IMG/VR virus record: IMGVR_UViG_3300037840_000439
Length of the DNA stretch: 64,000 nt
From: an uncultured virus (IMG/VR IMGVR_UViG_3300037840_000439)
Taxonomy: Duplodnaviria; Heunggongvirae; Uroviricota; Caudoviricetes
Reading direction: 5' to 3' (one strand)
In this document: piece after piece, positions 1 to 64,000 of the stretch
Layout: each line of letters opens with the position of its first letter
How positions within the stretch are numbered: the first letter of the stretch is position 1
Notes under the pieces: generated by a model
What the model was told of the DNA's origin: nothing
What the model saw: the letters and a program-made list of their open reading frames with translations, nothing else
Databases searched by the model: none
Translations under genes and position numbers: made by a program

Positions 1-925
1 TGAACGGGCCGGTGTAGGGCGTAGTCAGGGTGATTCCGTGCCCGGGAATCGCAACCACCGTGGCCACCGTGTAGAACACGCCCGGCTGCGCCAGGAACTG
101 CACCACGTTGCCGGGAACGAGGGAAGGTACCTGGTTGGCTGAGGTCCCTACGCCATTGGAGTTTGGGGTCGTGAGAAAGAACCCCGGGAGTGTTTGGGTG
201 GTCAGGAGCGAATAGTAGGATGCGGGGGTAACCGCAGCGCCCGACGTAGCGGTCGCGCCGGACGGGGCACCCGTGAGAGCCTCACCGACCAGGAACACCC
301 CTGTGGTGGCGTTGAAGATCAGGGTGCCCGCACCGTGCCCGCCATCCTCAACTTCGATCACAACCCCGGTGGCGTGGGAGGTCGCGCCCGTGACCGTGTC
401 TCCGTCCGCGAAGAGTCCTGCTTCGGCGGTGTAGAGAAGCGAGCCCACCTTGGCGCTCGCCCCCGAGGGAACCGCCGTGATCGTTTCGCCCGCACGGAAG
501 GCCCCCGTGACCGACGAGAAGAAGAGGGTTCCGGCGGTGTCGATCGCCGCAACCGTTGCGGTCGCGCCACTTGTTCCACCCGTCACGATGTCGCCGACCG
601 CAAAGGCGACCGTGACACCGAAGAAGCTCAGCGAGGCGTCTTCGAGTACCGGTGGGGTTGCTGTGGTGGGGTTGCAGGGGAAGGCTGGAGGCGCGGTCGG
701 GGCGTCCGCGCTGGTCATGTTCAAGATTACCGTTCGGGTCGCCGTCGTACTCGTGGTCGTGGTCTTGTCGCTGGCCACGGTGAGCCCGAACAGTTGACCA
801 AGCACCGGATCGTTGGTGGGGTTTGCGTAGAGCTCCACAGCCTCGAGAGCCAAGGCAGCCTTCGCGGTTCCGTAGGAGGAGCCGGCGACGTTCACGGTGT
901 AGGCGAGGGTCAATTGGTTCGGCAT
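1..925 (-). CDS. Virion structural/fibre-like protein, runs off the left edge
   Basis: Not in the ORF track. Manual translation from ATG 925 (MPNQLTLAYTVNVAG...) stays open to base 1. Four repeats: FAVGDIVTGGTSGATA, FRAGETITAVPSGASA, FADGDTVTGATSHATG, FLVGEALTGAPSGATA. Confidence 0.7.
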   Translation of the reverse strand, partial: MPNQLTLAYTVNVAGSSYGTAKAALALEAVELYANPTNDPVLGQLFGLTVASDKTTTTSTTATRTVILNMTSADAPTAPPAFPCNPTTATPPVLEDASLSFFGVTVAFAVGDIVTGGTSGATATVAAIDTAGTLFFSSVTGAFRAGETITAVPSGASAKVGSLLYTAEAGLFADGDTVTGATSHATGVVIEVEDGGHGAGTLIFNATTGVFLVGEALTGAPSGATATSGAAVTPASYYSLLTTQTLPGFFLTTPNSNGVGTSANQVPSLVPGNVVQFLAQPGVFYTVATVVAIPGHGITLTTPYTGPF

Positions 926-1224
926 GGAGTGTAGGGTAGGCGAAGAGAGGGTGGAAAGCGCGTGAGAAATGAGTGTGTGAATCACACAAAAACACGCCGA
1001 AATAGTGTGGCTCGAATCGTGGGTTGAAATGCCTCAAACAGCCACTCCTCAGCCACCAGGTACGCCACACAAAAGCCGTCTGAAAAGCCAGGGGTACGGC
1101 TTGAGGGTCACCAGGGTGGATTTCAGGGCAAAATAGGGGGTTTGGGCCTAAAAACAGCCTGGAAACACGTAAAAACATAGCAATTTCATATACTTACGTC
1201 AATATTTAACCTCGGGGGATGCCA

Positions 1225-1252
1225 GGTTATGATAATAATCCTTTTCGTAATC
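1225..1252. promoter_or_regulatory. Xer/dif-type recombination site (11-6-11)
   Basis: GGTTATGATAA-TAATCC-TTTTCGTAATC. The arms are inverted repeats (8/11 match), 25 bp upstream of the recombinase in an AT-rich gap. Confidence 0.6.
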
Positions 1253-1277
1253 TGACTTTCCCTGCTACGGTGTCAGC

Positions 1278-2639
1278 GTGCCGCGCAAACGACGACGCCT
1301 TCCTGTCACTGATCCACAGCTCGAAGCGCCCGACGTGGCTGAGGCCCACAACGACTCAGGGGACTCTCCCGCTCCCACGCTGGGATGTAAGTGGATTGAG
1401 GACGAGAAGCCCTGCCCCAACCCCTTGCCGTACCCGGATGCTGCGGGGCATGGTCAGCTCTGTAACGAGCACGTGGAAGCCGAGCTGCGAATACACTCTG
1501 CTGCGCTCACTGTTCCTTCCCCTTCCCTAGAGGGGGCGCTTGCTATCCCTCAGCCGTTCGAGGCCCCCAGTGAGCGACGGGTGTTTGAATCCTTCCTGGA
1601 GGGGCGCAGTGAGGCCACCAGGCGGGCGTACAAGGCTGACCTTGAGAGCTTCGCTGAGTTCACGGGAGATCCTGGTCCCGAGACCGCTATCGCACGGCTT
1701 CTGGCTTCGACACAGGGAGCCGCTAACGGGAAGGTGCTTGAATACCGCAATCACATCCGTGCTCAAGGGCTCTCTCCAGCGACGGTTAACCGACGCTTAG
1801 CAACGCTTCGGAGCATGGTGAAGCTCGCCAACATGCTTGGGCGGGTCTCGTGGAAGTTGGACGTGGAAGGACTCGACGTTACGGCGTACCGAGATACAGC
1901 GGGTCCTGGGCTATTAACAATTCAGGAGCTCCTCTCGGCCGTAGAGAAACGCCAGGATCCGAAGGGGAAGAGGGACCTTGCGATCTTGCGTCTGGTGTTC
2001 GACCTAGGGCTACGACGAGGAGAGGTTGTTGGACTTAATGTAGAACATGTATCCGATCGCGGAATCTCTATTCTAGGCAAGGGGCGTACAGAGCGCGAGA
2101 TACTGAAATTGCCGCCGGTAACTCGTGCAGCTATGAACGGGTGGCTTGCGATTCATCCTGGAAATGCACGTGGTGCGCTTTTCGTAAGCTTAGATCCAGC
2201 AACAGGTGGTTTAGTCCACGAGCGACTTACAGGGCATGGGATCTACGCAATTTTGTCTGCGTGGAGTACGCACATCGATAAGAAAAACATACGCCCCCAT
2301 GGTATACGGCACACAGCGATTACCACGTACCTAGAAGCATCTAATGGTAACCTCCGTGGGGCTCAGAGCTTCGCGCGTCACCGCAATGCAAACACAACAA
2401 TGCGTTACGATGACAACCGACTAGATGTTCGTGGAGAGGCTGCCGTAACGGTATCTAGGTTCCTTCCTTCGACTCGGCTCGCGACAACCACAACATCACA
2501 AGAACATGCCGCCGATGTGGTGGTAGAGATTCAAGATCCAGAAGCGCTATTGGCGCTACTGCCGGACGAGCCGAAGCCTGCACGACCAAAGAAGAAAAAA
2601 GTAACAGCCAAATGGTTCACCGAGGAGAAGGAGAAGTAG
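1278..2639 (+). CDS. Tyrosine recombinase/integrase (XerC/D-like)
   Basis: RDLAILRLVFDLGLRRGEV (R), LGKG (K), HGIRH (HxxR), ARH...TTMRY (H, Y); N-terminal core-binding region SEATRRAYKADL. Confidence 0.95.
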   Translation: MPRKRRRLPVTDPQLEAPDVAEAHNDSGDSPAPTLGCKWIEDEKPCPNPLPYPDAAGHGQLCNEHVEAELRIHSAALTVPSPSLEGALAIPQPFEAPSERRVFESFLEGRSEATRRAYKADLESFAEFTGDPGPETAIARLLASTQGAANGKVLEYRNHIRAQGLSPATVNRRLATLRSMVKLANMLGRVSWKLDVEGLDVTAYRDTAGPGLLTIQELLSAVEKRQDPKGKRDLAILRLVFDLGLRRGEVVGLNVEHVSDRGISILGKGRTEREILKLPPVTRAAMNGWLAIHPGNARGALFVSLDPATGGLVHERLTGHGIYAILSAWSTHIDKKNIRPHGIRHTAITTYLEASNGNLRGAQSFARHRNANTTMRYDDNRLDVRGEAAVTVSRFLPSTRLATTTTSQEHAADVVVEIQDPEALLALLPDEPKPARPKKKKVTAKWFTEEKEK

Positions 2640-2643
2640 AGCA

Positions 2644-2889
2644 ATGAAAAAAGATCCTCCGTGGCTAGAAATGTTAAAGGAAGAAGTTTTCTTGAGAGAG
2701 ACACAGCAGTGGCTATTCAGATCTGAACACATCTACGAGACCATTTGCAGGGTCTGCCGTCGGTGCGGCCGGCACGTGTACAGCGTGATCAACCCCTACG
2801 GCGGGTCACGGGGCCGCTACATCGTGGACGTGGACCACATGGCGCACGGACCGCGCTGCGTGGGTGCGAGCCACCCAAGGCTACGGTGA
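2644..2889 (+). CDS. Hypothetical protein
   Basis: ORF directly after the recombinase; contains CRVCRRC. Confidence 0.5.
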   Translation: MKKDPPWLEMLKEEVFLRETQQWLFRSEHIYETICRVCRRCGRHVYSVINPYGGSRGRYIVDVDHMAHGPRCVGASHPRLR

Positions 2890-3777
2890 GCTGACCCCAG
2901 CGGCGTGGTGTGGCTTGTCGACCACCCGATCCTGGACGTACGCCTGCACGAGGTGCACGACCGCGGCGAGGACAGGCACCGCAGCCCCCATGGCAAGACG
3001 CTTGTAGAGGCGTCGCTCCTTCTTGTTCTTTGCTTCGAGCTTGTCGGCGTACTCCTGCACAGCGCCCTGGCGGATCTGCGCGATGCGTTTCCCCTCCTCG
3101 GCAACACGCTCGCGTTCCTGGGCGGCGACTTCACGCTCGGTGATTTCGGCGATGGTCTTTTCTTGATCGTCGAGCCGCTTGCAAAGCTTGTCGAACTGCG
3201 CACCGTCCTGGATTCTGATGCCGCCTCCGGCCGTTTGCTCGACGCTGATCGCCTGCGGCATGGGGCTCATGCGACGCGGAGCCGAGCTGGCGCGCACGTT
3301 GATCATGTTCGAGGTCGAGCCGCCTGTGCGCTCGTCGATGGCTCTGATCGCGAGTGCATGCACCCGAACGTGTCCCTCAACTGTGTCGATGCGTGCGGTC
3401 AGCTTCGTTTCCACCTCTCGGATTCCCCCCATCACCGTGGTGGCCAAGTCTTCGAGATTGCCCTTGGTGACCGCCTTCTCCCGCTCGGTCTTGGCCTCCT
3501 GAAGAAGACGGATGACCTCGGCGATGTCGTTTTCGGTCGGCGGCTGCTTCGGCATCGAACTCTCCGTAGAGGGTGCTGCGGGATGGCGTGGGAGCCGTAG
3601 ACCAAAATCGCTGTCGTCGTCGGGCATGTCGGGTGGCGCGTCGTCATCGAAAAGGCCGATGCCTTTGTACCGAAAGAGAGAGGGATCTGTTCTCGGTGCA
3701 TCGGTAGTGGTGTGGATCACCTCTTGACTTCTAGCACATCGGATACAGTGCAGTCTTGACGTTTCCCTGAACGTCAA
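2881..3777 (-). CDS. Coiled-coil protein with C-terminal TM helix (start uncertain)
   Basis: Charged heptads followed by LAMGAAVPVLAAVVHLV; the real start may be a downstream Met. Confidence 0.6.
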   Translation of the reverse strand: MTFRETSRLHCIRCARSQEVIHTTTDAPRTDPSLFRYKGIGLFDDDAPPDMPDDDSDFGLRLPRHPAAPSTESSMPKQPPTENDIAEVIRLLQEAKTEREKAVTKGNLEDLATTVMGGIREVETKLTARIDTVEGHVRVHALAIRAIDERTGGSTSNMINVRASSAPRRMSPMPQAISVEQTAGGGIRIQDGAQFDKLCKRLDDQEKTIAEITEREVAAQERERVAEEGKRIAQIRQGAVQEYADKLEAKNKKERRLYKRLAMGAAVPVLAAVVHLVQAYVQDRVVDKPHHAAGVSSP

Positions 3778-3793
3778 GCACGATCAATTACCC

Positions 3794-4033
3794 ATGGGCA
3801 TTTCTCTCATCTGCCGTCGCTGCCACCATGTTCGAGACGTCAACGAAGCCAGGTACTGCGAGCCGTGCGACGCGGAACTGCGCGCGATGGAGAAGCCTCG
3901 GGTGCGGGTTCCTGAGGCCGTTCCGCTGACTGGACCATGCGGCGATGTGATCCTGTTCGATAGCGTGGAGCAGACTCAGGCCCCGGCATTCGACAAGCTC
4001 CCCGAGATCGACAATTCGAGCGCTGTTTCTTAG
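3794..4033 (+). CDS. Small zinc-ribbon-like protein
   Basis: CRRC...CEPC. Confidence 0.5.
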   Translation: MGISLICRRCHHVRDVNEARYCEPCDAELRAMEKPRVRVPEAVPLTGPCGDVILFDSVEQTQAPAFDKLPEIDNSSAVS

Positions 4034-4191
4034 CCTGCTTCTGACCGCGTGCGCTACCTGGACGAGCACAGGTAGCTTCTACCGAAGTCCGTGTGTGCAC
4101 GTCGGCTTTCGAGGGGCCGCTGCGAACGAAGGTGCTGGCGGCACGCTTCAGTTGAGCACCGACGCCCCGATCTGCCGAACCGTCTACCCGG

Positions 4192-5271
4192 TCAAGTGAC
4201 CGGCGGAGGCTCCTCCGGCGCGTCCCGAAGGTACCCGGGTGTCTCGAGCGACTTGACTGATGTGCCTGTCGGATCCGGCTGCCATGGTTCGCCAAGTGCC
4301 GGCGTGGGGTCTGGCTGCCACGGCTCGCCGAGCGCTGGCGGGTCGCTGAGATCCCCGATGCCTGGTGGCTCCCCAATGCCGCTCGATTTCACTGACGCGA
4401 TCTCCCGATCGAACTCCCTCGATGCCGCCCGAAGCACTTGCCCGATCACTTGCGCGCCGATCTCGTAGACCGGTGTACCCGTGGGCTCTGGACGAGGCGG
4501 ATCACCACTGAGTCCCGCCACACTCATCGCGGCGTGCAGAGCTACCATAGTGGCGGTGTCGACCACACCCGTGCTCGGGATGTTCTGTGCGACCTGGAAA
4601 GCTCGCACACCAGCCAGGGAAGCTGTGTACCCGAGTGCGTTGAGAAGCTTCGCAGCTTCCGGCGGAGGGACCCCTAGCGCGCGAGTGAGGCCGCTTGGCA
4701 AGAACGGGAGTAGGTCCCCGTCTCCCGTTCCAGTACCTTCCGCACGGTGCGTGTATGCGTGTCGCCCGATTGCACGGTTGTACCGAGCTCGCAGGATTTC
4801 GACGTCCTGCGGCGGCAAGGTCGTGTCGTAGCGACTCAGCACGTAGCGCAGCTGATCGGCAACGTCGTCGAACGGAGCCGAGCTGATCAACACCTCGGCG
4901 CGGTCGGATAGCCCGTCGTTCTCTTTCACGGGAGTTTCGCCCACGGGGTCTCCCAGGGCACCAGACCCCACACACGGCCGAGCCACCAGTGCCCCGCCCT
5001 GGACCGCAAACAGGTACAGGACGTCCCCGACGTACCCGTGCGCGGGGTACGTGGGCGCCTGCTCCAGCGCGTTCTGGCCGGCAGCAGCGAGGTCGGGCGT
5101 CATGGGGACGGGGTCGCCCCAGGTGCATACCGGCGGAGGCTCTTCGATGGCGTACAGCGGTGCGACGTAGCCTCCGCCTCGGTACCCGGAGCCCCCGCGT
5201 CGGAAGCCACCGTGCCCCCCACCGTGGCCGCCGCCTCCGTGACCGCCTCCACCGCCGTGTTCTAGGCTCAT
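4192..5271 (-). CDS. Gly-rich protein with peptidoglycan-binding (PG_binding_1-like) domain
   Basis: LLNALGY...VRAFQVAQNIPSTGVVDTATMVAL; PALGEPWQPDPT twice; TAAGTT 6 nt upstream of ATG. Confidence 0.7.
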   Translation of the reverse strand: MSLEHGGGGGHGGGGHGGGHGGFRRGGSGYRGGGYVAPLYAIEEPPPVCTWGDPVPMTPDLAAAGQNALEQAPTYPAHGYVGDVLYLFAVQGGALVARPCVGSGALGDPVGETPVKENDGLSDRAEVLISSAPFDDVADQLRYVLSRYDTTLPPQDVEILRARYNRAIGRHAYTHRAEGTGTGDGDLLPFLPSGLTRALGVPPPEAAKLLNALGYTASLAGVRAFQVAQNIPSTGVVDTATMVALHAAMSVAGLSGDPPRPEPTGTPVYEIGAQVIGQVLRAASREFDREIASVKSSGIGEPPGIGDLSDPPALGEPWQPDPTPALGEPWQPDPTGTSVKSLETPGYLRDAPEEPPPVT

Positions 5272-5275
5272 GGTC

Positions 5276-5521
5276 CTAACTTACCACAGTCGGCGCTACC
5301 AGGTACTGACTCAACGCTCCGCTGGAAAGTCGGTAGCAACGACCCCACTTTGGATCGAAGAAGACCTCGGTATCGCACCCAAAGACAGGATGATTCCTGA
5401 TCATTGTTGGCATAGTTGCCATCCACCACCATCGGCGATGGTCGCCTAGCTCGCGTTTGCTGGTACGGAATGCCGTACGTATTTCTCGATGCTCCCAAGC
5501 CTTCTGCTGTCTACGCTTCAC
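5276..5521 (-). CDS. Hypothetical protein
   Basis: Probable GTG start overlapping the end of the RNA ligase; lies within track ORF 5276..5668. Confidence 0.4.
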   Translation of the reverse strand: MKRRQQKAWEHREIRTAFRTSKRELGDHRRWWWMATMPTMIRNHPVFGCDTEVFFDPKWGRCYRLSSGALSQYLVAPTVVS

Positions 5522-6173
5522 TGGAAATGCCGTTCCGGACGACCTGCTGATTTTTCCAGTGTGTGTCGGTCTGCACGTGACTTTCGCGAACCCACTTCGC
5601 AACCGATGTTTCGAACGAGGTGTCAGAGAACGACTTGGCCACCCGAATGACAACACCCTCACATACACCGCCGCAACGGGACGGCATCCGGGCGTGAAGG
5701 CCTACTAGCTCCCGGATTTTCCACTCGCGGTTGAGCCAAGACTCCCGAGCGAGGACCGGCGTGGTCGCCACACCAAGCTTCTCCGCCCATAGCTCTACTT
5801 CCGCCCAGGGCGCCCACCGGGACGTCTTCAGGTCGCGCACGCCAAAAACCATCAGGTAGCTCGGGAGAGTTTCGTAGGCGATGGAGTGCTTGGCGTAGAG
5901 CCACTCGCCAAAAACCTGGGTACCTTCGGGGATGCGGCTCTTCACGGTCGCGTGGAGCGCCTTGAAGGTGTCAAACGATACATGCTGGGGCTGCGTGGTG
6001 TGGGTTCTGGCGTAGCAGGCGTTCGTCTCAAGACAGACGTTCGAGCCGTCCATCTTCTCTGTCAGAACGATGTCCGTACAAAGGAACGCTTCCACGGACT
6101 CGATCCGGCGGTCGTCGGACGTACCACCAGGAGAGAACGGAAGATGAGGAGTACGCGGATACTTGGGAGACAT
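5511..6173 (-). CDS. ATP-dependent RNA ligase (Rnl2-like adenylation domain)
   Basis: KYPRTPHL, motif I TEKMDGSN, VFGEW, FGVRD, EGVVIR, AKWV. Confidence 0.9.
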   Translation of the reverse strand: MSPKYPRTPHLPFSPGGTSDDRRIESVEAFLCTDIVLTEKMDGSNVCLETNACYARTHTTQPQHVSFDTFKALHATVKSRIPEGTQVFGEWLYAKHSIAYETLPSYLMVFGVRDLKTSRWAPWAEVELWAEKLGVATTPVLARESWLNREWKIRELVGLHARMPSRCGGVCEGVVIRVAKSFSDTSFETSVAKWVRESHVQTDTHWKNQQVVRNGISSEA

Positions 6174-6221
6174 GACTAGATCACGTGGTATACGGCCGTA
6201 GCCGCTTGAGTACGTGGCGGT

Positions 6222-7700
6222 CTAAGGATAAGGCCCGTAAGATGTTGGCGCCGTAGGTGCTCCAGACGCCTCTGGGGCTACCTGAGCCTGAGCACCATAC
6301 TGAGCCACGAATGCCGCCGAAGGGTCGGGCGCGCCCGGGGCGCGGGGTCGATGCGTGTGTTTGCCCACGATCGCTTCGAGCCGCTGCGGATGGGCCAGCG
6401 GTGCGCCGGGGATCTCGTGGCTCATGCTGGCCAGTGCTGCACGAGCGACGGGCTCCGCGATGTTGAGCTGCTTGGCCAGGTCGAAGGACGAGAGCTTGGC
6501 GAGCTGCGGCGATGCAACGAGCTTCGCGACAGCATCGTGTGCCAGATTGGCTGCATCTGCTGGCAGCGCCTTCTGGACGTCCGCAATGGCACCCGGCAGG
6601 AGGTTTTGGGTCGGATTGCTCAGAGCAGAGAGGATCTTGCCTTGGTCCGGCATGAGCGCGTGCGCTGCCGCGTACCCCTTGTCTTGGAGATGCTGGGCGG
6701 TTGAGATAGCGAGCCCCGAGTCGAACGCATGCGCGACATTCGGGGGAAGCGCGTCCTTCGCGGCTGCGATCTGCGCAAGAACCGGAGCTCCCTGGGCAGC
6801 GAGTTGGTTACCCATTGCTGCACCCTGCTGAAGGGCTGCGGTCGCCGCAGGACCCACGGCTGCGCCCACGACGGCTCCGGCTGCGGACAGAATGTCCTTC
6901 GGGAGCGGTTTGCCCTGCGCGAGGTTTCCAGCAGCTGTCAAAGCTGCCGTTGCTTGAGGGGGGACGCCTGCGACGTTGGATGCGATCTTGGCCTTGTCGA
7001 CCAGGTACCCGCCGGTCGTGTGCCACGCGTCCTTGAACGCTTGACCGACGTTCTTACCGTGCAGCAAATCGTCAGCGCCGCCCAGAACAAGCGTCTTCAC
7101 GAAGAACGCCGGATTGGCTTGCTGGTAGCCCTTCGTGTACGCCGTTGCGAGGCCGTTGAGCACCTTGTTCTTGGCGAGGTCGGTGCCGATTTTTTTGCCC
7201 ACTTTCGTGTGTCCAGCCGCAGCGGCGGCGGATGCAAGAATGACGGCCGCACCAGCCCCCGGGATGAACGCGAGGGGACCGATCTTCACGGCGTCCTTTG
7301 CGATCTTGGCGACGCCCTTCCAGGGTTGGAACTTGAAGCCGACGCCGACCCCATCAAGACCTGGGAGCCGAAGACCTTCGTATCGAAACACGCCACTCAC
7401 CCCGACGCTGAAATTGGGGTCCAGGGCTGCTGCTCGGCCCAGCAGAACGCTTGCAGCCATAGGATAGGTGGGGAGGAGCGTCTGCGCGAACGCGCGGAGC
7501 TTTGCCGGATCGGACTCTTGGCCTACGGCGACTAGGACGGCGTTCTCCGTAGCCTGGGGGAGGCTTGCGTCGAACGGACGTTTGGATGCCGCGATGATGA
7601 GAGCCGAGGGTCCGTCGAGGCCGGACCGGTCGAGGCCGGACCGGTCGTAGTTGAATCCGCCCACTTTGCAACGGCCTAGGAAGATTTGTTCGTGCAGCAT
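6222..7700 (-). CDS. Ala/Gly-rich putative virion/membrane protein with leader motif
   Basis: Start reassigned to MLHEQIFLGRCKVGGF (TAGGAT 7 nt upstream; avoids overlap with the phosphatase); hydrophobic segment IGPLAFIPGAGAAVILA. Confidence 0.65.
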   Translation of the reverse strand: MLHEQIFLGRCKVGGFNYDRSGLDRSGLDGPSALIIAASKRPFDASLPQATENAVLVAVGQESDPAKLRAFAQTLLPTYPMAASVLLGRAAALDPNFSVGVSGVFRYEGLRLPGLDGVGVGFKFQPWKGVAKIAKDAVKIGPLAFIPGAGAAVILASAAAAAGHTKVGKKIGTDLAKNKVLNGLATAYTKGYQQANPAFFVKTLVLGGADDLLHGKNVGQAFKDAWHTTGGYLVDKAKIASNVAGVPPQATAALTAAGNLAQGKPLPKDILSAAGAVVGAAVGPAATAALQQGAAMGNQLAAQGAPVLAQIAAAKDALPPNVAHAFDSGLAISTAQHLQDKGYAAAHALMPDQGKILSALSNPTQNLLPGAIADVQKALPADAANLAHDAVAKLVASPQLAKLSSFDLAKQLNIAEPVARAALASMSHEIPGAPLAHPQRLEAIVGKHTHRPRAPGAPDPSAAFVAQYGAQAQVAPEASGAPTAPTSYGPYP

Positions 7701-7705
7701 GCGTT

Positions 7706-8113
7706 CTATCCTACCACCATGGCGTGAAAATGGGGGTTCGTTAGGCCGTTGCGAGCCATGCGGATCCGTTGTGCCGCCTCTCGACCGGGCAGACCCAGGT
7801 CGCGAAGTGCGAGACCCACGAGAACCCCGGAACGGTTGCGCCCCTGCATGCATGTGACTAGTACGCGCTCCCTGTGACGAACACGGTCGGCAATTTCGCG
7901 CGCGGTTCGGCGGATGAGATGGCGATCCAACTTGCTCGGTGGCGGGCCACTGTCGTCGAGCGGGACGCGGATCACGTGGTAGCCCGGTAGATCGGGGTCC
8001 TGGTACTCCATCGCGGCGAGTACGATCACGTCGAACGGAAGACCGCGGACACCGGGCGGCGGAGCACTGCCCTGAGCAAGCCAGGGACCTGGCATGAGGT
8101 ATGTGTAGCTCAT
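7706..8113 (-). CDS. Dual-specificity/PTP-family phosphatase
   Basis: VLVTCMQGRNRS (Cx5R) and acid loop PLDD; ATG 8113 overlaps the upstream stop (ATGA). Confidence 0.85.
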   Translation of the reverse strand: MSYTYLMPGPWLAQGSAPPPGVRGLPFDVIVLAAMEYQDPDLPGYHVIRVPLDDSGPPPSKLDRHLIRRTAREIADRVRHRERVLVTCMQGRNRSGVLVGLALRDLGLPGREAAQRIRMARNGLTNPHFHAMVVG

Positions 8114-8352
8114 CGGAGCTTGGCCCAAACCGCGAGCCCGGTCGCAACGCCAGCGAGGCTTGAGAAAACCCCACGTGGCGGAAGAGAGAACCCAGCCCAC
8201 ATGGCCAGCTGTGTTGCGGTCAGACCCGCGCTGATTCCCGCGAGCCATGCGGGTAGGAATACGCCTCCGGGTTCCGGTTTGCCAAGATTCAGATCCCCGA
8301 GCGAAAAACCGGTCACCCGACAACCACCATACGAGATATTCTCCAAGCTCAT
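8110..8352 (-). CDS. Small membrane protein with leader motif
   Basis: MSLENISYGGCRVTGFSLGD followed by two hydrophobic segments; ATGA-coupled at both ends. Confidence 0.7.
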   Translation of the reverse strand: MSLENISYGGCRVTGFSLGDLNLGKPEPGGVFLPAWLAGISAGLTATQLAMWAGFSLPPRGVFSSLAGVATGLAVWAKLR

Positions 8353-8546
8353 CGACCCACTCGTTTCATGAGGTACACACGGATTGCTTCTTGTGCTTCT
8401 GCGAGACGGACGTAGAGATCCGCAAGCTCCGCGTCGTATGGGCGAATTCGTTCGGCCCAATCCCGGTTCGAGGTAGACCAGGCCCCGGCGTCGTAATGCA
8501 TGCGAGCCGTCTGCCGGGCCCATCGTCGGAATTGTTCGATTGTCAT
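8349..8546 (-). CDS. Hypothetical protein
   Basis: 65-aa ORF translationally coupled to the next gene. Confidence 0.6.
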   Translation of the reverse strand: MTIEQFRRWARQTARMHYDAGAWSTSNRDWAERIRPYDAELADLYVRLAEAQEAIRVYLMKRVGR

Positions 8547-8556
8547 CGTGTATTCA

Positions 8557-8607
8557 ATACCGTGTCGATACCGTGTCGATTGTTATCGTACGTTTAGTAC
8601 CGTGTCG
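8557..8607. repeat. Three copies of TACCGTGTCG (two in tandem)
   Basis: ATACCGTGTCG at 8557 and 8568, TACCGTGTCG at 8598, just upstream of gene 8349..8546. Confidence 0.6.
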
Positions 8608-8956
8608 TAAATGAGTCGAGCTTGGGGCTCGACGGCCAGGCGAGCTTTCGCACGAGCTTGTCCACGCAAGCAGCAACTGTCTTGTTGGGCGGGTTGGTGG
8701 TGACCGTGACACCAACCGCTCGTCCCAGCTTGATTGCAACGTGGACTGTGACTTCGGTGCCGTCGGGTGTCCCACAGACCGTCAGGAAGCTCCCGACGTT
8801 GCTCATGGGCGCCGCGAGCTGGGCGTCGGTTAGGTCAGGGATCGGTGCTTTGCTCATGTCCATTTGCTGGACGTTGGCAGCGATGGCGGCTTCGTAGCTA
8901 GCGCCGCTCAGTCCGAAACCTGGGACACGACGGCTGCCAAGAGAGATACGTTCCAT
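8594..8956 (-). CDS. Leader motif fused to AgmX/PglI-C (TonB-C-like) myxobacterial domain
   Basis: MERISLGSRRVPGFGLSG, then VAIKLGRAVGVTVTTNPPNKTVAACVDKLVRKLAWPSSPKLDSFTTRY with paired Cys. Confidence 0.6.
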   Translation of the reverse strand: MERISLGSRRVPGFGLSGASYEAAIAANVQQMDMSKAPIPDLTDAQLAAPMSNVGSFLTVCGTPDGTEVTVHVAIKLGRAVGVTVTTNPPNKTVAACVDKLVRKLAWPSSPKLDSFTTRY

Positions 8957-9192
8957 GCGGGAGAGAGTACCGTGCGGCTAGAGATGCTTCAAGAATGCTC
9001 TGTGGTCGGATCGACTAGGCGGCGCGCCTTCGGCCCAACGACCCAGGGCCCTCAAACGACAGGCCGCAGTGCTTGACCGCCTGGGACAACCCCAGCTTCT
9101 TGTTCAACTGCTGGGCCGAGAAGGCGGGTGGCAGCGAACGATCGTCGCTGGTCGTCGCCTCGTCGAGGTCGACGACGAGGTAGTGGAGGATC

Positions 9193-10083
9193 TTACCTCT
9201 TTCGTCGTTTTTGCCGCCTCGGTGTTGGCGTTCGTGGCTTACGTGGTGGCTTGGGGTCGAGCGAAACAAGCACATAGATGAGAGCAGCAAATAGTCCAGC
9301 CGTCGCGACAGTACGAACGATTGGTGAGGCGTACCATGGGGCAGGTGGCGGTGGATTGATTGGCTCCAATCGAACCCAGCGCCTTGGCTGTGGCAATGGG
9401 GGTGGTTCTTCAACTTCCGGCGGCGGGTCTATGAAGACAACCTGCGCCGGTTTGGGCTTCTTCGGTTCTTGCGGCACAGCTCCGGCGGCCGATAGCTCCG
9501 GTCGCCGGGTGGTCGTGATCTCCGGAATCGATGGCGCTCCCGGCTTCGTGCGCGCAATACCCTGTCCCGCACGCACCCGTGCGCCATCTGCAACCATTGT
9601 CATGCCAACGTCGGCATACAGATAACGGGTTCCGTCGTCGCCCGTGAGTATGATTGACGTGCGCCCCTTGGCGTCAATTATCGTCTCAATAACGCCGTCA
9701 GCGAGCGCCTTGACGACAGCGCCTTGGGGCGGCGTGGTGTACATCATGGCAAAGTCGGCAACTTCTTCGGGAAGCGGCCGAGGCGGCGTGATGTACGTCA
9801 GAGTCAGGTTAGCGGCTTCGTCTTCGCATTCCTCGAACGGAATTACCCACTGCGGCAGCCACGCTGGTGGTACGTAGAGATCACTAGGAATGAAGACAGC
9901 GTTGCCGCCGCCACGAGAGACAGGAGGGGGCCGCGGTGGACGAGGTGGCGACGGCGGAACAGGCGGTACGGGCGCCGTCCCCGGGAAGGGAATCGCGTCC
10001 TTGTCCCACCAACCGGCGACGTTGCCGGAGACGTCCCACCACGTGGTCGCAAAGCCGTCGGTGTCAAAGTCGCCGAGCGGCAT
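9193..10083 (-). CDS. Pro-rich protein with degenerate M23-like domain and C-terminal TM anchor
   Basis: VKALADGVI...DGTRYLYAD...VADGARVRAGQGIA (M23/hybrid-motif pattern without HxH); TM VATAGLFAALIYVLV and basic tail. Confidence 0.6.
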   Translation of the reverse strand: MPLGDFDTDGFATTWWDVSGNVAGWWDKDAIPFPGTAPVPPVPPSPPRPPRPPPVSRGGGNAVFIPSDLYVPPAWLPQWVIPFEECEDEAANLTLTYITPPRPLPEEVADFAMMYTTPPQGAVVKALADGVIETIIDAKGRTSIILTGDDGTRYLYADVGMTMVADGARVRAGQGIARTKPGAPSIPEITTTRRPELSAAGAVPQEPKKPKPAQVVFIDPPPEVEEPPPLPQPRRWVRLEPINPPPPAPWYASPIVRTVATAGLFAALIYVLVSLDPKPPRKPRTPTPRRQKRRKR

Positions 10084-10099
10084 GGTTGCCTAGTCTACA

Positions 10100-10348
10100 T
10101 CAGGAAGTTGCGGCTTTTTTCGATGTAACCGGCGGCACGTCAGGCGTGTCGATGGTGACCGTTACCGTGGCGTGCGCGTTGCAACGGTTGCAGATGACGG
10201 CACACTCCAGCAAGTCGTGGTTGAACGGGCTTACTGATGGCAGGTCCCAGCGGTGACCCTTGAGCGCGCACCACTTCTTTTTCAGTGCGACCTCTTCTGC
10301 GAGAAGCAGGGCTTCTCCTTTCGCGATCTCTTCCTTGCTGGCGGCCAT
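10100..10348 (-). CDS. Hypothetical protein (Cys/His motif)
   Basis: CALKGHRW...CNRC. Confidence 0.6.
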   Translation of the reverse strand: MAASKEEIAKGEALLLAEEVALKKKWCALKGHRWDLPSVSPFNHDLLECAVICNRCNAHATVTVTIDTPDVPPVTSKKAATS

Positions 10349-10351
10349 GGT

Positions 10352-10501
10352 TCACTCTTTCCTGGCGAGGTGGCGGGCCAGTTCCCGAACAAGCTCGGCA
10401 AGCTCAGCGACCTCGACAGCCGCAGCATACGACGACTTGCGCTTGTCGATCTCCTTTCGGATCTTCTCGGCTTTCGCCTCGATCTCTTCGAGTAAATTCA
10501 C
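10352..10501 (-). CDS. Small coiled-coil protein (49 aa)
   Basis: Manual translation MNLLEEIEAKAEKIRKEIDKRK...; GTGA overlap with the upstream stop; fills the gap exactly. Confidence 0.6.
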   Translation of the reverse strand: MNLLEEIEAKAEKIRKEIDKRKSSYAAAVEVAELAELVRELARHLARKE

Positions 10502-11205
10502 TTCGTTGGCTCAGGCGGTGGAAGAGGAAGTTTCTTGAGCTTCGCCATCCAATCGATCGTCACGTTCCAATAGTGATGGAAGCGCATAGATTGCACCTCG
10601 GCGCTGCGAAGCGACTCCTCTTGAGGGAGAGAGTGCGTTACGTCGACCCCGAAGTTGCACCCGATGCGGTAGTGCTGAAGACCGTTCATCTTGCGCCAGT
10701 CGTGAGCAAGGTAAAGGAAGGTCTCTTGCATGAAGAAACGCCTGTGTGTCGGATCCCAGAAGGCGCGGTTGCTGCGTCCGCTAGGGACAATGATGTGCAT
10801 CCAGCAGTCGGGCTTGAGGATGCGGTAGCACTCGTCCATGAAGGCGAAGAACATATCGGCGCCGACGTAACGCTTCACGTCGTCTGGCGAAACTTCGTGC
10901 GGCTTCGCTCCTTCGGACCACGGCATGATGTCGCGCAGCTCGACTTCGCGTGCTGGCACGTGCTCCAGCAAGTGCGACGCATGTAGCTCGTCGACCGAGT
11001 TGTCCTCGAAGGGCCACGGGAACTTGAAGAGGTCAACGACGTGTTTGGCGACCCCGCCGCGCACGTCGACTCCTTCGAAGCCTTCCTTGGGGTTAAGGCC
11101 GCAGCCGAGGTCTAGTTTACGCTCTATGGCGCGTGGAGCAGCTTCAACGAGTATCGGTGATGTTGACACGTTCTCTTTTTTACGCGCGGATGACTTCTTG
11201 CTCAT
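10498..11205 (-). CDS. Class I SAM-dependent methyltransferase
   Basis: LDLGCG, WPFEDNSVD, SHLLEH, ECYRILKP, DPTH. Confidence 0.9.
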   Translation of the reverse strand: MSKKSSARKKENVSTSPILVEAAPRAIERKLDLGCGLNPKEGFEGVDVRGGVAKHVVDLFKFPWPFEDNSVDELHASHLLEHVPAREVELRDIMPWSEGAKPHEVSPDDVKRYVGADMFFAFMDECYRILKPDCWMHIIVPSGRSNRAFWDPTHRRFFMQETFLYLAHDWRKMNGLQHYRIGCNFGVDVTHSLPQEESLRSAEVQSMRFHHYWNVTIDWMAKLKKLPLPPPEPTK

Positions 11206-11214
11206 AACTACCTC

Positions 11215-12006
11215 TCAGTAGACAATTTTGGTTGCAGAATCCATGTGGCCTACTCTTACGCGCATGTCTGTTGCGAATTTCTTTCCAGCACGTACGGCGC
11301 GCTCACAGAAGAATAGATCCTGCGTGAATCCAACAACGCCCTTGCCTTCTACGACGTCGGACACCGTGACGTACCAAGGCTTCGGAATTGTGCGAAACAG
11401 GTCCATCCGCCAGAGTCCACATCCCATCGCAATTCCGTTAACTGGCATGATCTGACCAGCGACGAGTGCCTCGCGGATGTCGCGTGGTCGGAAGTCAAGG
11501 ACGCCGGTACGTGCGTATTCCGATGGATCTCCGTAAGCCATTGGAGCGTTCATGTCTCCTTTAGTGAAGTAGAGCCCAGAAACAGCATCGTAGTTGCCCC
11601 ACTCAATTGACTCAAGGAGACGAATCTGCGCATCGGGCGGCGGGAGGTTGTCGTCCTCCAGCGTCATCACGTACTTCCACTTCGACAGCTCAGGGTGTGC
11701 CAAGATCATCTCTATCATTGCGTTATACGCCTGGCCAACTTCATGCCCCGAGGCAAAAAGGATCGCGCGTTTTTGGTTCATTGGTGCAATGAGCCCGAGC
11801 AGCTTGGAAACCACGACGTCAGGTATTGTTCCTCGCGTCGGGATTACGATAACGGTCGATGCGTCCTTGTAGGTAGAGCCCACAATATGTTCGACGCGTT
11901 CAAACCCTAGACCAGCCGACTTAACCTGCTCAACGACATCTGCAATGGAGGTCATACCGTTTGTCGCTCTTGAGACCGAGGACTTTTTCTCTACGCGCTT
12001 CTTCAC
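11215..12006 (-). CDS. GT-A fold (GT2-like) glycosyltransferase
   Basis: VIVIPTRG, YVMTLEDD, GMGC-type motif AMGCGL, QDLFFC, VGH; start reassigned to GTG 12006. Confidence 0.8.
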   Translation of the reverse strand: MKKRVEKKSSVSRATNGMTSIADVVEQVKSAGLGFERVEHIVGSTYKDASTVIVIPTRGTIPDVVVSKLLGLIAPMNQKRAILFASGHEVGQAYNAMIEMILAHPELSKWKYVMTLEDDNLPPPDAQIRLLESIEWGNYDAVSGLYFTKGDMNAPMAYGDPSEYARTGVLDFRPRDIREALVAGQIMPVNGIAMGCGLWRMDLFRTIPKPWYVTVSDVVEGKGVVGFTQDLFFCERAVRAGKKFATDMRVRVGHMDSATKIVY

Positions 12007-12176
12007 TTCTTTGTCTCCTTGTCGAGAACTTGGAGCCCCTTGAGGAGAGCGAGCCTTGCTACTGCATGCGGTGTCGTGGCTGGCATCTTCGCCGAGACAC
12101 TTACGAGGAGCTTGTACAGCTCGTCGCTTAGTCGCATTGACATCATTCGTTCTCCGGCGGCCTCGATCTTCTTCAC
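12003..12176 (-). CDS. Ribbon-helix-helix-like protein
   Basis: Not in the track. Manual translation ...RMMSMRLSDELYKLLVSVSAKMPATTPHAVARLALLKGL; stop overlaps the next GTG. Confidence 0.6.
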   Translation of the reverse strand: MKKIEAAGERMMSMRLSDELYKLLVSVSAKMPATTPHAVARLALLKGLQVLDKETKK

Positions 12177-12215
12177 GAGACCCGTTGTAGCTCACCGGGT
12201 CTCGCTACGTCAAGA

Positions 12216-13694
12216 TCAAGTGCCCTGGAAGACGATGTACGGCATCTCGGCCGCCGTGGCGCCCGTACGGATGTAGCTCGCCGTGTTCGAGATCCCGAAG
12301 GATGTCGGCAGCGCGTTCGTGGTCGCCTGCGAGTAGCCAGGCAGCATGAGCGTGCTCATGGCGGCCACTTGGCCGCTCGAAATCTGCGGCTGCTGCGGCA
12401 CGCCGTAGACAGACACGGACGCAGAGCCCTGCGTCGAGACCCACCACGCGAAAAGATAAGGACCTGGCGTGAGCGCCCAGCTCGCAAGGGACATCTGCTG
12501 GTAGTTGATGCCGGTGTTGCTCGAAAGTGGAGCACCGCTCGTCCAGGTCAGATTCGTCGAGCCTGAGCTGGCCAGACTGAGCGTCGAGACGTTAAGCGTG
12601 TAGAGCGCTGCACTGACGCTGAGCCCTCCGGACACGTTGCTTGAGTGATTGGAAACCGACGCAAGCCACAGGAGGTTCGTGACCGTAATGCAATAGGGCA
12701 CAATAACCGGCTCGAAGAAGAGCGTGTTCTGGCCGCCAGTGAGTGCCGTGGCGGGAAAGCCGTTGCTCCAGCTCTGGATGCCACCGTTCTGTGCCGTGAC
12801 GGTGGCGACGCTCGCACCGGTGGACAGACCGAACGAGACACCGTTCGCGTTGGCAAACGTGACGGCGGTGAGGCTGTTCGAGGTCGTCCCGGCCGAGAGG
12901 TTGAGGCCGCCCGCCACAACGCTCGCGGTCACGATCGAGCTGTTTGACATCCCGAACGTCACGCCGTTGCTGTTCGAGAAGACGACCGTGCCGCCTGTAG
13001 CTGTCTGCGTTCCTGCCGCAATCGCGCCGAGATCGGCCGCAGAAGCTGTGACGTTCGTTCCGTCAAACCCGAAGACGATGTTGTTCGAGTTTGCGAAGGT
13101 GATGGCGGAGATGTTGCTGCTACTGAAGCCCGCCGACACGTTCATGAGAGCGAGCGCCGTGAGGACGCTCGAATTGCTTAGCCCGAACGAGACGTTGTTG
13201 CTGTTCGCAAGCGAGACGTTAGGCCCGGTCGCGGTTTGCGTCCCAGCCCAGATTTCGAGGATCCCACCACCGCCGCCACCGCCAGCTACAGCGACTTGGA
13301 TCTTACCGGCGGTATCGTACACGACCCAACCGTTGCCGTCCGTGTTGTACTCAAGCACCCATCCGGCTTGCAGGACGAAACCTGGAACAAAGACTGGGAC
13401 AGTGGTCGTCCCGTCGAGGTGCTGGACCGTCACAGCACACGACGAGCTTGATGTGTTCGTGATGAGCAGAAACTTGACGTTGCGGTCCGTGTTCGCCGAA
13501 GGGCTTGGAACAACCGTGGTCGGCGTCAGCGTGGTGATGACGGTGTTCTTGCCGCCACCTATGGCCCCCTGGGGCGACGTCGGCGGCAGTATGTTCGGAG
13601 ATAGATCCGTCCACGACGCTTGAACCGTGATCGCGTTGACGGGGCTACCGGCAACGACCTGGATCAGGCTGGAGGTGTTGGAGAGGTTGAGCAC
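12216..13694 (-). CDS. Ser/Thr/Gly-rich beta-repeat fibre/spike protein
   Basis: Four repeats like AGTQTATGGTVVFSNSNGVTFGMSNSSIVTA, then a C-terminal beta-rich domain. Confidence 0.7.
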   Translation of the reverse strand: MLNLSNTSSLIQVVAGSPVNAITVQASWTDLSPNILPPTSPQGAIGGGKNTVITTLTPTTVVPSPSANTDRNVKFLLITNTSSSSCAVTVQHLDGTTTVPVFVPGFVLQAGWVLEYNTDGNGWVVYDTAGKIQVAVAGGGGGGGILEIWAGTQTATGPNVSLANSNNVSFGLSNSSVLTALALMNVSAGFSSSNISAITFANSNNIVFGFDGTNVTASAADLGAIAAGTQTATGGTVVFSNSNGVTFGMSNSSIVTASVVAGGLNLSAGTTSNSLTAVTFANANGVSFGLSTGASVATVTAQNGGIQSWSNGFPATALTGGQNTLFFEPVIVPYCITVTNLLWLASVSNHSSNVSGGLSVSAALYTLNVSTLSLASSGSTNLTWTSGAPLSSNTGINYQQMSLASWALTPGPYLFAWWVSTQGSASVSVYGVPQQPQISSGQVAAMSTLMLPGYSQATTNALPTSFGISNTASYIRTGATAAEMPYIVFQGT

Positions 13695-13813
13695 CGGGAA
13701 TCGCTCCCGAGGTTACACCACCTCGGCTACGGCCACATTGGATTCGTCCACTCGTACATGCCGAGGGGTAGAGCAAGAGAGCAGCCAGGTCGCTTCGCTG
13801 GCTATAAGCGATC

Positions 13814-14185
13814 TTACGGTCCTCCATCACGCCAGCGAACGCACTCGTGGTTTGCCATCCCGAACGCGTACTCCACACAATCGCTCACGCATGCTGCCCG
13901 GCACCTATCCTCCTCCTCGAAGAGCGCCTGGATCGTGGCCGCATCAACTGGCCCACGATGCGCGAGTATGTGGTTCGTGTCGCGGTCGAGCGTCCGGTCG
14001 CACGCCCACCGACAACGATCGACGGGCGTGGACGGAGTCGACGAGAACGGCACGCTGTCGGAGGAGGAGCGGCTGCATCCGAGGAGCGCGAGGAGAAGTG
14101 CTACTCGGACCACGCGCGTGAGAGCATGGCGCAGCGTGGCAACCTCGTGCAATACACGGGCGAGATCGGCTACTATGGGTAACAA
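13814..14185 (-). CDS. Cys-rich lipoprotein-like protein (start uncertain)
   Basis: Lipobox-like ALLLALLGC; multiple Cys. Confidence 0.5.
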   Translation of the reverse strand: MLPIVADLARVLHEVATLRHALTRVVRVALLLALLGCSRSSSDSVPFSSTPSTPVDRCRWACDRTLDRDTNHILAHRGPVDAATIQALFEEEDRCRAACVSDCVEYAFGMANHECVRWRDGGP

Positions 14186-14637
14186 GGAGTAATTCCGGGT
14201 TGATCATAGGGATGTTACCGAACTCGCGAACGGGTAATGCGTCTGTCAAAATGGCATGATTGAACGCGTGCATCTTGAAAGTAACGAAGTCAACAACGAT
14301 ACCTCGGAAAAGTAAGTGACAGACCTTGAAGACACGATCCTCTTCGAGTGCTTGATCGGGCGGCGATGGTAGCGCCCAGTCTGGCTTTGCTTCATTGTCG
14401 CGAACGCGCTGATATGCGCGTATAAAGCTTGGCCCAGAAACAGCTAGATCGAAGTCGTCTGTGTGTTTTCCGAGCCCATAGGATCTGAGCAAGACCACCA
14501 ATGATGGCGAGCGGTTTTCCGCCAATTAGCGATTGTGCGTTGTTGGTAACGTCGATCAGACGTATAGGTGGCTTTCCAAGAGTGTCGCGACTTGCACTAA
14601 TACTTCGCAGGACTTCGTTAGGGGAGAGGGCGTACAT
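14170..14637 (-). pseudogene. Frameshifted Pol-beta-superfamily nucleotidyltransferase (3' end approximate)
   Basis: LAIIGGLAQILWAR in ORF 14392..14637 continues as KHTDDFDLAV...VVDFV...INPELLL in ORF 13944..14525; frames switch at CGGAAAACACACAGAC (about 14457-14472). Confidence 0.6.
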
Positions 14638-14970
14638 GGCGTTGCTCTTTAATCGCGAGGTCCCTTCGCTTTTTTCATCACTTCGAGACCAAGCTCCACT
14701 GCGGCACGAAGAACTTCGGTGCGTGTTTGGACGAGCGGTGCCGCTCTTACCCTAGTCGTCTCCACACACCGCTCGACACCGATCCTCTTCGGCGAAGAGC
14801 ACCTGAAGTGCTGCAACGTCCACAGGCCCACGATGCGCGAGTACTCGATCCGTCTTGCGGGAGAGGTCGCAGACCCAACAACATCGATCGGCAGCTGTAG
14901 ACGGAGTAGGCGAAACCCGTGCGACGTCCGACGAGCGGCTGCCCGAAGAACATAAGAAGAAACCAGGCTT

Positions 14971-15255
14971 TCACCACGGCGGAGGTGCAGCGACACTGCT
15001 CGCCGCAGGTGACGGATGCCACTGAGCGCCAAGTGCGTGTCTGCTCTCTACTGCTTGACCCCACTCCTGAAGCTCTTCCTTCGAACACGAAACGGTGTGC
15101 GGTGTTCCGTCGGCCGCCGTGAACGTGAGAAGCATGCACGCGTCGTTGAGCACGCTAACGACCTTGCACGCAACGGGTGCTACCACAGCGAGCTGCGCGC
15201 AGCCGAACCCGAGGACCGCGGTGAAAACGAGGATCCTAAGCTGGCTGACGCGCAT
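14971..15255 (-). CDS. Lipoprotein
   Basis: Signal and lipobox-like VFTAVLGFGC; TAGGCT 7 nt upstream. Confidence 0.7.
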   Translation of the reverse strand: MRVSQLRILVFTAVLGFGCAQLAVVAPVACKVVSVLNDACMLLTFTAADGTPHTVSCSKEELQEWGQAVESRHALGAQWHPSPAASSVAAPPPW

Positions 15256-15273
15256 GCTCTAGAGCCTACCACC

Positions 15274-15747
15274 TTAGGGGTTGCCGGCTAGCTGTGTTGC
15301 TGGCGGTGACGGAAGAGGGTGCGACGCGAACCAGACACGTGCGGGCTCAGTCCGATGGGCAACCATGTCCGGACACGGGTGCCACTGACTGCATCCGCAG
15401 TAGCCCTCGATACCCTGAACGCGCAGACGGCGAAGCGCCTCCTTGGCACCACGTGCCTGCCATTCCTCGAGTTGGATCTTGGTCGACTCTTTGAAGGGCA
15501 TAATTTGGAACGCCCCACGCTCGCCCGCAGGACCGCGGGCCTTGCGCTCCCAGCCCGACTCGTACGCCACGATGTTCTCGAGCTTGAGCGACTCGATGGG
15601 GGTGGCGTCGGTAGAAAGAATGTCCGCGGTGATCGCGCTCATTTCGCGCAGCCGATGAAGCTGCTTCCGCGGAGGAGCGCCCATGTCCGCGTGAGCCGGC
15701 GTGTGCGGCCAAAGAGAGATGACAAACAGCATGAGGTAGGTCCACAT
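15274..15747 (-). CDS. Lytic transglycosylase (SLT-like) with N-terminal signal/anchor
   Basis: IVAYESGW...ARGPAGERGAFQIMP; start reassigned to MWTYLMLFVISLW (TAGGGT 7 nt upstream). Confidence 0.75.
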   Translation of the reverse strand: MWTYLMLFVISLWPHTPAHADMGAPPRKQLHRLREMSAITADILSTDATPIESLKLENIVAYESGWERKARGPAGERGAFQIMPFKESTKIQLEEWQARGAKEALRRLRVQGIEGYCGCSQWHPCPDMVAHRTEPARVWFASHPLPSPPATQLAGNP

Positions 15748-15857
15748 GGCGCGGACCCTACCCCGCAAGCGTTCCGCGAGCCAAGCGCGAATCTGTGGGG
15801 ATCCGATTCTTCTTGACACCTTTCACGTCGCAGACCGTTCCGTGGTAAAAGAGACTC

Positions 15858-16562
15858 ATGAGCCCCAAAACCCGCGCCCTCGTCGTCCTCTACGGCACCA
15901 TCTTGGTGCTCGCTGTCCCCGGCCTTGCTGTCGTCTTCGGTACCGCAGGCCACACCCAGATCGCTGCTGTCTTGACGATCGCTGGCGCCTCGATCGGTGT
16001 CATCTACCACGCCTACCAGACGGCGATCAGCCAGCTGAAGGACGGTGACGGTAACACCGGAAGCGGAGCCACGAAGCTCGGCGGCAAGTCGGTTCCACCT
16101 CCGGGGCCTGCCGTTTCGCCGTTCCGGACGATGCCAATAGATGTGCCGGCATTTGCTCGACCTACGTTCCGATTTTTCCGTGGCTTAATCGTCAACAAGA
16201 TTGCCGACAGTGTGGCGGCCCTGACGATCATGATCGTAATCGTCACGATCGTTGTCGGTGACATAGGGTGCTCTTGGTTTAAGGCTAACGGTCCCACCGT
16301 CGTCACCGACGTGGCACAGATCACCAACTGCGTGATCGCGGCGGTCGACGCCGGTAACCCGGACGGCGGCTCTGTGAACCTCACGGAGGTTGCGTCCGCG
16401 TGCGGCGCCAGCACAGTCGACGCCGTCATTCAGATTCTCGATCAGACACTCACTAGCGAGCAGGCAAGCGCCACCCTGAACGTCGCCCGGATCGTCAAGC
16501 TCAAGGCTCTCGGTGCCGACGCGTCCCGTGCGAAGCTTGTTCGCGACGGTGGTGCACAGTGA
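15858..16562 (+). CDS. Multi-TM membrane protein (holin-like N-terminus)
   Basis: Two N-terminal TM helices and a third ending DIGC; contains DAGNPDGG. Confidence 0.6.
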   Translation: MSPKTRALVVLYGTILVLAVPGLAVVFGTAGHTQIAAVLTIAGASIGVIYHAYQTAISQLKDGDGNTGSGATKLGGKSVPPPGPAVSPFRTMPIDVPAFARPTFRFFRGLIVNKIADSVAALTIMIVIVTIVVGDIGCSWFKANGPTVVTDVAQITNCVIAAVDAGNPDGGSVNLTEVASACGASTVDAVIQILDQTLTSEQASATLNVARIVKLKALGADASRAKLVRDGGAQ

Positions 16563-17551
16563 TTGTCGTCCCCTCGGCTGTGGAGATGAGACAGTTCGGC
16601 GGCGGCTTCGTCGGAGACGCTATCGCACACCCGCCGCAGGAGCACACAGACCTCTACGGCAAGCACCCGCTCTTTCTTGGTGCTGACAGCCCCTCGACAC
16701 CCCCCACGTGTGACTGGGCGTCCTTGCTCCCGAAAGTCGGCGGCATCCGCAACCAGGGCCAGACGGAAGCGTGTGTACCGTTCACCTTCGTGGAGGTACT
16801 CGCGCTCGCAGCCGTCGGTCAAGGACTCTACGACACGCTCGAGCTCTCACCGAGTCTGGCGTACCTCGGAACACTTCTCGAAACGAACCGCCAGAGTGGG
16901 CTTCCGCCGAACACTCCGCTTCAGCCGGTTGGAACGCAGCCAACGATGTGCGTCTCATCGCTTGCACGCATGGGCGTTGGGCTCGAAGCGGTGCGGCCGT
17001 TTTCACAGGACCCGAACGTCCTCCTAGCGCCGGAGACAATCGCACAGGCGGGGGACGCTTCGTCACGCATCGCGCTTGCTATCACGGCGTACGCCCTGAT
17101 GGGCGCTGCGGCGGGGGCAGGCCGGATTCTGGCCGTGTGTCAGGGGATCTCGGCCTACAAAGGGTCGGCGATCCCTTGTGCGCTCAGCGTGGATGCGGCG
17201 TTCAACAATTGCGATGGCTCATCGGTTCTGCTCGCTCCGGACATGGCCACGTACTCCGGGGGCCACATGACGAGCCTTGCAGGATACGCCACGGTCGTTT
17301 CGACCGAGATGCGCGTGTCGAGCGGTGTGATCACGCCGTACGCCATTCTCAGCAACGACTTCGGGCTCAAAGATCCGTCGGGGTCTCTCAGGATCGGCGA
17401 TACGTGTGCTCGATGCTGGAACCATTGGTCTACTGGCTGGGCATCGGAATCCGATGTTCCTGGGACAGCCTGGGGCGGCCCTGCTTTCATCAACTCGCTC
17501 GCGTGGATGTACCTCGTCAGCGCCACACTTGCTCCCCAGGTGAAGTCATGA
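16559..17551 (+). CDS. Papain-like (C1 family) cysteine peptidase
   Basis: DW...IRNQGQTEACVPF (Q, C), GGHMTSLAGY (H), CWNHWSTGW (N). Confidence 0.85.
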   Translation: MIVVPSAVEMRQFGGGFVGDAIAHPPQEHTDLYGKHPLFLGADSPSTPPTCDWASLLPKVGGIRNQGQTEACVPFTFVEVLALAAVGQGLYDTLELSPSLAYLGTLLETNRQSGLPPNTPLQPVGTQPTMCVSSLARMGVGLEAVRPFSQDPNVLLAPETIAQAGDASSRIALAITAYALMGAAAGAGRILAVCQGISAYKGSAIPCALSVDAAFNNCDGSSVLLAPDMATYSGGHMTSLAGYATVVSTEMRVSSGVITPYAILSNDFGLKDPSGSLRIGDTCARCWNHWSTGWASESDVPGTAWGGPAFINSLAWMYLVSATLAPQVKS

Positions 17552-17838
17552 ACAGCCTTCTCAAGGTCTCGCTCGTGGCTCTCATTCTCGTCGGCTGCCC
17601 GTCGCCCGCCACATCAACACTTGGCTCCGTCGACGCATCCAGCGTCGAGTTGGCGTGTGCCAACCTGGTCGGCGTTGTGCATTGCGCCGACCTTGATGCG
17701 GGGAACTGCGTCCCAGGGCTAACCAACCTCTTCCAGTCAGAAGAGGGTGTGAAACCTGACCTCAACTGCCTAATCAAGGCGAACACGAAGGCGCTCGTGC
17801 GGGTGTGCGCGCCGCAAGGTGTTGAGCCGTGTCTATGA
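17548..17838 (+). CDS. Cys-rich lipoprotein
   Basis: MNSLLKVSLVALILVGC; ATGA overlap with the peptidase stop. Confidence 0.75.
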   Translation: MNSLLKVSLVALILVGCPSPATSTLGSVDASSVELACANLVGVVHCADLDAGNCVPGLTNLFQSEEGVKPDLNCLIKANTKALVRVCAPQGVEPCL

Positions 17839-17872
17839 GCGATGTCTGGGTAGGTACAATGTCTACCAAGCG

Positions 17873-17901
17873 TTGACAACCGATGGTCATGATGGCAAAC
17901 T
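17873..17901 (+). promoter_or_regulatory. Sigma70-like promoter
   Basis: TTGACA-17 nt-CAAACT, 6 nt before ATG 17908. Confidence 0.45.
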
Positions 17902-17907
17902 GAGATC

Positions 17908-18078
17908 ATGATCCGATGGTTCCTGACCGCTCTATTGTTTCACCGCCTGCACCGAATCTGTCACGCCACCACTCCGTGTCGATCCCCTCATCCGCTATTC
18001 GTACGGCGGTCAGCGTGCTTCGACGGTGTGCTGGTGCTCTGCAACGGTTGCGTGGTGCGGGAAGCAGAACCTACGTAA
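17908..18078 (+). CDS. Small hypothetical protein (56 aa)
   Basis: Manual translation MIRWFLTALLFHRLHRIC...LCNGC; avoids the overlap made by track ORF 17916..18152. Confidence 0.4.
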   Translation: MIRWFLTALLFHRLHRICHATTPCRSPHPLFVRRSACFDGVLVLCNGCVVREAEPT

Positions 18079-18121
18079 GCCAGATGGGTTCTCTTCGTGC
18101 GTCGTCTACGTGCAGGAATAG

Positions 18122-20227
18122 TTATCCAATATTGCTTCCGCCGCTCACGTAGTTCTGCACATACTGTTCGATTTCCCACACGATCGTAGCCTTGCCGGCA
18201 CTAACCCCGTTGATCGCATTCAGTTGCACTGCGAAATTTTGCCCTGTCCCGGCTTTTGGAATTGTGCACGTTCCTGCTACCGTCACACCCCCCGATGCGA
18301 CCATGTCCGCCACCGTGTCGAAGCGGACTGAGCATGTCACCCGTGTTTTGCAGTTGGCCCAGTACTGAGTACCACTATCACCGAACGCGAACGCACCAGA
18401 GTCGACAGTGCCACCGTTGATATAGATTGTGTTCAAGCCTGCCGAGAGTGTCAACCCCGTCTGCTCGAACGTCCAGCGCCTTTGGGTATTCATGGTTGGC
18501 GCACCGATCATGGCGAGCCCTGGTCCTTGCGCGTTTGCGGGCTCGGTCCATCCGAAGGGACCGGCGTATGGATCAGTGTCTAATGACCCGTTCAGGTAAT
18601 GCTTCCAAAAGAAAACCCCATTGGCGAATGGATATGGTGCACCGGAAGGTGTGTACTGGTGGTAGTACGTAGATGTCACGCCAGCGATGATGACCCCATA
18701 GCTGATATTGGCCGGTAGGAACGGTGCGGCCGGAATCGTAGCTTCGTACGTATTCCCATCGTTCCCAAGCCGAATAAAGTTTAGCGCAGCGCGCCCATTG
18801 CCAACACCTTCGGTGCTGCCACTAGCTGAAGTCAGCTCTGACGCTGTCGCCGCCAAGACGCTGCCAATAAAGAGACCTCCTGCGAATCCGGAGATCACCA
18901 AGGGATCAAAGTCCTCCGTACCGCAATTGAGAAACGTGTCTTGCGTACCCGCGGCAGATATGTATCCTACATTTGCGTTCTGGCTATAGCAGGCCTCATA
19001 AAGGTTTGTGCCCAACGCACCAGCTTGGATAGTGATGTTACAATCCAAACCGCTGGCCAATAGGGCTACTCCTGATTGTGAGTCTGAGCCGTCCACGACA
19101 AGCATGGCCCCTGGCTGCACCGAACTCCCGGCGGGCACGGTGGTCCCCGGCGCCACGCCGTGTCCATTACCCAGGTTAGTGAGGGTAGCTGTCGTTGGCC
19201 CGGTAGTGGCACATCCATAGAGCCCCCCGCCCCCACCAGGCGAGCCACCTACAACAACATAGAACCCATTCAGGTTGGCAGTATTCGCCATATTCACGGT
19301 GACGGTGGCGTTGAGTGCCGGCTGTACGAATGGCGCTGTGATTGTGGTCATTTGCCCATTCCATACTGGGCACCCTGACCCATAAAGACCGTCCACTTTC
19401 CACTGGTCTGAATCGATATACGTTCCGTTAGGAGCGACAGACACCCCATTCAGTGGAGTCGTTCCTGATTCGATAAGAAGCCCACATCGCCCGCATTGCG
19501 ACATGGATATATTGGTGAATATAGTCTGAACAGTATGGTTAACAATAAGATCTGTGGGCAATGGGTTCGTGCCGTTGATACTAAAGTTTTGAAAGATCGA
19601 GTTGGCTGCGCTGTAACCGGGGCCCGACTCCACCAGAATGCCAGCGGACAGGTCAGTAATTCCAGGACCCTCTACGAGGATAACGCTTCCGTGAAGACTC
19701 TCTCCGAAGAATTGGATCGTGCCAGTCACTGTGAGCGCTGCGGCTCCTGCTAGAGCTTTGACTAAATATGTACCATGAGGGATGAAGAGCATCCGAGCAT
19801 CACCGCTAACAGCACTCTGTGCAGCGTTGATGGCGTCTTGGAATGCGGCGGTGTCATCGTGCACTCCATCGCCGATAGCGCCGTATTGCTGCGGCGTAAT
19901 AACCGATAGAAATCCAGGCCCTGGTGCTCCGGCCGCCCCGGTCGCACCGGTTGTCCCAGTGGCACCCGTTGGACCATCCGAGGGCCCGGTTGGCCCTGTT
20001 GCTCCGGTCGCACCGGTATTACTGGCAGTTCCAGCAGGTCCAGTTGGACCGGTCCCTAGCGGTCCGGTAGGACCGGTTGCACCGGTATTGGTGGCGGTTC
20101 CGGGTACTCCTATCGGACCCGTCGTACCGGTCGGACCAGTCGTGCCAGTTGAGCCTGTAGATCCAGGTGCCATTCGTACATCGTAGGTGCTAGGTGACCT
20201 ATTCCTAAATCCAGCAATACCTCCCAT
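18122..20227 (-). CDS. Collagen-like fibre with pectate-lyase-like beta-helix (tailspike/depolymerase-type)
   Basis: GxT triplets, then [26 protein letters not shown]...[10 protein letters not shown]. Confidence 0.85.
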
Positions 20228-20241
20228 AGATTGGTCCTTCT

Positions 20242-21759
20242 TTAGTTCACTACCGACATGACTTGTGAAGTGTAGTCAGCGACACCAGCTGCAACCGATG
20301 GGGGTGTAATCTGGACCAAAATGTTGGTTCCGCTAATGGCGTACGAAAGCGCGTTTGTGGACATACTTGTGTCGGTTTGCGTACTGAGAGTTACGGTGGC
20401 GCCCACCTGCGTCAATGTCCCCGCGACATTACGGAATGTGACTTGCGTAGTCACAGCCCACGTATCACCAATGGCACCTCCGGTGAATGCTGTTGTAGCT
20501 CGACCAATAACGGTGACCTCGTAAGTACCGCTGGTTGCGCTTGTTGGTAAAGCCACAGTCTGGATAGTGGTCGCCGCCGCGCCGTGTGTCAGTTCCAACA
20601 TCCCAGCCTGAAAACCTAGCTGTTGAGCCTGACTGTTGTGCGTACCAGTCCCGATGGGGGCGAGGACCGTTTGAAATCCGGATGCTTCTACCGCTGTGAG
20701 TGCATTCGCATTCGAGAAGAGCTTAACTCCACCAGCAAGACCAGTGAGGTCTACGGTTGTGGCATCCGTAAATCCGATTTGGTTGTTGCCAAATCCAGTT
20801 CCCGTACGGAGTACGTTGTCAGTACCAATCGTTAGACCACCGTAGCTAAATCCACCAATGTAGTTTGCAGCTCCACCTCCTACTGTAAAATGAAGCTGAA
20901 TCGAAGCACCGCTAGCTAGATTACTACCCACATATGTGTTACCAGCGTTATCGTTTCTAAGTGTGTATGAGTTGATGGTTGCGTTGGTTCCAGAATAGCT
21001 TGAACCAAGCCAAAGGTAGCCAAAAAGGGCTCCACCAGAGACACCGCCGATAGTGGCAATGGTAGTTCCACCACGCTGGATATTAATCTGCGCTTCGGTT
21101 GTTCCTGTACCTGGAGCTTGGTATCCGATATTTACATTTCCGGCTGTCCCTGTTGTCGCGCCTTGTGCTTGAATCGACAGGTTTGCGCCAGCCGCAGCAG
21201 AGATGGTTTGCGAGATAACCGGAACGGTAGTTGCGCCAAACAGGATACCTGTCGGCTGAAGCTTCATTGTTGCTGTCGAGCCACCGAGTATCAAGAAATC
21301 GGTGGAGGCTTGATTCAGTAACCCAATCTGGTTGCCATTGTAGATGACCCTAATTGGGCTCGCGTCGAGCGTTCCGAAGATTCCGGTCGCACCCGCAAGC
21401 GTATTGCCTGTCGTAAGCCACGCGTTGGTTTCTGTCGGTCCGGTCGCGCCTGTCGATCCAACGGCACCAGTCGCCCCAGTGGTTCCCGTAGCTCCTGTCG
21501 CACCCGTGCTTCCGGTTGCCCCCGTTGCACCGGTTGGCCCTGTAGTTCCGGTTGACCCCGTACTACCTACACCGGTGGCTCCAGTCTGTCCGGTTGGCCC
21601 AGTGGGACCTGTCGATCCGGTAGTCCCCGCTGAGCCTGTTGCGCCTGTAGATCCAGGTATGCCCCCCGGGCCTGTAGCTCCCGTCGTTCCAGTAGCACCC
21701 GCAGGGCCCGTTGCACCGCCCAGGATCAGGAAATCCTCGTCGTCAAACTTCCGGGTCAT
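20242..21759 (-). CDS. Collagen-like fibre protein
   Basis: About 30 GxT triplets, then AWLTTGN...FGTLD and a beta-rich C-terminus. Confidence 0.85.
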
Positions 21760-21802
21760 GGGTCCGAGCGTACTACATGATCCCTACTCTAACCACCGCG
21801 TT

Positions 21803-23776
21803 CTATGTCCAAGTTTCACCACGTTGGCGAAGCTCCTCGGCGCGTACCCGCAGGGCTTCCGCCTCCCTTGCCTCTTCCGTTCTTCCGAGTGCTTCGAGTG
21901 CCAGCTTGAGCACAGAGTACGGACCGTCATACATTCCGAGATGGTAGCGAAACCCGCGGCGTTCAACCCTCTTGCCGAAACACCCGTGTGTGATCGCCAC
22001 CCGTGACCACATTTCAGCCTTGGTCCAGTCTTTAGCTTCCAGACTGCACCATCCGGCAAGCCACGCCAGTTCAGGCATCCCTGGCTGCCGCCAGAGGCCG
22101 GCTGCGCAACTCCGGATGGCGGCTCGTAAGTCCCTTAGCTCTACATGGCAGGTGGCAGCCTGGTACGCGGCCCAGGCACCCTCCTCATCCCACCCGTTCA
22201 GATCTAAGCATTGTGTGTACGCTTCCGCAGCCTGCTTGTACCTCTTCAGATTACGGAGCGTCTCACCGAGGTAGAACCACCATCGTGCATCCTTCGGGTA
22301 TGCATTTGTTTCTTCCTTCAAGATCTGGAGGTCTCGCTGAAATTTGCGATCGAAATCTTCGGTCGACTTACCAAGTTCGGCGAATCGCATCCACGGAACG
22401 TAGGCATGGTTTCCTCCGTTTGCGTAGAACTCGTGCGTGCGGCCCTTGTAACGACCCTTTGCGGGCAATCGGAACAGTCGCCACTTGGAGTATCCCTTGG
22501 CTTCGTCCGGCGTCAGAATGTGGTCGACCGCAGGGAGGACGGTAGGCGGGCCCTCTAGGAGTCGCTCGTCTGTATCGAGTGTGACGGCCCACGCGTTCGC
22601 CCAACCACGCTCCTCGGCCAGCTTTTCGGCGGCCTCAATGGCAAAGTTACGCGCGGCTGCGAAGTCTCGACGCCATGGAAACTGGCGTGTCACGAGTTTC
22701 GGACCACACACTTGGTCGGCTACGGCAAGGGTACTGTCTTTAACCCCCGTGTCGACAACGAGGCAGAGATCAGCCCAATCGACAACGCTGCGAAGTGCGT
22801 CGCCGATGATTCCCTCCTGACTATTTGTAATCGTGGTTGTGATGAAGTGCGGTGGCTCGGAGAGCTTGTTGGTTTTAGTCTCTAAAGTTTGATGAATCCA
22901 GTCGAGCAGTTCCTTTTCGTCTACGCATACCGCAAACGCTTCCGCGTCGTGAACACCATACGTCAGCCATATCTTGCCTTCATGACGGGCAATACCAGCG
23001 CAGAATTCAATACCGATGTGCTGGAAAGAAAAGAGCGGCGAGACAGCCTCGATCTCATCATTTTCGTTGTAGAGCACGAACCGATGGCGATACACGCGTT
23101 TGCCGTCATCGTGAGTAACCTCATGGATGATCGCTAGGTCGCTGTCGATGGCGCCACCGCGTGCATCACGAAGTTCTGGCGCGAACGGAGACGAGAAGTA
23201 CGGGCGTAGCTTGGTCCCACCCGTTTTGGGGTTGTAGTCGACCCAGGTAACGACGTCGTAGAGAAACGTTAGCTGGTCCCCGTCGCCTCCAGAAAGAGGA
23301 TCGCGTAAAACACGTGGCATCCAGTTTTTCTCCGGGCGCCCCGGGTGAACCGGCGGCTGCGCATCAGAGCGCGTTACGGTGCCGTCATCGGCGATAGCGC
23401 AAACCACGATCTGGCAGAGCATGTCCTCGCGCCGGTCGCGAACCGTTGCGCTCGCGAACCGGGCACCATTCACGGACGCAAGCCGAAAGTCCTCGTACCC
23501 GAGTACCAGCGTCTGTAGGTACGGCTTCGGGTCAATGATCTCACGAACGTTCGAGAGCACGCCTGCGTCGAAGTTGGAGAGAAAGTTCGTCGTCTTGATC
23601 GTCTCGCCGTCCTCCGGCGGAATCACGTACCTACCGTCGGGGTTGATCGAGTAGTTGACGGTTCGTACGATGATTTCGAGCTTGCCGTTGTGGACCATGA
23701 TCGATGGGTTCATGCACTTTCGCCCTTCGATGTGCAGCGGGAACGTCTCGACCTTGATGGCTTCGCGAAGAAACAT
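21803..23776 (-). CDS. Fusion: beta-propeller glycosidase-like domain + GT2-like + TPR
   Basis: MNPSI, GYEDFRL, EKNWMP, IEFCAG (GH130/GH43-like); VVDTGVKD, DFAAARN, TLDTDE, THE; RWWFYLGET TPRs. Confidence 0.8.
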   Translation of the reverse strand: MFLREAIKVETFPLHIEGRKCMNPSIMVHNGKLEIIVRTVNYSINPDGRYVIPPEDGETIKTTNFLSNFDAGVLSNVREIIDPKPYLQTLVLGYEDFRLASVNGARFASATVRDRREDMLCQIVVCAIADDGTVTRSDAQPPVHPGRPEKNWMPRVLRDPLSGGDGDQLTFLYDVVTWVDYNPKTGGTKLRPYFSSPFAPELRDARGGAIDSDLAIIHEVTHDDGKRVYRHRFVLYNENDEIEAVSPLFSFQHIGIEFCAGIARHEGKIWLTYGVHDAEAFAVCVDEKELLDWIHQTLETKTNKLSEPPHFITTTITNSQEGIIGDALRSVVDWADLCLVVDTGVKDSTLAVADQVCGPKLVTRQFPWRRDFAAARNFAIEAAEKLAEERGWANAWAVTLDTDERLLEGPPTVLPAVDHILTPDEAKGYSKWRLFRLPAKGRYKGRTHEFYANGGNHAYVPWMRFAELGKSTEDFDRKFQRDLQILKEETNAYPKDARWWFYLGETLRNLKRYKQAAEAYTQCLDLNGWDEEGAWAAYQAATCHVELRDLRAAIRSCAAGLWRQPGMPELAWLAGWCSLEAKDWTKAEMWSRVAITHGCFGKRVERRGFRYHLGMYDGPYSVLKLALEALGRTEEAREAEALRVRAEELRQRGETWT

Positions 23777-23782
23777 GGTTGC

Positions 23783-26443
23783 CTAGTAGTTTGTATTCAT
23801 GATCGGAAACGCTTGTCGCCCGTTTACTGGCGCACATATAACGCACGCATTCGCTTCGCGACCGGCGAAGAATAATCCATCGTGTCCGATGATCCGCACA
23901 ATATCGAACGGCGATGTGGTCAATCGACTCCCTCGACAGATGTCTTCGATCACATAGAGTCCGCCTGGGTTCACGCGTGGATACAAGTGGCGCAAGGTGG
24001 CTAGTTGATCGGTGTCGGCGTGACTACCATCGTCGATAACAACATCGAATTGACGGTTACCAAGTACAGCGCGCACTCGTGCTTCATCTGTCGAATCGCA
24101 AAGAAGCGTTTCTATCCGTTCGCCTGTCACCTGCGTGTCAGGTTGCACGTCCATGCCCGTGATCGTCGCGTTGGGTAGATAGTCCCGCCACGCTCTAAGT
24201 GAACCGCCGGGCGCATAGCCGTCTTGTGCGTAACCGACCATCGATGAATGGACCCCTGGGATCATTGTTCCGATACCGACCTCGAGTAGTGATCGGACGT
24301 GCTCTCGACGATCACGCAGGATCGCGTAATAGAGAGGTGCGTAACGATTGATGTGTTTGTCCGTCCCATACTTTACGAATATCTTAAAGAGATCTTCTTC
24401 TTGATCAGCTGCCACGCCACCACAGCGCTCCAGGATCGTCAAACCGTTGTTGTTCTTGAGCCGGTCGCGCATTTTCCATTCGGTGTTGCTGGCGAGGAAG
24501 TCTTCAACCGCGCCGCTCAAGCCAGGCTGCGTCCCATCTTCACCTTGCGCGCCAAACGTCTCGGTATCGTGCAGTACGATATAGCGCGACACCTTGACGG
24601 CGTGACACTTCAACTCGCGGCTCAAATGCGCATAAGTGTGCAACGAGTCGATGAACAATAGGTCTGTTGGCTCGATCTCGATCTCTATCGAATTGCCGAC
24701 CATGAAGTCGACGTCGACCCCGCTCGCCTTGCCTAGCGTGACAAGTTCCTGCATCGCTGCGCGTCGAAAGTCACCGAGATCGTAGCAACGAAGACGCTCG
24801 GGTCGTGCGTGCAGAAGAGCCCAACTTGAACGTCCGACACCGAACTCGGTTACATGCTTCACCTGCGCGGCGTAGTCACGCAGGACAGGCATGTGCTCGT
24901 TGAAGTCCGACGGCGTATCGCGCAGCTCCATATACCGTACTTCGATCTCATCGAGACGCCCATTGCGTATAACAGCGTCAGCTTTACGTTGCGCACGCTG
25001 ATCCAGATGTGTGTACCACGCGTGCTTGTCTTGCCAGAAGATATTATCGACTTCCGGTAACTGTTTCCGACTCACGCTCTCTTCATGCCACACGACGACA
25101 TCGGCAAGTGTGATTTCTCGGTATCCAATGCGATTTAAGATATTGAAGATCCAATTGTCGCCGTAGAAAATACGAATCATCTCTGGGATCGGGAAGACTT
25201 TGAGTACAGCTTCGCGTGTTATCGCAAAGAACCCACCTCGCGAGGATATAGCGTCGGATGAGGCCACTTCAGTAGAATACTGACGCGCCGCCCGAGTCTC
25301 TTGTGTGTCTGATATTCGGCGCCCAAACCAAAGCTCGTTATCGCTACACTTGGACCGAGCCAGAAGCGATTCAGCCCAACCGTCACGCACGAGAATGTCG
25401 GCGTTAGCAAGAACGAGAATCTCAGCGTCTGAACGTAGGAACCGTTCGGCGAGTTGGTTCCACGCCGGATTCACGTAAAGATTAGTCGTGTTTCGAATGA
25501 CCTCGATTGCTTCTGTTTGCGCTACGGCGACTATACCCGCCCGCGCCTCTTCGGTTGCGCCGTTGTCGATGACAACGACATTGACGAGCGGGTTGAGAAA
25601 CGAGAAGATTGCCTCCTCAACCATCGCCTTGTCTTCGCGGAAAACAGGCACGCCCAACATGATGGGTTTGTTCGCCTTGATCGTCGAGTGCACCGTCGAC
25701 CCACTGGTGCCAGTGCACGTTTCGCACTGGACGGGCCACCATGGGTTAGCACCCACTTCTATGGTTCCGGTGTCGTCACACATTTCGCAGACGATTATCG
25801 CTGGTGCAGGCTGGTCCTCGGTTTCGTCAGAGATCGTCGTTTTATCCGCAGCGTCCGCTTTGGTCGTCGCGCTATCCGCTTTGGTGATGGTAATGAGCAC
25901 TTCCGGCTTCGGAGTGGCGTGCACATGCGGAAGGCTACGCGGCGTTCGTAGATGCCGCGTGAGATGCTCGATATTTCCGTGAAGTAACTTGTAAGGCCCT
26001 ACGTCTTCAATGGCGTAAACACCCGCGTTCGATAGAAACGGCCAAAGGTCGGTGTATAGACCCAACTGGGGAACCGGGTCATGAATCGCGTCATCGCAAA
26101 TAAAGTCGAACGGTGAGCCGCCAAGCTTGTTGAGGCACGCCATCAACGATTTAGTGTCGTATGCGTCTACGCAGCGGGTAATGATGCGCTCCTCACCATC
26201 CACCATCCATCGCGCGTCGTTGTCCAACCCAACGATCTGCGCATTGGGGAAGTAATCACGCCACGCAAAAAGGCTGGCACCTGTTCGGTTGTTGGGGATA
26301 TCGCGGTTACCACAGATCCCAATTTCCAGTACACGCATCACAGAATATCTGCGAGATTCTAGTAGATCTTCGTAGACGTGTGTGTACCCCCAGATCCCCT
26401 TGTCCGTTCCGTACTTGGTGAATAGCGATTCGAGTAAGCTCAT
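23783..26443 (-). CDS. Multidomain methyltransferase-GT2-methyltransferase-methyltransferase
   Basis: Two KYGTDK...LE(I/V)GI...G(A/G)SLxAWRDYxPNA domains; central VIDNG/LANAD GT2; VTEFGV...LLFIDSLH...VLHDT. Confidence 0.85.
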   Translation of the reverse strand: MSLLESLFTKYGTDKGIWGYTHVYEDLLESRRYSVMRVLEIGICGNRDIPNNRTGASLFAWRDYFPNAQIVGLDNDARWMVDGEERIITRCVDAYDTKSLMACLNKLGGSPFDFICDDAIHDPVPQLGLYTDLWPFLSNAGVYAIEDVGPYKLLHGNIEHLTRHLRTPRSLPHVHATPKPEVLITITKADSATTKADAADKTTISDETEDQPAPAIIVCEMCDDTGTIEVGANPWWPVQCETCTGTSGSTVHSTIKANKPIMLGVPVFREDKAMVEEAIFSFLNPLVNVVVIDNGATEEARAGIVAVAQTEAIEVIRNTTNLYVNPAWNQLAERFLRSDAEILVLANADILVRDGWAESLLARSKCSDNELWFGRRISDTQETRAARQYSTEVASSDAISSRGGFFAITREAVLKVFPIPEMIRIFYGDNWIFNILNRIGYREITLADVVVWHEESVSRKQLPEVDNIFWQDKHAWYTHLDQRAQRKADAVIRNGRLDEIEVRYMELRDTPSDFNEHMPVLRDYAAQVKHVTEFGVGRSSWALLHARPERLRCYDLGDFRRAAMQELVTLGKASGVDVDFMVGNSIEIEIEPTDLLFIDSLHTYAHLSRELKCHAVKVSRYIVLHDTETFGAQGEDGTQPGLSGAVEDFLASNTEWKMRDRLKNNNGLTILERCGGVAADQEEDLFKIFVKYGTDKHINRYAPLYYAILRDRREHVRSLLEVGIGTMIPGVHSSMVGYAQDGYAPGGSLRAWRDYLPNATITGMDVQPDTQVTGERIETLLCDSTDEARVRAVLGNRQFDVVIDDGSHADTDQLATLRHLYPRVNPGGLYVIEDICRGSRLTTSPFDIVRIIGHDGLFFAGREANACVICAPVNGRQAFPIMNTNY

Positions 26444-26506
26444 CCACCGCCTCCGTTGGTACCTACTTGGTTCTTCGATTGTTGTAAAACTCTCTTCGGC
26501 GCTGCT

Positions 26507-27262
26507 CTATTCGGAGCTACTCAAACAATCGAACAACGTATCGTTGTGGTCGCCCTTGTACCACACGAATGGAAAACCGTCTTGCTCCATCCGTGCCCAC
26601 GTCACTACCTCCCACGCTACGTACGGCAACCGCCGAACGAAAGTGAGGAGCGAGGCGGCCGCGAACCGTTCCAGGGACAGGGAGTCACCACAGAAAAATG
26701 TCCCGCAGAACCGCCATTGCATGCCGTCGCGACCTGTACCCATTACTCTTTTGGGAACGCAACCCGGGATGTGGAGGCCGGCAGAAAGCTTGTCTACGTT
26801 GCCCAGTTTATAGAAGAGGGTTGGCGAGGAGAATAGTCTGGCTGCACCGGCGTCAATCCACGCCGCGTGCGTGGCATTGGGGTTACACTTCAACGCTTCA
26901 AGAACCCACCATGGCTTACTGTTCTGGATGAGAAAGTAGTCCAGCGTATCTTTCTCTGGATTACCGTTCTCACCCAGAATGAGCGAAGGATTCTGGCTCG
27001 TGAGCGTAGTGATACTGGAAGGAAGCTCCTCGACGCTGGTAGGAATAACCTGGATCCCGCACATACCTGCATCCAAAATCGAATGGAGCGCCCGATCTAA
27101 AAACAACGTCAGTCCGCAATTCGCAGGCAGATTGGACCACAGCGCGCGCAACCCATTCTGGTACATTTCTCGTGAATGGGAGAGTCCACCGCCACCTTGC
27201 AGCACAAGCGCCGTGACCACTTGAATCATCTGATGCTCTTGATGGCGACCCACCGAATCCAT
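26507..27262 (-). CDS. HtrL/WlaTC-like glycosyltransferase
   Basis: YFLIQNSK, THAAWIDAG, WRFCGTFFCG; the start may be MIQVV. Confidence 0.7.
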   Translation of the reverse strand: MDSVGRHQEHQMIQVVTALVLQGGGGLSHSREMYQNGLRALWSNLPANCGLTLFLDRALHSILDAGMCGIQVIPTSVEELPSSITTLTSQNPSLILGENGNPEKDTLDYFLIQNSKPWWVLEALKCNPNATHAAWIDAGAARLFSSPTLFYKLGNVDKLSAGLHIPGCVPKRVMGTGRDGMQWRFCGTFFCGDSLSLERFAAASLLTFVRRLPYVAWEVVTWARMEQDGFPFVWYKGDHNDTLFDCLSSSE

Positions 27263-27356
27263 CCTGAGATTGTTCGTCCAGCGCGCTTGGCAGCCAGCTG
27301 AATACGCGCAAGCTCCTCAGGTAAAAGTCGAAGGTGTACAGATGCTGTACGCTTCT

Positions 27357-27677
27357 TCACTTGACGGTCGCATTCAAAATCGCATCGTCAAATTCCTTGA
27401 CCTGCATGTAAATGAGAGCTGGTTCATGCGGTACCGTACGGACAATCTCCGCAAAGAACACTTGATCTGCGTCCTCGAAGCTCATCTCTTGACCCTCGGG
27501 CTTGTCTACCTCCTTCTTGCACTTAAGGAAGATGTCGATATTAGTGAGCGGGTTCGCCCACTTGAGATCGTTGAACCAGTGCGAGTATGCGTACTCGCGA
27601 AACGAGAGCGTTTGTCCAAGCGCGCCCGAGATCGGATCCTTTAGGGTGATCTTCTTGGGAACAACCGAGGTCTTCAT
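27357..27677 (-). CDS. Hypothetical protein (possible fibre chaperone)
   Basis: 106-aa ORF directly downstream of the largest fibre gene. Confidence 0.6.
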   Translation of the reverse strand: MKTSVVPKKITLKDPISGALGQTLSFREYAYSHWFNDLKWANPLTNIDIFLKCKKEVDKPEGQEMSFEDADQVFFAEIVRTVPHEPALIYMQVKEFDDAILNATVK

Positions 27678-27787
27678 GGTCTACGGCGTAACCCATACGT
27701 GACCGTAAGTCAACGTCGGAGGCCACAGGCACTCTGGAACGGTTGCGGCCGGTAGGCGGCTAGCTCAGTTCTAGGGAGGGCTCAGCC

Positions 27788-30700
27788 CTAGGGGTACACA
27801 ACCTCGCCAAATTCAACACGACACGAGACCGCTGTCTCTGCCGTTGTCCCGCCACCTGTCGCAAAAGTCATCGCAATACCAGCGCCGGAAGCCGCGAATG
27901 TAATCGCAAAGGTTGACGTAGCCGCCGCACCCACTGAATTCAAGACCGAACTCTGTCCATCAATCACAGCCGTGCCACCGTCGCATCGCACAGCAAGCAC
28001 ATATTCGAGGCGCCGCGTAACACGATTACCGCCGATGACCGCACCACAGATTGCGGTAACGCGTAGCTCGTAACCTTCGCCATTCACCAGGTTGAACTGT
28101 GTTGATCCCGCTGCGTCATACCCTAAAACTACAGTCTCGTTCGGAACTGACCCTGGGGTTTTGCCACGAAGTACGAGTGAACTCGTCTGAGCTTGACCAG
28201 CTGTGGTTCCATTGAAACTGCCACTAGCCGTAGTCTGTTGCGTATTACGGCTTGCAGATGACAACAAACCACCGGCATGACTATTGGTACCACCAGCTAT
28301 GCAGGAAGAGCCTTCTGCATGTGATGCGGTATTTGATGCTGTGGTATTAGAGCCCTCTGCGTGTGCCGCTTCGCCACTAGCAATAGTTGAAAGACCTTCT
28401 GCATGGGCTGCCGGCTGGGACGCGTTGGTAGAGATTCCTTCACTGTGAGTAGCTTCCGAGGAAGAAATAGTTGATAGTCCCTCAGCGTGACTAAATTCAC
28501 TACTTGAAAGATTACCGGCGCCCTCCGCGTAAGATGCAAATCCGCTTGCGGCATTTCCACTCCCGCCGCTGACACACGCGAATTCTGCCGTTGCGCTGTT
28601 TTGGTTACCGCCCACTACGGTTGAGTAATCTCCAGTTGCGCTATTGGCATATCCGCCACCGATTGTTGAGTAATTTCCTGTTGCGCCAGAAGCTGGGAAT
28701 GCAACACTATCGGATCCAGCATTGAATATACCAGTCTTGGCATTATTGATTGGGCTATTGCCTATGCCGCCTACTACAGCACGGTTAGCCTGTATGTTTA
28801 CATCGGCAACAGTTGTGTTGAAGACAAATGGCTCCGTGCCGGCTGGACCTGTTGGTCCCACCGCACCCGCAGCGCCAATAGCGGTAATACAAAATTGACC
28901 GGAGAAAATAGTAATTGGGGTTCCAGCAGCGTTCTCAATCGAGAGACTTAGAACATCCGGGGTTGGTTCACCGTTTAGTGTGTATAGAAACTCAAAACAC
29001 GGTGAATTATTTTCCCCTGCGGAAGTAACCCAGATTGCAGCTGCACCGTTACCTACCCTGACCCCATTCGCATAAAGCGCCAACACCCAAGAGTCTGCAC
29101 GCTCGGTGAATACCTCGAATGTAACACCAACCAAGAACTCGGTACCCCTACCGGGTGCCCCAAGAAAAACGTTTGGAGTCAATGTGCCGTTAACTATGTT
29201 TTCAGTAATGCCGGTTGTGTCACCTGCGTATGTCCAGTTCTCTAGTTGAGTAGGTGTCCCAGCAGATGGTGTAATTGTTAACGGGCCTTGGTAGTAAATA
29301 GCTCCGTAAAATGGAGATGTTCCAGCATTGCCGGTTGCTCCCACGGTACCGGTAGGTCCAGTTGCGCCGGTCGCTCCGGTATTGCTGGCGGTCCCTGCCG
29401 CTCCGGTTGCACCGGTCGAGCCTGTCGCCCCCGTTGCTCCCGTGTTGCTAGCAGCCCCTGCGGCTCCGGTTGACCCTGTTGCACCAGTCGGACCTGTTGC
29501 GCCTGTCGCTCCCGTATTGCTGGCAGTTCCTGCCGGACCTGTCGAACCCGTCGGTCCCGTCGGCCCCGTTGAACCAGTTGATCCAACCGCACCCGCCGCG
29601 CCTAGCGAAAACAGGGTGAAATTAATTCCGTACGTGGAGATTCGATCTCCCCCATTAGGTCCAGTGTCTGTCATTTGCCATAGCAGCGTGTCATTCGCCG
29701 CCAAGCTAATGATGCCATTCAAAGACGGTGTGTAAACGAACAAAGGGCTTGCGGCTCCATTGTTCTCCATCGAAATAGCAACCTGAAGAATAGGCGTACC
29801 ATTCTTGACCAATTCGAGTGTGTAGTTTTCTGTCCCAAGCGTTGTCGCATACGAAATCGAGAATGCAAAAGAGTACTCTCCGGCGTTGAGCACTTGAATA
29901 GTACCGCTAGCTAGTGCGAGCACAGTTCCGTTAGAATCACCAGCTACTTGGTAGTTTGTAATAGGAAAAGGAACGTTGGCCGTCCCTTGCCCGAACGGCA
30001 CGCTACCGAGTACATTACCGATGATCGATCCGTAGTACGCAACTGTTCCGGCAGGACCGGTAGTTCCGGTAGCCCCGGTTGGCCCAGTGGCCCCTGTAGC
30101 CCCCGTATTGCTAGCGGTTCCGGCCGCTCCCGTTGCTCCCGTTGCGCCCGTTGGCCCAGTGGCCCCTGTAGCCCCCGTATTGCTAGCGGTTCCGGCCGCT
30201 CCCGTTGCTCCCGTTGCGCCCGTTGGCCCAGTGGCCCCTGTAGCCCCCGTATTGCTAGCGGTTCCGGCCGCTCCCGTTGCTCCCGTTGCTCCGGTCGGGC
30301 CGGTTGCACCGGTCGCGCCAGTTGATCCTGTTGCACCGGTTGAGCCTGTCGCACCCGTTGAGCCTGTCGCCCCGGTCGCGCCCGTGTTGCTGGCAGTCCC
30401 CGCTGCTCCTGTCGACCCCGTTGCGCCGGTCACTCCGGTCGCTCCGGTATTGCTAGCAGATCCGGGTGCGCCGGTTGGACCGGTCGATCCCGTCGGACCG
30501 TTCACACCGGTTGGTCCGAAGGGTCCAGGCAGATTGCTGGCTGCTCCAGTCGCGCCAGTTGATCCTGTTGGACCGATCGCCCCTGTCGCACCCGTTGCCC
30601 CTGTATTGCTAGCAACCCCTGGCGTGCCCGTGGGTCCCGTTGAGCCCGTTGCGCCAGTTGGACCTGTCGCCCCGGTCGCGCCTGTGTTGCTCGCGGTTCC

Positions 30701-31165
30701 AGGTGCTCCCGTTGGTCCAGTCGAACCGGTCGACCCCGTCGCTCCTGTAGCTCCCGTGTTGCTTGCAGATCCGGGTGTTCCTGTCGGTCCGGTTGATCCT
30801 GTCGCCCCGGTTGACCCCGTCGCTCCGGTCGCCCCCGTCGCTCCTGTCGCTCCAGTCGACCCGGTCGGTCCGGTGGCACCGGTTGCTCCTGTATTACTAG
30901 CGACCCCCGGTGTTCCCGTCGGCCCAGTAGACCCTGTTGGACCCGTCGTGCCCGTGGCGCCCGTGTTGCTAGCGGTCCCAGCTGGTCCGGTTGCGCCCGT
31001 TGATCCCGCTGGTCCGGCCGTGCCCGTAGGCCCAAACGGCCCAGGTAGGTTGCTAGCTGCCCCTGTGGGTCCAGTGGGGCCACCCGACGGACCGGTTGGG
31101 CCCACACCGATACGTATATCGTACGCGATCGGTGACTTGTTCTTGGTCCCTGTGATGTAAGACAT
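27788..31165 (-). CDS. Large collagen-like fibre/adhesin
   Basis: Long GxT tracts, two C1q/BclA-C-like beta domains, 14-aa (S/A)HAEGxxTxAS YadA-head-like repeats. Confidence 0.9.
30078..30289. repeat. 72-bp tandem repeat, about 3 identical copies (coding)
   Basis: Unit starts GTTGGCCCAGTGGCCCCTGTAG at 30078, 30150 and 30222; encodes 24 aa of collagen. Confidence 0.9.
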
Positions 31166-31320
31166 GATTAGGCGACTCGCACAAGCGTGAGTGACATTGC
31201 GATGCTCCTAGCAACAGTGGTGGCTTAGGAGATCAATCGTTCCAGTGAGTGGTAACCGCCACCTACGCTCGTGGGTCGCGTCGCGTAGGCGAAATCCTAC
31301 GCGACGTCGGAACGAAACGA

Positions 31321-31563
31321 TCAGTCGTCGATCTCCCTGAAGGGCCGCAGAAAGATCGGGTAGTCCCTCGGGCGAGAACCGTTCGACCACCCGCTGTACA
31401 AAGCATCCCAGTGCGGTGATGTTCCGTTGTGATCGTTGAAGAACTTGTTGTTCTGTTTCTCTCGGTAGATCGACTCGTCGACGAGCTGACGAATGTTTCC
31501 GTTGCCGTTGCCGTTCTGGACTCCACCGGACTTGCACTTCAGCGTTGTTCCCTTGCGTCGCAT
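31321..31563 (-). CDS. Hypothetical protein
   Basis: 80-aa ORF with upstream GGAGAG, following 31568..31855. Confidence 0.55.
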   Translation of the reverse strand: MRRKGTTLKCKSGGVQNGNGNGNIRQLVDESIYREKQNNKFFNDHNGTSPHWDALYSGWSNGSRPRDYPIFLRPFREIDD

Positions 31564-31567
31564 GTGG

Positions 31568-31855
31568 CTACTCTCCTTTTTCTTCGCCCGGATCGCCGAG
31601 CAATTTCATCAGTACAGCGTCGGCCATCAACGCCAGAAAGCTCGTTGCCGACCCCACAACGATAGCGTCTACGACACGGCCATGCCCGACCGACACGACT
31701 CCAGTTGCACCAGCAACGACGCCCACCCACATGCCCGTGCACTGGCAGCACCCGAGGAGCGCGGGCCAGATCGTCCGTACGCGGCGCAGAAGGGTGCTAC
31801 GCACGACGATAAGCGTCGCGCCGATCAGCGCAGAGAGGAGGAGGATGGTGTTCAT
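31568..31855 (-). CDS. Small membrane protein (DUF1360-like)
   Basis: Hydrophobic, with LLGCCQCTGMWVG. Confidence 0.65.
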   Translation of the reverse strand: MNTILLLSALIGATLIVVRSTLLRRVRTIWPALLGCCQCTGMWVGVVAGATGVVSVGHGRVVDAIVVGSATSFLALMADAVLMKLLGDPGEEKGE

Positions 31856-31897
31856 TGGGTTTACGGAATTGGTTCTACTGGAGTCTACTTAACAGAG

Positions 31898-32107
31898 TCA
31901 CGGAACCGGCTTGAGCCACTGGATCTTCGCGCCGAGTAGTTCCTTGAGGCGTACGGCGGCTTGGGGACGCAGCCTGATCGTGCCGACCGAGCCGGATTCG
32001 GTGTCGTCATCGGTCAACTCGACAGAGCCATCCTCGAACACATGAACGGTAGGGCAGCACTTTTTGAAACCGCACATGAGGGTTTCTTCATGAACCTTTC
32101 GCAGCAT
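31898..32107 (-). CDS. Hypothetical protein
   Basis: AGGAGG upstream; CGFKKCCP. Confidence 0.65.
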   Translation of the reverse strand: MLRKVHEETLMCGFKKCCPTVHVFEDGSVELTDDDTESGSVGTIRLRPQAAVRLKELLGAKIQWLKPVP

Positions 32108-32110
32108 GGT

Positions 32111-33487
32111 CTACCTCCTATACTCACGAAGCTCTTTTGTAGCCGGCTTCGCACCCTTCTTCTTCATCGTCACCACCGCAACGATGCCACCAACGACGGC
32201 CACAGCACCCGCCCCGATGCCGATCTTCATGCCGGTGCTGAGTCCCTCCTCCTTCTTCTCGTGCCCCTTCTCCTTCTTCTCGTGCTCGGGCGGCGCGTCT
32301 CCTGACGGTGCTGCCGGAGGCGCCGGAGGTGCAGCCGCGGGGGTTGCTGAAGCATCGGGTGTTGCGGCTGGTGCAGCAGCGGCCGGAGCTGCGGGAGCCG
32401 CAGCCGGAGCTGCATCGGTTGCATCCGGGACATCACCCCAGTCGTCCACAGCCGGCGGCTCCGGCGGTGCGACAAAACCGTACGGAAGCTGCGGTGCCAC
32501 GAAGACGGGCGGCGCGGGTCGACGGCGATGTTCGTACGGGGGCTCCGGGCGATAGCCATGAGGCGGCTCGGGGCGATGTCCGAAGCGAGGCTCGGGACGA
32601 CGAGCGAGAGAAGCTGCCGGACGTCGGTATTCCATTTTTCCTTCTCCGTGTGAGCCGTATGAGCCGTGTGGGCCGAGGTTGAAGTACGCACCGACCCCAG
32701 CCTTGTGATGCTTGTGCGCTTTCGGCACGCTGGCGCTCGATGCGCCCGTGCATGCATCCGGCACCACCAAGCCGCCCATGGCGGAGGCTAGTGCCGCAGC
32801 GACGGTCACCTCGTATCCCCCGGTCCCGATCGGAATCGGTTTCCCGGGGTTCGCGTCGTTCCAAGCTTTCTTGAACTTGTGCACTGCCACGTTCACCGGA
32901 GATCCCGGCTGCCGAACGCTCTGGCAGTAGTTCGGATCCGAGTCCATGGCGATGACGGCATCAGAGGCAATATCGGCAAGACCACCGGTGGCGTCATCGC
33001 TTATGACACCCGCCGAGGTCTCGGTATACGTCCTTGGGTGACGCGTGAACGTCATCATGCGAGACCCACCACACGCAGACGGTGCGTCAGTTCGCAGCAC
33101 AGAAGTCAGTGCCGCAGCCACCGTGGCTTCGTAGTTTCCGGTCCCTACGGGCAGTGGCTTACCGGGATTGGCAGCGTTCCATGCCTGCTTGAAGGCATGA
33201 ACCGCTACGTTCGTGGGCGTCCCGGGACGCTTGACGCTCTCGCAGTAGCTCGCATCGGCATTCAGAACGTCGAATGCCTTGGCCGCCGTCATCCCGACAT
33301 CCGAAATGCGTGGACCCGGCACACGAACGATCTCCCCAGGCACGAGAGCGCTCCACGTGCGTATACCCGACACCACGACGGTCCCCTTGCCGGGGTTGGC
33401 CGCGATGAGGTCAGCGAACGGAACACCCAACTGGCTCGCGATCTTCGACGGCGAGTCTCCGGACTGAACCGTGTAGTCGTAATTCAT
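32111..33487 (-). CDS. LysM protein with two internal repeats and C-terminal TM anchor
   Basis: YTVQSGDSPSKIA...LIAANP; repeat YCxSVxxPGxPxNVAVHxFKxAWNxANPGKPxPxGTGxYE twice; IGIGAGAVAVVGGIVAVV-MKKK. Start reassigned to 33487. Confidence 0.85.
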   Translation of the reverse strand: MNYDYTVQSGDSPSKIASQLGVPFADLIAANPGKGTVVVSGIRTWSALVPGEIVRVPGPRISDVGMTAAKAFDVLNADASYCESVKRPGTPTNVAVHAFKQAWNAANPGKPLPVGTGNYEATVAAALTSVLRTDAPSACGGSRMMTFTRHPRTYTETSAGVISDDATGGLADIASDAVIAMDSDPNYCQSVRQPGSPVNVAVHKFKKAWNDANPGKPIPIGTGGYEVTVAAALASAMGGLVVPDACTGASSASVPKAHKHHKAGVGAYFNLGPHGSYGSHGEGKMEYRRPAASLARRPEPRFGHRPEPPHGYRPEPPYEHRRRPAPPVFVAPQLPYGFVAPPEPPAVDDWGDVPDATDAAPAAAPAAPAAAAPAATPDASATPAAAPPAPPAAPSGDAPPEHEKKEKGHEKKEEGLSTGMKIGIGAGAVAVVGGIVAVVTMKKKGAKPATKELREYRR

Positions 33488-33503
33488 AGGCGCACCTTGT
33501 AGC

Positions 33504-34358
33504 TCATCGCCATCTCCTGCGTTCGGCCGCTGCCGGCGCCGCATGGCTTCCTCGGGTTGCCGCAAAGACGATCCCACCGACCGCAACAACGCTGGCAACT
33601 CCTAAGGCGACCTTGCCGCCTGTGGTCCAAGCGGCCTTCTTCTCGTCGGCTTTCTTGTCGTGGTGAGCCATCTCCGCAGGAGGTGCTGCGGGCGGCTCCG
33701 GAACCGATGCCGGAGAAGAAGGGGCTGGTGCTGCGGGCGTTGCAGCGGCAGCGCCTGGATACGGCGTTGGAAAGTCAACCCCATGCGCCGCTGTGGTCGC
33801 CTGGAGCGCGGTGAGCGTATCCTGGTCGAGCACACCGTCAGTACGGAGCGTTCCGCCCGAGTTCGCGTTGTACCAGCCCTGAAAGCAGGTCACGGTGGCC
33901 GCCAGGTTTCCAGCTTGCCACCCCGCGCAGCTCGTACCCGTGGTCTGTCCGATGTTCGTGTTCAGCGTGGTGAGCGTGCTCGTCACCCACGCTTGCTGGT
34001 CGCCACTGAGCGTTGCCGCCGCATCACCCGCCGCATCGAGTGCAAACCCCGCCACGCTCCGCCCGTTGTGCTGGATCCGTTCGCCCCAGCAGTTCGGACC
34101 GCCGTTGCCGCCGTACTCCGTGGGGCCGCCGTTCCACCTCGTTGGGTTGTTGGCCCACATCGGGATGGGACCATTGCAATCCGAGCATGCTGGACCGGGA
34201 CCAGGGGCTCCCTTCGATCCGTTGCCGGGCGGCTGGGGGAGTACATTCTGCACCCACCAGCAGTCCGCTGCACGGATCCCTTCGTCGGTCGGACCCTGGA
34301 TGGGTACGTCCGTCACGAAGTCGTAGCGACCGGAGATCTGTGCAGGTGTCCTACTCAC
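33504..34358 (-). CDS. PG-binding-like protein with internal leader motif and C-terminal TM anchor
   Basis: ERIQHNGRSVAGFALD; FQGWYN...LRTDGVLDQDTLTAL; VALGVASVVAVGGIVFAA. Confidence 0.75.
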   Translation of the reverse strand: MSRTPAQISGRYDFVTDVPIQGPTDEGIRAADCWWVQNVLPQPPGNGSKGAPGPGPACSDCNGPIPMWANNPTRWNGGPTEYGGNGGPNCWGERIQHNGRSVAGFALDAAGDAAATLSGDQQAWVTSTLTTLNTNIGQTTGTSCAGWQAGNLAATVTCFQGWYNANSGGTLRTDGVLDQDTLTALQATTAAHGVDFPTPYPGAAAATPAAPAPSSPASVPEPPAAPPAEMAHHDKKADEKKAAWTTGGKVALGVASVVAVGGIVFAATRGSHAAPAAAERRRWR

Positions 34359-34594
34359 GGGAAGCTCCGGGGGTTGATGGCAGCTCGGATCAGTTCTTCG
34401 GCGGTCTTTTCGCTACCACTCTGCGTGCCAGCAAGGGCCCCGACGAGCAGTGCGCCAACCGCGCTCCCCACAATGGCACCGCCGACCGCGCCCTGGGGAC
34501 CCTGCTTTTCGCCAAGCTCGGAGCCAACGAATGCACCGAGGCCGGCAAAAACTGCGCAGCCGATTCCGCTTCCGATGACTCGCAGTGCACTCAT
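34355..34594 (-). CDS. Glycine-zipper membrane protein
   Basis: GAVGGAIVGSAVGALLVGA. Confidence 0.7.
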   Translation of the reverse strand: MSALRVIGSGIGCAVFAGLGAFVGSELGEKQGPQGAVGGAIVGSAVGALLVGALAGTQSGSEKTAEELIRAAINPRSFP

Positions 34595-35499
34595 GGCAGG
34601 TGTTCTCCAAGGTTCTCGTCAAACGTCAGCGCGCCGTAGATGCTGCCGTACTGCGCGTACGCGCTGTACGCTGTCAGGAACCGATCCTCGCGGCAGAGCG
34701 CGGCCCACTGTTGCTGCTCTAGCGTTGTTGCGTTCAGCAACACCGGATTGGTCGTCGGATCGTTCTGTCGAACGCTAGCGAACAGCACGACGTCGCACGG
34801 CACAGGCACCAGAATGTCGAGGCACCGTTCGCTCTGGTCCGTGCGCGAGTTGTAGCGAAGCTCATGAATGTTACCGAGGCTCGCTGCGATCGGACGGCCC
34901 CAGGGTCGTCCGCCATTCGGCGGCGTGTACACCGTCGGAGCGAACGTAGGTCCGGCGAACATCTGGTAGAGGAGAGCCGGCGAACGGCTGTCCTGGTACA
35001 TCAAGCCATCGGTGTTTTGCGGGTTGCGCGTGTCGCGTCGTGCACGGTTGATCACCATCACATGCATCGAGATGTCACCGTCCGGCGGGTGCCAGAGGGG
35101 ACTCATGATCTCGCGGCGGAACGTGACGGTGCTGCCCGTAGGAGGTCCAGGAGGAGGTGTGGTGATCGGGGACGTACCGGCGGGGATGCGCGCGATGATC
35201 TCGGCGTACTGCCGAATGCCGACGAGACGTACGCCAGTCTCGCCTGAGCCGAAGCTGGCTTGCGCGAGGATGAAGAGGTAGCGAGCGCCAGCCAGCGCCG
35301 CGCTGGGCGTCGAGGGGACAACGAAGCCCGTTCCGGCGTTCGTGCCGTAGGGGTCGCTCCCGATGAAGCCGAACTCGGGGTTGGGACCGGCGCCGACGAT
35401 TTCGTAGCGGCCCTTGCAGAGGGCCGTACGAATTCCGCTGCTCACCCCATCGGGGTAGCTTTGGAGCTTAAGTACGTTGCCGCTGGGCTGCGTTCGCAT
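34591..35499 (-). CDS. Putative virion structural protein
   Basis: Beta-rich-looking 302-aa ORF in the structural block. Confidence 0.55.
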   Translation of the reverse strand: MRTQPSGNVLKLQSYPDGVSSGIRTALCKGRYEIVGAGPNPEFGFIGSDPYGTNAGTGFVVPSTPSAALAGARYLFILAQASFGSGETGVRLVGIRQYAEIIARIPAGTSPITTPPPGPPTGSTVTFRREIMSPLWHPPDGDISMHVMVINRARRDTRNPQNTDGLMYQDSRSPALLYQMFAGPTFAPTVYTPPNGGRPWGRPIAASLGNIHELRYNSRTDQSERCLDILVPVPCDVVLFASVRQNDPTTNPVLLNATTLEQQQWAALCREDRFLTAYSAYAQYGSIYGALTFDENLGEHLP

Positions 35500-35524
35500 T
35501 GGATTACGATTTGATCGACTCAGT

Positions 35525-36121
35525 TCACGACGGGTTGATCAGAATCGCTAGATCGGGGCTATCAATGCCCAGTTTTCGCAATCGATGCCGGCATTCTTCG
35601 TCACTGAGGTCGCTTAAATTCTTGTCAAGCAACTGCATCCCCAAAAATGAGAGTGTTACCCCATAGGGGACGCTCACAGGCGTTTGCGTGAGCACTGCAC
35701 TAACCTTCACGTTACTTTGCTTCGCTAGCGGCCACCCCTCCGGCCACGTTGCCGCGAGCACGTCGAACAGATTGCCCAAATCGGTAAATTCGTCATTTAT
35801 CGAATATTTGGGCCCGCCGTAGACATCGAGCTGGATACCAACTCCAGTCTGTCCTGACTGCTTCAGTTGGTTGAAGTAGAGACTCTGAAACGGTGATCCT
35901 GGGAAGCTGTTCTGTTGAAACAGGTTGTACGAGACGCGCGTGATGATCGTCTCCATCGTGAGGTTGTTGTCGAAGCTCTGCACGATTGGCGGAGCGTTGA
36001 CGACCGACGAGGAGAACTGAATCGGAACGTCGACCACGAACGGCACACGCGGGACGCCAACGACTAGCCCATAGGCGAACTTGGGCGCGTATAGGGCTAG
36101 GTTACGAATGTCGATGTCCAT
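35525..36121 (-). CDS. Putative minor capsid protein
   Basis: Strong SD GAGGAG; alternating hydrophobic strands; follows the capsid candidate. Confidence 0.5.
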   Translation of the reverse strand: MDIDIRNLALYAPKFAYGLVVGVPRVPFVVDVPIQFSSSVVNAPPIVQSFDNNLTMETIITRVSYNLFQQNSFPGSPFQSLYFNQLKQSGQTGVGIQLDVYGGPKYSINDEFTDLGNLFDVLAATWPEGWPLAKQSNVKVSAVLTQTPVSVPYGVTLSFLGMQLLDKNLSDLSDEECRHRLRKLGIDSPDLAILINPS

Positions 36122-36150
36122 CGGAATTTCTCCTCGATCTTCACTCTACC

Positions 36151-36193
36151 AAAAGACTACGGGCAGCGCAGCGTTGTACGCCACGCTGCCCGT
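36151..36193 (-). terminator. Intrinsic terminator-like hairpin after the capsid candidate
   Basis: ACGGGCAGCG (36159) / CGCTGCCCGT (36184), with a short T4 tract on the minus strand. Confidence 0.55.
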
Positions 36194-36213
36194 GTTCCGG
36201 AACCGTTGCTGGA

Positions 36214-37530
36214 TTAGACCTGGGGAGTACCACCGCTTGACATGATTTGCGGCATCGAACTCTGGCAGTATGCCTTCCATCCGCCCGGCATCTCCCATCC
36301 CTTGATCTTGATCGCGAGCTTGAGCACGCCGCCCTTGAAGACCTCACGCGTAGTGTTCACCACCTGCTGCACGTATACTGGCGTGGCGTCGAGCGTCTGC
36401 TCCAGCATGGTCGAGTTGCCGATCCCGAGAGCTGCTGCCGCCACCACGCCCGTGACAGCACCGGGTGCCGTGAGCGTGGCAACGTTGACGTCCGGGACAA
36501 TGTTGACTCCGAGCGGTTCATTCGTGATCGTGAGCGCCTCGAGCATCGACGCCTGGTGAACGGCGTCCTGTGCGACGAAGATCATGCCGACGGGGATGCC
36601 GCGCTCGATGAAGCACGGGCTCTCGATCGGCCGGTACATCTGACCCTTGCAGCCATACCCCTGCCACCGGAGACCGCCCCAGGTGACGGGCGCGAGATCG
36701 AAGTCACGCGTCGGGTGGAAGATACCGATGTTCGACGTGGTGAGCGCCCCAGCGGCCTGAGTGACGCTGCCGACGCGACGGAAGTTCACGGGAAGGAAGA
36801 TCGTGGCCGATCCCTTCGTGCGATAGGTCGCATTGGCCGTCGCAACGAACTCGATGACGGGGACTTCGCTCGTGCCGGACGCGAGCGCGTCGGCGAACGA
36901 TCCGAAGTAGCTGATGTCGGCAGCAGACTCGTTCAGGACGAGTTCACGCTGCGACGTCTTCCACTGGAACTGGTAGGCGTTGATGAAGTTCCAGCCGGCG
37001 CGCCACACATCCGCACCCCACTCGAACACAGCGGGGGAAACGATGCTGGAGTTGGAACCGATGCCGCCGAACGCACCACCAGCCTCGTCGTTGAACGTCC
37101 ACACGTCCGGGCTGGGAGGCGCGTAGGTGCCCACCGTGGTGGGGGCCGTAAACGCGTTGCCGATGGTCGAGAACGACATCGGCTCGCAGAACACGTGCAC
37201 ACCCACGCCCTGGGCGAGGATGTCCGTTTGGAGGATGCCGTTGATGAGGAACGTCGAGTCGATCGACTGAACGCCGGGGACCGAGGAACTGCCCGAGAGC
37301 AGGTTCACCGTGTCGCCGAACGTGGTGTTTGCCTCGTTCATCGTCAGCGGCAATGGGATCGTCCAAATCACTTCTTCGATGACCGGGACATTGCCGAACG
37401 AGCAGCGGAGACACTTCTCCGCAGCCGCGAGCGTTCCAGGGGCTTCGCCGAGTCCGAAGGGGACCCTCTTGACGGCCGGCCGGTTGTTTCCGTATCGCGC
37501 GTTCTGTGATGCAACGATGCTCTTTGCCAT
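36214..37530 (-). CDS. Candidate major capsid protein
   Basis: 438 aa, beta-rich, no TM, SD AGGAG, hairpins on both sides, N-terminal KRVPFGLGE motif. The ORF is solid; the function is inferred from context. Confidence 0.5.
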   Translation of the reverse strand: MAKSIVASQNARYGNNRPAVKRVPFGLGEAPGTLAAAEKCLRCSFGNVPVIEEVIWTIPLPLTMNEANTTFGDTVNLLSGSSSVPGVQSIDSTFLINGILQTDILAQGVGVHVFCEPMSFSTIGNAFTAPTTVGTYAPPSPDVWTFNDEAGGAFGGIGSNSSIVSPAVFEWGADVWRAGWNFINAYQFQWKTSQRELVLNESAADISYFGSFADALASGTSEVPVIEFVATANATYRTKGSATIFLPVNFRRVGSVTQAAGALTTSNIGIFHPTRDFDLAPVTWGGLRWQGYGCKGQMYRPIESPCFIERGIPVGMIFVAQDAVHQASMLEALTITNEPLGVNIVPDVNVATLTAPGAVTGVVAAAALGIGNSTMLEQTLDATPVYVQQVVNTTREVFKGGVLKLAIKIKGWEMPGGWKAYCQSSMPQIMSSGGTPQV

Positions 37531-37610
37531 GACGAATCTTCTCCTGATCCCGCCGTTTCTTGGTCAGCCGCGGGCGTTGTTTGATGGACGATGCGATGCG
37601 TTTACCGGGT

Positions 37611-37655
37611 TCAGCCCAAAAGCCCCGGCCGCTCGTAAGAGCAGTGCGGGGCTGA
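37611..37655 (-). terminator. Hairpin between the core and capsid candidates
   Basis: AGCCCCG/CGGGGCT stem enclosing GCTC-GTAA-GAGC; T4 on the minus strand; alternative pairing TCAGCCC/GGGCTGA. Confidence 0.45.
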
Positions 37656-37671
37656 TGGGATACGAGGACTG

Positions 37672-40050
37672 TTACTTGCGAGGTGCGATGTCGAAGAGGG
37701 ACTCTTCCTGGGAGTCGCCGATGAAGCCCAGGTACTTGTTGTCATCCCCACAGCCACAGTCACTGCTGGCGACGGGCTGCGGACCAGGACCGGGGCTTGT
37801 GCCCGGACCAGGCGCGTAGGACGGCGGCCCGATGGGATCGGGTGTCGGGACCGCTGCTGCCTGGAACGGAGCAGGTGCGGGTGCGGCGTCAGGTGCAGGG
37901 GCTGCGTTCTGCTGATCCACGAACGCTTGCGTGGGATCAGGATCCGAGATCACGCCGGTCACGGGGTTCTGGGTGGGGCCCGTGTATAGATACGGGTGCG
38001 AGCTGTGCGGGTGCGCGAGGCACCAGGAGTGAAGTTGTTCGGCCGTGTACGAGGGGTACATGGTCTTCGCGCGCAACATACAGTGGTGGTGGTGGTGACC
38101 GGGCGCGGAAGGCGCCTGGAACCGACCCCACTGCCGGCTCATGGCCACCGAGTGGGCATAGCCACCCGGCTGGAACTGGGGATGCGCACCGTGCCACCGG
38201 TTGATCAGCGGGGCTTGGGGATGGTTGTTGTACCGACCCGTGGGAGGCATGGGGCGGAACCCAAGGGGGCCGTCCACGCCTGTCTGCTTGCGCAACGCTT
38301 GCGCCGCAGTCGGGTAGGTCTCGTTGTCGCTGACACCCGCTCCACGACGGAGCGCCTGGACAGCATCCGGGTAGGGCGAGTCAGCAGCGAGCGCGAACGG
38401 CCCCACGTCGGGCCCGGAGAGGGCACCCTCCGCAGCGGGCTTCTGATCTTTGTTCAGCTTGGCGGCAACTTCGGCCGGATAGAGCCGAGCAATGACGCTT
38501 CCCTTGAGCTTCTCGGGGTCGTCGCCGTCCTTGTGCGCGCCAAGCATCGGCATGAGCACGTTGGTCCAGAGGAGCTGGAACACCTTGACGCCGGCACCGA
38601 CCGCATAGCTCTCCATCGAGCTACGAGCGAGCGGGTTCTTGACGTACACCGAGACGATGGCGGGGAGAAGAACCTGGCCCACGGCGTTCGCGATCCGAAG
38701 AGCGTGCGGAGACGACGCCACGTTGAGAGCGTTCGCGAGCGTACCTGCACCGCCGGACGTGAACTTGTCCTTCGGCGCCTTCTTGCCGTTCGGGTTATAG
38801 GTCGCCAGGAAGCGATCCACGCCGTCGGAGATCGTGAAACCTGCACCGGCAACGGCAACGCAGATCGCGATCTTTCCAATCTTTGCGCCCATGGCGGAGA
38901 GTTTGCCGGCGCGTGCGTAGTGGCGGCGCCGACGCGATTTCACCATCGAGGTCTCACGCGCCCTGTGGTGCTTGCGGCGCTTGTGGCGGCGCGGAGCGGC
39001 GACAGACAGCTCGCGAACACGACGCGTCTTGCGGCGCTTGTGGCGACGGGGAGCGGCCAGAGACAGCTCACGCGTCCTGTGCGACTTCTTCTTGCGTGCG
39101 TGACCCTTCTTGGCCGCCTTGCGGTGACCAGGAGTGTTGCCGTACCACGCCCTCACCGAGCGACGACGGGACTTCCTGCGCTTCGCGGCAACCTTGCGCG
39201 GTGCAGCGGCGACTGCCGCACGAACACGACGAACCCTCCGCCGACGCTTGGCTTGAACCACCGGAGTCGCTGCGCGAACACGACGCGCCTTGCGACGACG
39301 CTTTGCAGCCACCTGACGGGGAGCCGTCACGGAAGCACGAACACGGCGAGTCTTGCGACGCTTCGCAGCCACTTTGCGCGGTGCAGCGACCGCCGCGCGA
39401 ACGCGACGAGCCTTGCGGCGGCGCGGAGCGGCGACAACGGCCGTGGTCTCGCGAGCTCGGCGAGCCTTGCGCTTGCCCTTCTTGCGCGGGTACATCTTGA
39501 ACCACGCCGGACTACCGAACGCCGGCTTGGCAGACGCAGCAGCCGTGCTGCGGCCCGATGAACGCTTCTTGGTGGTCCGGCGACGCTTCATTGCAGTGTC
39601 TTCCTCTCGTGCGACAACGGCCCGGATGCCCCGGCCTAGGGTGATGGTCCGCTTGACTTTCAAGCCCTTCGGATCGAACTGGCGAATGCGGATGTACTGA
39701 TCGGTGACGTCTGTGACGGTCGACTTGTAGCCGTGGGCAGCAGCCCACTGCTTCGCTTTGGCTTCGGTCCAATCGTTGCGACCAAAGAGAAGCGACTGAA
39801 TCCCCATGGCCGGTCGGCGAGATGCGCTGACACGGGAGCTAACGGGTGCTTGACGGACTGCTTGACGGACCGGAACTTGGACCGGAGCGGACCGCAAGAT
39901 GGGGACGACACCGCGACAGACGGGTGAGGCGACACGAGTGACTGTGCGCGCAGCGACCCGACGTGATTCGCTGAGCGCGTTAAGCCTGTCGTCGTAGAGC
40001 CCCATGTCATTGACTGGGTAAAGTTTTTCGGCACGCCAAAGACGCGTCAA
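37672..40050 (-). CDS. Arg/Lys-rich DNA-condensing core-like protein
   Basis: About 230-aa tract of AAPRxxxxKRRKxRRVRA repeats, hydrophobic middle, Pro-rich tail; the start may be MGLYDD. Confidence 0.7.
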   Translation of the reverse strand: MTRLWRAEKLYPVNDMGLYDDRLNALSESRRVAARTVTRVASPVCRGVVPILRSAPVQVPVRQAVRQAPVSSRVSASRRPAMGIQSLLFGRNDWTEAKAKQWAAAHGYKSTVTDVTDQYIRIRQFDPKGLKVKRTITLGRGIRAVVAREEDTAMKRRRTTKKRSSGRSTAAASAKPAFGSPAWFKMYPRKKGKRKARRARETTAVVAAPRRRKARRVRAAVAAPRKVAAKRRKTRRVRASVTAPRQVAAKRRRKARRVRAATPVVQAKRRRRVRRVRAAVAAAPRKVAAKRRKSRRRSVRAWYGNTPGHRKAAKKGHARKKKSHRTRELSLAAPRRHKRRKTRRVRELSVAAPRRHKRRKHHRARETSMVKSRRRRHYARAGKLSAMGAKIGKIAICVAVAGAGFTISDGVDRFLATYNPNGKKAPKDKFTSGGAGTLANALNVASSPHALRIANAVGQVLLPAIVSVYVKNPLARSSMESYAVGAGVKVFQLLWTNVLMPMLGAHKDGDDPEKLKGSVIARLYPAEVAAKLNKDQKPAAEGALSGPDVGPFALAADSPYPDAVQALRRGAGVSDNETYPTAAQALRKQTGVDGPLGFRPMPPTGRYNNHPQAPLINRWHGAHPQFQPGGYAHSVAMSRQWGRFQAPSAPGHHHHHCMLRAKTMYPSYTAEQLHSWCLAHPHSSHPYLYTGPTQNPVTGVISDPDPTQAFVDQQNAAPAPDAAPAPAPFQAAAVPTPDPIGPPSYAPGPGTSPGPGPQPVASSDCGCGDDNKYLGFIGDSQEESLFDIAPRK

Positions 40051-40295
40051 GGAAATCGCAACGCGCGCACTTGCACACGCAGCCAGCGATGCTCATTGTT
40101 CGCGCGTTGCACACACGGATCGCGGTACGTACGTGTCGCGCGCATTGCGCGCAAAAGCGCACAGCAGTCGCGTAGTTGCATTGTGTACGCGTGTCGACAT
40201 GTGAAGTTCGCTTACGTACGTGACAGTGCGCGTTACCGTGGACGAACAAATGTGCATGAACACGCGCGCGTACAGACGCATTTGACGCACGGGTG

Positions 40296-40348
40296 TGTTA
40301 CGTCGAGACTACCGCCATGCGATGTTACGTCGAGACCGCCACGCGATA
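40296..40348. repeat. Direct repeat in divergent intergenic region
   Basis: TGTTACGTCGAGAC at 40296 and 40323, each followed by CGCCAYGCGAT. Confidence 0.75.
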
Positions 40349-40482
40349 CGAGCAACTGGGGAGCAGACGCAGGGATGCACTAATGCACGCGATCCTGCGC
40401 GCTCTATGGTGTTCCGTGGGCTACCACGCCATGTGCTCGCAGAAAAAGTGCTGGTGTCCCTGCCACTACGCGGGCGGTTAAC

Positions 40483-40875
40483 ATGGTCACAGAGTTTTGC
40501 GATGCCGGTACAAGACCAGCACAAATGGATGCGCCCAATGGGCCCGTCTGTGGGTGTGGACGCCCGGCACGACGTGAGAGCGGAAACTGCGGGTTACCTG
40601 TGCGGCAGCCAGTTCTTCTCACGAAGACAACCGTTCTCGAGGGTCACTACGCGTCCGGCGACTGCGAGTGCTTCTGCTTCGACACGCACCATCCGGAACA
40701 CGACCACTATGCTGCACTGAGAACGTGGCTACAGACACATGAGGACGTCACGGATATTCCCGCCGAACTTGTCTACGACACGTGCCTCTACCCCAACGCA
40801 CTTCTACCAGACGGCGTAGAACGCCGTAAAGGTCGGTGGACAATCACCGTGGCCTTCGAGCCGGAGCCGATGTGA
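40483..40875 (+). CDS. Hypothetical Cys-containing protein
   Basis: 130-aa ORF with CGCGRP. Confidence 0.55.
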   Translation: MVTEFCDAGTRPAQMDAPNGPVCGCGRPARRESGNCGLPVRQPVLLTKTTVLEGHYASGDCECFCFDTHHPEHDHYAALRTWLQTHEDVTDIPAELVYDTCLYPNALLPDGVERRKGRWTITVAFEPEPM

Positions 40876-42523
40876 GTCCCGGGTAGCGCAGATCGAACGC
40901 ATCGCCAGCTCCACTCAGATCGCCAGCGGTGATTCCAGTCTTCGCGGACATTCCAACGAAGTCACCAACACCATTTTCTTTCTGCTCTTTACCGGGCTCT
41001 ACCCACCACTCGCGTGAGTGTGGCGCGGTTTGCCCCACGGGATGCAGCGTGGTGCCGTCCATCTTCACCCAGGTGTTCATCTCGTCTTCGAATGCCATAA
41101 ACACGTGGGTTGGCACGTGATGCGGCTCCTTGTGGCTAGAGCCAATGATCATGGCGTTGATGCCGATACACATCATCGCGGCTGCAAGCGTGATGGCACT
41201 ATCATCGCAGTTGCTCACGGTTACATCATGTTCAGGGAGATAGACGTAGTGATCATCTGTTGTAATGTCCCAACACGATACCTTGCGTACAGCGCGCTCA
41301 ACGGATCGCACGAACAGATTCAGTTTGTCCTTATCTCTCTGACCGAGACGCCAAAGAGGATGCTTGCCCACACCGCCGTGTTGTTCCGGCGTTAGCATCT
41401 TCACGCCCATCATCTTGCCATGCATACGATGAAGCACGCGCACCTGGAGCATCAGCGATCGGCTTGTTGTCGAGAAGGTACGGGTCGACACGCCTGTGTT
41501 CTTGGTACTGTCAGCCATCAAACCGCGCAGTGCTGCGCCGGCTGTCTCCTCATCCAAGTTAATGGTTTCCAAGTGTTTGAAACGAGCACGTGATCCGAGT
41601 TCAGAAATTCGTGTTGCCCACGCTCGATCTTTGATGGTGATGTACCGTGAGTGCCATAGCGTCTCGATACCCAGTCGCTCGCAGATCGCCTTGACCTCGT
41701 GTTTCTGCGCCTCCTTGCGCTTTCCATCTCGTCCAGCCACGTAAAAACACACGTGTGGAAGTTCAGGGTTCTTGCTCGCCTTCGTCCACCCATCTGCGAG
41801 TGCGAGCGCTTCTACGTACATTCGGTCAGCATCTACACGACCAGATCCAAATGAGACACGCTTAGGCTGGAGCAACGTGTCGCCTTTACGTAGATCGCTC
41901 ACGCGAATACGCTGATCGAACGATTCAACACGCTTGTAGGCATCTCTGCATTGCACCTGCTCGCATCGACCTCCATGCTTGCATGCTCCCACATAGACAT
42001 GATGATCGGATGTCAAATACATCGTCGAACCGTTGCTCATCTCGATGGCGTCGACTGATAACTCACCCTTCGCCCATTTTTGTTCGACCATGGACCACTT
42101 ATCATGGCCCCAGATCCGGTCGCCGACTTTGATCTCTTCGATCGGAACGAACGCGAAATCGTCGCGAAGTAGCAACGTCCCTTCGGGGAAACAATCGCCA
42201 CCGATGATGCAGAAACCACCATCGTCCAGACACAAGGTCTGATCTGGCGTGGCCATGAACTCACCCATCACCGGATCGGCGATGTACGGCACCTTCTTCC
42301 GGTAAGCGTCGAGAATGGCTTGCGCCTTCTGCCGGCGACCTCCCCTCGACACGCCGGCCTTGTCGAGTACCTGCGTGGCCCACGCACGAAGTCGAGGTGA
42401 CATCCGTGCTTTCCACGCGCGCTCCGCGCATTCCTTCAGCGACAGGTGTGCGCCCTTGGCGCCAGCGGGATGCGTTCGAGCGTCAGTCACCACGCCTTCG
42501 ACGGGCTTGTCAAGCAGGGCCAT
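40844..42523 (-). CDS. Transglutaminase-like cysteine enzyme interrupted by an intein
   Basis: The spliced product reads GGD|CDD; His in THVF, Asp in KMDGT; 231 aa after splicing. Confidence 0.85.
   Translation of the reverse strand: MALLDKPVEGVVTDARTHPAGAKGAHLSLKECAERAWKARMSPRLRAWATQVLDKAGVSRGGRRQKAQAILDAYRKKVPYIADPVMGEFMATPDQTLCLDDGGFCIIGGDCFPEGTLLLRDDFAFVPIEEIKVGDRIWGHDKWSMVEQKWAKGELSVDAIEMSNGSTMYLTSDHHVYVGACKHGGRCEQVQCRDAYKRVESFDQRIRVSDLRKGDTLLQPKRVSFGSGRVDADRMYVEALALADGWTKASKNPELPHVCFYVAGRDGKRKEAQKHEVKAICERLGIETLWHSRYITIKDRAWATRISELGSRARFKHLETINLDEETAGAALRGLMADSTKNTGVSTRTFSTTSRSLMLQVRVLHRMHGKMMGVKMLTPEQHGGVGKHPLWRLGQRDKDKLNLFVRSVERAVRKVSCWDITTDDHYVYLPEHDVTVSNCDDSAITLAAAMMCIGINAMIIGSSHKEPHHVPTHVFMAFEDEMNTWVKMDGTTLHPVGQTAPHSREWWVEPGKEQKENGVGDFVGMSAKTGITAGDLSGAGDAFDLRYPGLTSAPARRPR
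41210..42193 (-). mobile_element. Intein (328 aa) with degenerate LAGLIDADG endonuclease
   Basis: Block A CFPEGTLL, block B LTSDH, ALALADG and LRGLMADS, block F CWDITT, C-terminus VTVSN followed by Cys+1. Confidence 0.9.
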
Positions 42524-42544
42524 ACGCCCACCGTAGCACGGCTT

Positions 42545-43198
42545 TCAGAGCAGCTTAATACAGCTCAATGCCCCCGGCGGCTGTACAGACCCGTAAAGCT
42601 CCCCTACCGCCCGCTGCGCATTAAGGAGTACCGCCGCAAGCGTTGCTTGGACCTGCGCGCGGGCGTTCGTCCGCGGGAGACCGGCCGCCAGGAGTGTCGA
42701 GAACATCCGGCTGTGCGAGGCCGCGAGACGGACACCTTCCTGCACAGCTTGCGCGTACGGCGAGCGACCGATCGCGGGCTCCACAGCAGCATCAATCGAC
42801 ACAGCCACATCACCCGCGTGCATCGCGAACCGATGGTCGTCCATCGCTTCGAGTCCACGCACCAGATCAGCCGCGTTATCGAGCGCGCGGAAGTCGCGGA
42901 GGATGACGTAGGCCATCTTACCGAACGGGCTCGGGGTCACACCGTCGGCGTAGGGGAGGGACGCGAAGTAGGCGGGCGGGAGGAGATCGAACGCGGGGTC
43001 GAACCACTTCTCCGGCAGGTTGAGCGTCTCACCGGGAACGAGCGACTTGAACGTCACGTAGCCGTTGGGGTACGTGATCGCTTCTTTCTGCCAGTTCGCC
43101 TTGACCAAGTCAGCACAACACTTGGGACAGCCAGCCATGTCGTCTCTCGCAGCAATGCTTGCAGGCGAGTCACCCGGCTTCACGATGTAGGTCCGCAT
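42545..43198 (-). CDS. LysM-domain protein
   Basis: YIVKPGDSPASIA...LVKAN...LVPGETLNLP; paralogous to the LysM at 33487. Confidence 0.8.
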   Translation of the reverse strand: MRTYIVKPGDSPASIAARDDMAGCPKCCADLVKANWQKEAITYPNGYVTFKSLVPGETLNLPEKWFDPAFDLLPPAYFASLPYADGVTPSPFGKMAYVILRDFRALDNAADLVRGLEAMDDHRFAMHAGDVAVSIDAAVEPAIGRSPYAQAVQEGVRLAASHSRMFSTLLAAGLPRTNARAQVQATLAAVLLNAQRAVGELYGSVQPPGALSCIKLL

Positions 43199-43327
43199 GG
43201 GTTGCAGCCTACGCGGACTACACGACTCGCGCTAGATGTTCACCCGCCGTGAGCTCCCCAGCCGACTCGCCACCCAGCCATCGGAGCCCCGAAAGACTTC
43301 CCATCAACGAGCACCACTAAGCTCCCC

Positions 43328-43732
43328 CTATGGTTCCGGTGCATCCAGCGGTTCCACCTTCTTCCCTGCCACAGCGTCATCGGCGCGTTTTCTATTCAAC
43401 GTGGCCCAGTTACGCGCCTCGGTCAGGTCAGCCTCGTATCGGCGGATTCGAGCGATGAGCGCTCGTATGGCGATCGGAAGATTCGGAGGCGCATCCGGTT
43501 GTGCCTCCCAGAGATCGATTTCGCTGGCGGTGGCCGGCGCCTGCTCCGTGGTAAATGGATTGCGTCGCGGCGGTAGGGCGTCTTCGATTCGTAAAAGCCG
43601 CTCGTGAAGAACCCGTGTGAGCTGAACGTGCGGATCCGGACGTCCGTTGGGTCGATCGGATGAATTGATGTCATTCAAGCGGTTTTCGCACTGCGTGCGA
43701 AGCTGTGCCAGTTCACCTTCGATTCGATTCAT
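43328..43732 (-). CDS. Hypothetical protein
   Basis: SD AAGGAG; 134 aa. Confidence 0.6.
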   Translation of the reverse strand: MNRIEGELAQLRTQCENRLNDINSSDRPNGRPDPHVQLTRVLHERLLRIEDALPPRRNPFTTEQAPATASEIDLWEAQPDAPPNLPIAIRALIARIRRYEADLTEARNWATLNRKRADDAVAGKKVEPLDAPEP

Positions 43733-43750
43733 GGTTTCTCCTTACCGGTC

Positions 43751-44227
43751 TTATGAACACGATCCAACCAAGCCACCGTACGGGTGCTCCCCTTGGCCCA
43801 AAACAGAGCACAACGATTGTGGCGGACAGTCATCACAGGAAACATCCGAGCCATTCACGGAACAGAACCAAGTAGGTGCACTTGGGTTGCACGGTACAGC
43901 AACAAGATTAGTGTTAGGGCCCTCAAAAGTTGTACAGCACAGTGCAGAGCTTGAATCCAGCACATCGGGGGCCGCGTCGATCGTTGTGTCACCAGAATCA
44001 GAGTCGATCGCAATCGAGCTGGAATCCGGCTTCTGAGCGTTAACCATTAGAGACCCCGAGTCGGCACCAACAGTCGTCGTCTCAACAGCATCGGTCGTCG
44101 CTGCAACATCATCAGTCGATGCTTCAACAACAGCATGGCCGGCATCATCATGGGCTGCCGCTACCGAGAAAACCGGGCCTCCACAGCCGTACAGCCCCAG
44201 TGCGAGAACAACGAAAAGCGTTTTCAT
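43751..44227 (-). CDS. Myxobacterial-type lipoprotein
   Basis: MKTLFVVLALGLYGC, DAG/DSG/DAAPD linker, Cys-rich C-terminus; ATGA overlap. Confidence 0.75.
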   Translation of the reverse strand: MKTLFVVLALGLYGCGGPVFSVAAAHDDAGHAVVEASTDDVAATTDAVETTTVGADSGSLMVNAQKPDSSSIAIDSDSGDTTIDAAPDVLDSSSALCCTTFEGPNTNLVAVPCNPSAPTWFCSVNGSDVSCDDCPPQSLCSVLGQGEHPYGGLVGSCS

Positions 44228-44475
44228 GACACGCCCACCTGCCGCTGAAATGCGTTTCCCCACACCCTTGCCGCCTCTGCGAGCTTATCCTTCGCCGCAA
44301 CGCTCTTCGCGATGAGGTCGAAGACCAGCGCGTAGTCAGGATGCTTCCTGCGCTCCTCGTGCGGAGAATAGTTAAGCTCTGGATGTTGGCGTCGAAACGC
44401 ATCCAGTGCGGCAGACACATCGCGGTCGGCTTGCGCGTAGATTAATGCGGCGGCTTCGAGTGAGGTCATCTTCAT
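44224..44475 (-). CDS. Hypothetical protein
   Basis: Start MKMTSL, 6 nt after TACACT. Confidence 0.6.
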   Translation of the reverse strand: MKMTSLEAAALIYAQADRDVSAALDAFRRQHPELNYSPHEERRKHPDYALVFDLIAKSVAAKDKLAEAARVWGNAFQRQVGVS

Positions 44476-44481
44476 GCCGCT

Positions 44482-44509
44482 AGTGTAGCTCGTTGTCACT
44501 ACTTGTCAA
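44482..44509 (-). promoter_or_regulatory. Sigma70-like promoter (leaderless)
   Basis: TTGACA-16 nt-TACACT-6 nt-ATG on the minus strand. Confidence 0.6.
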
Positions 44510-44750
44510 CGGTCCTTGGGTTAGCACGATCTCTGTGGGAAATGACCGGTTATCTTATCTCTTGGAAATCGTTGCACAACCGTTGCCGCTCCGTTCAGCA
44601 GCTCCTTGCACCGGGCACACCGTGTCCCGTTGGGGGGCGCCGAATGCCCGAGCATTTCGTCTCCCGCCTGGAGGCACGTCTCGTGAACACGCATCCGTTG
44701 CGGTCGGTAGCCGGCGGTTCGTCCTGGCTTGCCGAGGGCCGATGAAGGCA

Positions 44751-45407
44751 TTACCGCACCACCTTCCCCGCCCACGCATCCTCCCGCCACTCGGGCCCTT
44801 TTTCCACCCATCGACTTTTCCAGTGATGCGTAGTTACCGCGTCTTGGATTGGCGCTGGCGGCACCGGACGGTTCCAGCAATGCGTCGGGTAGAACCGGTG
44901 ATAGGAGTGGATAGTCACTTCCCCTGGGTGTTCTTTGGTCATGGGCGTGATAATACGTGGTCCCGTAAAAACGGTTGGTCTTCTGTTGGCATCATCAGGA
45001 GTGGTGGTGAGTAGTGACGCGAGCGTAGCGTTGAGCATCCGCTGGACGAATGGATGGCGCGGCATAGCAAAGATGAGCGATCCGCACACCCATTTGTCGT
45101 CTTCACGTGCCAAAAAACAACCCTTAGGGTCGTCGAGAAACGGTGTCAGTGGTGCGAGGCATTCCATATCCGTATCTGCGTAGATACCACCCTCCTCAAG
45201 GAGGACGGCCCAGCGCAAGACATCGCTTTTGATAACGGGGGTGTAGCGCGTATCGATCATCAGCTGGTGTACGCGCTCGTCAAGACCGTGAGCATCTCTC
45301 CAAAAACGAAACGAGGCGTCCGGATGATACTTCATCCAGGACATGCGCCAGTCGGAATACCGGAATGGATCCGAACCGGGCCAGACGTGGTGAATAACGA
45401 GACTCAT
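44751..45407 (-). CDS. GT32 (OCH1-like, DXD) glycosyltransferase
   Basis: IHHVW, KSDVLR, GGIYADTD, TGP, FYP. Confidence 0.9.
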   Translation of the reverse strand: MSLVIHHVWPGSDPFRYSDWRMSWMKYHPDASFRFWRDAHGLDERVHQLMIDTRYTPVIKSDVLRWAVLLEEGGIYADTDMECLAPLTPFLDDPKGCFLAREDDKWVCGSLIFAMPRHPFVQRMLNATLASLLTTTPDDANRRPTVFTGPRIITPMTKEHPGEVTIHSYHRFYPTHCWNRPVPPAPIQDAVTTHHWKSRWVEKGPEWREDAWAGKVVR

Positions 45408-46414
45408 CAGAAGAGTCTCTTTTTCCACGTCTCTGGAAGCTTTGTATTGTCGATCTCGATCGCAAGAGAATGATAGACAAACGGTCGTGGACCTCGGGCA
45501 TTAATCCATTTAACCGTATTCTCCAGGCCCTCCCATAGGCTCACCTTGGATTCATACCCTAGAAGACGCCGCGATTTGTCCGCCGAACAGTGCGCGAGAC
45601 GTACTTCGCATGGACGTTCTGGCTTGAAAATTGGGTCCAGCTTGAAGTTGAGGACCCCAGCGATCTTCTTCGCTACTTCAAGAACCGTTGTGACCTCAAG
45701 GTCAGGACCAATGTTAATGATCTCTCCTGCAAGCGTTGGTTCGATAGCCATGCGTACCATAGGGATGACGCAATCGGTATAGTAAGAGAATGATCGTTCC
45801 TGCGAACCATCGCCGTAGATGAAGGGCTGCCGACCTTGCAGCATGAGGTTCGTAAAGATACCAATTACATTCCTGGCAAAGTCATCGTACCGTTGACGTG
45901 GACCATAGATATTGTGCGGTACTGCGATAACCCACTCTACTCCGTGTGTCTCAGCTAGATTCTGAAGAAGGAGTTCAGAAGCCCATTTCCCGATCCCATA
46001 CGGATCCTGCGGCTTAGGCACCATTTCCTCGGTAAACGGTAAACGATCTTGCGTTCCATAGCGCGCCATGGACGTACAATGAACGATACGTCGAACCCCT
46101 ACAGCACACGCAGCTGAGAATACCGACGCACTCGCCATATACCCGTGCCGTGCGTTCTCATGCGGAGAAAAGACAGATAACCCTTCGTGAGCGGTAGCTG
46201 CGGTATGCACCACGACGTCTGTAGCGCGCATAGCGTGTTTCAGATGATCAAAATCGTTGCAGTCCCCTTGATAGAACTCGACACCGCTTGGTACATTTTC
46301 CAGCGAGCCACCAATCATATTGTCACAGCCAGTGACTTGGTCACCGCGAGCCAAGAAAGCATCAGCAAGATGGGAGCCGAGAAAGCCAGCAACCCCAGTC
46401 ACAAAAACTCTCAC
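45407..46414 (-). CDS. NAD-dependent sugar epimerase/dehydratase
   Basis: VTGVAGFLGSH, YGIGK (YxxxK), NIYGP. Confidence 0.95.
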   Translation of the reverse strand: MRVFVTGVAGFLGSHLADAFLARGDQVTGCDNMIGGSLENVPSGVEFYQGDCNDFDHLKHAMRATDVVVHTAATAHEGLSVFSPHENARHGYMASASVFSAACAVGVRRIVHCTSMARYGTQDRLPFTEEMVPKPQDPYGIGKWASELLLQNLAETHGVEWVIAVPHNIYGPRQRYDDFARNVIGIFTNLMLQGRQPFIYGDGSQERSFSYYTDCVIPMVRMAIEPTLAGEIINIGPDLEVTTVLEVAKKIAGVLNFKLDPIFKPERPCEVRLAHCSADKSRRLLGYESKVSLWEGLENTVKWINARGPRPFVYHSLAIEIDNTKLPETWKKRLF

Positions 46415-47376
46415 TGAAGTATCCCTTTGATCTTTACGATCTCCGGATCAACCCATATACGATCCCACTCGGCACTCTTGAATAGATAATGCTTCGAGTG
46501 CACAACCATGTGATCGGTCGACATTCGCCGACGGATACCCATACGGTTGAACATGTCGTCTTGTGCTATATCAGGTCCGAATGCTGATCCATCGTCGGTC
46601 GGCCAGGAACCATTACGCACGAGCATAGGTTTGAACATCAACTCGGGCACCCAATGCGTCATTGCCCGCGCTCCACACGGCTCCTCGATGACGCCAGGCA
46701 CCCGAGCGATGTCGCAGAACCTCTTGATCGCATCGTACGATACCCGCGTCGCTTCCGGACTCTGATGACGTGCCGCAAGCGGAAACGTGAGGTAGTGGCT
46801 GCACTGCTTTCGCTGCGCTTGAATCCACTCAGGCGTCAACGGCTCAGGCCACCAGTCGCGCCCCTGAAACGTAATCATCGCCATATTGGACACGAACTTG
46901 TTCGGATCTCTCCCCTCATCGAGTCCCAACGTGTCCCACATAACACGATCCCACCCAGGCATAAAGATCAGATCTTCATCGCCGACACCAACGATCCAGT
47001 CCGTGGTTGCCGCAGATACGCCCACGTTGAGCGCGCCGGACATGCGAAGACCACCGGTCCAGTAATGCTCATCCCCCTGGAACTCAAGTATCTTCACGTT
47101 GTGCTCGTCGAGCAACGCTTGATGCCCGTCGATCCAACGACACATGTGCTCGCGCGCCGCCCTGTCGGCCTCGAGCGCGCTCGCCCACGCGCTGGGATCT
47201 GTACCGTAACTGTCAGGTCGACTCTTAAACTCGTACTCGTGCGGGCACTTATCGAGCACAAGGATAATTTCATGATCACGCTCAGCATGAAAAATCACGG
47301 TCGGTAGTGCGTTCGCCGTGAACGTGGTTCGCTTACGCAGCGGCATGACAAACGACATCTTAGGGATAGGGCTCAT
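46411..47376 (-). CDS. GT2-like glycosyltransferase
   Basis: SFVMP, EIILVLD, LNVGV, GDED. Confidence 0.65.
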   Translation of the reverse strand: MSPIPKMSFVMPLRKRTTFTANALPTVIFHAERDHEIILVLDKCPHEYEFKSRPDSYGTDPSAWASALEADRAAREHMCRWIDGHQALLDEHNVKILEFQGDEHYWTGGLRMSGALNVGVSAATTDWIVGVGDEDLIFMPGWDRVMWDTLGLDEGRDPNKFVSNMAMITFQGRDWWPEPLTPEWIQAQRKQCSHYLTFPLAARHQSPEATRVSYDAIKRFCDIARVPGVIEEPCGARAMTHWVPELMFKPMLVRNGSWPTDDGSAFGPDIAQDDMFNRMGIRRRMSTDHMVVHSKHYLFKSAEWDRIWVDPEIVKIKGILQ

Positions 47377-47385
47377 AACATTCCT

Positions 47386-48921
47386 TTATTTCGATGTGCG
47401 TAGAATGCTCAATGGAATAGTACCCTGACCCATTGAATGCTCGTATCGAACCGCTACCGCGCCAGGATTGAACGGGATACCAAGCTTCTGGCGTACGTCA
47501 CGCTCCACCCAATCGCGAAGCTCTACGATTCGTTCACTCGAGAGATGATCGGTGAAGACGTAGGCTTGGTAACCGCCGTCTGGCGCGCCCTTGTAGTAGT
47601 CGGCTACTTCCGTGTAATCGACATCACGCGAATGCAACGCATCGCCGTTCGGCGCACGGTAGGTCCACACGTCCGATCCCAACGACGGGCTCGGAAGCGC
47701 CTCGTCGTAGTACGGCGTACCGGGATATGTTGTAATGCATGTTGCGTCGAAATCGGCCGGCTTCACTTCAAGGAGCCAATCGTGAACAGCGCGGATACTC
47801 GCTTCTGTCTCGCCAGGATGACCGACGCTCATGAGCGCTTTGACCTTCAAATTGTGCTGACGACAAATATTCATCACACGCGTGTTATCTTCAAGCGTCG
47901 CATTCTTCCGAATGTTCTCGAGAATACGCGGATCGGCGCCTTCGAAACCGCAGAGGATCCAACGGAAGCCAGCTCGGTACATCGCCGCCGCTTGCTCGTC
48001 CGTAAACAACTCGGCCTTGACGAATCCTCGCAACCGAAACTCGACGCCAAGCCGAGTTTGAAGCGCTGCGATCTCGTTCATGAGCTCAACGAGGCTCTTG
48101 TTCACATTTAACTCATCGTCGTAGAGCATCGCGCCGGTAAACCCGTAGGTTCGATGAAGCAACTCAAGCTCCGCGACTACGCTCGCCGTTGAGCGAGTAC
48201 GAATCTTGCGGAGCATTTTTGTATTACGCCCCCCACAGAAACCGCATTTGTACGGGCAACCTAATTGCGCGATAAGACTCGTACTTTTATGGTTTTCAAT
48301 CGTGTAGCGGTAGCTTTCAAGATCGACGAGGTGTCGCGCCGGGTACGGAGACGCTTCATAGGTCGCGTTGTTCATGAACATGCCGTTTTTTGGCTCATCG
48401 GCGTCCACAACCTTCGACGCATCTTCGCGCAGCGCCTCAAACACGGCCGTCTCACCGTCGCCGCTCACAAGAACATCGAATAGCCCCTCAAGCTTCACCA
48501 ACGCCCCATGCCCGCGCCCGACACGCCCAGCCTTCTTCTCGAGCTTCATTGCCGAATGCACGAGCGTGATGTGCGGCCCCCCAAGAATAATCCGCATGTC
48601 CGGGCGCGTCTCACGCACGACCCGTACGATCTTCGTTGTGGCGGGAAGTTGAGGAGTCGTCGCCGTTAACGCTACAACACTGGCCTTCGTGATCGCCGTG
48701 TACGTCCGAACGGTCTCCTCATAATTCTCGACCCCATTCAGATCGAGATGCTCTACCCGGTACCCGGCTTGCTCAAGAACAGCGCCCACCTTGAGGATGC
48801 CCAAGTTCACGAACACGCGCTCATCGAGAAGAAATACGCTCGGCGGGGTAACGAGAAGGATAGGCGCCGTCTCCCCTGGAGCACGCGTGGGTGCAGAACC
48901 GACAATCGGTAAGGTACGCAT
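47386..48921 (-). CDS. B12-binding radical SAM protein
   Basis: ILGGPH, GDGE, GCPYKCGFC, YDDE, GFEG, GHPGET, YPGTP; start uncertain. Confidence 0.92.
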   Translation of the reverse strand: MRTLPIVGSAPTRAPGETAPILLVTPPSVFLLDERVFVNLGILKVGAVLEQAGYRVEHLDLNGVENYEETVRTYTAITKASVVALTATTPQLPATTKIVRVVRETRPDMRIILGGPHITLVHSAMKLEKKAGRVGRGHGALVKLEGLFDVLVSGDGETAVFEALREDASKVVDADEPKNGMFMNNATYEASPYPARHLVDLESYRYTIENHKSTSLIAQLGCPYKCGFCGGRNTKMLRKIRTRSTASVVAELELLHRTYGFTGAMLYDDELNVNKSLVELMNEIAALQTRLGVEFRLRGFVKAELFTDEQAAAMYRAGFRWILCGFEGADPRILENIRKNATLEDNTRVMNICRQHNLKVKALMSVGHPGETEASIRAVHDWLLEVKPADFDATCITTYPGTPYYDEALPSPSLGSDVWTYRAPNGDALHSRDVDYTEVADYYKGAPDGGYQAYVFTDHLSSERIVELRDWVERDVRQKLGIPFNPGAVAVRYEHSMGQGTIPLSILRTSK

Positions 48922-48961
48922 TTCGCGTAGGACTGTAGCTCGAACATCACCTTCCTTGTAC

Positions 48962-49741
48962 CTACACTTTTCGAAAAACGTGCTCCTCGACGCGCACCAG
49001 CCCATTTCGCGGGAACACCTCGGCCGCGAACGTCTCGTCGTCGTACTTATCGACGTTCAGGTGCATTGGAATTGTACCATCGTCATCGTGGAACGACGTG
49101 GTCGCCACACACAAGCCGCCGGGATTCACGAGAGAGGCAAGTAACACCACGAGCTTTTCCGGCTCCGGCACATGCTCGATCACTTCCGTGCAGATCACCA
49201 GGCCGAAAGTGCGTCCCTCAAGCTCAGGGATCCTGGCGGTCATGTAGTCATCATGCAAATCCACGCGTGCCGGCATGTGCCGTGGCAGATTCGTTCCACC
49301 GTACTCAAGATGCGTGTACTCCTGCGCCCTCAAATAGCGCCAAAATGCGTAGTCGACCATCACGCCACCGACATCCACGTGCGTGCATCGATACCCTCGC
49401 ACCACGAATGGCAGGAGCTGCGACCCTATACCCGCGCCGAAGTCGAGTACACCGTCACGCGTATCAACGTGAAGTGTTTCCATTCTCTTGCGGAGCGCTA
49501 CCTCACCGGGTATCCCGTACGTTGCGAAGACCTGCTGCTCTACTTGCGGCTTGCACGTCCTGTAGTGCGCCATGATCTCAGCTGGTGTCTTTGGATTGCG
49601 CGCACGCCATACCTCATTGGTCGCATAGAACGAGTTGCCGACGTTAAACGCTGTTGCTATCGCATTCTCACCCTTGTACTCGGCCAGTTCGCGGATGGCA
49701 CCGAGGAGGACGCCGCTATTGTTCGTCGCAACGATCGCCAT
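48962..49741 (-). CDS. Class I SAM methyltransferase
   Basis: VLDFGAGIG, CTEVIEHV, NPGG. Confidence 0.88.
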   Translation of the reverse strand: MAIVATNNSGVLLGAIRELAEYKGENAIATAFNVGNSFYATNEVWRARNPKTPAEIMAHYRTCKPQVEQQVFATYGIPGEVALRKRMETLHVDTRDGVLDFGAGIGSQLLPFVVRGYRCTHVDVGGVMVDYAFWRYLRAQEYTHLEYGGTNLPRHMPARVDLHDDYMTARIPELEGRTFGLVICTEVIEHVPEPEKLVVLLASLVNPGGLCVATTSFHDDDGTIPMHLNVDKYDDETFAAEVFPRNGLVRVEEHVFRKV

Positions 49742-49751
49742 GGGGGGTCTC

Positions 49752-50786
49752 CTACTTGAATGCCTCTTCGAGAAGCTGCTTCGCCCGCGCCAGCGGGGTG
49801 TAGTGTGCGTTGAGCAACCGATTACCATCCGCGGCGATGCGTTCACGTCGCGGCTCATCGGCAAGAGCTTCACGCACCACACGTACGATGTCGCTCTTGT
49901 TCGTTCCGTCAAACGCCACGTGGTTCTCACCATCGACGAGCGGGTAAGGCGAGATTACGGGAATACGTTCCCGCGCGAGTAGCGTTCCCGGACACGACAA
50001 AATCTCGTAGGTACGCAAGGGTTCGATGCCCGACCCCCCCACGCACACGGCAACCCTGGCACGGTTCAACGCCGCCATGTACTCGGCGTGCCCCAAGTAG
50101 CCCCCCATAAAGCTCGAGAACTCTTGACGCAACAACGCCTCAAGTACCGGGCGCTGCGACGGCTCCGTAAGCGGGACTCCCTCGCGCCTGTGCGGCTGCC
50201 AGCTGCCGCCACCGAAGAACACGACATCGAGATCCTTTGCTACAGGCGCGGGGCTCGGCAGCGGGGTGGCTTGCGGGAACGGCACAACGCGCACGGTATG
50301 TGCCACCCGCGCCTTGGCGTCTAGGTAGTATTCCAACGGGTGCTCGACCAACGAGAGCTTGAAGTAGACGCTAGGGCGAAACCACTCGACGAGATCCCAG
50401 CGTACCGTCGTGTAGTCTTCGCCGTCAACGATGACGAGCCTCTTGAGCGCCGGGCGCCCCACACGATCAATGAGTCTTGCAAGATCGCGCGTATTGTACG
50501 CACGAGGAGATGCGAGCACGACGAGATCGAACATGCCAATATCGCCAAACACCTCCGCATCGCTCCACGCGCGTGTCGGCTGCGCAATCATCCATGGAAA
50601 TGGTGCAGCCACACCATAGTTACCAGGTGGATCATACGGGATGGGACCTCTGTACACTTGTCCGTGGTGTGTGTCTTTCCACGGCCAATCGACAACGTTT
50701 TCAGATCCAAGTTCCTGACAAAGACCCATATAAACGATCGAAGCAAGCTGATCGGGTTCTGGGTGATCGATATACAGAACTTTCAC
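49752..50786 (-). CDS. GT-B glycosyltransferase (CgeB/Glyco_trans_1_2-like)
   Basis: DVVFFG, YMAALN, RTYEIL, RERIAADG. Confidence 0.8.
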   Translation of the reverse strand: MKVLYIDHPEPDQLASIVYMGLCQELGSENVVDWPWKDTHHGQVYRGPIPYDPPGNYGVAAPFPWMIAQPTRAWSDAEVFGDIGMFDLVVLASPRAYNTRDLARLIDRVGRPALKRLVIVDGEDYTTVRWDLVEWFRPSVYFKLSLVEHPLEYYLDAKARVAHTVRVVPFPQATPLPSPAPVAKDLDVVFFGGGSWQPHRREGVPLTEPSQRPVLEALLRQEFSSFMGGYLGHAEYMAALNRARVAVCVGGSGIEPLRTYEILSCPGTLLARERIPVISPYPLVDGENHVAFDGTNKSDIVRVVREALADEPRRERIAADGNRLLNAHYTPLARAKQLLEEAFK

Positions 50787-50788
50787 AG

Positions 50789-51475
50789 CTACACACGTTC
50801 AACGACGACGTCGAAACTAAAATGGTTATCGAGAGTATCGTAGTCTTGTAACGTCACAGGAACAACTCGCTGCGCAAGTAGTTTGTCAAGTACACGTTGT
50901 CTGAAATCAGAGTGTCCCCATGCCTTGGGTCCAACACGCTTGTGATCCTTGTCGCAGGCCCAGACGTCGAAGTAATCATTATCTGGGACGATCATCGCCA
51001 GGATTCCACCGGGACGCAGAAGGTTAGTCCAGCGTACCAACAGATCTACGATACCTTCGTCGTTCGAAGCCGGCATATGCTCTAGCGAATGGTTGGATGT
51101 GATAAATGGCAAGCTTGTCGCGGGGACAAGCTCATGAATGCGCGTAGCGTCCCATGCAACGTCGGCTAGGTATGGTCCACCACCGTAGAACGGGTGTGTC
51201 TTACCGTCACCAAACAGATCCACGTGCATGGCATACGGCGTCATCCCCTTCGATGAGCCTAGGTCGAGACCGAGATCTGTCGGGCTGCCTTTTTCAATGC
51301 CCCAAAAACAACTGAACGCTCGTTGTTGGTGCCCAACCATGTTCTTCGGGTTATCCATCCGACAGATCACACTTCGATCCCCGATGCATTTTCTGTAATC
51401 GAAGTCCGGAAAGTAGTCGCATACTTGTGGATGCACATGCGGGTGCAACGATCGGAAATCGCTTTGCTTGCTCAT
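50789..51475 (-). CDS. Class I SAM methyltransferase
   Basis: GLDLGS, NHSLEH, LRPGGILAMIVPD. Confidence 0.8.
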   Translation of the reverse strand: MSKQSDFRSLHPHVHPQVCDYFPDFDYRKCIGDRSVICRMDNPKNMVGHQQRAFSCFWGIEKGSPTDLGLDLGSSKGMTPYAMHVDLFGDGKTHPFYGGGPYLADVAWDATRIHELVPATSLPFITSNHSLEHMPASNDEGIVDLLVRWTNLLRPGGILAMIVPDNDYFDVWACDKDHKRVGPKAWGHSDFRQRVLDKLLAQRVVPVTLQDYDTLDNHFSFDVVVERV

Positions 51476-51476
51476 G

Positions 51477-52361
51477 TTATTTTGGTTGTGGAAGGACCAC
51501 CGATGCTGGCTGCCCTTCGCGCAAAAACTTGACCTCGACGTCCCCAATTGCACCAAGGTACTTCGGATTCGTGTAGTCGAACTCGTAAACACCCTCCGGT
51601 ACAGCCCATTTCTGGCGGTAGTGCGCGCGAGATGCGGCCATGCGATTACCAGCCTCTAACTCTGGATTGGCACCAAATGTGGCCGACCACATATGCCAGT
51701 TAAACGGCCAATTGAGTTGGACACCAATGAGGCCACGCTGCGCCATTGATGTATTAAAACAACTCTCCTCGTAGAACGATTTGTACGTTTCATCAAACCC
51801 TCCGATAGCATCGAAGTCCTTGCGACGAAACGCAAATAACTGACCTGTTGGTGCCATAACTCTCCCTGGATCGCCACGTTCCAGATCGCGACGTTCTGAA
51901 ACATGAGACTTAGAAACAGGATCCCGTGGAATAACATTCCGATCGGATGTTGATGACTCCAAGAGCGGGACCACGTCTTCGACAAGAAAGGCGTGCCAGT
52001 TCTGGCCCACGCACCCAACCCCAGGACTGTTCTCGAGCACATGTATGAGTGATCGTAGCCAGCCTTCGGATACAATAACATCATCGTTTACCAGGACCGC
52101 ATACTCGCACTGAAGCGCCCGCACGGCAGTGTTCCAGCCTGCGGAGATTCCACGGTTCTTGCCGTGTTCCACAAAGGTAATTGGAAACCTATGGGCCCAT
52201 TCTTCTACGACACGACGTGTACCAGGAGTTGGGGAGCCGTCATCCACAACCACGACCTGCGCGATACCAACGGCTAGCTCAGGAGTGCGCATAGAAATCG
52301 ACTTGAGGAGGTTACCAAGGCGCCAGGAGCCGTTGTATGTGGTGATTCCGATGGTGATCAT
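51477..52361 (-). CDS. GT2 glycosyltransferase
   Basis: ITTYN, VVDDGS, LVNDD, GGFDE, YEE. Confidence 0.92.
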   Translation of the reverse strand: MITIGITTYNGSWRLGNLLKSISMRTPELAVGIAQVVVVDDGSPTPGTRRVVEEWAHRFPITFVEHGKNRGISAGWNTAVRALQCEYAVLVNDDVIVSEGWLRSLIHVLENSPGVGCVGQNWHAFLVEDVVPLLESSTSDRNVIPRDPVSKSHVSERRDLERGDPGRVMAPTGQLFAFRRKDFDAIGGFDETYKSFYEESCFNTSMAQRGLIGVQLNWPFNWHMWSATFGANPELEAGNRMAASRAHYRQKWAVPEGVYEFDYTNPKYLGAIGDVEVKFLREGQPASVVLPQPK

Positions 52362-53239
52362 GTTCTTGCCTGGTCATCGAGATGAATCAGCGCCGTGTTC
52401 CACTCGTTTAGGTTTTCAAGTACCCCGCTCGCTTTTGCTTGTGCTTGGTATCTCGCACGCATCTCAATAACGCTCTTCTTCCACTTTGCATGGAAAAGAC
52501 AACGGCTGCGTACAAGTTGCGCGTTGGCATCAAGATTATTCAGATCGGACAATGTCGCACCACCTTGGTGGTAAACGATCGGATAGCTAGCGATTGCATG
52601 AATAAAACCTTTTTCGCAGAGTGATACGCCAAAATCACACTCTTCGTAGTAAACGAAATACCGTTCGTCAAACCCACCAGCAAGATCGTAGGAATCTCTG
52701 CGGAACGCAAAAATGCTTCCGTGTGAAGCTAGCAGTTGACCTTGTCCAGTCATGAGATTCGACTCATGATAGTCAACAATCGGTTGCGCCTCGTGCGGTA
52801 ACATGTGCGCAAACGCCTCTCGGTGCTGTCCCTTGGTAAGCGAAACGTATTGATTCAGGCTCACCATACCGACCTGTTGGTTCTTCATCACGCTATAGAC
52901 GAGAACATCAAGCCAATGGGGTACAACCTCGATATCATCGTTGATTAGCACAATAACGTCAGCTGGTTGGTGTCGCACAAGCTTATTCCACGATGCTGCA
53001 ATTCCAGCACGATTGGCAGACACAATCATTTCAAGACCAGTGACATCGCGTAGCTTCTCTGCTCGGTGGATACAATCCTTGTTTAGTTTCGTGTTCCCCT
53101 CGGTTGAACCGTCGTCACAAACAAGCACCCTTACGCTTTCGAACGCAGCGAGGTTCGTACACTCCGCAATCGACGTGAGGCAACGATCGAGACGTTCGGG
53201 GCCATTAAGTGTTGGAATTCCTATGACAACTCGTGTCAC
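52358..53239 (-). CDS. GT2 glycosyltransferase
   Basis: IPTLN, VCDDGS, LINDD, GGFDE, YEECD. Confidence 0.92.
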   Translation of the reverse strand: MTRVVIGIPTLNGPERLDRCLTSIAECTNLAAFESVRVLVCDDGSTEGNTKLNKDCIHRAEKLRDVTGLEMIVSANRAGIAASWNKLVRHQPADVIVLINDDIEVVPHWLDVLVYSVMKNQQVGMVSLNQYVSLTKGQHREAFAHMLPHEAQPIVDYHESNLMTGQGQLLASHGSIFAFRRDSYDLAGGFDERYFVYYEECDFGVSLCEKGFIHAIASYPIVYHQGGATLSDLNNLDANAQLVRSRCLFHAKWKKSVIEMRARYQAQAKASGVLENLNEWNTALIHLDDQART

Positions 53240-54354
53240 GTAAGCCCCCCTAACAACTCCATATACTTCTCAGCGACGACGTCCATGTTGATCCTGGCAT
53301 ACTCGTCTGCCATATCGCCACGCAGCCTGTCTCGCAGGTCCGCGTTTTGAGCAATACGCAGGACTTCCGCTGCGAATACTGCCACGTCGAACCCTGGTAC
53401 GCGCACAACCCCACCCTTTAGATCAGCACCATGGGTTGATTCCGTGATCACAAGCGGGCAGCGAGCTGAGACAAACTGCTTGTTCGCAGCCGACACGGAG
53501 TCAGTATTCTGACCGTGGAAAACAAACCCTAGGTCGGATGCGTAGACACGATCGAGGAGATCTTTCTCAGGCAAGAAGTCCGTCGAGAGCCTTGTCTGAA
53601 CTTGCGGGTACTTCGCCATGACGGCGCGTATGGCTACCTCTTCGTGTTCTGACTCCTGATTGCTGAAGTGTCGAGGTGTCTGAATCTGGAATACCAGGCG
53701 AGAATTCTTGGCTTTCGACAAGATCGCCTCAAGCGTTGCCGGAATTTTCTTCCACTGCGACAGAAAGCCCAGCGTGGTAACGACGATGTCGTCCGGTTGG
53801 AACCCAAGACGTGCCCGTAGATCCAAACGTCCTGTCTCCGGCTCGTAGATCGGACACCCAAGCGGAATCTCTATGGTCTGGTTGCCGTACGGACGATGTA
53901 CCACGAATGCGTCTACCAGGTCGCGGTAAGCGCCAAGGACATTGTAGAGATACCAGTGACAACAAAAAACCACACGCACGCCACGTGCTCGAAGCGTTCG
54001 AAGCGTTTCGACGAAACCGACTGGAACAAGCTGCTGTTCGTAATGAACTAGAAGTATGGCGTTTGGCTCAACGATCCGAACAAGATCATTTTTGAACGTA
54101 AGGGGTCGAACCGTAACCAACTTCGCCAGCGAAACGTCCAGTTGTCTGCCGTATTCTCGGATACCACATCGCTCCTGAGGGCTGTGACAAACGAAAATAC
54201 GGTCTGTAACAATGACCCCTCGTTGTGCAACCTCTGACGGGCATGCGGACGCCGGAACGGTTGCGTGTACTGGTACTACGATTGGATGAGCACAGAGCCG
54301 CTGATCGCGTCGATGTCCAGCCTTCGCCACGTGCCACCACGGAGGTCGCTGCAT
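53236..54354 (-). CDS. GT4-like glycosyltransferase (start probably near 54210)
   Basis: CGIREY, LGFLSQWK, FLPE...ASD, SVSAA. Confidence 0.8.
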   Translation of the reverse strand: MQRPPWWHVAKAGHRRDQRLCAHPIVVPVHATVPASACPSEVAQRGVIVTDRIFVCHSPQERCGIREYGRQLDVSLAKLVTVRPLTFKNDLVRIVEPNAILLVHYEQQLVPVGFVETLRTLRARGVRVVFCCHWYLYNVLGAYRDLVDAFVVHRPYGNQTIEIPLGCPIYEPETGRLDLRARLGFQPDDIVVTTLGFLSQWKKIPATLEAILSKAKNSRLVFQIQTPRHFSNQESEHEEVAIRAVMAKYPQVQTRLSTDFLPEKDLLDRVYASDLGFVFHGQNTDSVSAANKQFVSARCPLVITESTHGADLKGGVVRVPGFDVAVFAAEVLRIAQNADLRDRLRGDMADEYARINMDVVAEKYMELLGGLT

Positions 54355-54365
54355 AGTCTCTACCC

Positions 54366-56063
54366 CTACCCCAGAATTTCTTGTGCCTTGGAAATTTCGA
54401 AAAGTGAAATCCTAACCTCTTCAGGGTCGCCACCCATAGTCGCACGCTTCTTGTACGCCTCCATGGCTAGCCCAAGTTGTTTCTTGTCTCCGCTTGCTCC
54501 ATACGCATACTGCCAACTCTGCGCTAGGAAGAATCTGTGCCGGCTGTTTTCAGGATCTTGTTTTAGCGCTCGCGTGAGTGTCTCTGCGTCGCGAACAAAC
54601 TTTTTGGGGTCCCTTGATCGACTACCGCCACCTACGACACGAATTCTCATGGTTGGGATACGTCGAGTCGGTGCCGACAGAGCGGCGCCGCAAAGGTGAT
54701 GCTCTATTGGAGCAAGATACTCGTGAAGCACGCCAACATACCTATAGATCTCAGGTCGAAATATGTGCACACGAGAATGCGTGTCATCTCCATATATGAC
54801 AGTGAGCATATACGCATCTTCGACAAGACGTGGCATCTTGAAGTTTTCTGCCAACTCCATAATGTCGTCGGCGTCAATCACAAGTACATGAGACGTCTTG
54901 CCGGTCGCCAGTTCGATAGATTCATTTCTGTTCGACGCGAAGTCCTTCCACGGACGTTCGTGAAGTTCACCAGGAACACCCTTAAGAATCCTGCTATTGC
55001 GAATTACATCTTGTGTCCCATCCATTGAACCGGTGTCTACGATTGTCCAGTGCGATATCACCTGGCGTACCGACATGAGGCAACGCTCGATAATATGCGC
55101 TTCATTTTTCACAATCATGCACAGCCCAACACCGTATGGCTCCGATTCGGATTCCACTACAACATCTAATGCATCCAAATCCGCGACCGCTGCACTGCCA
55201 ATAAATGTTTCGATGTAGCTAGGTACCAGTATGTCATTGGCGTTCATGATGATTGTGCAATCACCAGAAGCGTCTTTGTGATCACCAAGACAAACACCTA
55301 GTCGACGCGCCTCCTCCACGCTCTCATCGTCGGCATCGTCTACAACAACAATGATCTCGTGCGGTGAATACGTCTGTCCTCGTACCGATCCGACAGCAAC
55401 AGCTAGATCGTGTGCTTGCCAGTGACAAACGATGACAACGGACACCTTCTGGTTCGTGTTCTCAACTGCAACACCGCCGTATTCACCGCCGCTCGTAGAA
55501 CCCCAGAATTGCACCGCGTGTACAGGCGTATCGCCAGGCGACTCTACACCGGATAGGTGTATGGGCAGGAACGTACGCGCCGGATAAATGTACAGATCGT
55601 GTGCAAACTCTGTCAGAAGCCTGGGGCCTACCGACTCCCACGCTCGACCCTTCAGTTCGCGCGTCTCTATTGTCTTCAAGATCTCTTCAAGGAATGGCGC
55701 GCCTGGCTCAGCGCCAATGGTTCCGTTGGAAACAAGACCTGGTCGTAATGTCTCATGTTCGTACGACGCAAATGCATGATGCACAAGAAAACTTTCGTCG
55801 AGCGATGCGACACATACGCTGTCCGCGTCTACGTAGACACCACCATAGCGCTGAAGGATCTCGTAGCGAAGGATATCCGCTTTACCGCACAGCTCCGGCA
55901 TCGCGTCGATCTGCTTCCGACATCGCCAAGGAAACGATACAAGGTCGTCGTTCGTCCAAAGATGGTACTCCCAATTCGGATGCTTCTCACGCCACGTACG
56001 AAGCCATGCCGTCGGCGCTGGCCGAGAGCCTATCCATATTGCATGCAGGCGCCTCGGAATCAC
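54366..56063 (-). CDS. GT32 + GT2-like fusion glycosyltransferase
   Basis: IPRRLHAIW...ADILRY...GGVYVDAD; CMIVKNE...VDTGSMDGT...IDADD...LHE. Confidence 0.88.
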   Translation of the reverse strand: MIPRRLHAIWIGSRPAPTAWLRTWREKHPNWEYHLWTNDDLVSFPWRCRKQIDAMPELCGKADILRYEILQRYGGVYVDADSVCVASLDESFLVHHAFASYEHETLRPGLVSNGTIGAEPGAPFLEEILKTIETRELKGRAWESVGPRLLTEFAHDLYIYPARTFLPIHLSGVESPGDTPVHAVQFWGSTSGGEYGGVAVENTNQKVSVVIVCHWQAHDLAVAVGSVRGQTYSPHEIIVVVDDADDESVEEARRLGVCLGDHKDASGDCTIIMNANDILVPSYIETFIGSAAVADLDALDVVVESESEPYGVGLCMIVKNEAHIIERCLMSVRQVISHWTIVDTGSMDGTQDVIRNSRILKGVPGELHERPWKDFASNRNESIELATGKTSHVLVIDADDIMELAENFKMPRLVEDAYMLTVIYGDDTHSRVHIFRPEIYRYVGVLHEYLAPIEHHLCGAALSAPTRRIPTMRIRVVGGGSRSRDPKKFVRDAETLTRALKQDPENSRHRFFLAQSWQYAYGASGDKKQLGLAMEAYKKRATMGGDPEEVRISLFEISKAQEILG

Positions 56064-56075
56064 GATTTACCGAAA

Positions 56076-56264
56076 TCACGGTTCGCGCTGCGGAGTGTAG
56101 ACAACGGGTCGCCCGTCTCCGTGGGCCAGTCGGATGCCTTCACCATCGATCGCCATACGTACGATCGGCGTCTTCAAGAGCTTGTCGAGTTTCTTCGCGA
56201 TTTCGGCGGCGTCTCGGTCGTCGCGGGTCTCGACGATCATGTGCATGAGGATCTTGTGTCTCAT
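56076..56264 (-). CDS. Hypothetical protein
   Basis: 62 aa, ATGA-coupled. Confidence 0.6.
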   Translation of the reverse strand: MRHKILMHMIVETRDDRDAAEIAKKLDKLLKTPIVRMAIDGEGIRLAHGDGRPVVYTPQREP

Positions 56265-56569
56265 GATTTTGCAAACGGCCCCGGCATGATCGGAACAACT
56301 TTCGGTCCTGGTTTGGACTTCTTGGTCTTCTTTGTTTTGAGCGAAGCCTGTGGGAACGCACCCTGTAGCTTGTCAAACACCGACTCCACAACAGCGCGTT
56401 GCTCTTGGGTCTTTGCAGTCGCAGCGAACAGCACACGCAGTTTGTCGACATTCTCTTGCATGGTGCCGTAGAAGTTGAAACCACAGGCAAAACGAATCCC
56501 GTTACAGCAGATTACTTCGAAGTCGACATGATAATGATTACCGCACGTATCCTCTTCTTCGATTTTCAT
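56261..56569 (-). CDS. Hypothetical protein
   Basis: Start MKIEEE overlapping the upstream stop. Confidence 0.6.
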   Translation of the reverse strand: MKIEEEDTCGNHYHVDFEVICCNGIRFACGFNFYGTMQENVDKLRVLFAATAKTQEQRAVVESVFDKLQGAFPQASLKTKKTKKSKPGPKVVPIMPGPFAKS

Positions 56570-58317
56570 CCTCCACCTCCCGGCACCGTCGGTGCTCCCC
56601 ACCTTCGCGGCTTCGGCGGCTCTTCCTCATGCGAAATGGGCTGTGGCATGTCCCTGGGAGGCGGCGGCAGCTCGTCGACAGGTACCGCCACGTACCCAGG
56701 CGGGGGCTTGTAACCGGGGGTCACCTCGACGTAGCCCTCCGGAAGCGGACGTTGCTGTCGCTGCTCTTTGGCTTCGCGTTCCGCAGCAGCCTTCATGATC
56801 GCCTCGCGTTGCTCCGCAATCCACTTGAGGATGTTGCCTGCGTTTGCAACACCGGTCTCCCACTTGCGAGCCGAGCCGTCTTTCTTGTCGACGATGACGG
56901 GCCAACCGCCCACGTCCACTACCCTCACGGGGCTATCGTCGCTGGTTCTTCGATCCAGGTATCGGTCAGGCTCTGGTTCTACCGGCGGCCGAAATCGATC
57001 AGCAATACTCATGGCCAGATCAATGACCCCGGCGGCGTTATTGAACTCTTCAGCGACAGTCTTCGGGCGCTGCTGCGGGTACGGACCCGGATATCGAGGG
57101 TCCCGATATTCTTGCGGTCCGTCGGCTACACCATTGTTGTAGTAGGGACCCGATCGCATCGAGGGGCGCTGCGGATAGCCACCCGGGGGCGAGACGGGAG
57201 GAGAAGCTGGCGGCTGCACCGACCGCTGCATCCTCTCGAACATCTCGAACATCTTCCCCATCATGGCCATGGGGTCTGGCGCTGGTGCTTGCGGCTGCTG
57301 GAGCTTCTGGAGCATCCAGGCCATCATGGCGACCGGATCCGATCCTTGTGGAGGCGAAGGTGGCATCGCAGGGGTTGCCTGCGGGGTCTGCATCTGTTGG
57401 AAGAGCCGAAAGGACTCCTGCATCATCGCCAGCGGATCGGTCGACGGTGGTTGCGCGCTGGGTGCAGTAGACTGCGGTGGTTGCGCCGCCTGTTGCGCCT
57501 TCTGGAAGATCTCGAACATCTGGGTCATCATCGCCATCGGATCGGTCGACTGACCCGGGAACGAGGCGGGGGCAGGAGCCGCAACCGGCTGCGGGACCAC
57601 CGGGGCCGGACGCGCAGAGATCTGCATCTGTTGAAACAGTTCGAACATCTTGCTCATTGTGGCCAACGGATCGACTGCCGCCGGGACAACCTGCACGGTA
57701 GTCGGCACTGTCTGCGCCGGCTGCTGGTATTGCACCGGCGGAGGCTGTCCATACGGATTCATCGGTTGTCCCTGTTGCTGCTGCTGCGGCTGAACCTGCG
57801 GCGGCGTGTCGCGCGTGTCGGGCATCGTGATCCGTCCTGTGCCGCGCCGTTTCTTGTCGTTGGAGTCAAAGAGGAGCACGGTGTACGTGGCCTCTTCGAA
57901 GCGACCGTGTTGCGCCATGATCGCAGCGTAGAGATCAGCTCCCGACCTGGGTCGGCTCTTGATCACCCACTGGACGGGAGCACCACCCGTCACCCGAGTC
58001 ACAAGGATGTCGATCGTGCTCGCGGGCCAGAACTTGATGATCCCCTCGTACTTCTCGAGGAGATTTTCGATGTTGAACGGCGCACCCGGTTGGCCATCGC
58101 GCTTCTTGTTGACCATGTCTTCGATGCGACGATTCTCGCGAATGCTTTCGGCATCGGCGGCACCGGCAGCACGAAGCTTTGCTTCTTCGACTTGCAGCTC
58201 TCCGCTTTCGTCTTCGGCGGGCGTAGCACCCAGCTCAGCAACGATGTCGGACTCGTCTTGCTGCGACGGAGTTGCGGCGGCGGGAATATCGCTGGACGGT
58301 TTTCTTCTGCTGGCCAT
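56566..58317 (-). CDS. Pro/Gln/Met-rich repeat protein
   Basis: Five DPxAMMxxMFxxFQxMQ-type repeats; SD AGGAGG. Confidence 0.8.
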   Translation of the reverse strand: MASRRKPSSDIPAAATPSQQDESDIVAELGATPAEDESGELQVEEAKLRAAGAADAESIRENRRIEDMVNKKRDGQPGAPFNIENLLEKYEGIIKFWPASTIDILVTRVTGGAPVQWVIKSRPRSGADLYAAIMAQHGRFEEATYTVLLFDSNDKKRRGTGRITMPDTRDTPPQVQPQQQQQGQPMNPYGQPPPVQYQQPAQTVPTTVQVVPAAVDPLATMSKMFELFQQMQISARPAPVVPQPVAAPAPASFPGQSTDPMAMMTQMFEIFQKAQQAAQPPQSTAPSAQPPSTDPLAMMQESFRLFQQMQTPQATPAMPPSPPQGSDPVAMMAWMLQKLQQPQAPAPDPMAMMGKMFEMFERMQRSVQPPASPPVSPPGGYPQRPSMRSGPYYNNGVADGPQEYRDPRYPGPYPQQRPKTVAEEFNNAAGVIDLAMSIADRFRPPVEPEPDRYLDRRTSDDSPVRVVDVGGWPVIVDKKDGSARKWETGVANAGNILKWIAEQREAIMKAAAEREAKEQRQQRPLPEGYVEVTPGYKPPPGYVAVPVDELPPPPRDMPQPISHEEEPPKPRRWGAPTVPGGGG

Positions 58318-58328
58318 CGGATCCTCCT

Positions 58329-59075
58329 TCAGGACGGGTTCGTCTGTTGTCCGTTGGAGGGAGTCACGTTCGGTGTCGAACCAGGCTCGGGCGGGTTCTC
58401 CGGATTTTCGGGATCCGTCTCCTCTTCTTCCTCCTCTTCCTCGTCTTCGTCTTCACCACTCTCGGCGATCTCCATCTCACGGGCGAACAGGGTGGGAACC
58501 ATCGCCTCCTCGGAGAACCGCATCTGCCCAATCGGAATGAAGTGGCGCATCCCGTCGTTGCCGTCACTGGAGTAAATCTCGACGACGTCTTCCTCCACGA
58601 GGATCCGCAACACCTTCATATTGTCGTTTCCGGTGGGTGCGAACGGATTGGATTGACCGACCGTCCACACGATCGGTTCGTCTTCCGAAGGAGCCGAAGA
58701 AACCGAGTTGCTGACCAACCGACTGATCATCGGAGTTCCGGGCTTGATGACCGTTTGAGACAACTGCTCTACAAACACCTCGAGTGGCATCACCTCTTGG
58801 ATGAGCCTGATCCAGCCCATGGGCACGAAATTGCGCGTGCAAACACCATTGCTTGGTGCCGAGTAGACGTGTACACCCCCGTCGACCACGAACATGCGCA
58901 CCACCTTCATCTCCGGAACGAGCGGGTGTACCCCATCGAGTTTCCAGGAGCAGCTCCCCGGCGGCATGTCCGGAAAGAGAACGTTGCTGAGCATCCGCGT
59001 CAGCATGGGATAGCCGGGCTCGGGGAGCATGACGGAGCCTGTGATCGGTACGATATTTTGGGAAGGCGTGTTCAT
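58329..59075 (-). CDS. Protein with tandemly duplicated domain and acidic tail
   Basis: PGxPMxxRxxSN...W...P...MKVxR...VxxYS...RxFxPxG twice; poly-Glu tail. Confidence 0.75.
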   Translation of the reverse strand: MNTPSQNIVPITGSVMLPEPGYPMLTRMLSNVLFPDMPPGSCSWKLDGVHPLVPEMKVVRMFVVDGGVHVYSAPSNGVCTRNFVPMGWIRLIQEVMPLEVFVEQLSQTVIKPGTPMISRLVSNSVSSAPSEDEPIVWTVGQSNPFAPTGNDNMKVLRILVEEDVVEIYSSDGNDGMRHFIPIGQMRFSEEAMVPTLFAREMEIAESGEDEDEEEEEEEETDPENPENPPEPGSTPNVTPSNGQQTNPS

Positions 59076-59101
59076 GAGACCTGGCTCCGATGGTAGTGAG
59101 T

Positions 59102-59137
59102 GCTCCCTCTGCCGATCTGAGGGAGCTTTGTTCTTTT
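59102..59137 (+). terminator. Intrinsic terminator-like hairpin
   Basis: GCTCCCTC/GAGGGAGC followed by TTTGTTCTTTT. Confidence 0.5.
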
Positions 59138-59184
59138 GCCGTTTCTACTGACCGGCCCGGTTGGTTATGAGGTTTTTGCGCGCA

Positions 59185-59421
59185 TCAGGATATCGAAACG
59201 AGGGGCATGGTCGCGCACATCGCAGCATGCTCTTTGCAGAACCGCAGGCACGTGCTCGCCTCGGGTCCATACTTCCACACCGCCGGCTTCGGACATTCCA
59301 CTCCACCCTGCCCGTAGCCGCCGTGCATGACGATGTCGCACGACTTGTCTTCTGGCAACGCCTCACACGCCACAACAGCGGCAGTGGCGACGGTCGCCGT
59401 CAAGAAGCTCCTTCTATTCAT
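59185..59421 (-). CDS. Small Tat-type lipoprotein
   Basis: MNRRSFLTATVATAAVVAC. Confidence 0.6.
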   Translation of the reverse strand: MNRRSFLTATVATAAVVACEALPEDKSCDIVMHGGYGQGGVECPKPAVWKYGPEASTCLRFCKEHAAMCATMPLVSIS

Positions 59422-59488
59422 ACTTCGCTCCAAAGCGCAGGGAGATGGTCGTATGTGAAGAACTGCATGATCGGGTCTACGTCAGGCA

Positions 59489-60136
59489 TCAGAGCAACCC
59501 GGCTTCAAGGAAGCTGAAGTACGATTTCTTCTTCACGGTTCCACCCGCGATCACGTGATCCATGAGGATCACACCAACCGTATCAAACGCCTCGACGAAC
59601 GCCTCGGTCGTCTCCTTATCGGCGTCACTGGGCTCCGCTTCGATCCCCGAAGGATGACAGTGAAACAGAATTACTGCGTGGGCTCCGTCGATCAGTGCGG
59701 CCTGAAGAGTGGGTACGAGTGGGGCCATCACAGCAGAAGGTTCCCCACGACCGGTCTCTGCGACGCTCTTCAGCCGTAGATGCAAATCGAGCGTGAGGAG
59801 ACCGAAGACCTCGTTTACCTCGTCACCGATCGCATCTTCGATGATTTGGTACGCCTTCTTAGGCGTATTGAGCGGACCCACCTTGTCGGCGAGTGCGTTG
59901 CACGCCGCGAACTTCGCGGGGTCCTTGTTGACCACCAGGAACGGTTGGCACTTGGAACCCTTGCCTGCGGTGAGGAGAATCGGGTCAACTCCCTTGGGAG
60001 GCTTCTGGCCCGTCTTCTCCGTAATTTGCTCAGCCATCGCGCGAGCCCGCTTCGGCTCGTGGCAGCCGCAGCCGCCACCTCCGTCTTCTTTGGCACCAAC
60101 GCGACGGCGCATCTCGTTGAGGTCGTAGATTTTCAC
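59489..60136 (-). CDS. RadC-like JAB domain protein
   Basis: EVFGLLTLD, HCHPSG, PSDAD, LMDHVI. Confidence 0.9.
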   Translation of the reverse strand: MKIYDLNEMRRRVGAKEDGGGGCGCHEPKRARAMAEQITEKTGQKPPKGVDPILLTAGKGSKCQPFLVVNKDPAKFAACNALADKVGPLNTPKKAYQIIEDAIGDEVNEVFGLLTLDLHLRLKSVAETGRGEPSAVMAPLVPTLQAALIDGAHAVILFHCHPSGIEAEPSDADKETTEAFVEAFDTVGVILMDHVIAGGTVKKKSYFSFLEAGLL

Positions 60137-60552
60137 GGCCGCGCCTCTGCACCATTCTTCTTTTCCGTCTCTCGACTAGAGACCCACTCTCGCTCCCCGA
60201 TGTCCCCGAGTGGCTTCGCAGCGTCCTTGTGATCGAACGCCACGAACTCGCTGCCGCTGTCGTTTTGAACTACGAAGTCGGTCAGGGGCACGTCAGCGAT
60301 GAAAGCCCGGATGTCCTCCTCGTCAAGGAGAGGGCGAAAGCTGGTACCCCCATCGAGTTGAATGTTGCCCATTTTCGATGGGAGGACCACATCGCCAACC
60401 CTGATCCCCGCCGCCTCCGCTCCCGCACCGACCGCATCGATCAGAACAAACTTGGTGGTGTTCCTTGTTTCATCCGGCCGGACGATGAACGAGAGGAGCC
60501 TCTTGACCACGACACGACCGACAGCCTGGTTACGACGGGGAACGAATTTCAT
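60133..60552 (-). CDS. GroES-like co-chaperonin
   Basis: MKFVP...IVRPD...IDAVGAG...IRVGDVVL...DG...LLDEEDIRAFI; start reassigned to 60552. Confidence 0.6.
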   Translation of the reverse strand: MKFVPRRNQAVGRVVVKRLLSFIVRPDETRNTTKFVLIDAVGAGAEAAGIRVGDVVLPSKMGNIQLDGGTSFRPLLDEEDIRAFIADVPLTDFVVQNDSGSEFVAFDHKDAAKPLGDIGEREWVSSRETEKKNGAEARP

Positions 60553-61013
60553 TTGGGCTCCTGGAGTTGCGGCGCGGGCACTGTGTCCACGGGTTGGGTG
60601 ACTGTCGACCCCCTCAGCGCCACAAGCTCGGCCTGGCACGCACCCAACTCGGAAAGCACTTCGGAGAAATGTTCACGGCTGGGCGCGTAGTAGGGCGCGT
60701 TAGCGGCCTCTTTTGCGTCCACTGGCGCAAACTGGCGCGCAGCATTCAGGATCACGAGCGCCGCCAGCCGTAGCTCACGATCGGGGCAGTCGGGGAGACA
60801 CGGGGCCGTCTCGCTGGTCTGAGCCTCGCAACCGGCCATGTGCGTGCACCGACCGAGCAGGTTGGTCGCCTCCTTCATGGCGATATCCCACGCGTACTTG
60901 CTGCGCCATAGGGCACGTTTCTGGGCATCCCAATGGCGGACGAACACAGACACCTTCTGGTCACCCGGCGTGATCAACCCCATCAACTTGTCGTCAGTTT
61001 TGCTGCCGCTCAT
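60549..61013 (-). CDS. Hypothetical protein
   Basis: SD GAGGA; CTH...C...CLPDCPD. Confidence 0.65.
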   Translation of the reverse strand: MSGSKTDDKLMGLITPGDQKVSVFVRHWDAQKRALWRSKYAWDIAMKEATNLLGRCTHMAGCEAQTSETAPCLPDCPDRELRLAALVILNAARQFAPVDAKEAANAPYYAPSREHFSEVLSELGACQAELVALRGSTVTQPVDTVPAPQLQEPK

Positions 61014-61042
61014 GGTGTTTTTCCTCTGTGAGTTTGCCGACT

Positions 61043-61246
61043 TCAGATCGTCGCCCCATCCGGCTCTCGGATGCGCAGGTAGCCCTCTTGTGCGTGTTTG
61101 CTCGCGGCTTGGAGCAGGATCGAACGCATCCACACGCTCATCCGGACGCCGCACTCCTTGGCCCGTTGATCGATCAGCCGGTGCTGATCTGGCGTGAGCT
61201 TGAGTGTGGTGCTCTTGGTTTTCGCCTTGACGGTGTTGTGGGCCAT
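61043..61246 (-). CDS. Ribbon-helix-helix regulator
   Basis: TTLKLTPDQHRLIDQRAKECGVRMSVWMRSILL. Confidence 0.75.
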   Translation of the reverse strand: MAHNTVKAKTKSTTLKLTPDQHRLIDQRAKECGVRMSVWMRSILLQAASKHAQEGYLRIREPDGATI

Positions 61247-61350
61247 TGGGGGTCTAACCAGGAGCTATTGGGCAGCCACCCGGGTTACCGCAGCACCCTG
61301 ACAGAACGTTACCTGTCCAGTCAAGCACCTATCGGGTACAATTCACCCCA

Positions 61351-61572
61351 ATGAACCCGCCGACCCATCAACCTACACCACCAACCAATCCCCCGAACCG
61401 TTCCAGGTTCGTTGGCTTCGGCGACCAGGAAATCCGGGCCCCCGAGGCGTCTCATACTCCATCGACCCCATCTCCGTGGCGGGTCGCGCTGGTCACAACG
61501 GTTCTCGGCGCCGCCACAGGCTGGGTCATAGACGAGGTCGTGCGGGTCATCCGCGGGAAGAAGAAACAATGA
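61351..61572 (+). CDS. Small membrane protein
   Basis: RFVGFGD; hydrophobic VALVTTVLGAATGWVI; basic tail; TACAAT 8 nt upstream. Confidence 0.7.
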   Translation: MNPPTHQPTPPTNPPNRSRFVGFGDQEIRAPEASHTPSTPSPWRVALVTTVLGAATGWVIDEVVRVIRGKKKQ

Positions 61573-61895
61573 TTCAGAACGGTTCCTTTGGGATGATCCA
61601 GCGAAACGGCCGCCCCGTAAAAGGCTTCAGCCTGGGCAAGCCCCCGAGCTTCGGCCTCGGCGATCAGTGCCCTGCCGCACTTCCGAGCGGAGACGCCGCA
61701 ATGCGCCTCATGCAAGGGAAAAAGGGGGCATTTCTCGACGTAGCCGGCACGATGCTGGCGCGCAGCGCGCTCATAGCCAGCGGCCTCGCGGTTGCCGGCT
61801 TCCGTGGTACCCAGCTCCTCAAGGGGACGCTGGCGGCGGGGATGGCGGTGGAGACCTTCGTGCTCGCGTGGGCCTACAAGAACAGGGAGTCATGA
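61569..61895 (+). CDS. Membrane protein with leader motif
   Basis: MIQRNGRPVKGFSLGKPPSFGLGD; two hydrophobic segments; ATGA overlap. Confidence 0.75.
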   Translation: MIQNGSFGMIQRNGRPVKGFSLGKPPSFGLGDQCPAALPSGDAAMRLMQGKKGAFLDVAGTMLARSALIASGLAVAGFRGTQLLKGTLAAGMAVETFVLAWAYKNRES

Positions 61896-62131
61896 TGAAC
61901 CTTCGATACAACGGTCGGCAAGTTGGGCTCAGTGACGGTTTCAGCGACAAGCTCAAAGAATACGAAGATGATGTCAAGGGAGACATCCAAATCGTCAAGG
62001 ATACTCCCGGCTGGCTTAGAGTCGGCTTGGTGGCAACAGGTATGGTCCTTGGCAGCGGCCTCGTCTACGTCCTCATGCGGAACGAGGTATTGGAGACAAC
62101 GACCCACCATTACATACGGCCGGGGAAGTGA
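61892..62131 (+). CDS. Small membrane protein with shortened leader
   Basis: MMNLRYNGRQVGLSD; TM VGLVATGMVLGSGLVYVLM. Confidence 0.75.
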   Translation: MMNLRYNGRQVGLSDGFSDKLKEYEDDVKGDIQIVKDTPGWLRVGLVATGMVLGSGLVYVLMRNEVLETTTHHYIRPGK

Positions 62132-62358
62132 TGGAACGGATCAAGATTGGCGGACGGCCCGTAGCCGGGTTCGGCGTCGGTCTCGACCTCGACGAGATCG
62201 CGAATAGGTACGACCCTCTCTACAAATGCCACAACGACAAGATCGTCAAGCTCAAGGTAGTCGGTGCGGTCGTTGCTACCGCGCTGGTGACCGCAGGGAC
62301 CATCCTCTACATTTTGCCGCTCATGAAGACTGAGTACGAACTTCGAAAGAGGACGTGA
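62128..62358 (+). CDS. Small membrane protein with leader motif
   Basis: MMERIKIGGRPVAGFGVG; TM VVGAVVATALVTAGTILYIL. Confidence 0.8.
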   Translation: MMERIKIGGRPVAGFGVGLDLDEIANRYDPLYKCHNDKIVKLKVVGAVVATALVTAGTILYILPLMKTEYELRKRT

Positions 62359-63065
62359 TGGAACAGATCAGGTTTGCCGGGCGGCGAGTAGCGGGGTTCG
62401 GGGTTGGGGCTTGGTACAGCACCAACCCAATGGAGCAAGTAGAGGCTCTAGTCAAAGACTCCGACATGCGGATGCAGCAACTGACGGACGCATTCAATGC
62501 GTTCTCTCCGAAGTGGAGTGCTACCAACACGGCCACGTACAACGATTTCTTGGCTGACTACACCAGCCTTTTGTCACGTTACGCCATCGCGAAGATCCTA
62601 GCGCCTGCCGCGACTGGATTCTGGGCAACGCCGACGGATATCGAAAAGGCAACTACCGCACTTACGAAAGCATTCCGAGCCGGCGCTCCTGGTGAACAGA
62701 CGAAAGGCGATTGGGCCGATCTGGTTGAACGTCTTCGTCTCGCCCAGAAAGCAACGGGTGTTCCAGAAATGGTTGATCAGCCACCAACTGCACTTAAGAA
62801 TGTACAGAACGAAGAAAATGTCGCAGACAATTTCTACAAGGCAACGGCGAAATACGATATCCCCGCGCAACTGACGGGCGAGATGGCGCCACATGCACCT
62901 GTCCAGGCAGCTCTTGATGCGGCAGCTGCGGCAGCCAAAGCGGCTGCTGACGCGGGTAAGACGATCACCGACGCAGCCAAATGGTTCGACGACCACAAGA
63001 CCGGCATCGCGATCGGCGCAACCGTTCTAGTTGGCGGCATTCTTTACGCGATCGTCCGACGATGA
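62355..63065 (+). CDS. Helical protein with leader motif and C-terminal TM anchor
   Basis: MMEQIRFAGRRVAGFGVG; IAIGATVLVGGILYAIV-RR. Confidence 0.8.
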   Translation: MMEQIRFAGRRVAGFGVGAWYSTNPMEQVEALVKDSDMRMQQLTDAFNAFSPKWSATNTATYNDFLADYTSLLSRYAIAKILAPAATGFWATPTDIEKATTALTKAFRAGAPGEQTKGDWADLVERLRLAQKATGVPEMVDQPPTALKNVQNEENVADNFYKATAKYDIPAQLTGEMAPHAPVQAALDAAAAAAKAAADAGKTITDAAKWFDDHKTGIAIGATVLVGGILYAIVRR

Positions 63066-64000
63066 TCTCGTTCGGGGGTCAATCCGTAAGGCTTGGCGGC
63101 CGACCTGTCTGCGGCTTCTCTCTCGGTGTCGACGACAGCGACGTCGACTCGCTTGTCGCCGCGAAGCTCGCCGAAGGTGGTTATTCAGACGTCTCGGCAT
63201 ACCAACGAGCGAAGGGTCTCGCGGTCGACGGCGTAGCGGGCCACGACACGCTCACCGCGATGGGCTACGGCTACCTGTACGATCTCGCTGGACAGGGGAA
63301 GCTCAAACCAGGACAGACGCAGCTCGACACAAAGAAGACGCCGCTCACGCCCGAAAAAGCGGCACAGGCGCTTAGCACTGGTTACCAGGCGATTGCAGGC
63401 ACGGCGCCAACACCTGAAATTCTCGCGCTTCTCATCGCACAATCTGCCAGTGAGACCACCAACTGGCGAGACATCTCCAACTACAACTTCGCCGGAATCA
63501 AGGCGTCACCTGGCGACAAATATGTGCAGGCCATGGTGGATGGCAATCGAGGAAATCGTCATGTGTACGCATTTGCGGCGTACAAAACTCCGGCTGAAGG
63601 CGCCGAGAAGTACATCAGTCTGCTCAAGGCGCATGGACGCGAACCATGGTGGGAAGGACTCCAAACCGGCGACCCTGAGACATACGTGAACGCGCTTGTG
63701 TCGATTCCTGGCGCGCACTACTTCGAGGCTCCTACGGAGAAATATCTTGCCAGCGTTCGGGCTGGTGTTGCTCGATTCGCTGACTTGGCGCGGCAGTACG
63801 CAACAAGCAATGCAGCTGACACCTTCTACAAGAAGGCTGCTCCGTACGACGTCGTCGCGCAAGTAACCGGTAAGCAGGCACCCAGTGCACCTGTCAAGGT
63901 TGCCGTCAACGTAGCTAAGACTACGTTCGAAGAAGTGGTCAAGGCTCAAGGGTGGGTCGACAAGAACAAGACGTGGATAGCGGTCGGAGCTACGGTCTTG
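63062..64000 (+). CDS. Leader + PG-binding + GH73 (FlgJ-like) muramidase/glucosaminidase, runs off the right edge
   Basis: Not in the track. Manual translation MISFGGQSVRLGGRPVCGFSLG...AYQRAKGLAVDGVAGHDTL...LIAQSASET...NYNFAGIKA...FAAYKTPAEGAEKYISLL...WIAVGATVL. Confidence 0.8.
   Translation, partial: MISFGGQSVRLGGRPVCGFSLGVDDSDVDSLVAAKLAEGGYSDVSAYQRAKGLAVDGVAGHDTLTAMGYGYLYDLAGQGKLKPGQTQLDTKKTPLTPEKAAQALSTGYQAIAGTAPTPEILALLIAQSASETTNWRDISNYNFAGIKASPGDKYVQAMVDGNRGNRHVYAFAAYKTPAEGAEKYISLLKAHGREPWWEGLQTGDPETYVNALVSIPGAHYFEAPTEKYLASVRAGVARFADLARQYATSNAADTFYKKAAPYDVVAQVTGKQAPSAPVKVAVNVAKTTFEEVVKAQGWVDKNKTWIAVGATVL

Follow-up and report, generated by a model that had tools for sequence, protein, structure and literature searches.

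The capsid-targeting sequence of the phage T4 internal proteins works comparably to the role proposed for the peptide tag considered here, as does the A17-D13-I7 system of vaccinia virus. In the available text on NO16 GP18 and PM2 P3 (PMC13552765), both are small, tail-anchored minor capsid proteins with a predicted C-terminal transmembrane (TM) helix, whose N-terminal part is ordered and lodged in pockets of the capsomers at the inner capsid surface. Here we analyse a 64,000-nucleotide stretch of DNA (the window) from an uncultured virus (IMG/VR IMGVR_UViG_3300037840_000439), a member of an uncultivated family with genomes of 80-125 kb, in which an earlier note had ascribed to about nine unrelated proteins a shared, virus-specific address label.

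A peptide tag on otherwise unrelated proteins

Seven to ten proteins of the window, otherwise unrelated, carry a motif of 16 residues, E-x-[IV]-[SR]-x-[GNA]-G-R-x-V-x-G-F-[GSA]-[LV]-G, at a frequency well over chance expectation. All the peptides quoted in the earlier note are present where it placed them, and the carriers are as follows:

6222..7700, minus strand: protein A, 492 amino acids; tag weak and doubtful (residues 4-19, nt 7644-7691); neither a Pfam or PHROG family nor a C-terminal anchor
8110..8352, minus strand: protein B, 80 amino acids; tag at residues 4-19 (nt 8296-8343); hydrophobic segment at the C-terminal end, with KLR as the tail
8594..8956, minus strand: protein C, 120 amino acids; tag at residues 2-17 (nt 8906-8953), directly after the ATG; no membrane helix detected
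33504..34358, minus strand: protein D, 284 amino acids; internal tag at residues 93-108 (nt 34035-34082)
61351..61572, plus strand: protein J, 73 amino acids; degenerate tag, second half only (RFVGFGD), then a TM helix and a tail ending in RGKKKQ
61569..61895, plus strand: protein E, 108 amino acids; tag at residues 8-23 (nt 61590-61637), followed by hydrophobic segments at the C-terminal end
61892..62131, plus strand: protein F, 79 amino acids; weak tag that keeps the first half only and lacks one residue ahead of G-L; TM helix at residues 46-62
62131..62358, plus strand: protein G, 75 amino acids; tag at residues 2-17 (nt 62134-62181), followed by a TM helix and basic tail
62358..63065, plus strand: protein H, 235 amino acids; tag at residues 2-17 (nt 62361-62408); TM helix at residues 218-234, then RR
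63062..64000, plus strand: protein I, incomplete at the window end; tag at residues 7-22 (nt 63080-63127), followed by PG_binding_1 (PF01471, 25.7 bits, cut-off 23) and a glucosaminidase-like domain (PF01832, 25.9 bits, below the cut-off of 30.2)

In leave-one-out scoring of the six-frame translation, all eight sites ranked first among non-training positions (15.8-33.4 bits). The best scores of 40 shuffled windows averaged about 9 bits and reached 13.7-18.2 at most; only the site in protein A (7670-, 15.8 bits) fell below the shuffled maximum. An independent tag model, trained on 21 tags that all came from related viruses, upheld seven of the nine main sites (H 25.7, B 23.8, G 23.0, C 18.5, E 17.1, I 17.0 and D 13.0 bits), but scored F (61892+, 3.6 bits) and A (7700-, 1.8 bits) as weak. 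Protein J (61351+), previously listed as a weaker match, is marginal by this measure (1.7 bits); it resembles tagged ORFs of the relatives G001 and G002, and other relatives sharing its TM helix and tail carry the full tag. The loose pattern [RCK].V.GF has ten six-frame matches in the window, eight of which are tags; the other two (11343- and 25808+) are unrelated.

The tag is real and selected at the protein level. Identity among the eight copies is 0.59, 0.64 and 0.37 at the first, second and third codon positions, and identical residues share a codon in only 83 of 209 pairs; third positions are thus free to vary while the peptide is kept, which argues for selection on protein rather than DNA. 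G12-F13 is invariant in all 29 tags, which points to purifying selection acting on the peptide. With the window tags only as its source, a matrix yielded 31 matches in 23 of 35 related loci, and all eight complete close relatives match the tag model, with 3-8 matches apiece. The suggested co-occurrence with homologues of the genes at 36214..37530 and 40844..42523 holds in all eight. Viruses with capsid proteins no more than 65-76% identical still have the peptide in common. Two distant relatives have no tag, yet keep the capsid and enzyme genes; in the distant relative G006 both genes are present with zero tag model matches.

Six of the seven robust tags in the window start 1-9 codons past the ATG, the seventh being that of D, from residue 93 of 284. 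More widely, 37 of 53 non-redundant tags lie -2 to +6 codons from a start codon, and of 18 database proteins that were called independently, 17 have the tag onset within the first nine residues. The same starts are called in two near-identical database versions of B (P0006 and P0007) and in an exact 75-residue copy of G (P0009); the E family is also conserved in relatives (for example, P0003, P0008 and P0011). Protein D consists of a conserved N-terminal domain of 60-100 residues, the tag, a helical domain, a TM helix and a basic tail. Its tag is truly internal, since a 17-member orthologue alignment (A5) spans the N-terminal domain. That the tag is internal in this conserved family had escaped the earlier note.

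The tag is closely associated with a membrane anchor, made up of a helix at the C-terminal end and a basic tail behind it. A C-terminal TM helix occurs in 42 of 48 complete tagged ORFs versus 37 of 426 untagged called ORFs (Fisher p = 1.3e-31). In the window, helix and tail are found in seven of the ten carriers (B, D, E, F, G, H and J), in line with the original description; C (robust tag) and A (weak tag) lack a C-terminal anchor, and I is truncated by the window end. Two further proteins are informative here:

9193..10083, minus strand: M23-peptidase-like protein (PF01551, 26.9 bits, below the cut-off of 28.7); C-terminal TM helix and +11 basic tail, no tag match
32111..33598, minus strand: LysM protein (PF01476); C-terminal TM helix and basic tail

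Because the M23-like protein is anchored but untagged, the anchor also occurs without the tag, and cases of this kind indicate that the tag is neither necessary nor sufficient for anchoring. In the LysM protein a degenerate tag-like stretch can be seen by eye past the LysM domain, and its relative in L026, a 561-residue LysM ORF, has a scoring tag at the corresponding place (residue 50). The internal tags of the D family and of this relative imply that a free N-terminus is not required, and a cleavage site fits them at least as well as an N-terminal address.

That the cargo is unrelated was borne out by comparison after masking of the tags: H and I resemble each other (44% over 70 amino acids, the H C-terminus), which makes them partial paralogues, and outside this pair no two tagged proteins matched at E < 0.01. 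Among the cargo domains proposed earlier, PG_binding_1 on I exceeds its cut-off, but the GH73 (glucosaminidase-like) assignment is sub-threshold and the AgmX-like domain found no Pfam match in support.

The capsid module and an intein-bearing enzyme

The remaining genes that bear on the tag lie on the minus strand:

34591..35499, minus strand: conserved capsid-module protein, 302 amino acids, directly upstream of D; no Pfam or PHROG family
35525..36121, minus strand: conserved capsid-module protein, 198 amino acids
36214..37530, minus strand: presumed major capsid protein, 438 amino acids
37672..40050, minus strand: long ORF between the enzyme and capsid genes, whose translation suggests a protamine-like product
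40844..42523, minus strand: intein-interrupted enzyme of the transglutaminase fold, with a Cys-His-Asp triad

The capsid candidate matches 32 IMG/VR loci at 45-76% identity. Its AF2 model is poor (pLDDT about 55), its jelly-roll fold matches are weak (Z 5-5.8, a range rated common by the search tool), and its Atlas features score 0.84-0.88 to jelly-roll capsids, so that a jelly-roll capsid and an internal membrane are inferences. No terminase, portal or HK97-type matches, nor any tailed-phage genes, were found in the window or in the scanned ORFs of the complete relative G001, which encodes a HerA/DUF87 ATPase. Together with the jelly-roll-like matches, this agrees with a jelly-roll virus that has a membrane inside its capsid: the virus is apparently a tailless bacterial virus, its family probably has a jelly-roll capsid protein and its particle probably contains a membrane.

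The N-terminal arm of the capsid candidate (R-V-P-F-G-L-G, residues 22-28, nt 37447-37467) resembles the second half of the tag. As a weaker tag match it stands on conservation, with R22, F25, G26 and G28 each kept in at least 90% of 24 orthologues (alignment A1) and G-L-G kept even in a distant clade, but not on the tag model, with which it has no score; the apparent likeness comprises F-G-L-G plus R/V only. The 35525..36121 protein has G-V-P-R-V-P-F in its N-terminal region, kept in nearly all orthologues listed. Orthologues of this gene, of 34591..35499 (48-63% identical) and of 37672..40050 are present in G001, G002 and G005. The 37672..40050 product, with arginine-/lysine-rich repeats followed by hydrophobic segments, is by its predicted composition a membrane-anchored, protamine-like protein.

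The enzyme is a core gene, found by tblastn in 30 of 35 loci and preceding the capsid gene by two genes in the direction of transcription. Its intein (328 amino acids, nt 41210-42193, with PRP8-intein matches) lies directly before the catalytic cysteine; the intein-free orthologue in G001, about 1 kb shorter here, matches PF01841 (E 1.5e-5, 25.7 bits, cut-off 23). Neither the transglutaminase fold nor the intein had been noticed earlier. C110, H144 and D160 do not vary among 21 orthologues. Inteins also occur at the catalytic cysteine in L009, L020, L024 and L029, marking a highly conserved, important site.

Candidate roles of the tag

We tentatively favour the tag as an address for particle assembly, borne by membrane proteins of a tailless bacterial virus that has a jelly-roll capsid and probably contains a membrane. 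The strand E-x-[IV]-[SR]-x, a tight turn (GG, NG or AG) and the strand R-x-V-x would form a small beta-hairpin, followed by G-F-[GSA]-[LV]-G. The sequence fits such a hairpin in that position 6 is G, N or A and is followed by a G that seldom varies, recalling the tight-turn pairs NG and GG, and the AF2 model of D predicts two strands (94-97 and 100-103) forming a hairpin at pLDDT 35-41, with the rest of the linker unstructured. Carried on a flexible stalk at the protein end opposite the membrane helix, the hairpin would plug into a site common to the capsid-building machinery, a site that the capsid arm probably occupies too. Unrelated cargoes, including cell-wall-binding and cell-wall-cutting proteins for entry, would thereby be recruited into the particle and held between membrane and shell, and the transglutaminase-fold enzyme, which may act on the tag, might trim it later at the invariant G-F.

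A rather unlikely alternative is that the tag serves chiefly for cleavage during maturation, with V-x-G-F-[GSA] recognised by this cysteine enzyme or another protease. Such cutting, akin to adenovirus, ASFV, poxvirus or T4 maturation, would shorten the membrane proteins by their first 13-18 residues and strip off the D N-terminal domain and the capsid arm, and is compatible with earlier docking, as in vaccinia A17. The enzyme's complete triad, its place two genes before the capsid gene, its breadth and its intein-marked cysteine all suit this role, as do the location of internal tags in flexible, Gly-rich linkers, the second, internal tag of a natural read-through fusion (P0004), the persistence of G-L-G in the capsid arm and the resemblance of G12-F13 plus a small residue to a scissile-bond signature. 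By contrast, protease sites are usually shorter than 16 conserved residues in a hairpin-like pattern, and the frequent G6-to-N change speaks against a Gly-Gly-specific enzyme. No clan CE or prohead protease was found in the window, nor any peptidase family other than the transglutaminase core, the M23-like protein and a RadC-like JAB domain; moreover, trimming some 15 residues off a tail-anchored protein would have no obvious purpose unless the tag had acted earlier.

Several tagged genes per genome cluster tightly and co-oriented beside the structural module (61351-64000 in the window, and likewise in G001 and G002). Many carriers are very small, comprising the tag, a short linker and a TM helix. 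These traits, and cell-wall enzymes expected to cooperate at entry, would suit hairpins of different membrane proteins joining in one sheet or small barrel within a single membrane complex, such as a vertex, DNA-delivery or entry device, comparable to the common assembly segment of pilins; we consider this improbable, as it leaves the likeness of the capsid arm unexplained and accommodates the TM-less C and A poorly. An unconventional export or membrane-insertion signal, moving cell-wall-directed N-terminal domains out through the host membrane while the basic tail stays in the cell, is very improbable. The positive-inside rule would place the basic tails in the cytoplasm, suggesting an N-out, C-in topology; PG_binding_1, glucosaminidase-like and LysM cargo work outside the cytoplasm, and an ordinary signal peptide is absent. 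But a crude hydrophobicity and motif check found no hydrophobic region, twin-arginine motif or lipobox in the tag, in agreement with the earlier view that it is not a Sec, Tat or lipoprotein signal; the D tag, behind a conserved domain, is hard to square with an N-terminal signal, and no virus-encoded translocase candidate was seen. Least probable, and already disfavoured, is a tag that has no common function, as a relic of repeated 5' gene-segment duplication and shuffling, or one that acts as a nucleotide sequence in translation initiation. Overlapping or abutting stop and start codons at 61569, 61892, 62128 and 63062, indicating translational coupling within the cluster, and the partial paralogy of H and I would accord with this reading, but the divergent third codon positions, the conservation of the peptide between viruses, the location of the tags at three distant loci on both strands and the invariant G-F do not.

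Comparison with known systems

Literature searches found no description of the tag peptide; the earlier statement that no equivalent had been described was nonetheless overstated, given the comparable T4 capsid-targeting sequence, PM2 P3/NO16 GP18 and the vaccinia A17-D13-I7 system. The type-2 consensus of adenain is (M/I/L)XGX-G, which V-x-G-F-G of the tag resembles, a likeness in favour of cleavage. For the assembly address that we favour, NO16 GP18 and PM2 P3, as far as the available text describes them, provide a precedent for N-terminal docking combined with a C-terminal TM helix.

A 16-residue peptide on otherwise unrelated proteins

An earlier note on this DNA had proposed that about nine unrelated proteins carry a shared leader tag serving capsid docking, or cleavage or crosslinking at maturation, and every tag peptide it quoted is indeed present in the window where it had been placed. 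Eight copies in the window have the pattern E-x-[IV]-[SR]-x-[GNA]-G-R-x-V-x-G-F-[GSA]-[LV]-G in common. In leave-one-out searches, every copy ranked top among the non-training six-frame positions of the window (15.8–33.4 bits), against best scores of about 9 bits on average and a maximum of 13.7–18.2 bits in 40 shuffled windows. The copy at 7670 on the minus strand is the sole one below the shuffled maximum; with that exception the copies beat the shuffled windows, and the tag stands out from chance. A stricter model, trained solely on 21 tags from related viruses, rates seven carriers of the window as robust and three as marginal.

Tag carriers of the window, with scores under the stricter model and presence of a C-terminal membrane helix followed by a tail (anchor)
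6222..7700, minus strand: carrier A, weak (1.8 bits), without anchor
8110..8352, minus strand: carrier B, robust (23.8 bits), anchor
8594..8956, minus strand: carrier C, robust (18.5 bits), without anchor
33504..34358, minus strand: carrier D, robust (13.0 bits), anchor
61351..61572, plus strand: carrier J, weak (1.7 bits), anchor
61569..61895, plus strand: carrier E, robust (17.1 bits), anchor
61892..62131, plus strand: carrier F, weak (3.6 bits), anchor
62131..62358, plus strand: carrier G, robust (23.0 bits), anchor
62358..63065, plus strand: carrier H, robust (25.7 bits), anchor
63062..64000, plus strand: carrier I, robust (17.0 bits), truncated at the window end

An ATG lies 1–9 codons ahead of the tag in six of the seven robust carriers, the tag of D being internal. 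Identity among the copies by codon position is 0.59, 0.64 and 0.37, and of 209 pairs of identical residues, 83 have the same codon; hence conservation lies in the peptide rather than reflecting a nucleotide signal or recent copying, and the codon analysis rules out a DNA- or RNA-level element. A matrix built from the eight tags of the window found 31 matches in 23 of 35 related loci, and G12 and F13 are invariant in an alignment of 29 tags. A start codon is close by (−2 to +6 codons) for 37 of 53 non-redundant tags, and the remaining 16 belong mostly to the D family; in a tag-profile search of databases, the tag starts in the first nine residues of an independently called protein in 17 of 18 cases. 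The tag model matches all eight complete close relatives (3–8 matches per genome) and has no match in two distant relatives, G006 (complete) and G007 (half complete), both of which keep the capsid and enzyme genes. The expected co-occurrence of the tag with these two genes, also a check set beforehand, thus holds throughout the complete close relatives (8/8) but not in the distant ones. A search for a lineage-specific tag in G006 and G007 yielded few tail-anchored open reading frames (ORFs) and, as an anecdote, one 39-residue candidate that starts with M-I-G-L-G, like the capsid arm of that clade. Neither the virus family nor the tag is described in the titles and abstract openings returned by a full-text literature search.

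The cargo is unrelated, as had been proposed: with the tags masked, H and I are the only similar pair. I is the sole carrier with a Pfam domain above the cut-off, PG_binding_1, and its glucosaminidase match fell below the cut-off. What most carriers share beyond the tag is a C-terminal membrane helix with a short, mostly basic tail, found in 42 of 48 complete tagged ORFs versus 37 of 426 untagged called ORFs (Fisher p = 1.3e-31), a conservative contrast because some of the ORFs counted as untagged are spurious and a few have degenerate tags. Carrier D has a conserved N-domain of 60–100 residues ahead of its tag. Its structural model found nothing at E < 0.001 in a fold search of the PDB; two entries at E about 5 presumably contain PG-binding-type domains. 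A fusion of D to the neighbouring 302-aa protein in the related loci L005 and L017 was considered and rejected, as the long upstream extensions do not match that protein. Two ORFs carry two tags in one frame: the database protein P0004 (274 aa), a natural fusion of two neighbouring tagged genes, and a 762-aa ORF of L017 with two D-like modules in tandem. Between the tagged genes B and A lies a small ORF resembling dual-specificity phosphatases (DSPc; 7706-8113, minus strand; 24.5 bits, below the Pfam cut-off of 33.5), which, with its start at 8113, abuts B rather than overlapping it.

The statement that the tag is not a Sec, Tat or lipoprotein signal agrees with a crude test in which the first 45 residues were scanned for a hydrophobic core after a charged N-region, for RRxF[LK] and for a lipobox cysteine. 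No window carrier reached a 10-residue Kyte-Doolittle mean of 2.0 (highest, 1.98), a value attained by 3 of 31 N-terminal tags from all sources, and the twin-arginine motif and lipobox were found in none of the ten carriers. Type IV prepilin (class III) signals combine a G-F cleavage site with a subsequent hydrophobic helix of about 20 residues; this candidate was set aside, since G-F is invariant in the tag, yet 28 of the 31 N-terminal tags have no hydrophobic stretch within 24 residues. The hydrophobic helix and basic cluster at the end of the carriers recall the C-terminal sorting signals LPXTG/sortase, GlyGly-CTERM/rhombosortase and PEP-CTERM/exosortase, in which a transmembrane helix is likewise followed by a basic tail, but the conserved motif of the carriers is at the opposite end of the protein. 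No family-wide signature was established before the C-terminal helix, L-S-T-G being seen by eye in the D and LysM families only, and neither a sortase-type enzyme nor a rhomboid was found in the window. A viral rhomboid as processor of the C-terminal anchors was dropped as a candidate because this intramembrane protease occurs in only two of five related complete genomes, G001 (L040:2768-3379, minus strand) and G004 (C1:89917-90303, minus strand); not being a core gene, it probably lies outside the tag system.

A presumed capsid gene and its conserved module

The presumed capsid gene has 32 relatives (45–76% identity) on IMG/VR contigs as long as 125 kb and three more on metagenome-assembled genome contigs labelled Binatia (two) and Polyangiaceae (one). 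By contrast, tblastn of the capsid protein, D, E and the enzyme against 50,697 GenBank phage records gave no match. Eight close relatives, 84–125 kb long, are classed as complete; direct terminal repeats are annotated in IMG/VR for G008 and G010, and G001 has a 126-bp repeat at both ends. The capsid gene belongs to a conserved module on the minus strand, which reads in transcription order:

217-aa protein
40844..42523, minus strand: transglutaminase-fold enzyme
37672-40050, minus strand: arginine-rich protein, predicted to be membrane-anchored
36214..37530, minus strand: presumed capsid protein, 438 aa
35525..36121, minus strand: 198-aa protein
34591..35499, minus strand: 302-aa protein
33504..34358, minus strand: tagged protein D
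LysM protein

The AlphaFold2 (AF2) model of the capsid protein is poor (pLDDT 55.5). Its best solved matches are beta-sandwiches (Z 4.6–5.8), with the capsid proteins of SPV1, HCIV-1, PRD1 (P3), P23-77 and FLiP mixed with sugar-binding beta-sandwiches. A Foldseek search of viral predicted structures found nothing at E < 0.001, and profiles of the capsid protein and the enzyme found no relative among PDB sequences. Protein atlas features score the capsid protein at 0.84–0.88 to jelly-roll capsids; together with the fold matches they are leads towards a jelly-roll capsid, short of proof. No terminase, portal or HK97-type protein was detected in the window or among the 53 G001 ORFs scanned. The gene content of G001 includes a HerA/DUF87 P-loop protein, a family A DNA polymerase, VapE, SLT and a rhomboid. 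A check for a packaging ATPase found a 653-aa DUF87/HerA-domain protein with a Walker A motif in this complete relative and no conserved ORF with Walker A in the window, which represents only part of a genome.

The divergent cluster of small tagged genes lies beyond a RadC-containing block. The structural module is split by a glycosylation island of about 12 kb (44751-56063) that has no similar DNA in G001, where the flanking genes are about 3 kb apart; it contains glycosyltransferases, methyltransferases, a nucleotide-sugar epimerase and a B12-binding radical SAM enzyme. Elsewhere on the minus strand (18122-31165), three large collagen-repeat proteins (701, 505 and 1125 aa, one with a pectate-lyase-like domain) adjoin large glycosyltransferase/methyltransferase fusion proteins, and may be glycosylated surface fibres. 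The long ORF just before the capsid gene has many Arg/Lys-rich repeats such as A-A-P-R-K-V-A-A-K-R-R-K, then hydrophobic segments, a composition that predicts a membrane-anchored, protamine-like product. A conserved 583-aa protein (56566-58317, minus strand) with about five Gln/Pro-rich repeats of D-P-[LMV]-A-M-M-x-x-M-F-E-x-F-Q has no family match and might be scaffold- or tape-measure-like. Near the left end lie a tyrosine integrase (1278-2639, plus strand) and an RNA ligase (5511-6173, minus strand); the window has no tRNA gene that could mark an integration site.

Shape of the tag, the enzyme and possible functions

Position 6 of the tag is G, N or A and is followed by a mostly invariant G; NG and GG favour tight beta-turns. 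In the AF2 model of D, the tag forms two short strands (94–97 and 100–103, at a pLDDT of only 35–41) within an unstructured linker, adjoined by a confident helical domain. The N-terminal arm of the capsid protein carries R-V-P-F-G-L-G, in which R22, F25, G26 and G28 are each retained by 90% or more of 24 orthologues; the distant clade has M-I-G-L-G at the same place, and the 198-aa protein contains G-V-P-R-V-P-F. The likenesses of the capsid arm and the 198-aa protein to the tag are short and have no score with the tag model.

The transglutaminase-fold enzyme matches PF01841 above the cut-off in its intein-free G001 orthologue, and its Cys-His-Asp triad (C110, H144 and D160) is invariant in 21 orthologues. 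A C-terminal G-D-F-V-G (residues 191–195 in G001), nearly invariant in the same set, lies in a variable tail and could, speculatively, be a pseudo-substrate or self-processing site. In the window, an intein of 328 residues (41210-42193, minus strand) directly precedes the catalytic cysteine; the enzymes of L009, L020, L024 and L029 are interrupted at this residue too, whereas most relatives, including G001, are without the intein. Co-folding of the transglutaminase domain (G001 orthologue residues 1–186, with an alignment of enzyme orthologues, as a stand-in for the intein-split window gene) with the N-terminal 42 residues of protein G (with its own alignment) scored 0.03 and 0.02 (mark, 0.32), a result obtained without controls that counts neither for nor against binding.

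The reading that we tentatively favour is that the tag serves as an address or anchor label: carried on a flexible stalk, a hairpin would dock the tail-anchored proteins onto a site of the capsid machinery, and the capsid arm would use the same docking site. The main rival, in which the transglutaminase-fold enzyme would cleave at the tag during maturation, is compatible with docking but seems to us rather unlikely: it is supported by the internal tags, by the invariant G-F and by P0004 as a read-through fusion, whereas the length of 16 residues and the change from G to N at the turn point to a structural element. We give a distinctly smaller chance to the tag as a means of hetero-oligomerisation of membrane proteins, and regard an unconventional export signal as very improbable and the absence of any common function as marginally more so.

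The address label can also be imagined in a bolder form that we consider doubtful. The tag would be a copy of the capsid N-arm used as a portable plug; carriers with a C-terminal anchor would be woven into the lattice lying between the shell and the membrane, and the intein-guarded enzyme would cut or lock them at G-F, all this as part of a general particle-addressing code with lineage-specific versions across undescribed large tailless bacterial viruses. Were the tag an address label even in the simpler sense, it would provide a simple sequence rule for the particle proteins of bacterial viruses that form a large group, so far uncultivated and undescribed, and would name likely entry enzymes among these proteins, and a short peptide could load foreign proteins into such particles.

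Comparison with known systems

The closest solved precedents for docking are P3 of PM2 and GP18 of NO16, minor capsid proteins from internal-membrane phages of the Vinavirales. Both are small, tail-anchored by a predicted C-terminal membrane helix, and have an ordered N-terminal part set into capsomer pockets, by which they link or organise the shell and the membrane (PMC13552765). The tagged proteins B, E, F, G and J share this architecture of a small protein with a C-terminal helix, but P3 and GP18 constitute a single protein family, in contrast to a portable tag on many unrelated cargoes. Searches for kinship by tblastn against GenBank phage records gave no match for protein E (E 0.1) or D (0.01). 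The genomes also differ in size, at 80–125 kb here compared with about 10 kb in PM2/NO16-type phages.

The capsid-targeting sequence (CTS) of phage T4 is, like the tag, a short N-terminal peptide common to otherwise unrelated proteins: it loads internal proteins into the particle during assembly, after which the gp21 prohead protease cleaves it off. In T4, a tailed phage with the HK97 fold, the CTS binds a scaffold core and the cargo is soluble, whereas the carriers described here, putatively virion proteins too, are mostly membrane-anchored. A gp21-type prohead protease and an HK97-type head module were absent from Pfam and PHROG searches of 140 window ORFs of at least 120 aa, 63 selected ORFs and 53 G001 ORFs. 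Docking and cutting are combined, as they might be here, in vaccinia virus, where the N-terminal tail of A17 binds the double-jelly-roll scaffold D13 and is then cut by the I7 cysteine protease at a small-residue site. That eukaryotic virus uses one membrane protein, an AG-X site and a clan CE protease, as opposed to many carriers, another motif and a transglutaminase-fold enzyme.

Adenoviruses, which have jelly-roll capsids, mark several unrelated virion precursors for one viral cysteine protease with the short, Gly-containing sites (M/I/L)XGG-X and (M/I/L)XGX-G. The tag segment V10-x-G12-F13-[GSA]14 fits the latter save at P4, here V/A/T/L/C, whereas I-S-x-G-G is out of register with the former and G6 is often N or A; the tag is also longer, at 16 residues, and mostly N-terminal. 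A sequence-profile search found no clan CE Peptidase_C5-like (adenain) gene in the window or the G001 ORFs scanned. The viral enzyme, with its transglutaminase core and Cys-His-Asp triad, resembles LapG, a bacterial transglutaminase-like Cys-His-Asp proteinase (BTLCP) that removes an N-terminal portion from its substrate; LapG acts in the periplasm, on a giant adhesin, and at a di-alanine motif, which is absent here. The tag would join a known class of shared particle-targeting or maturation signals, with a putative function, and, if it is an address label, the logic of common targeting or maturation signals known from T4, adenovirus and poxviruses would reach the membrane proteins of bacterial jelly-roll-type viruses.
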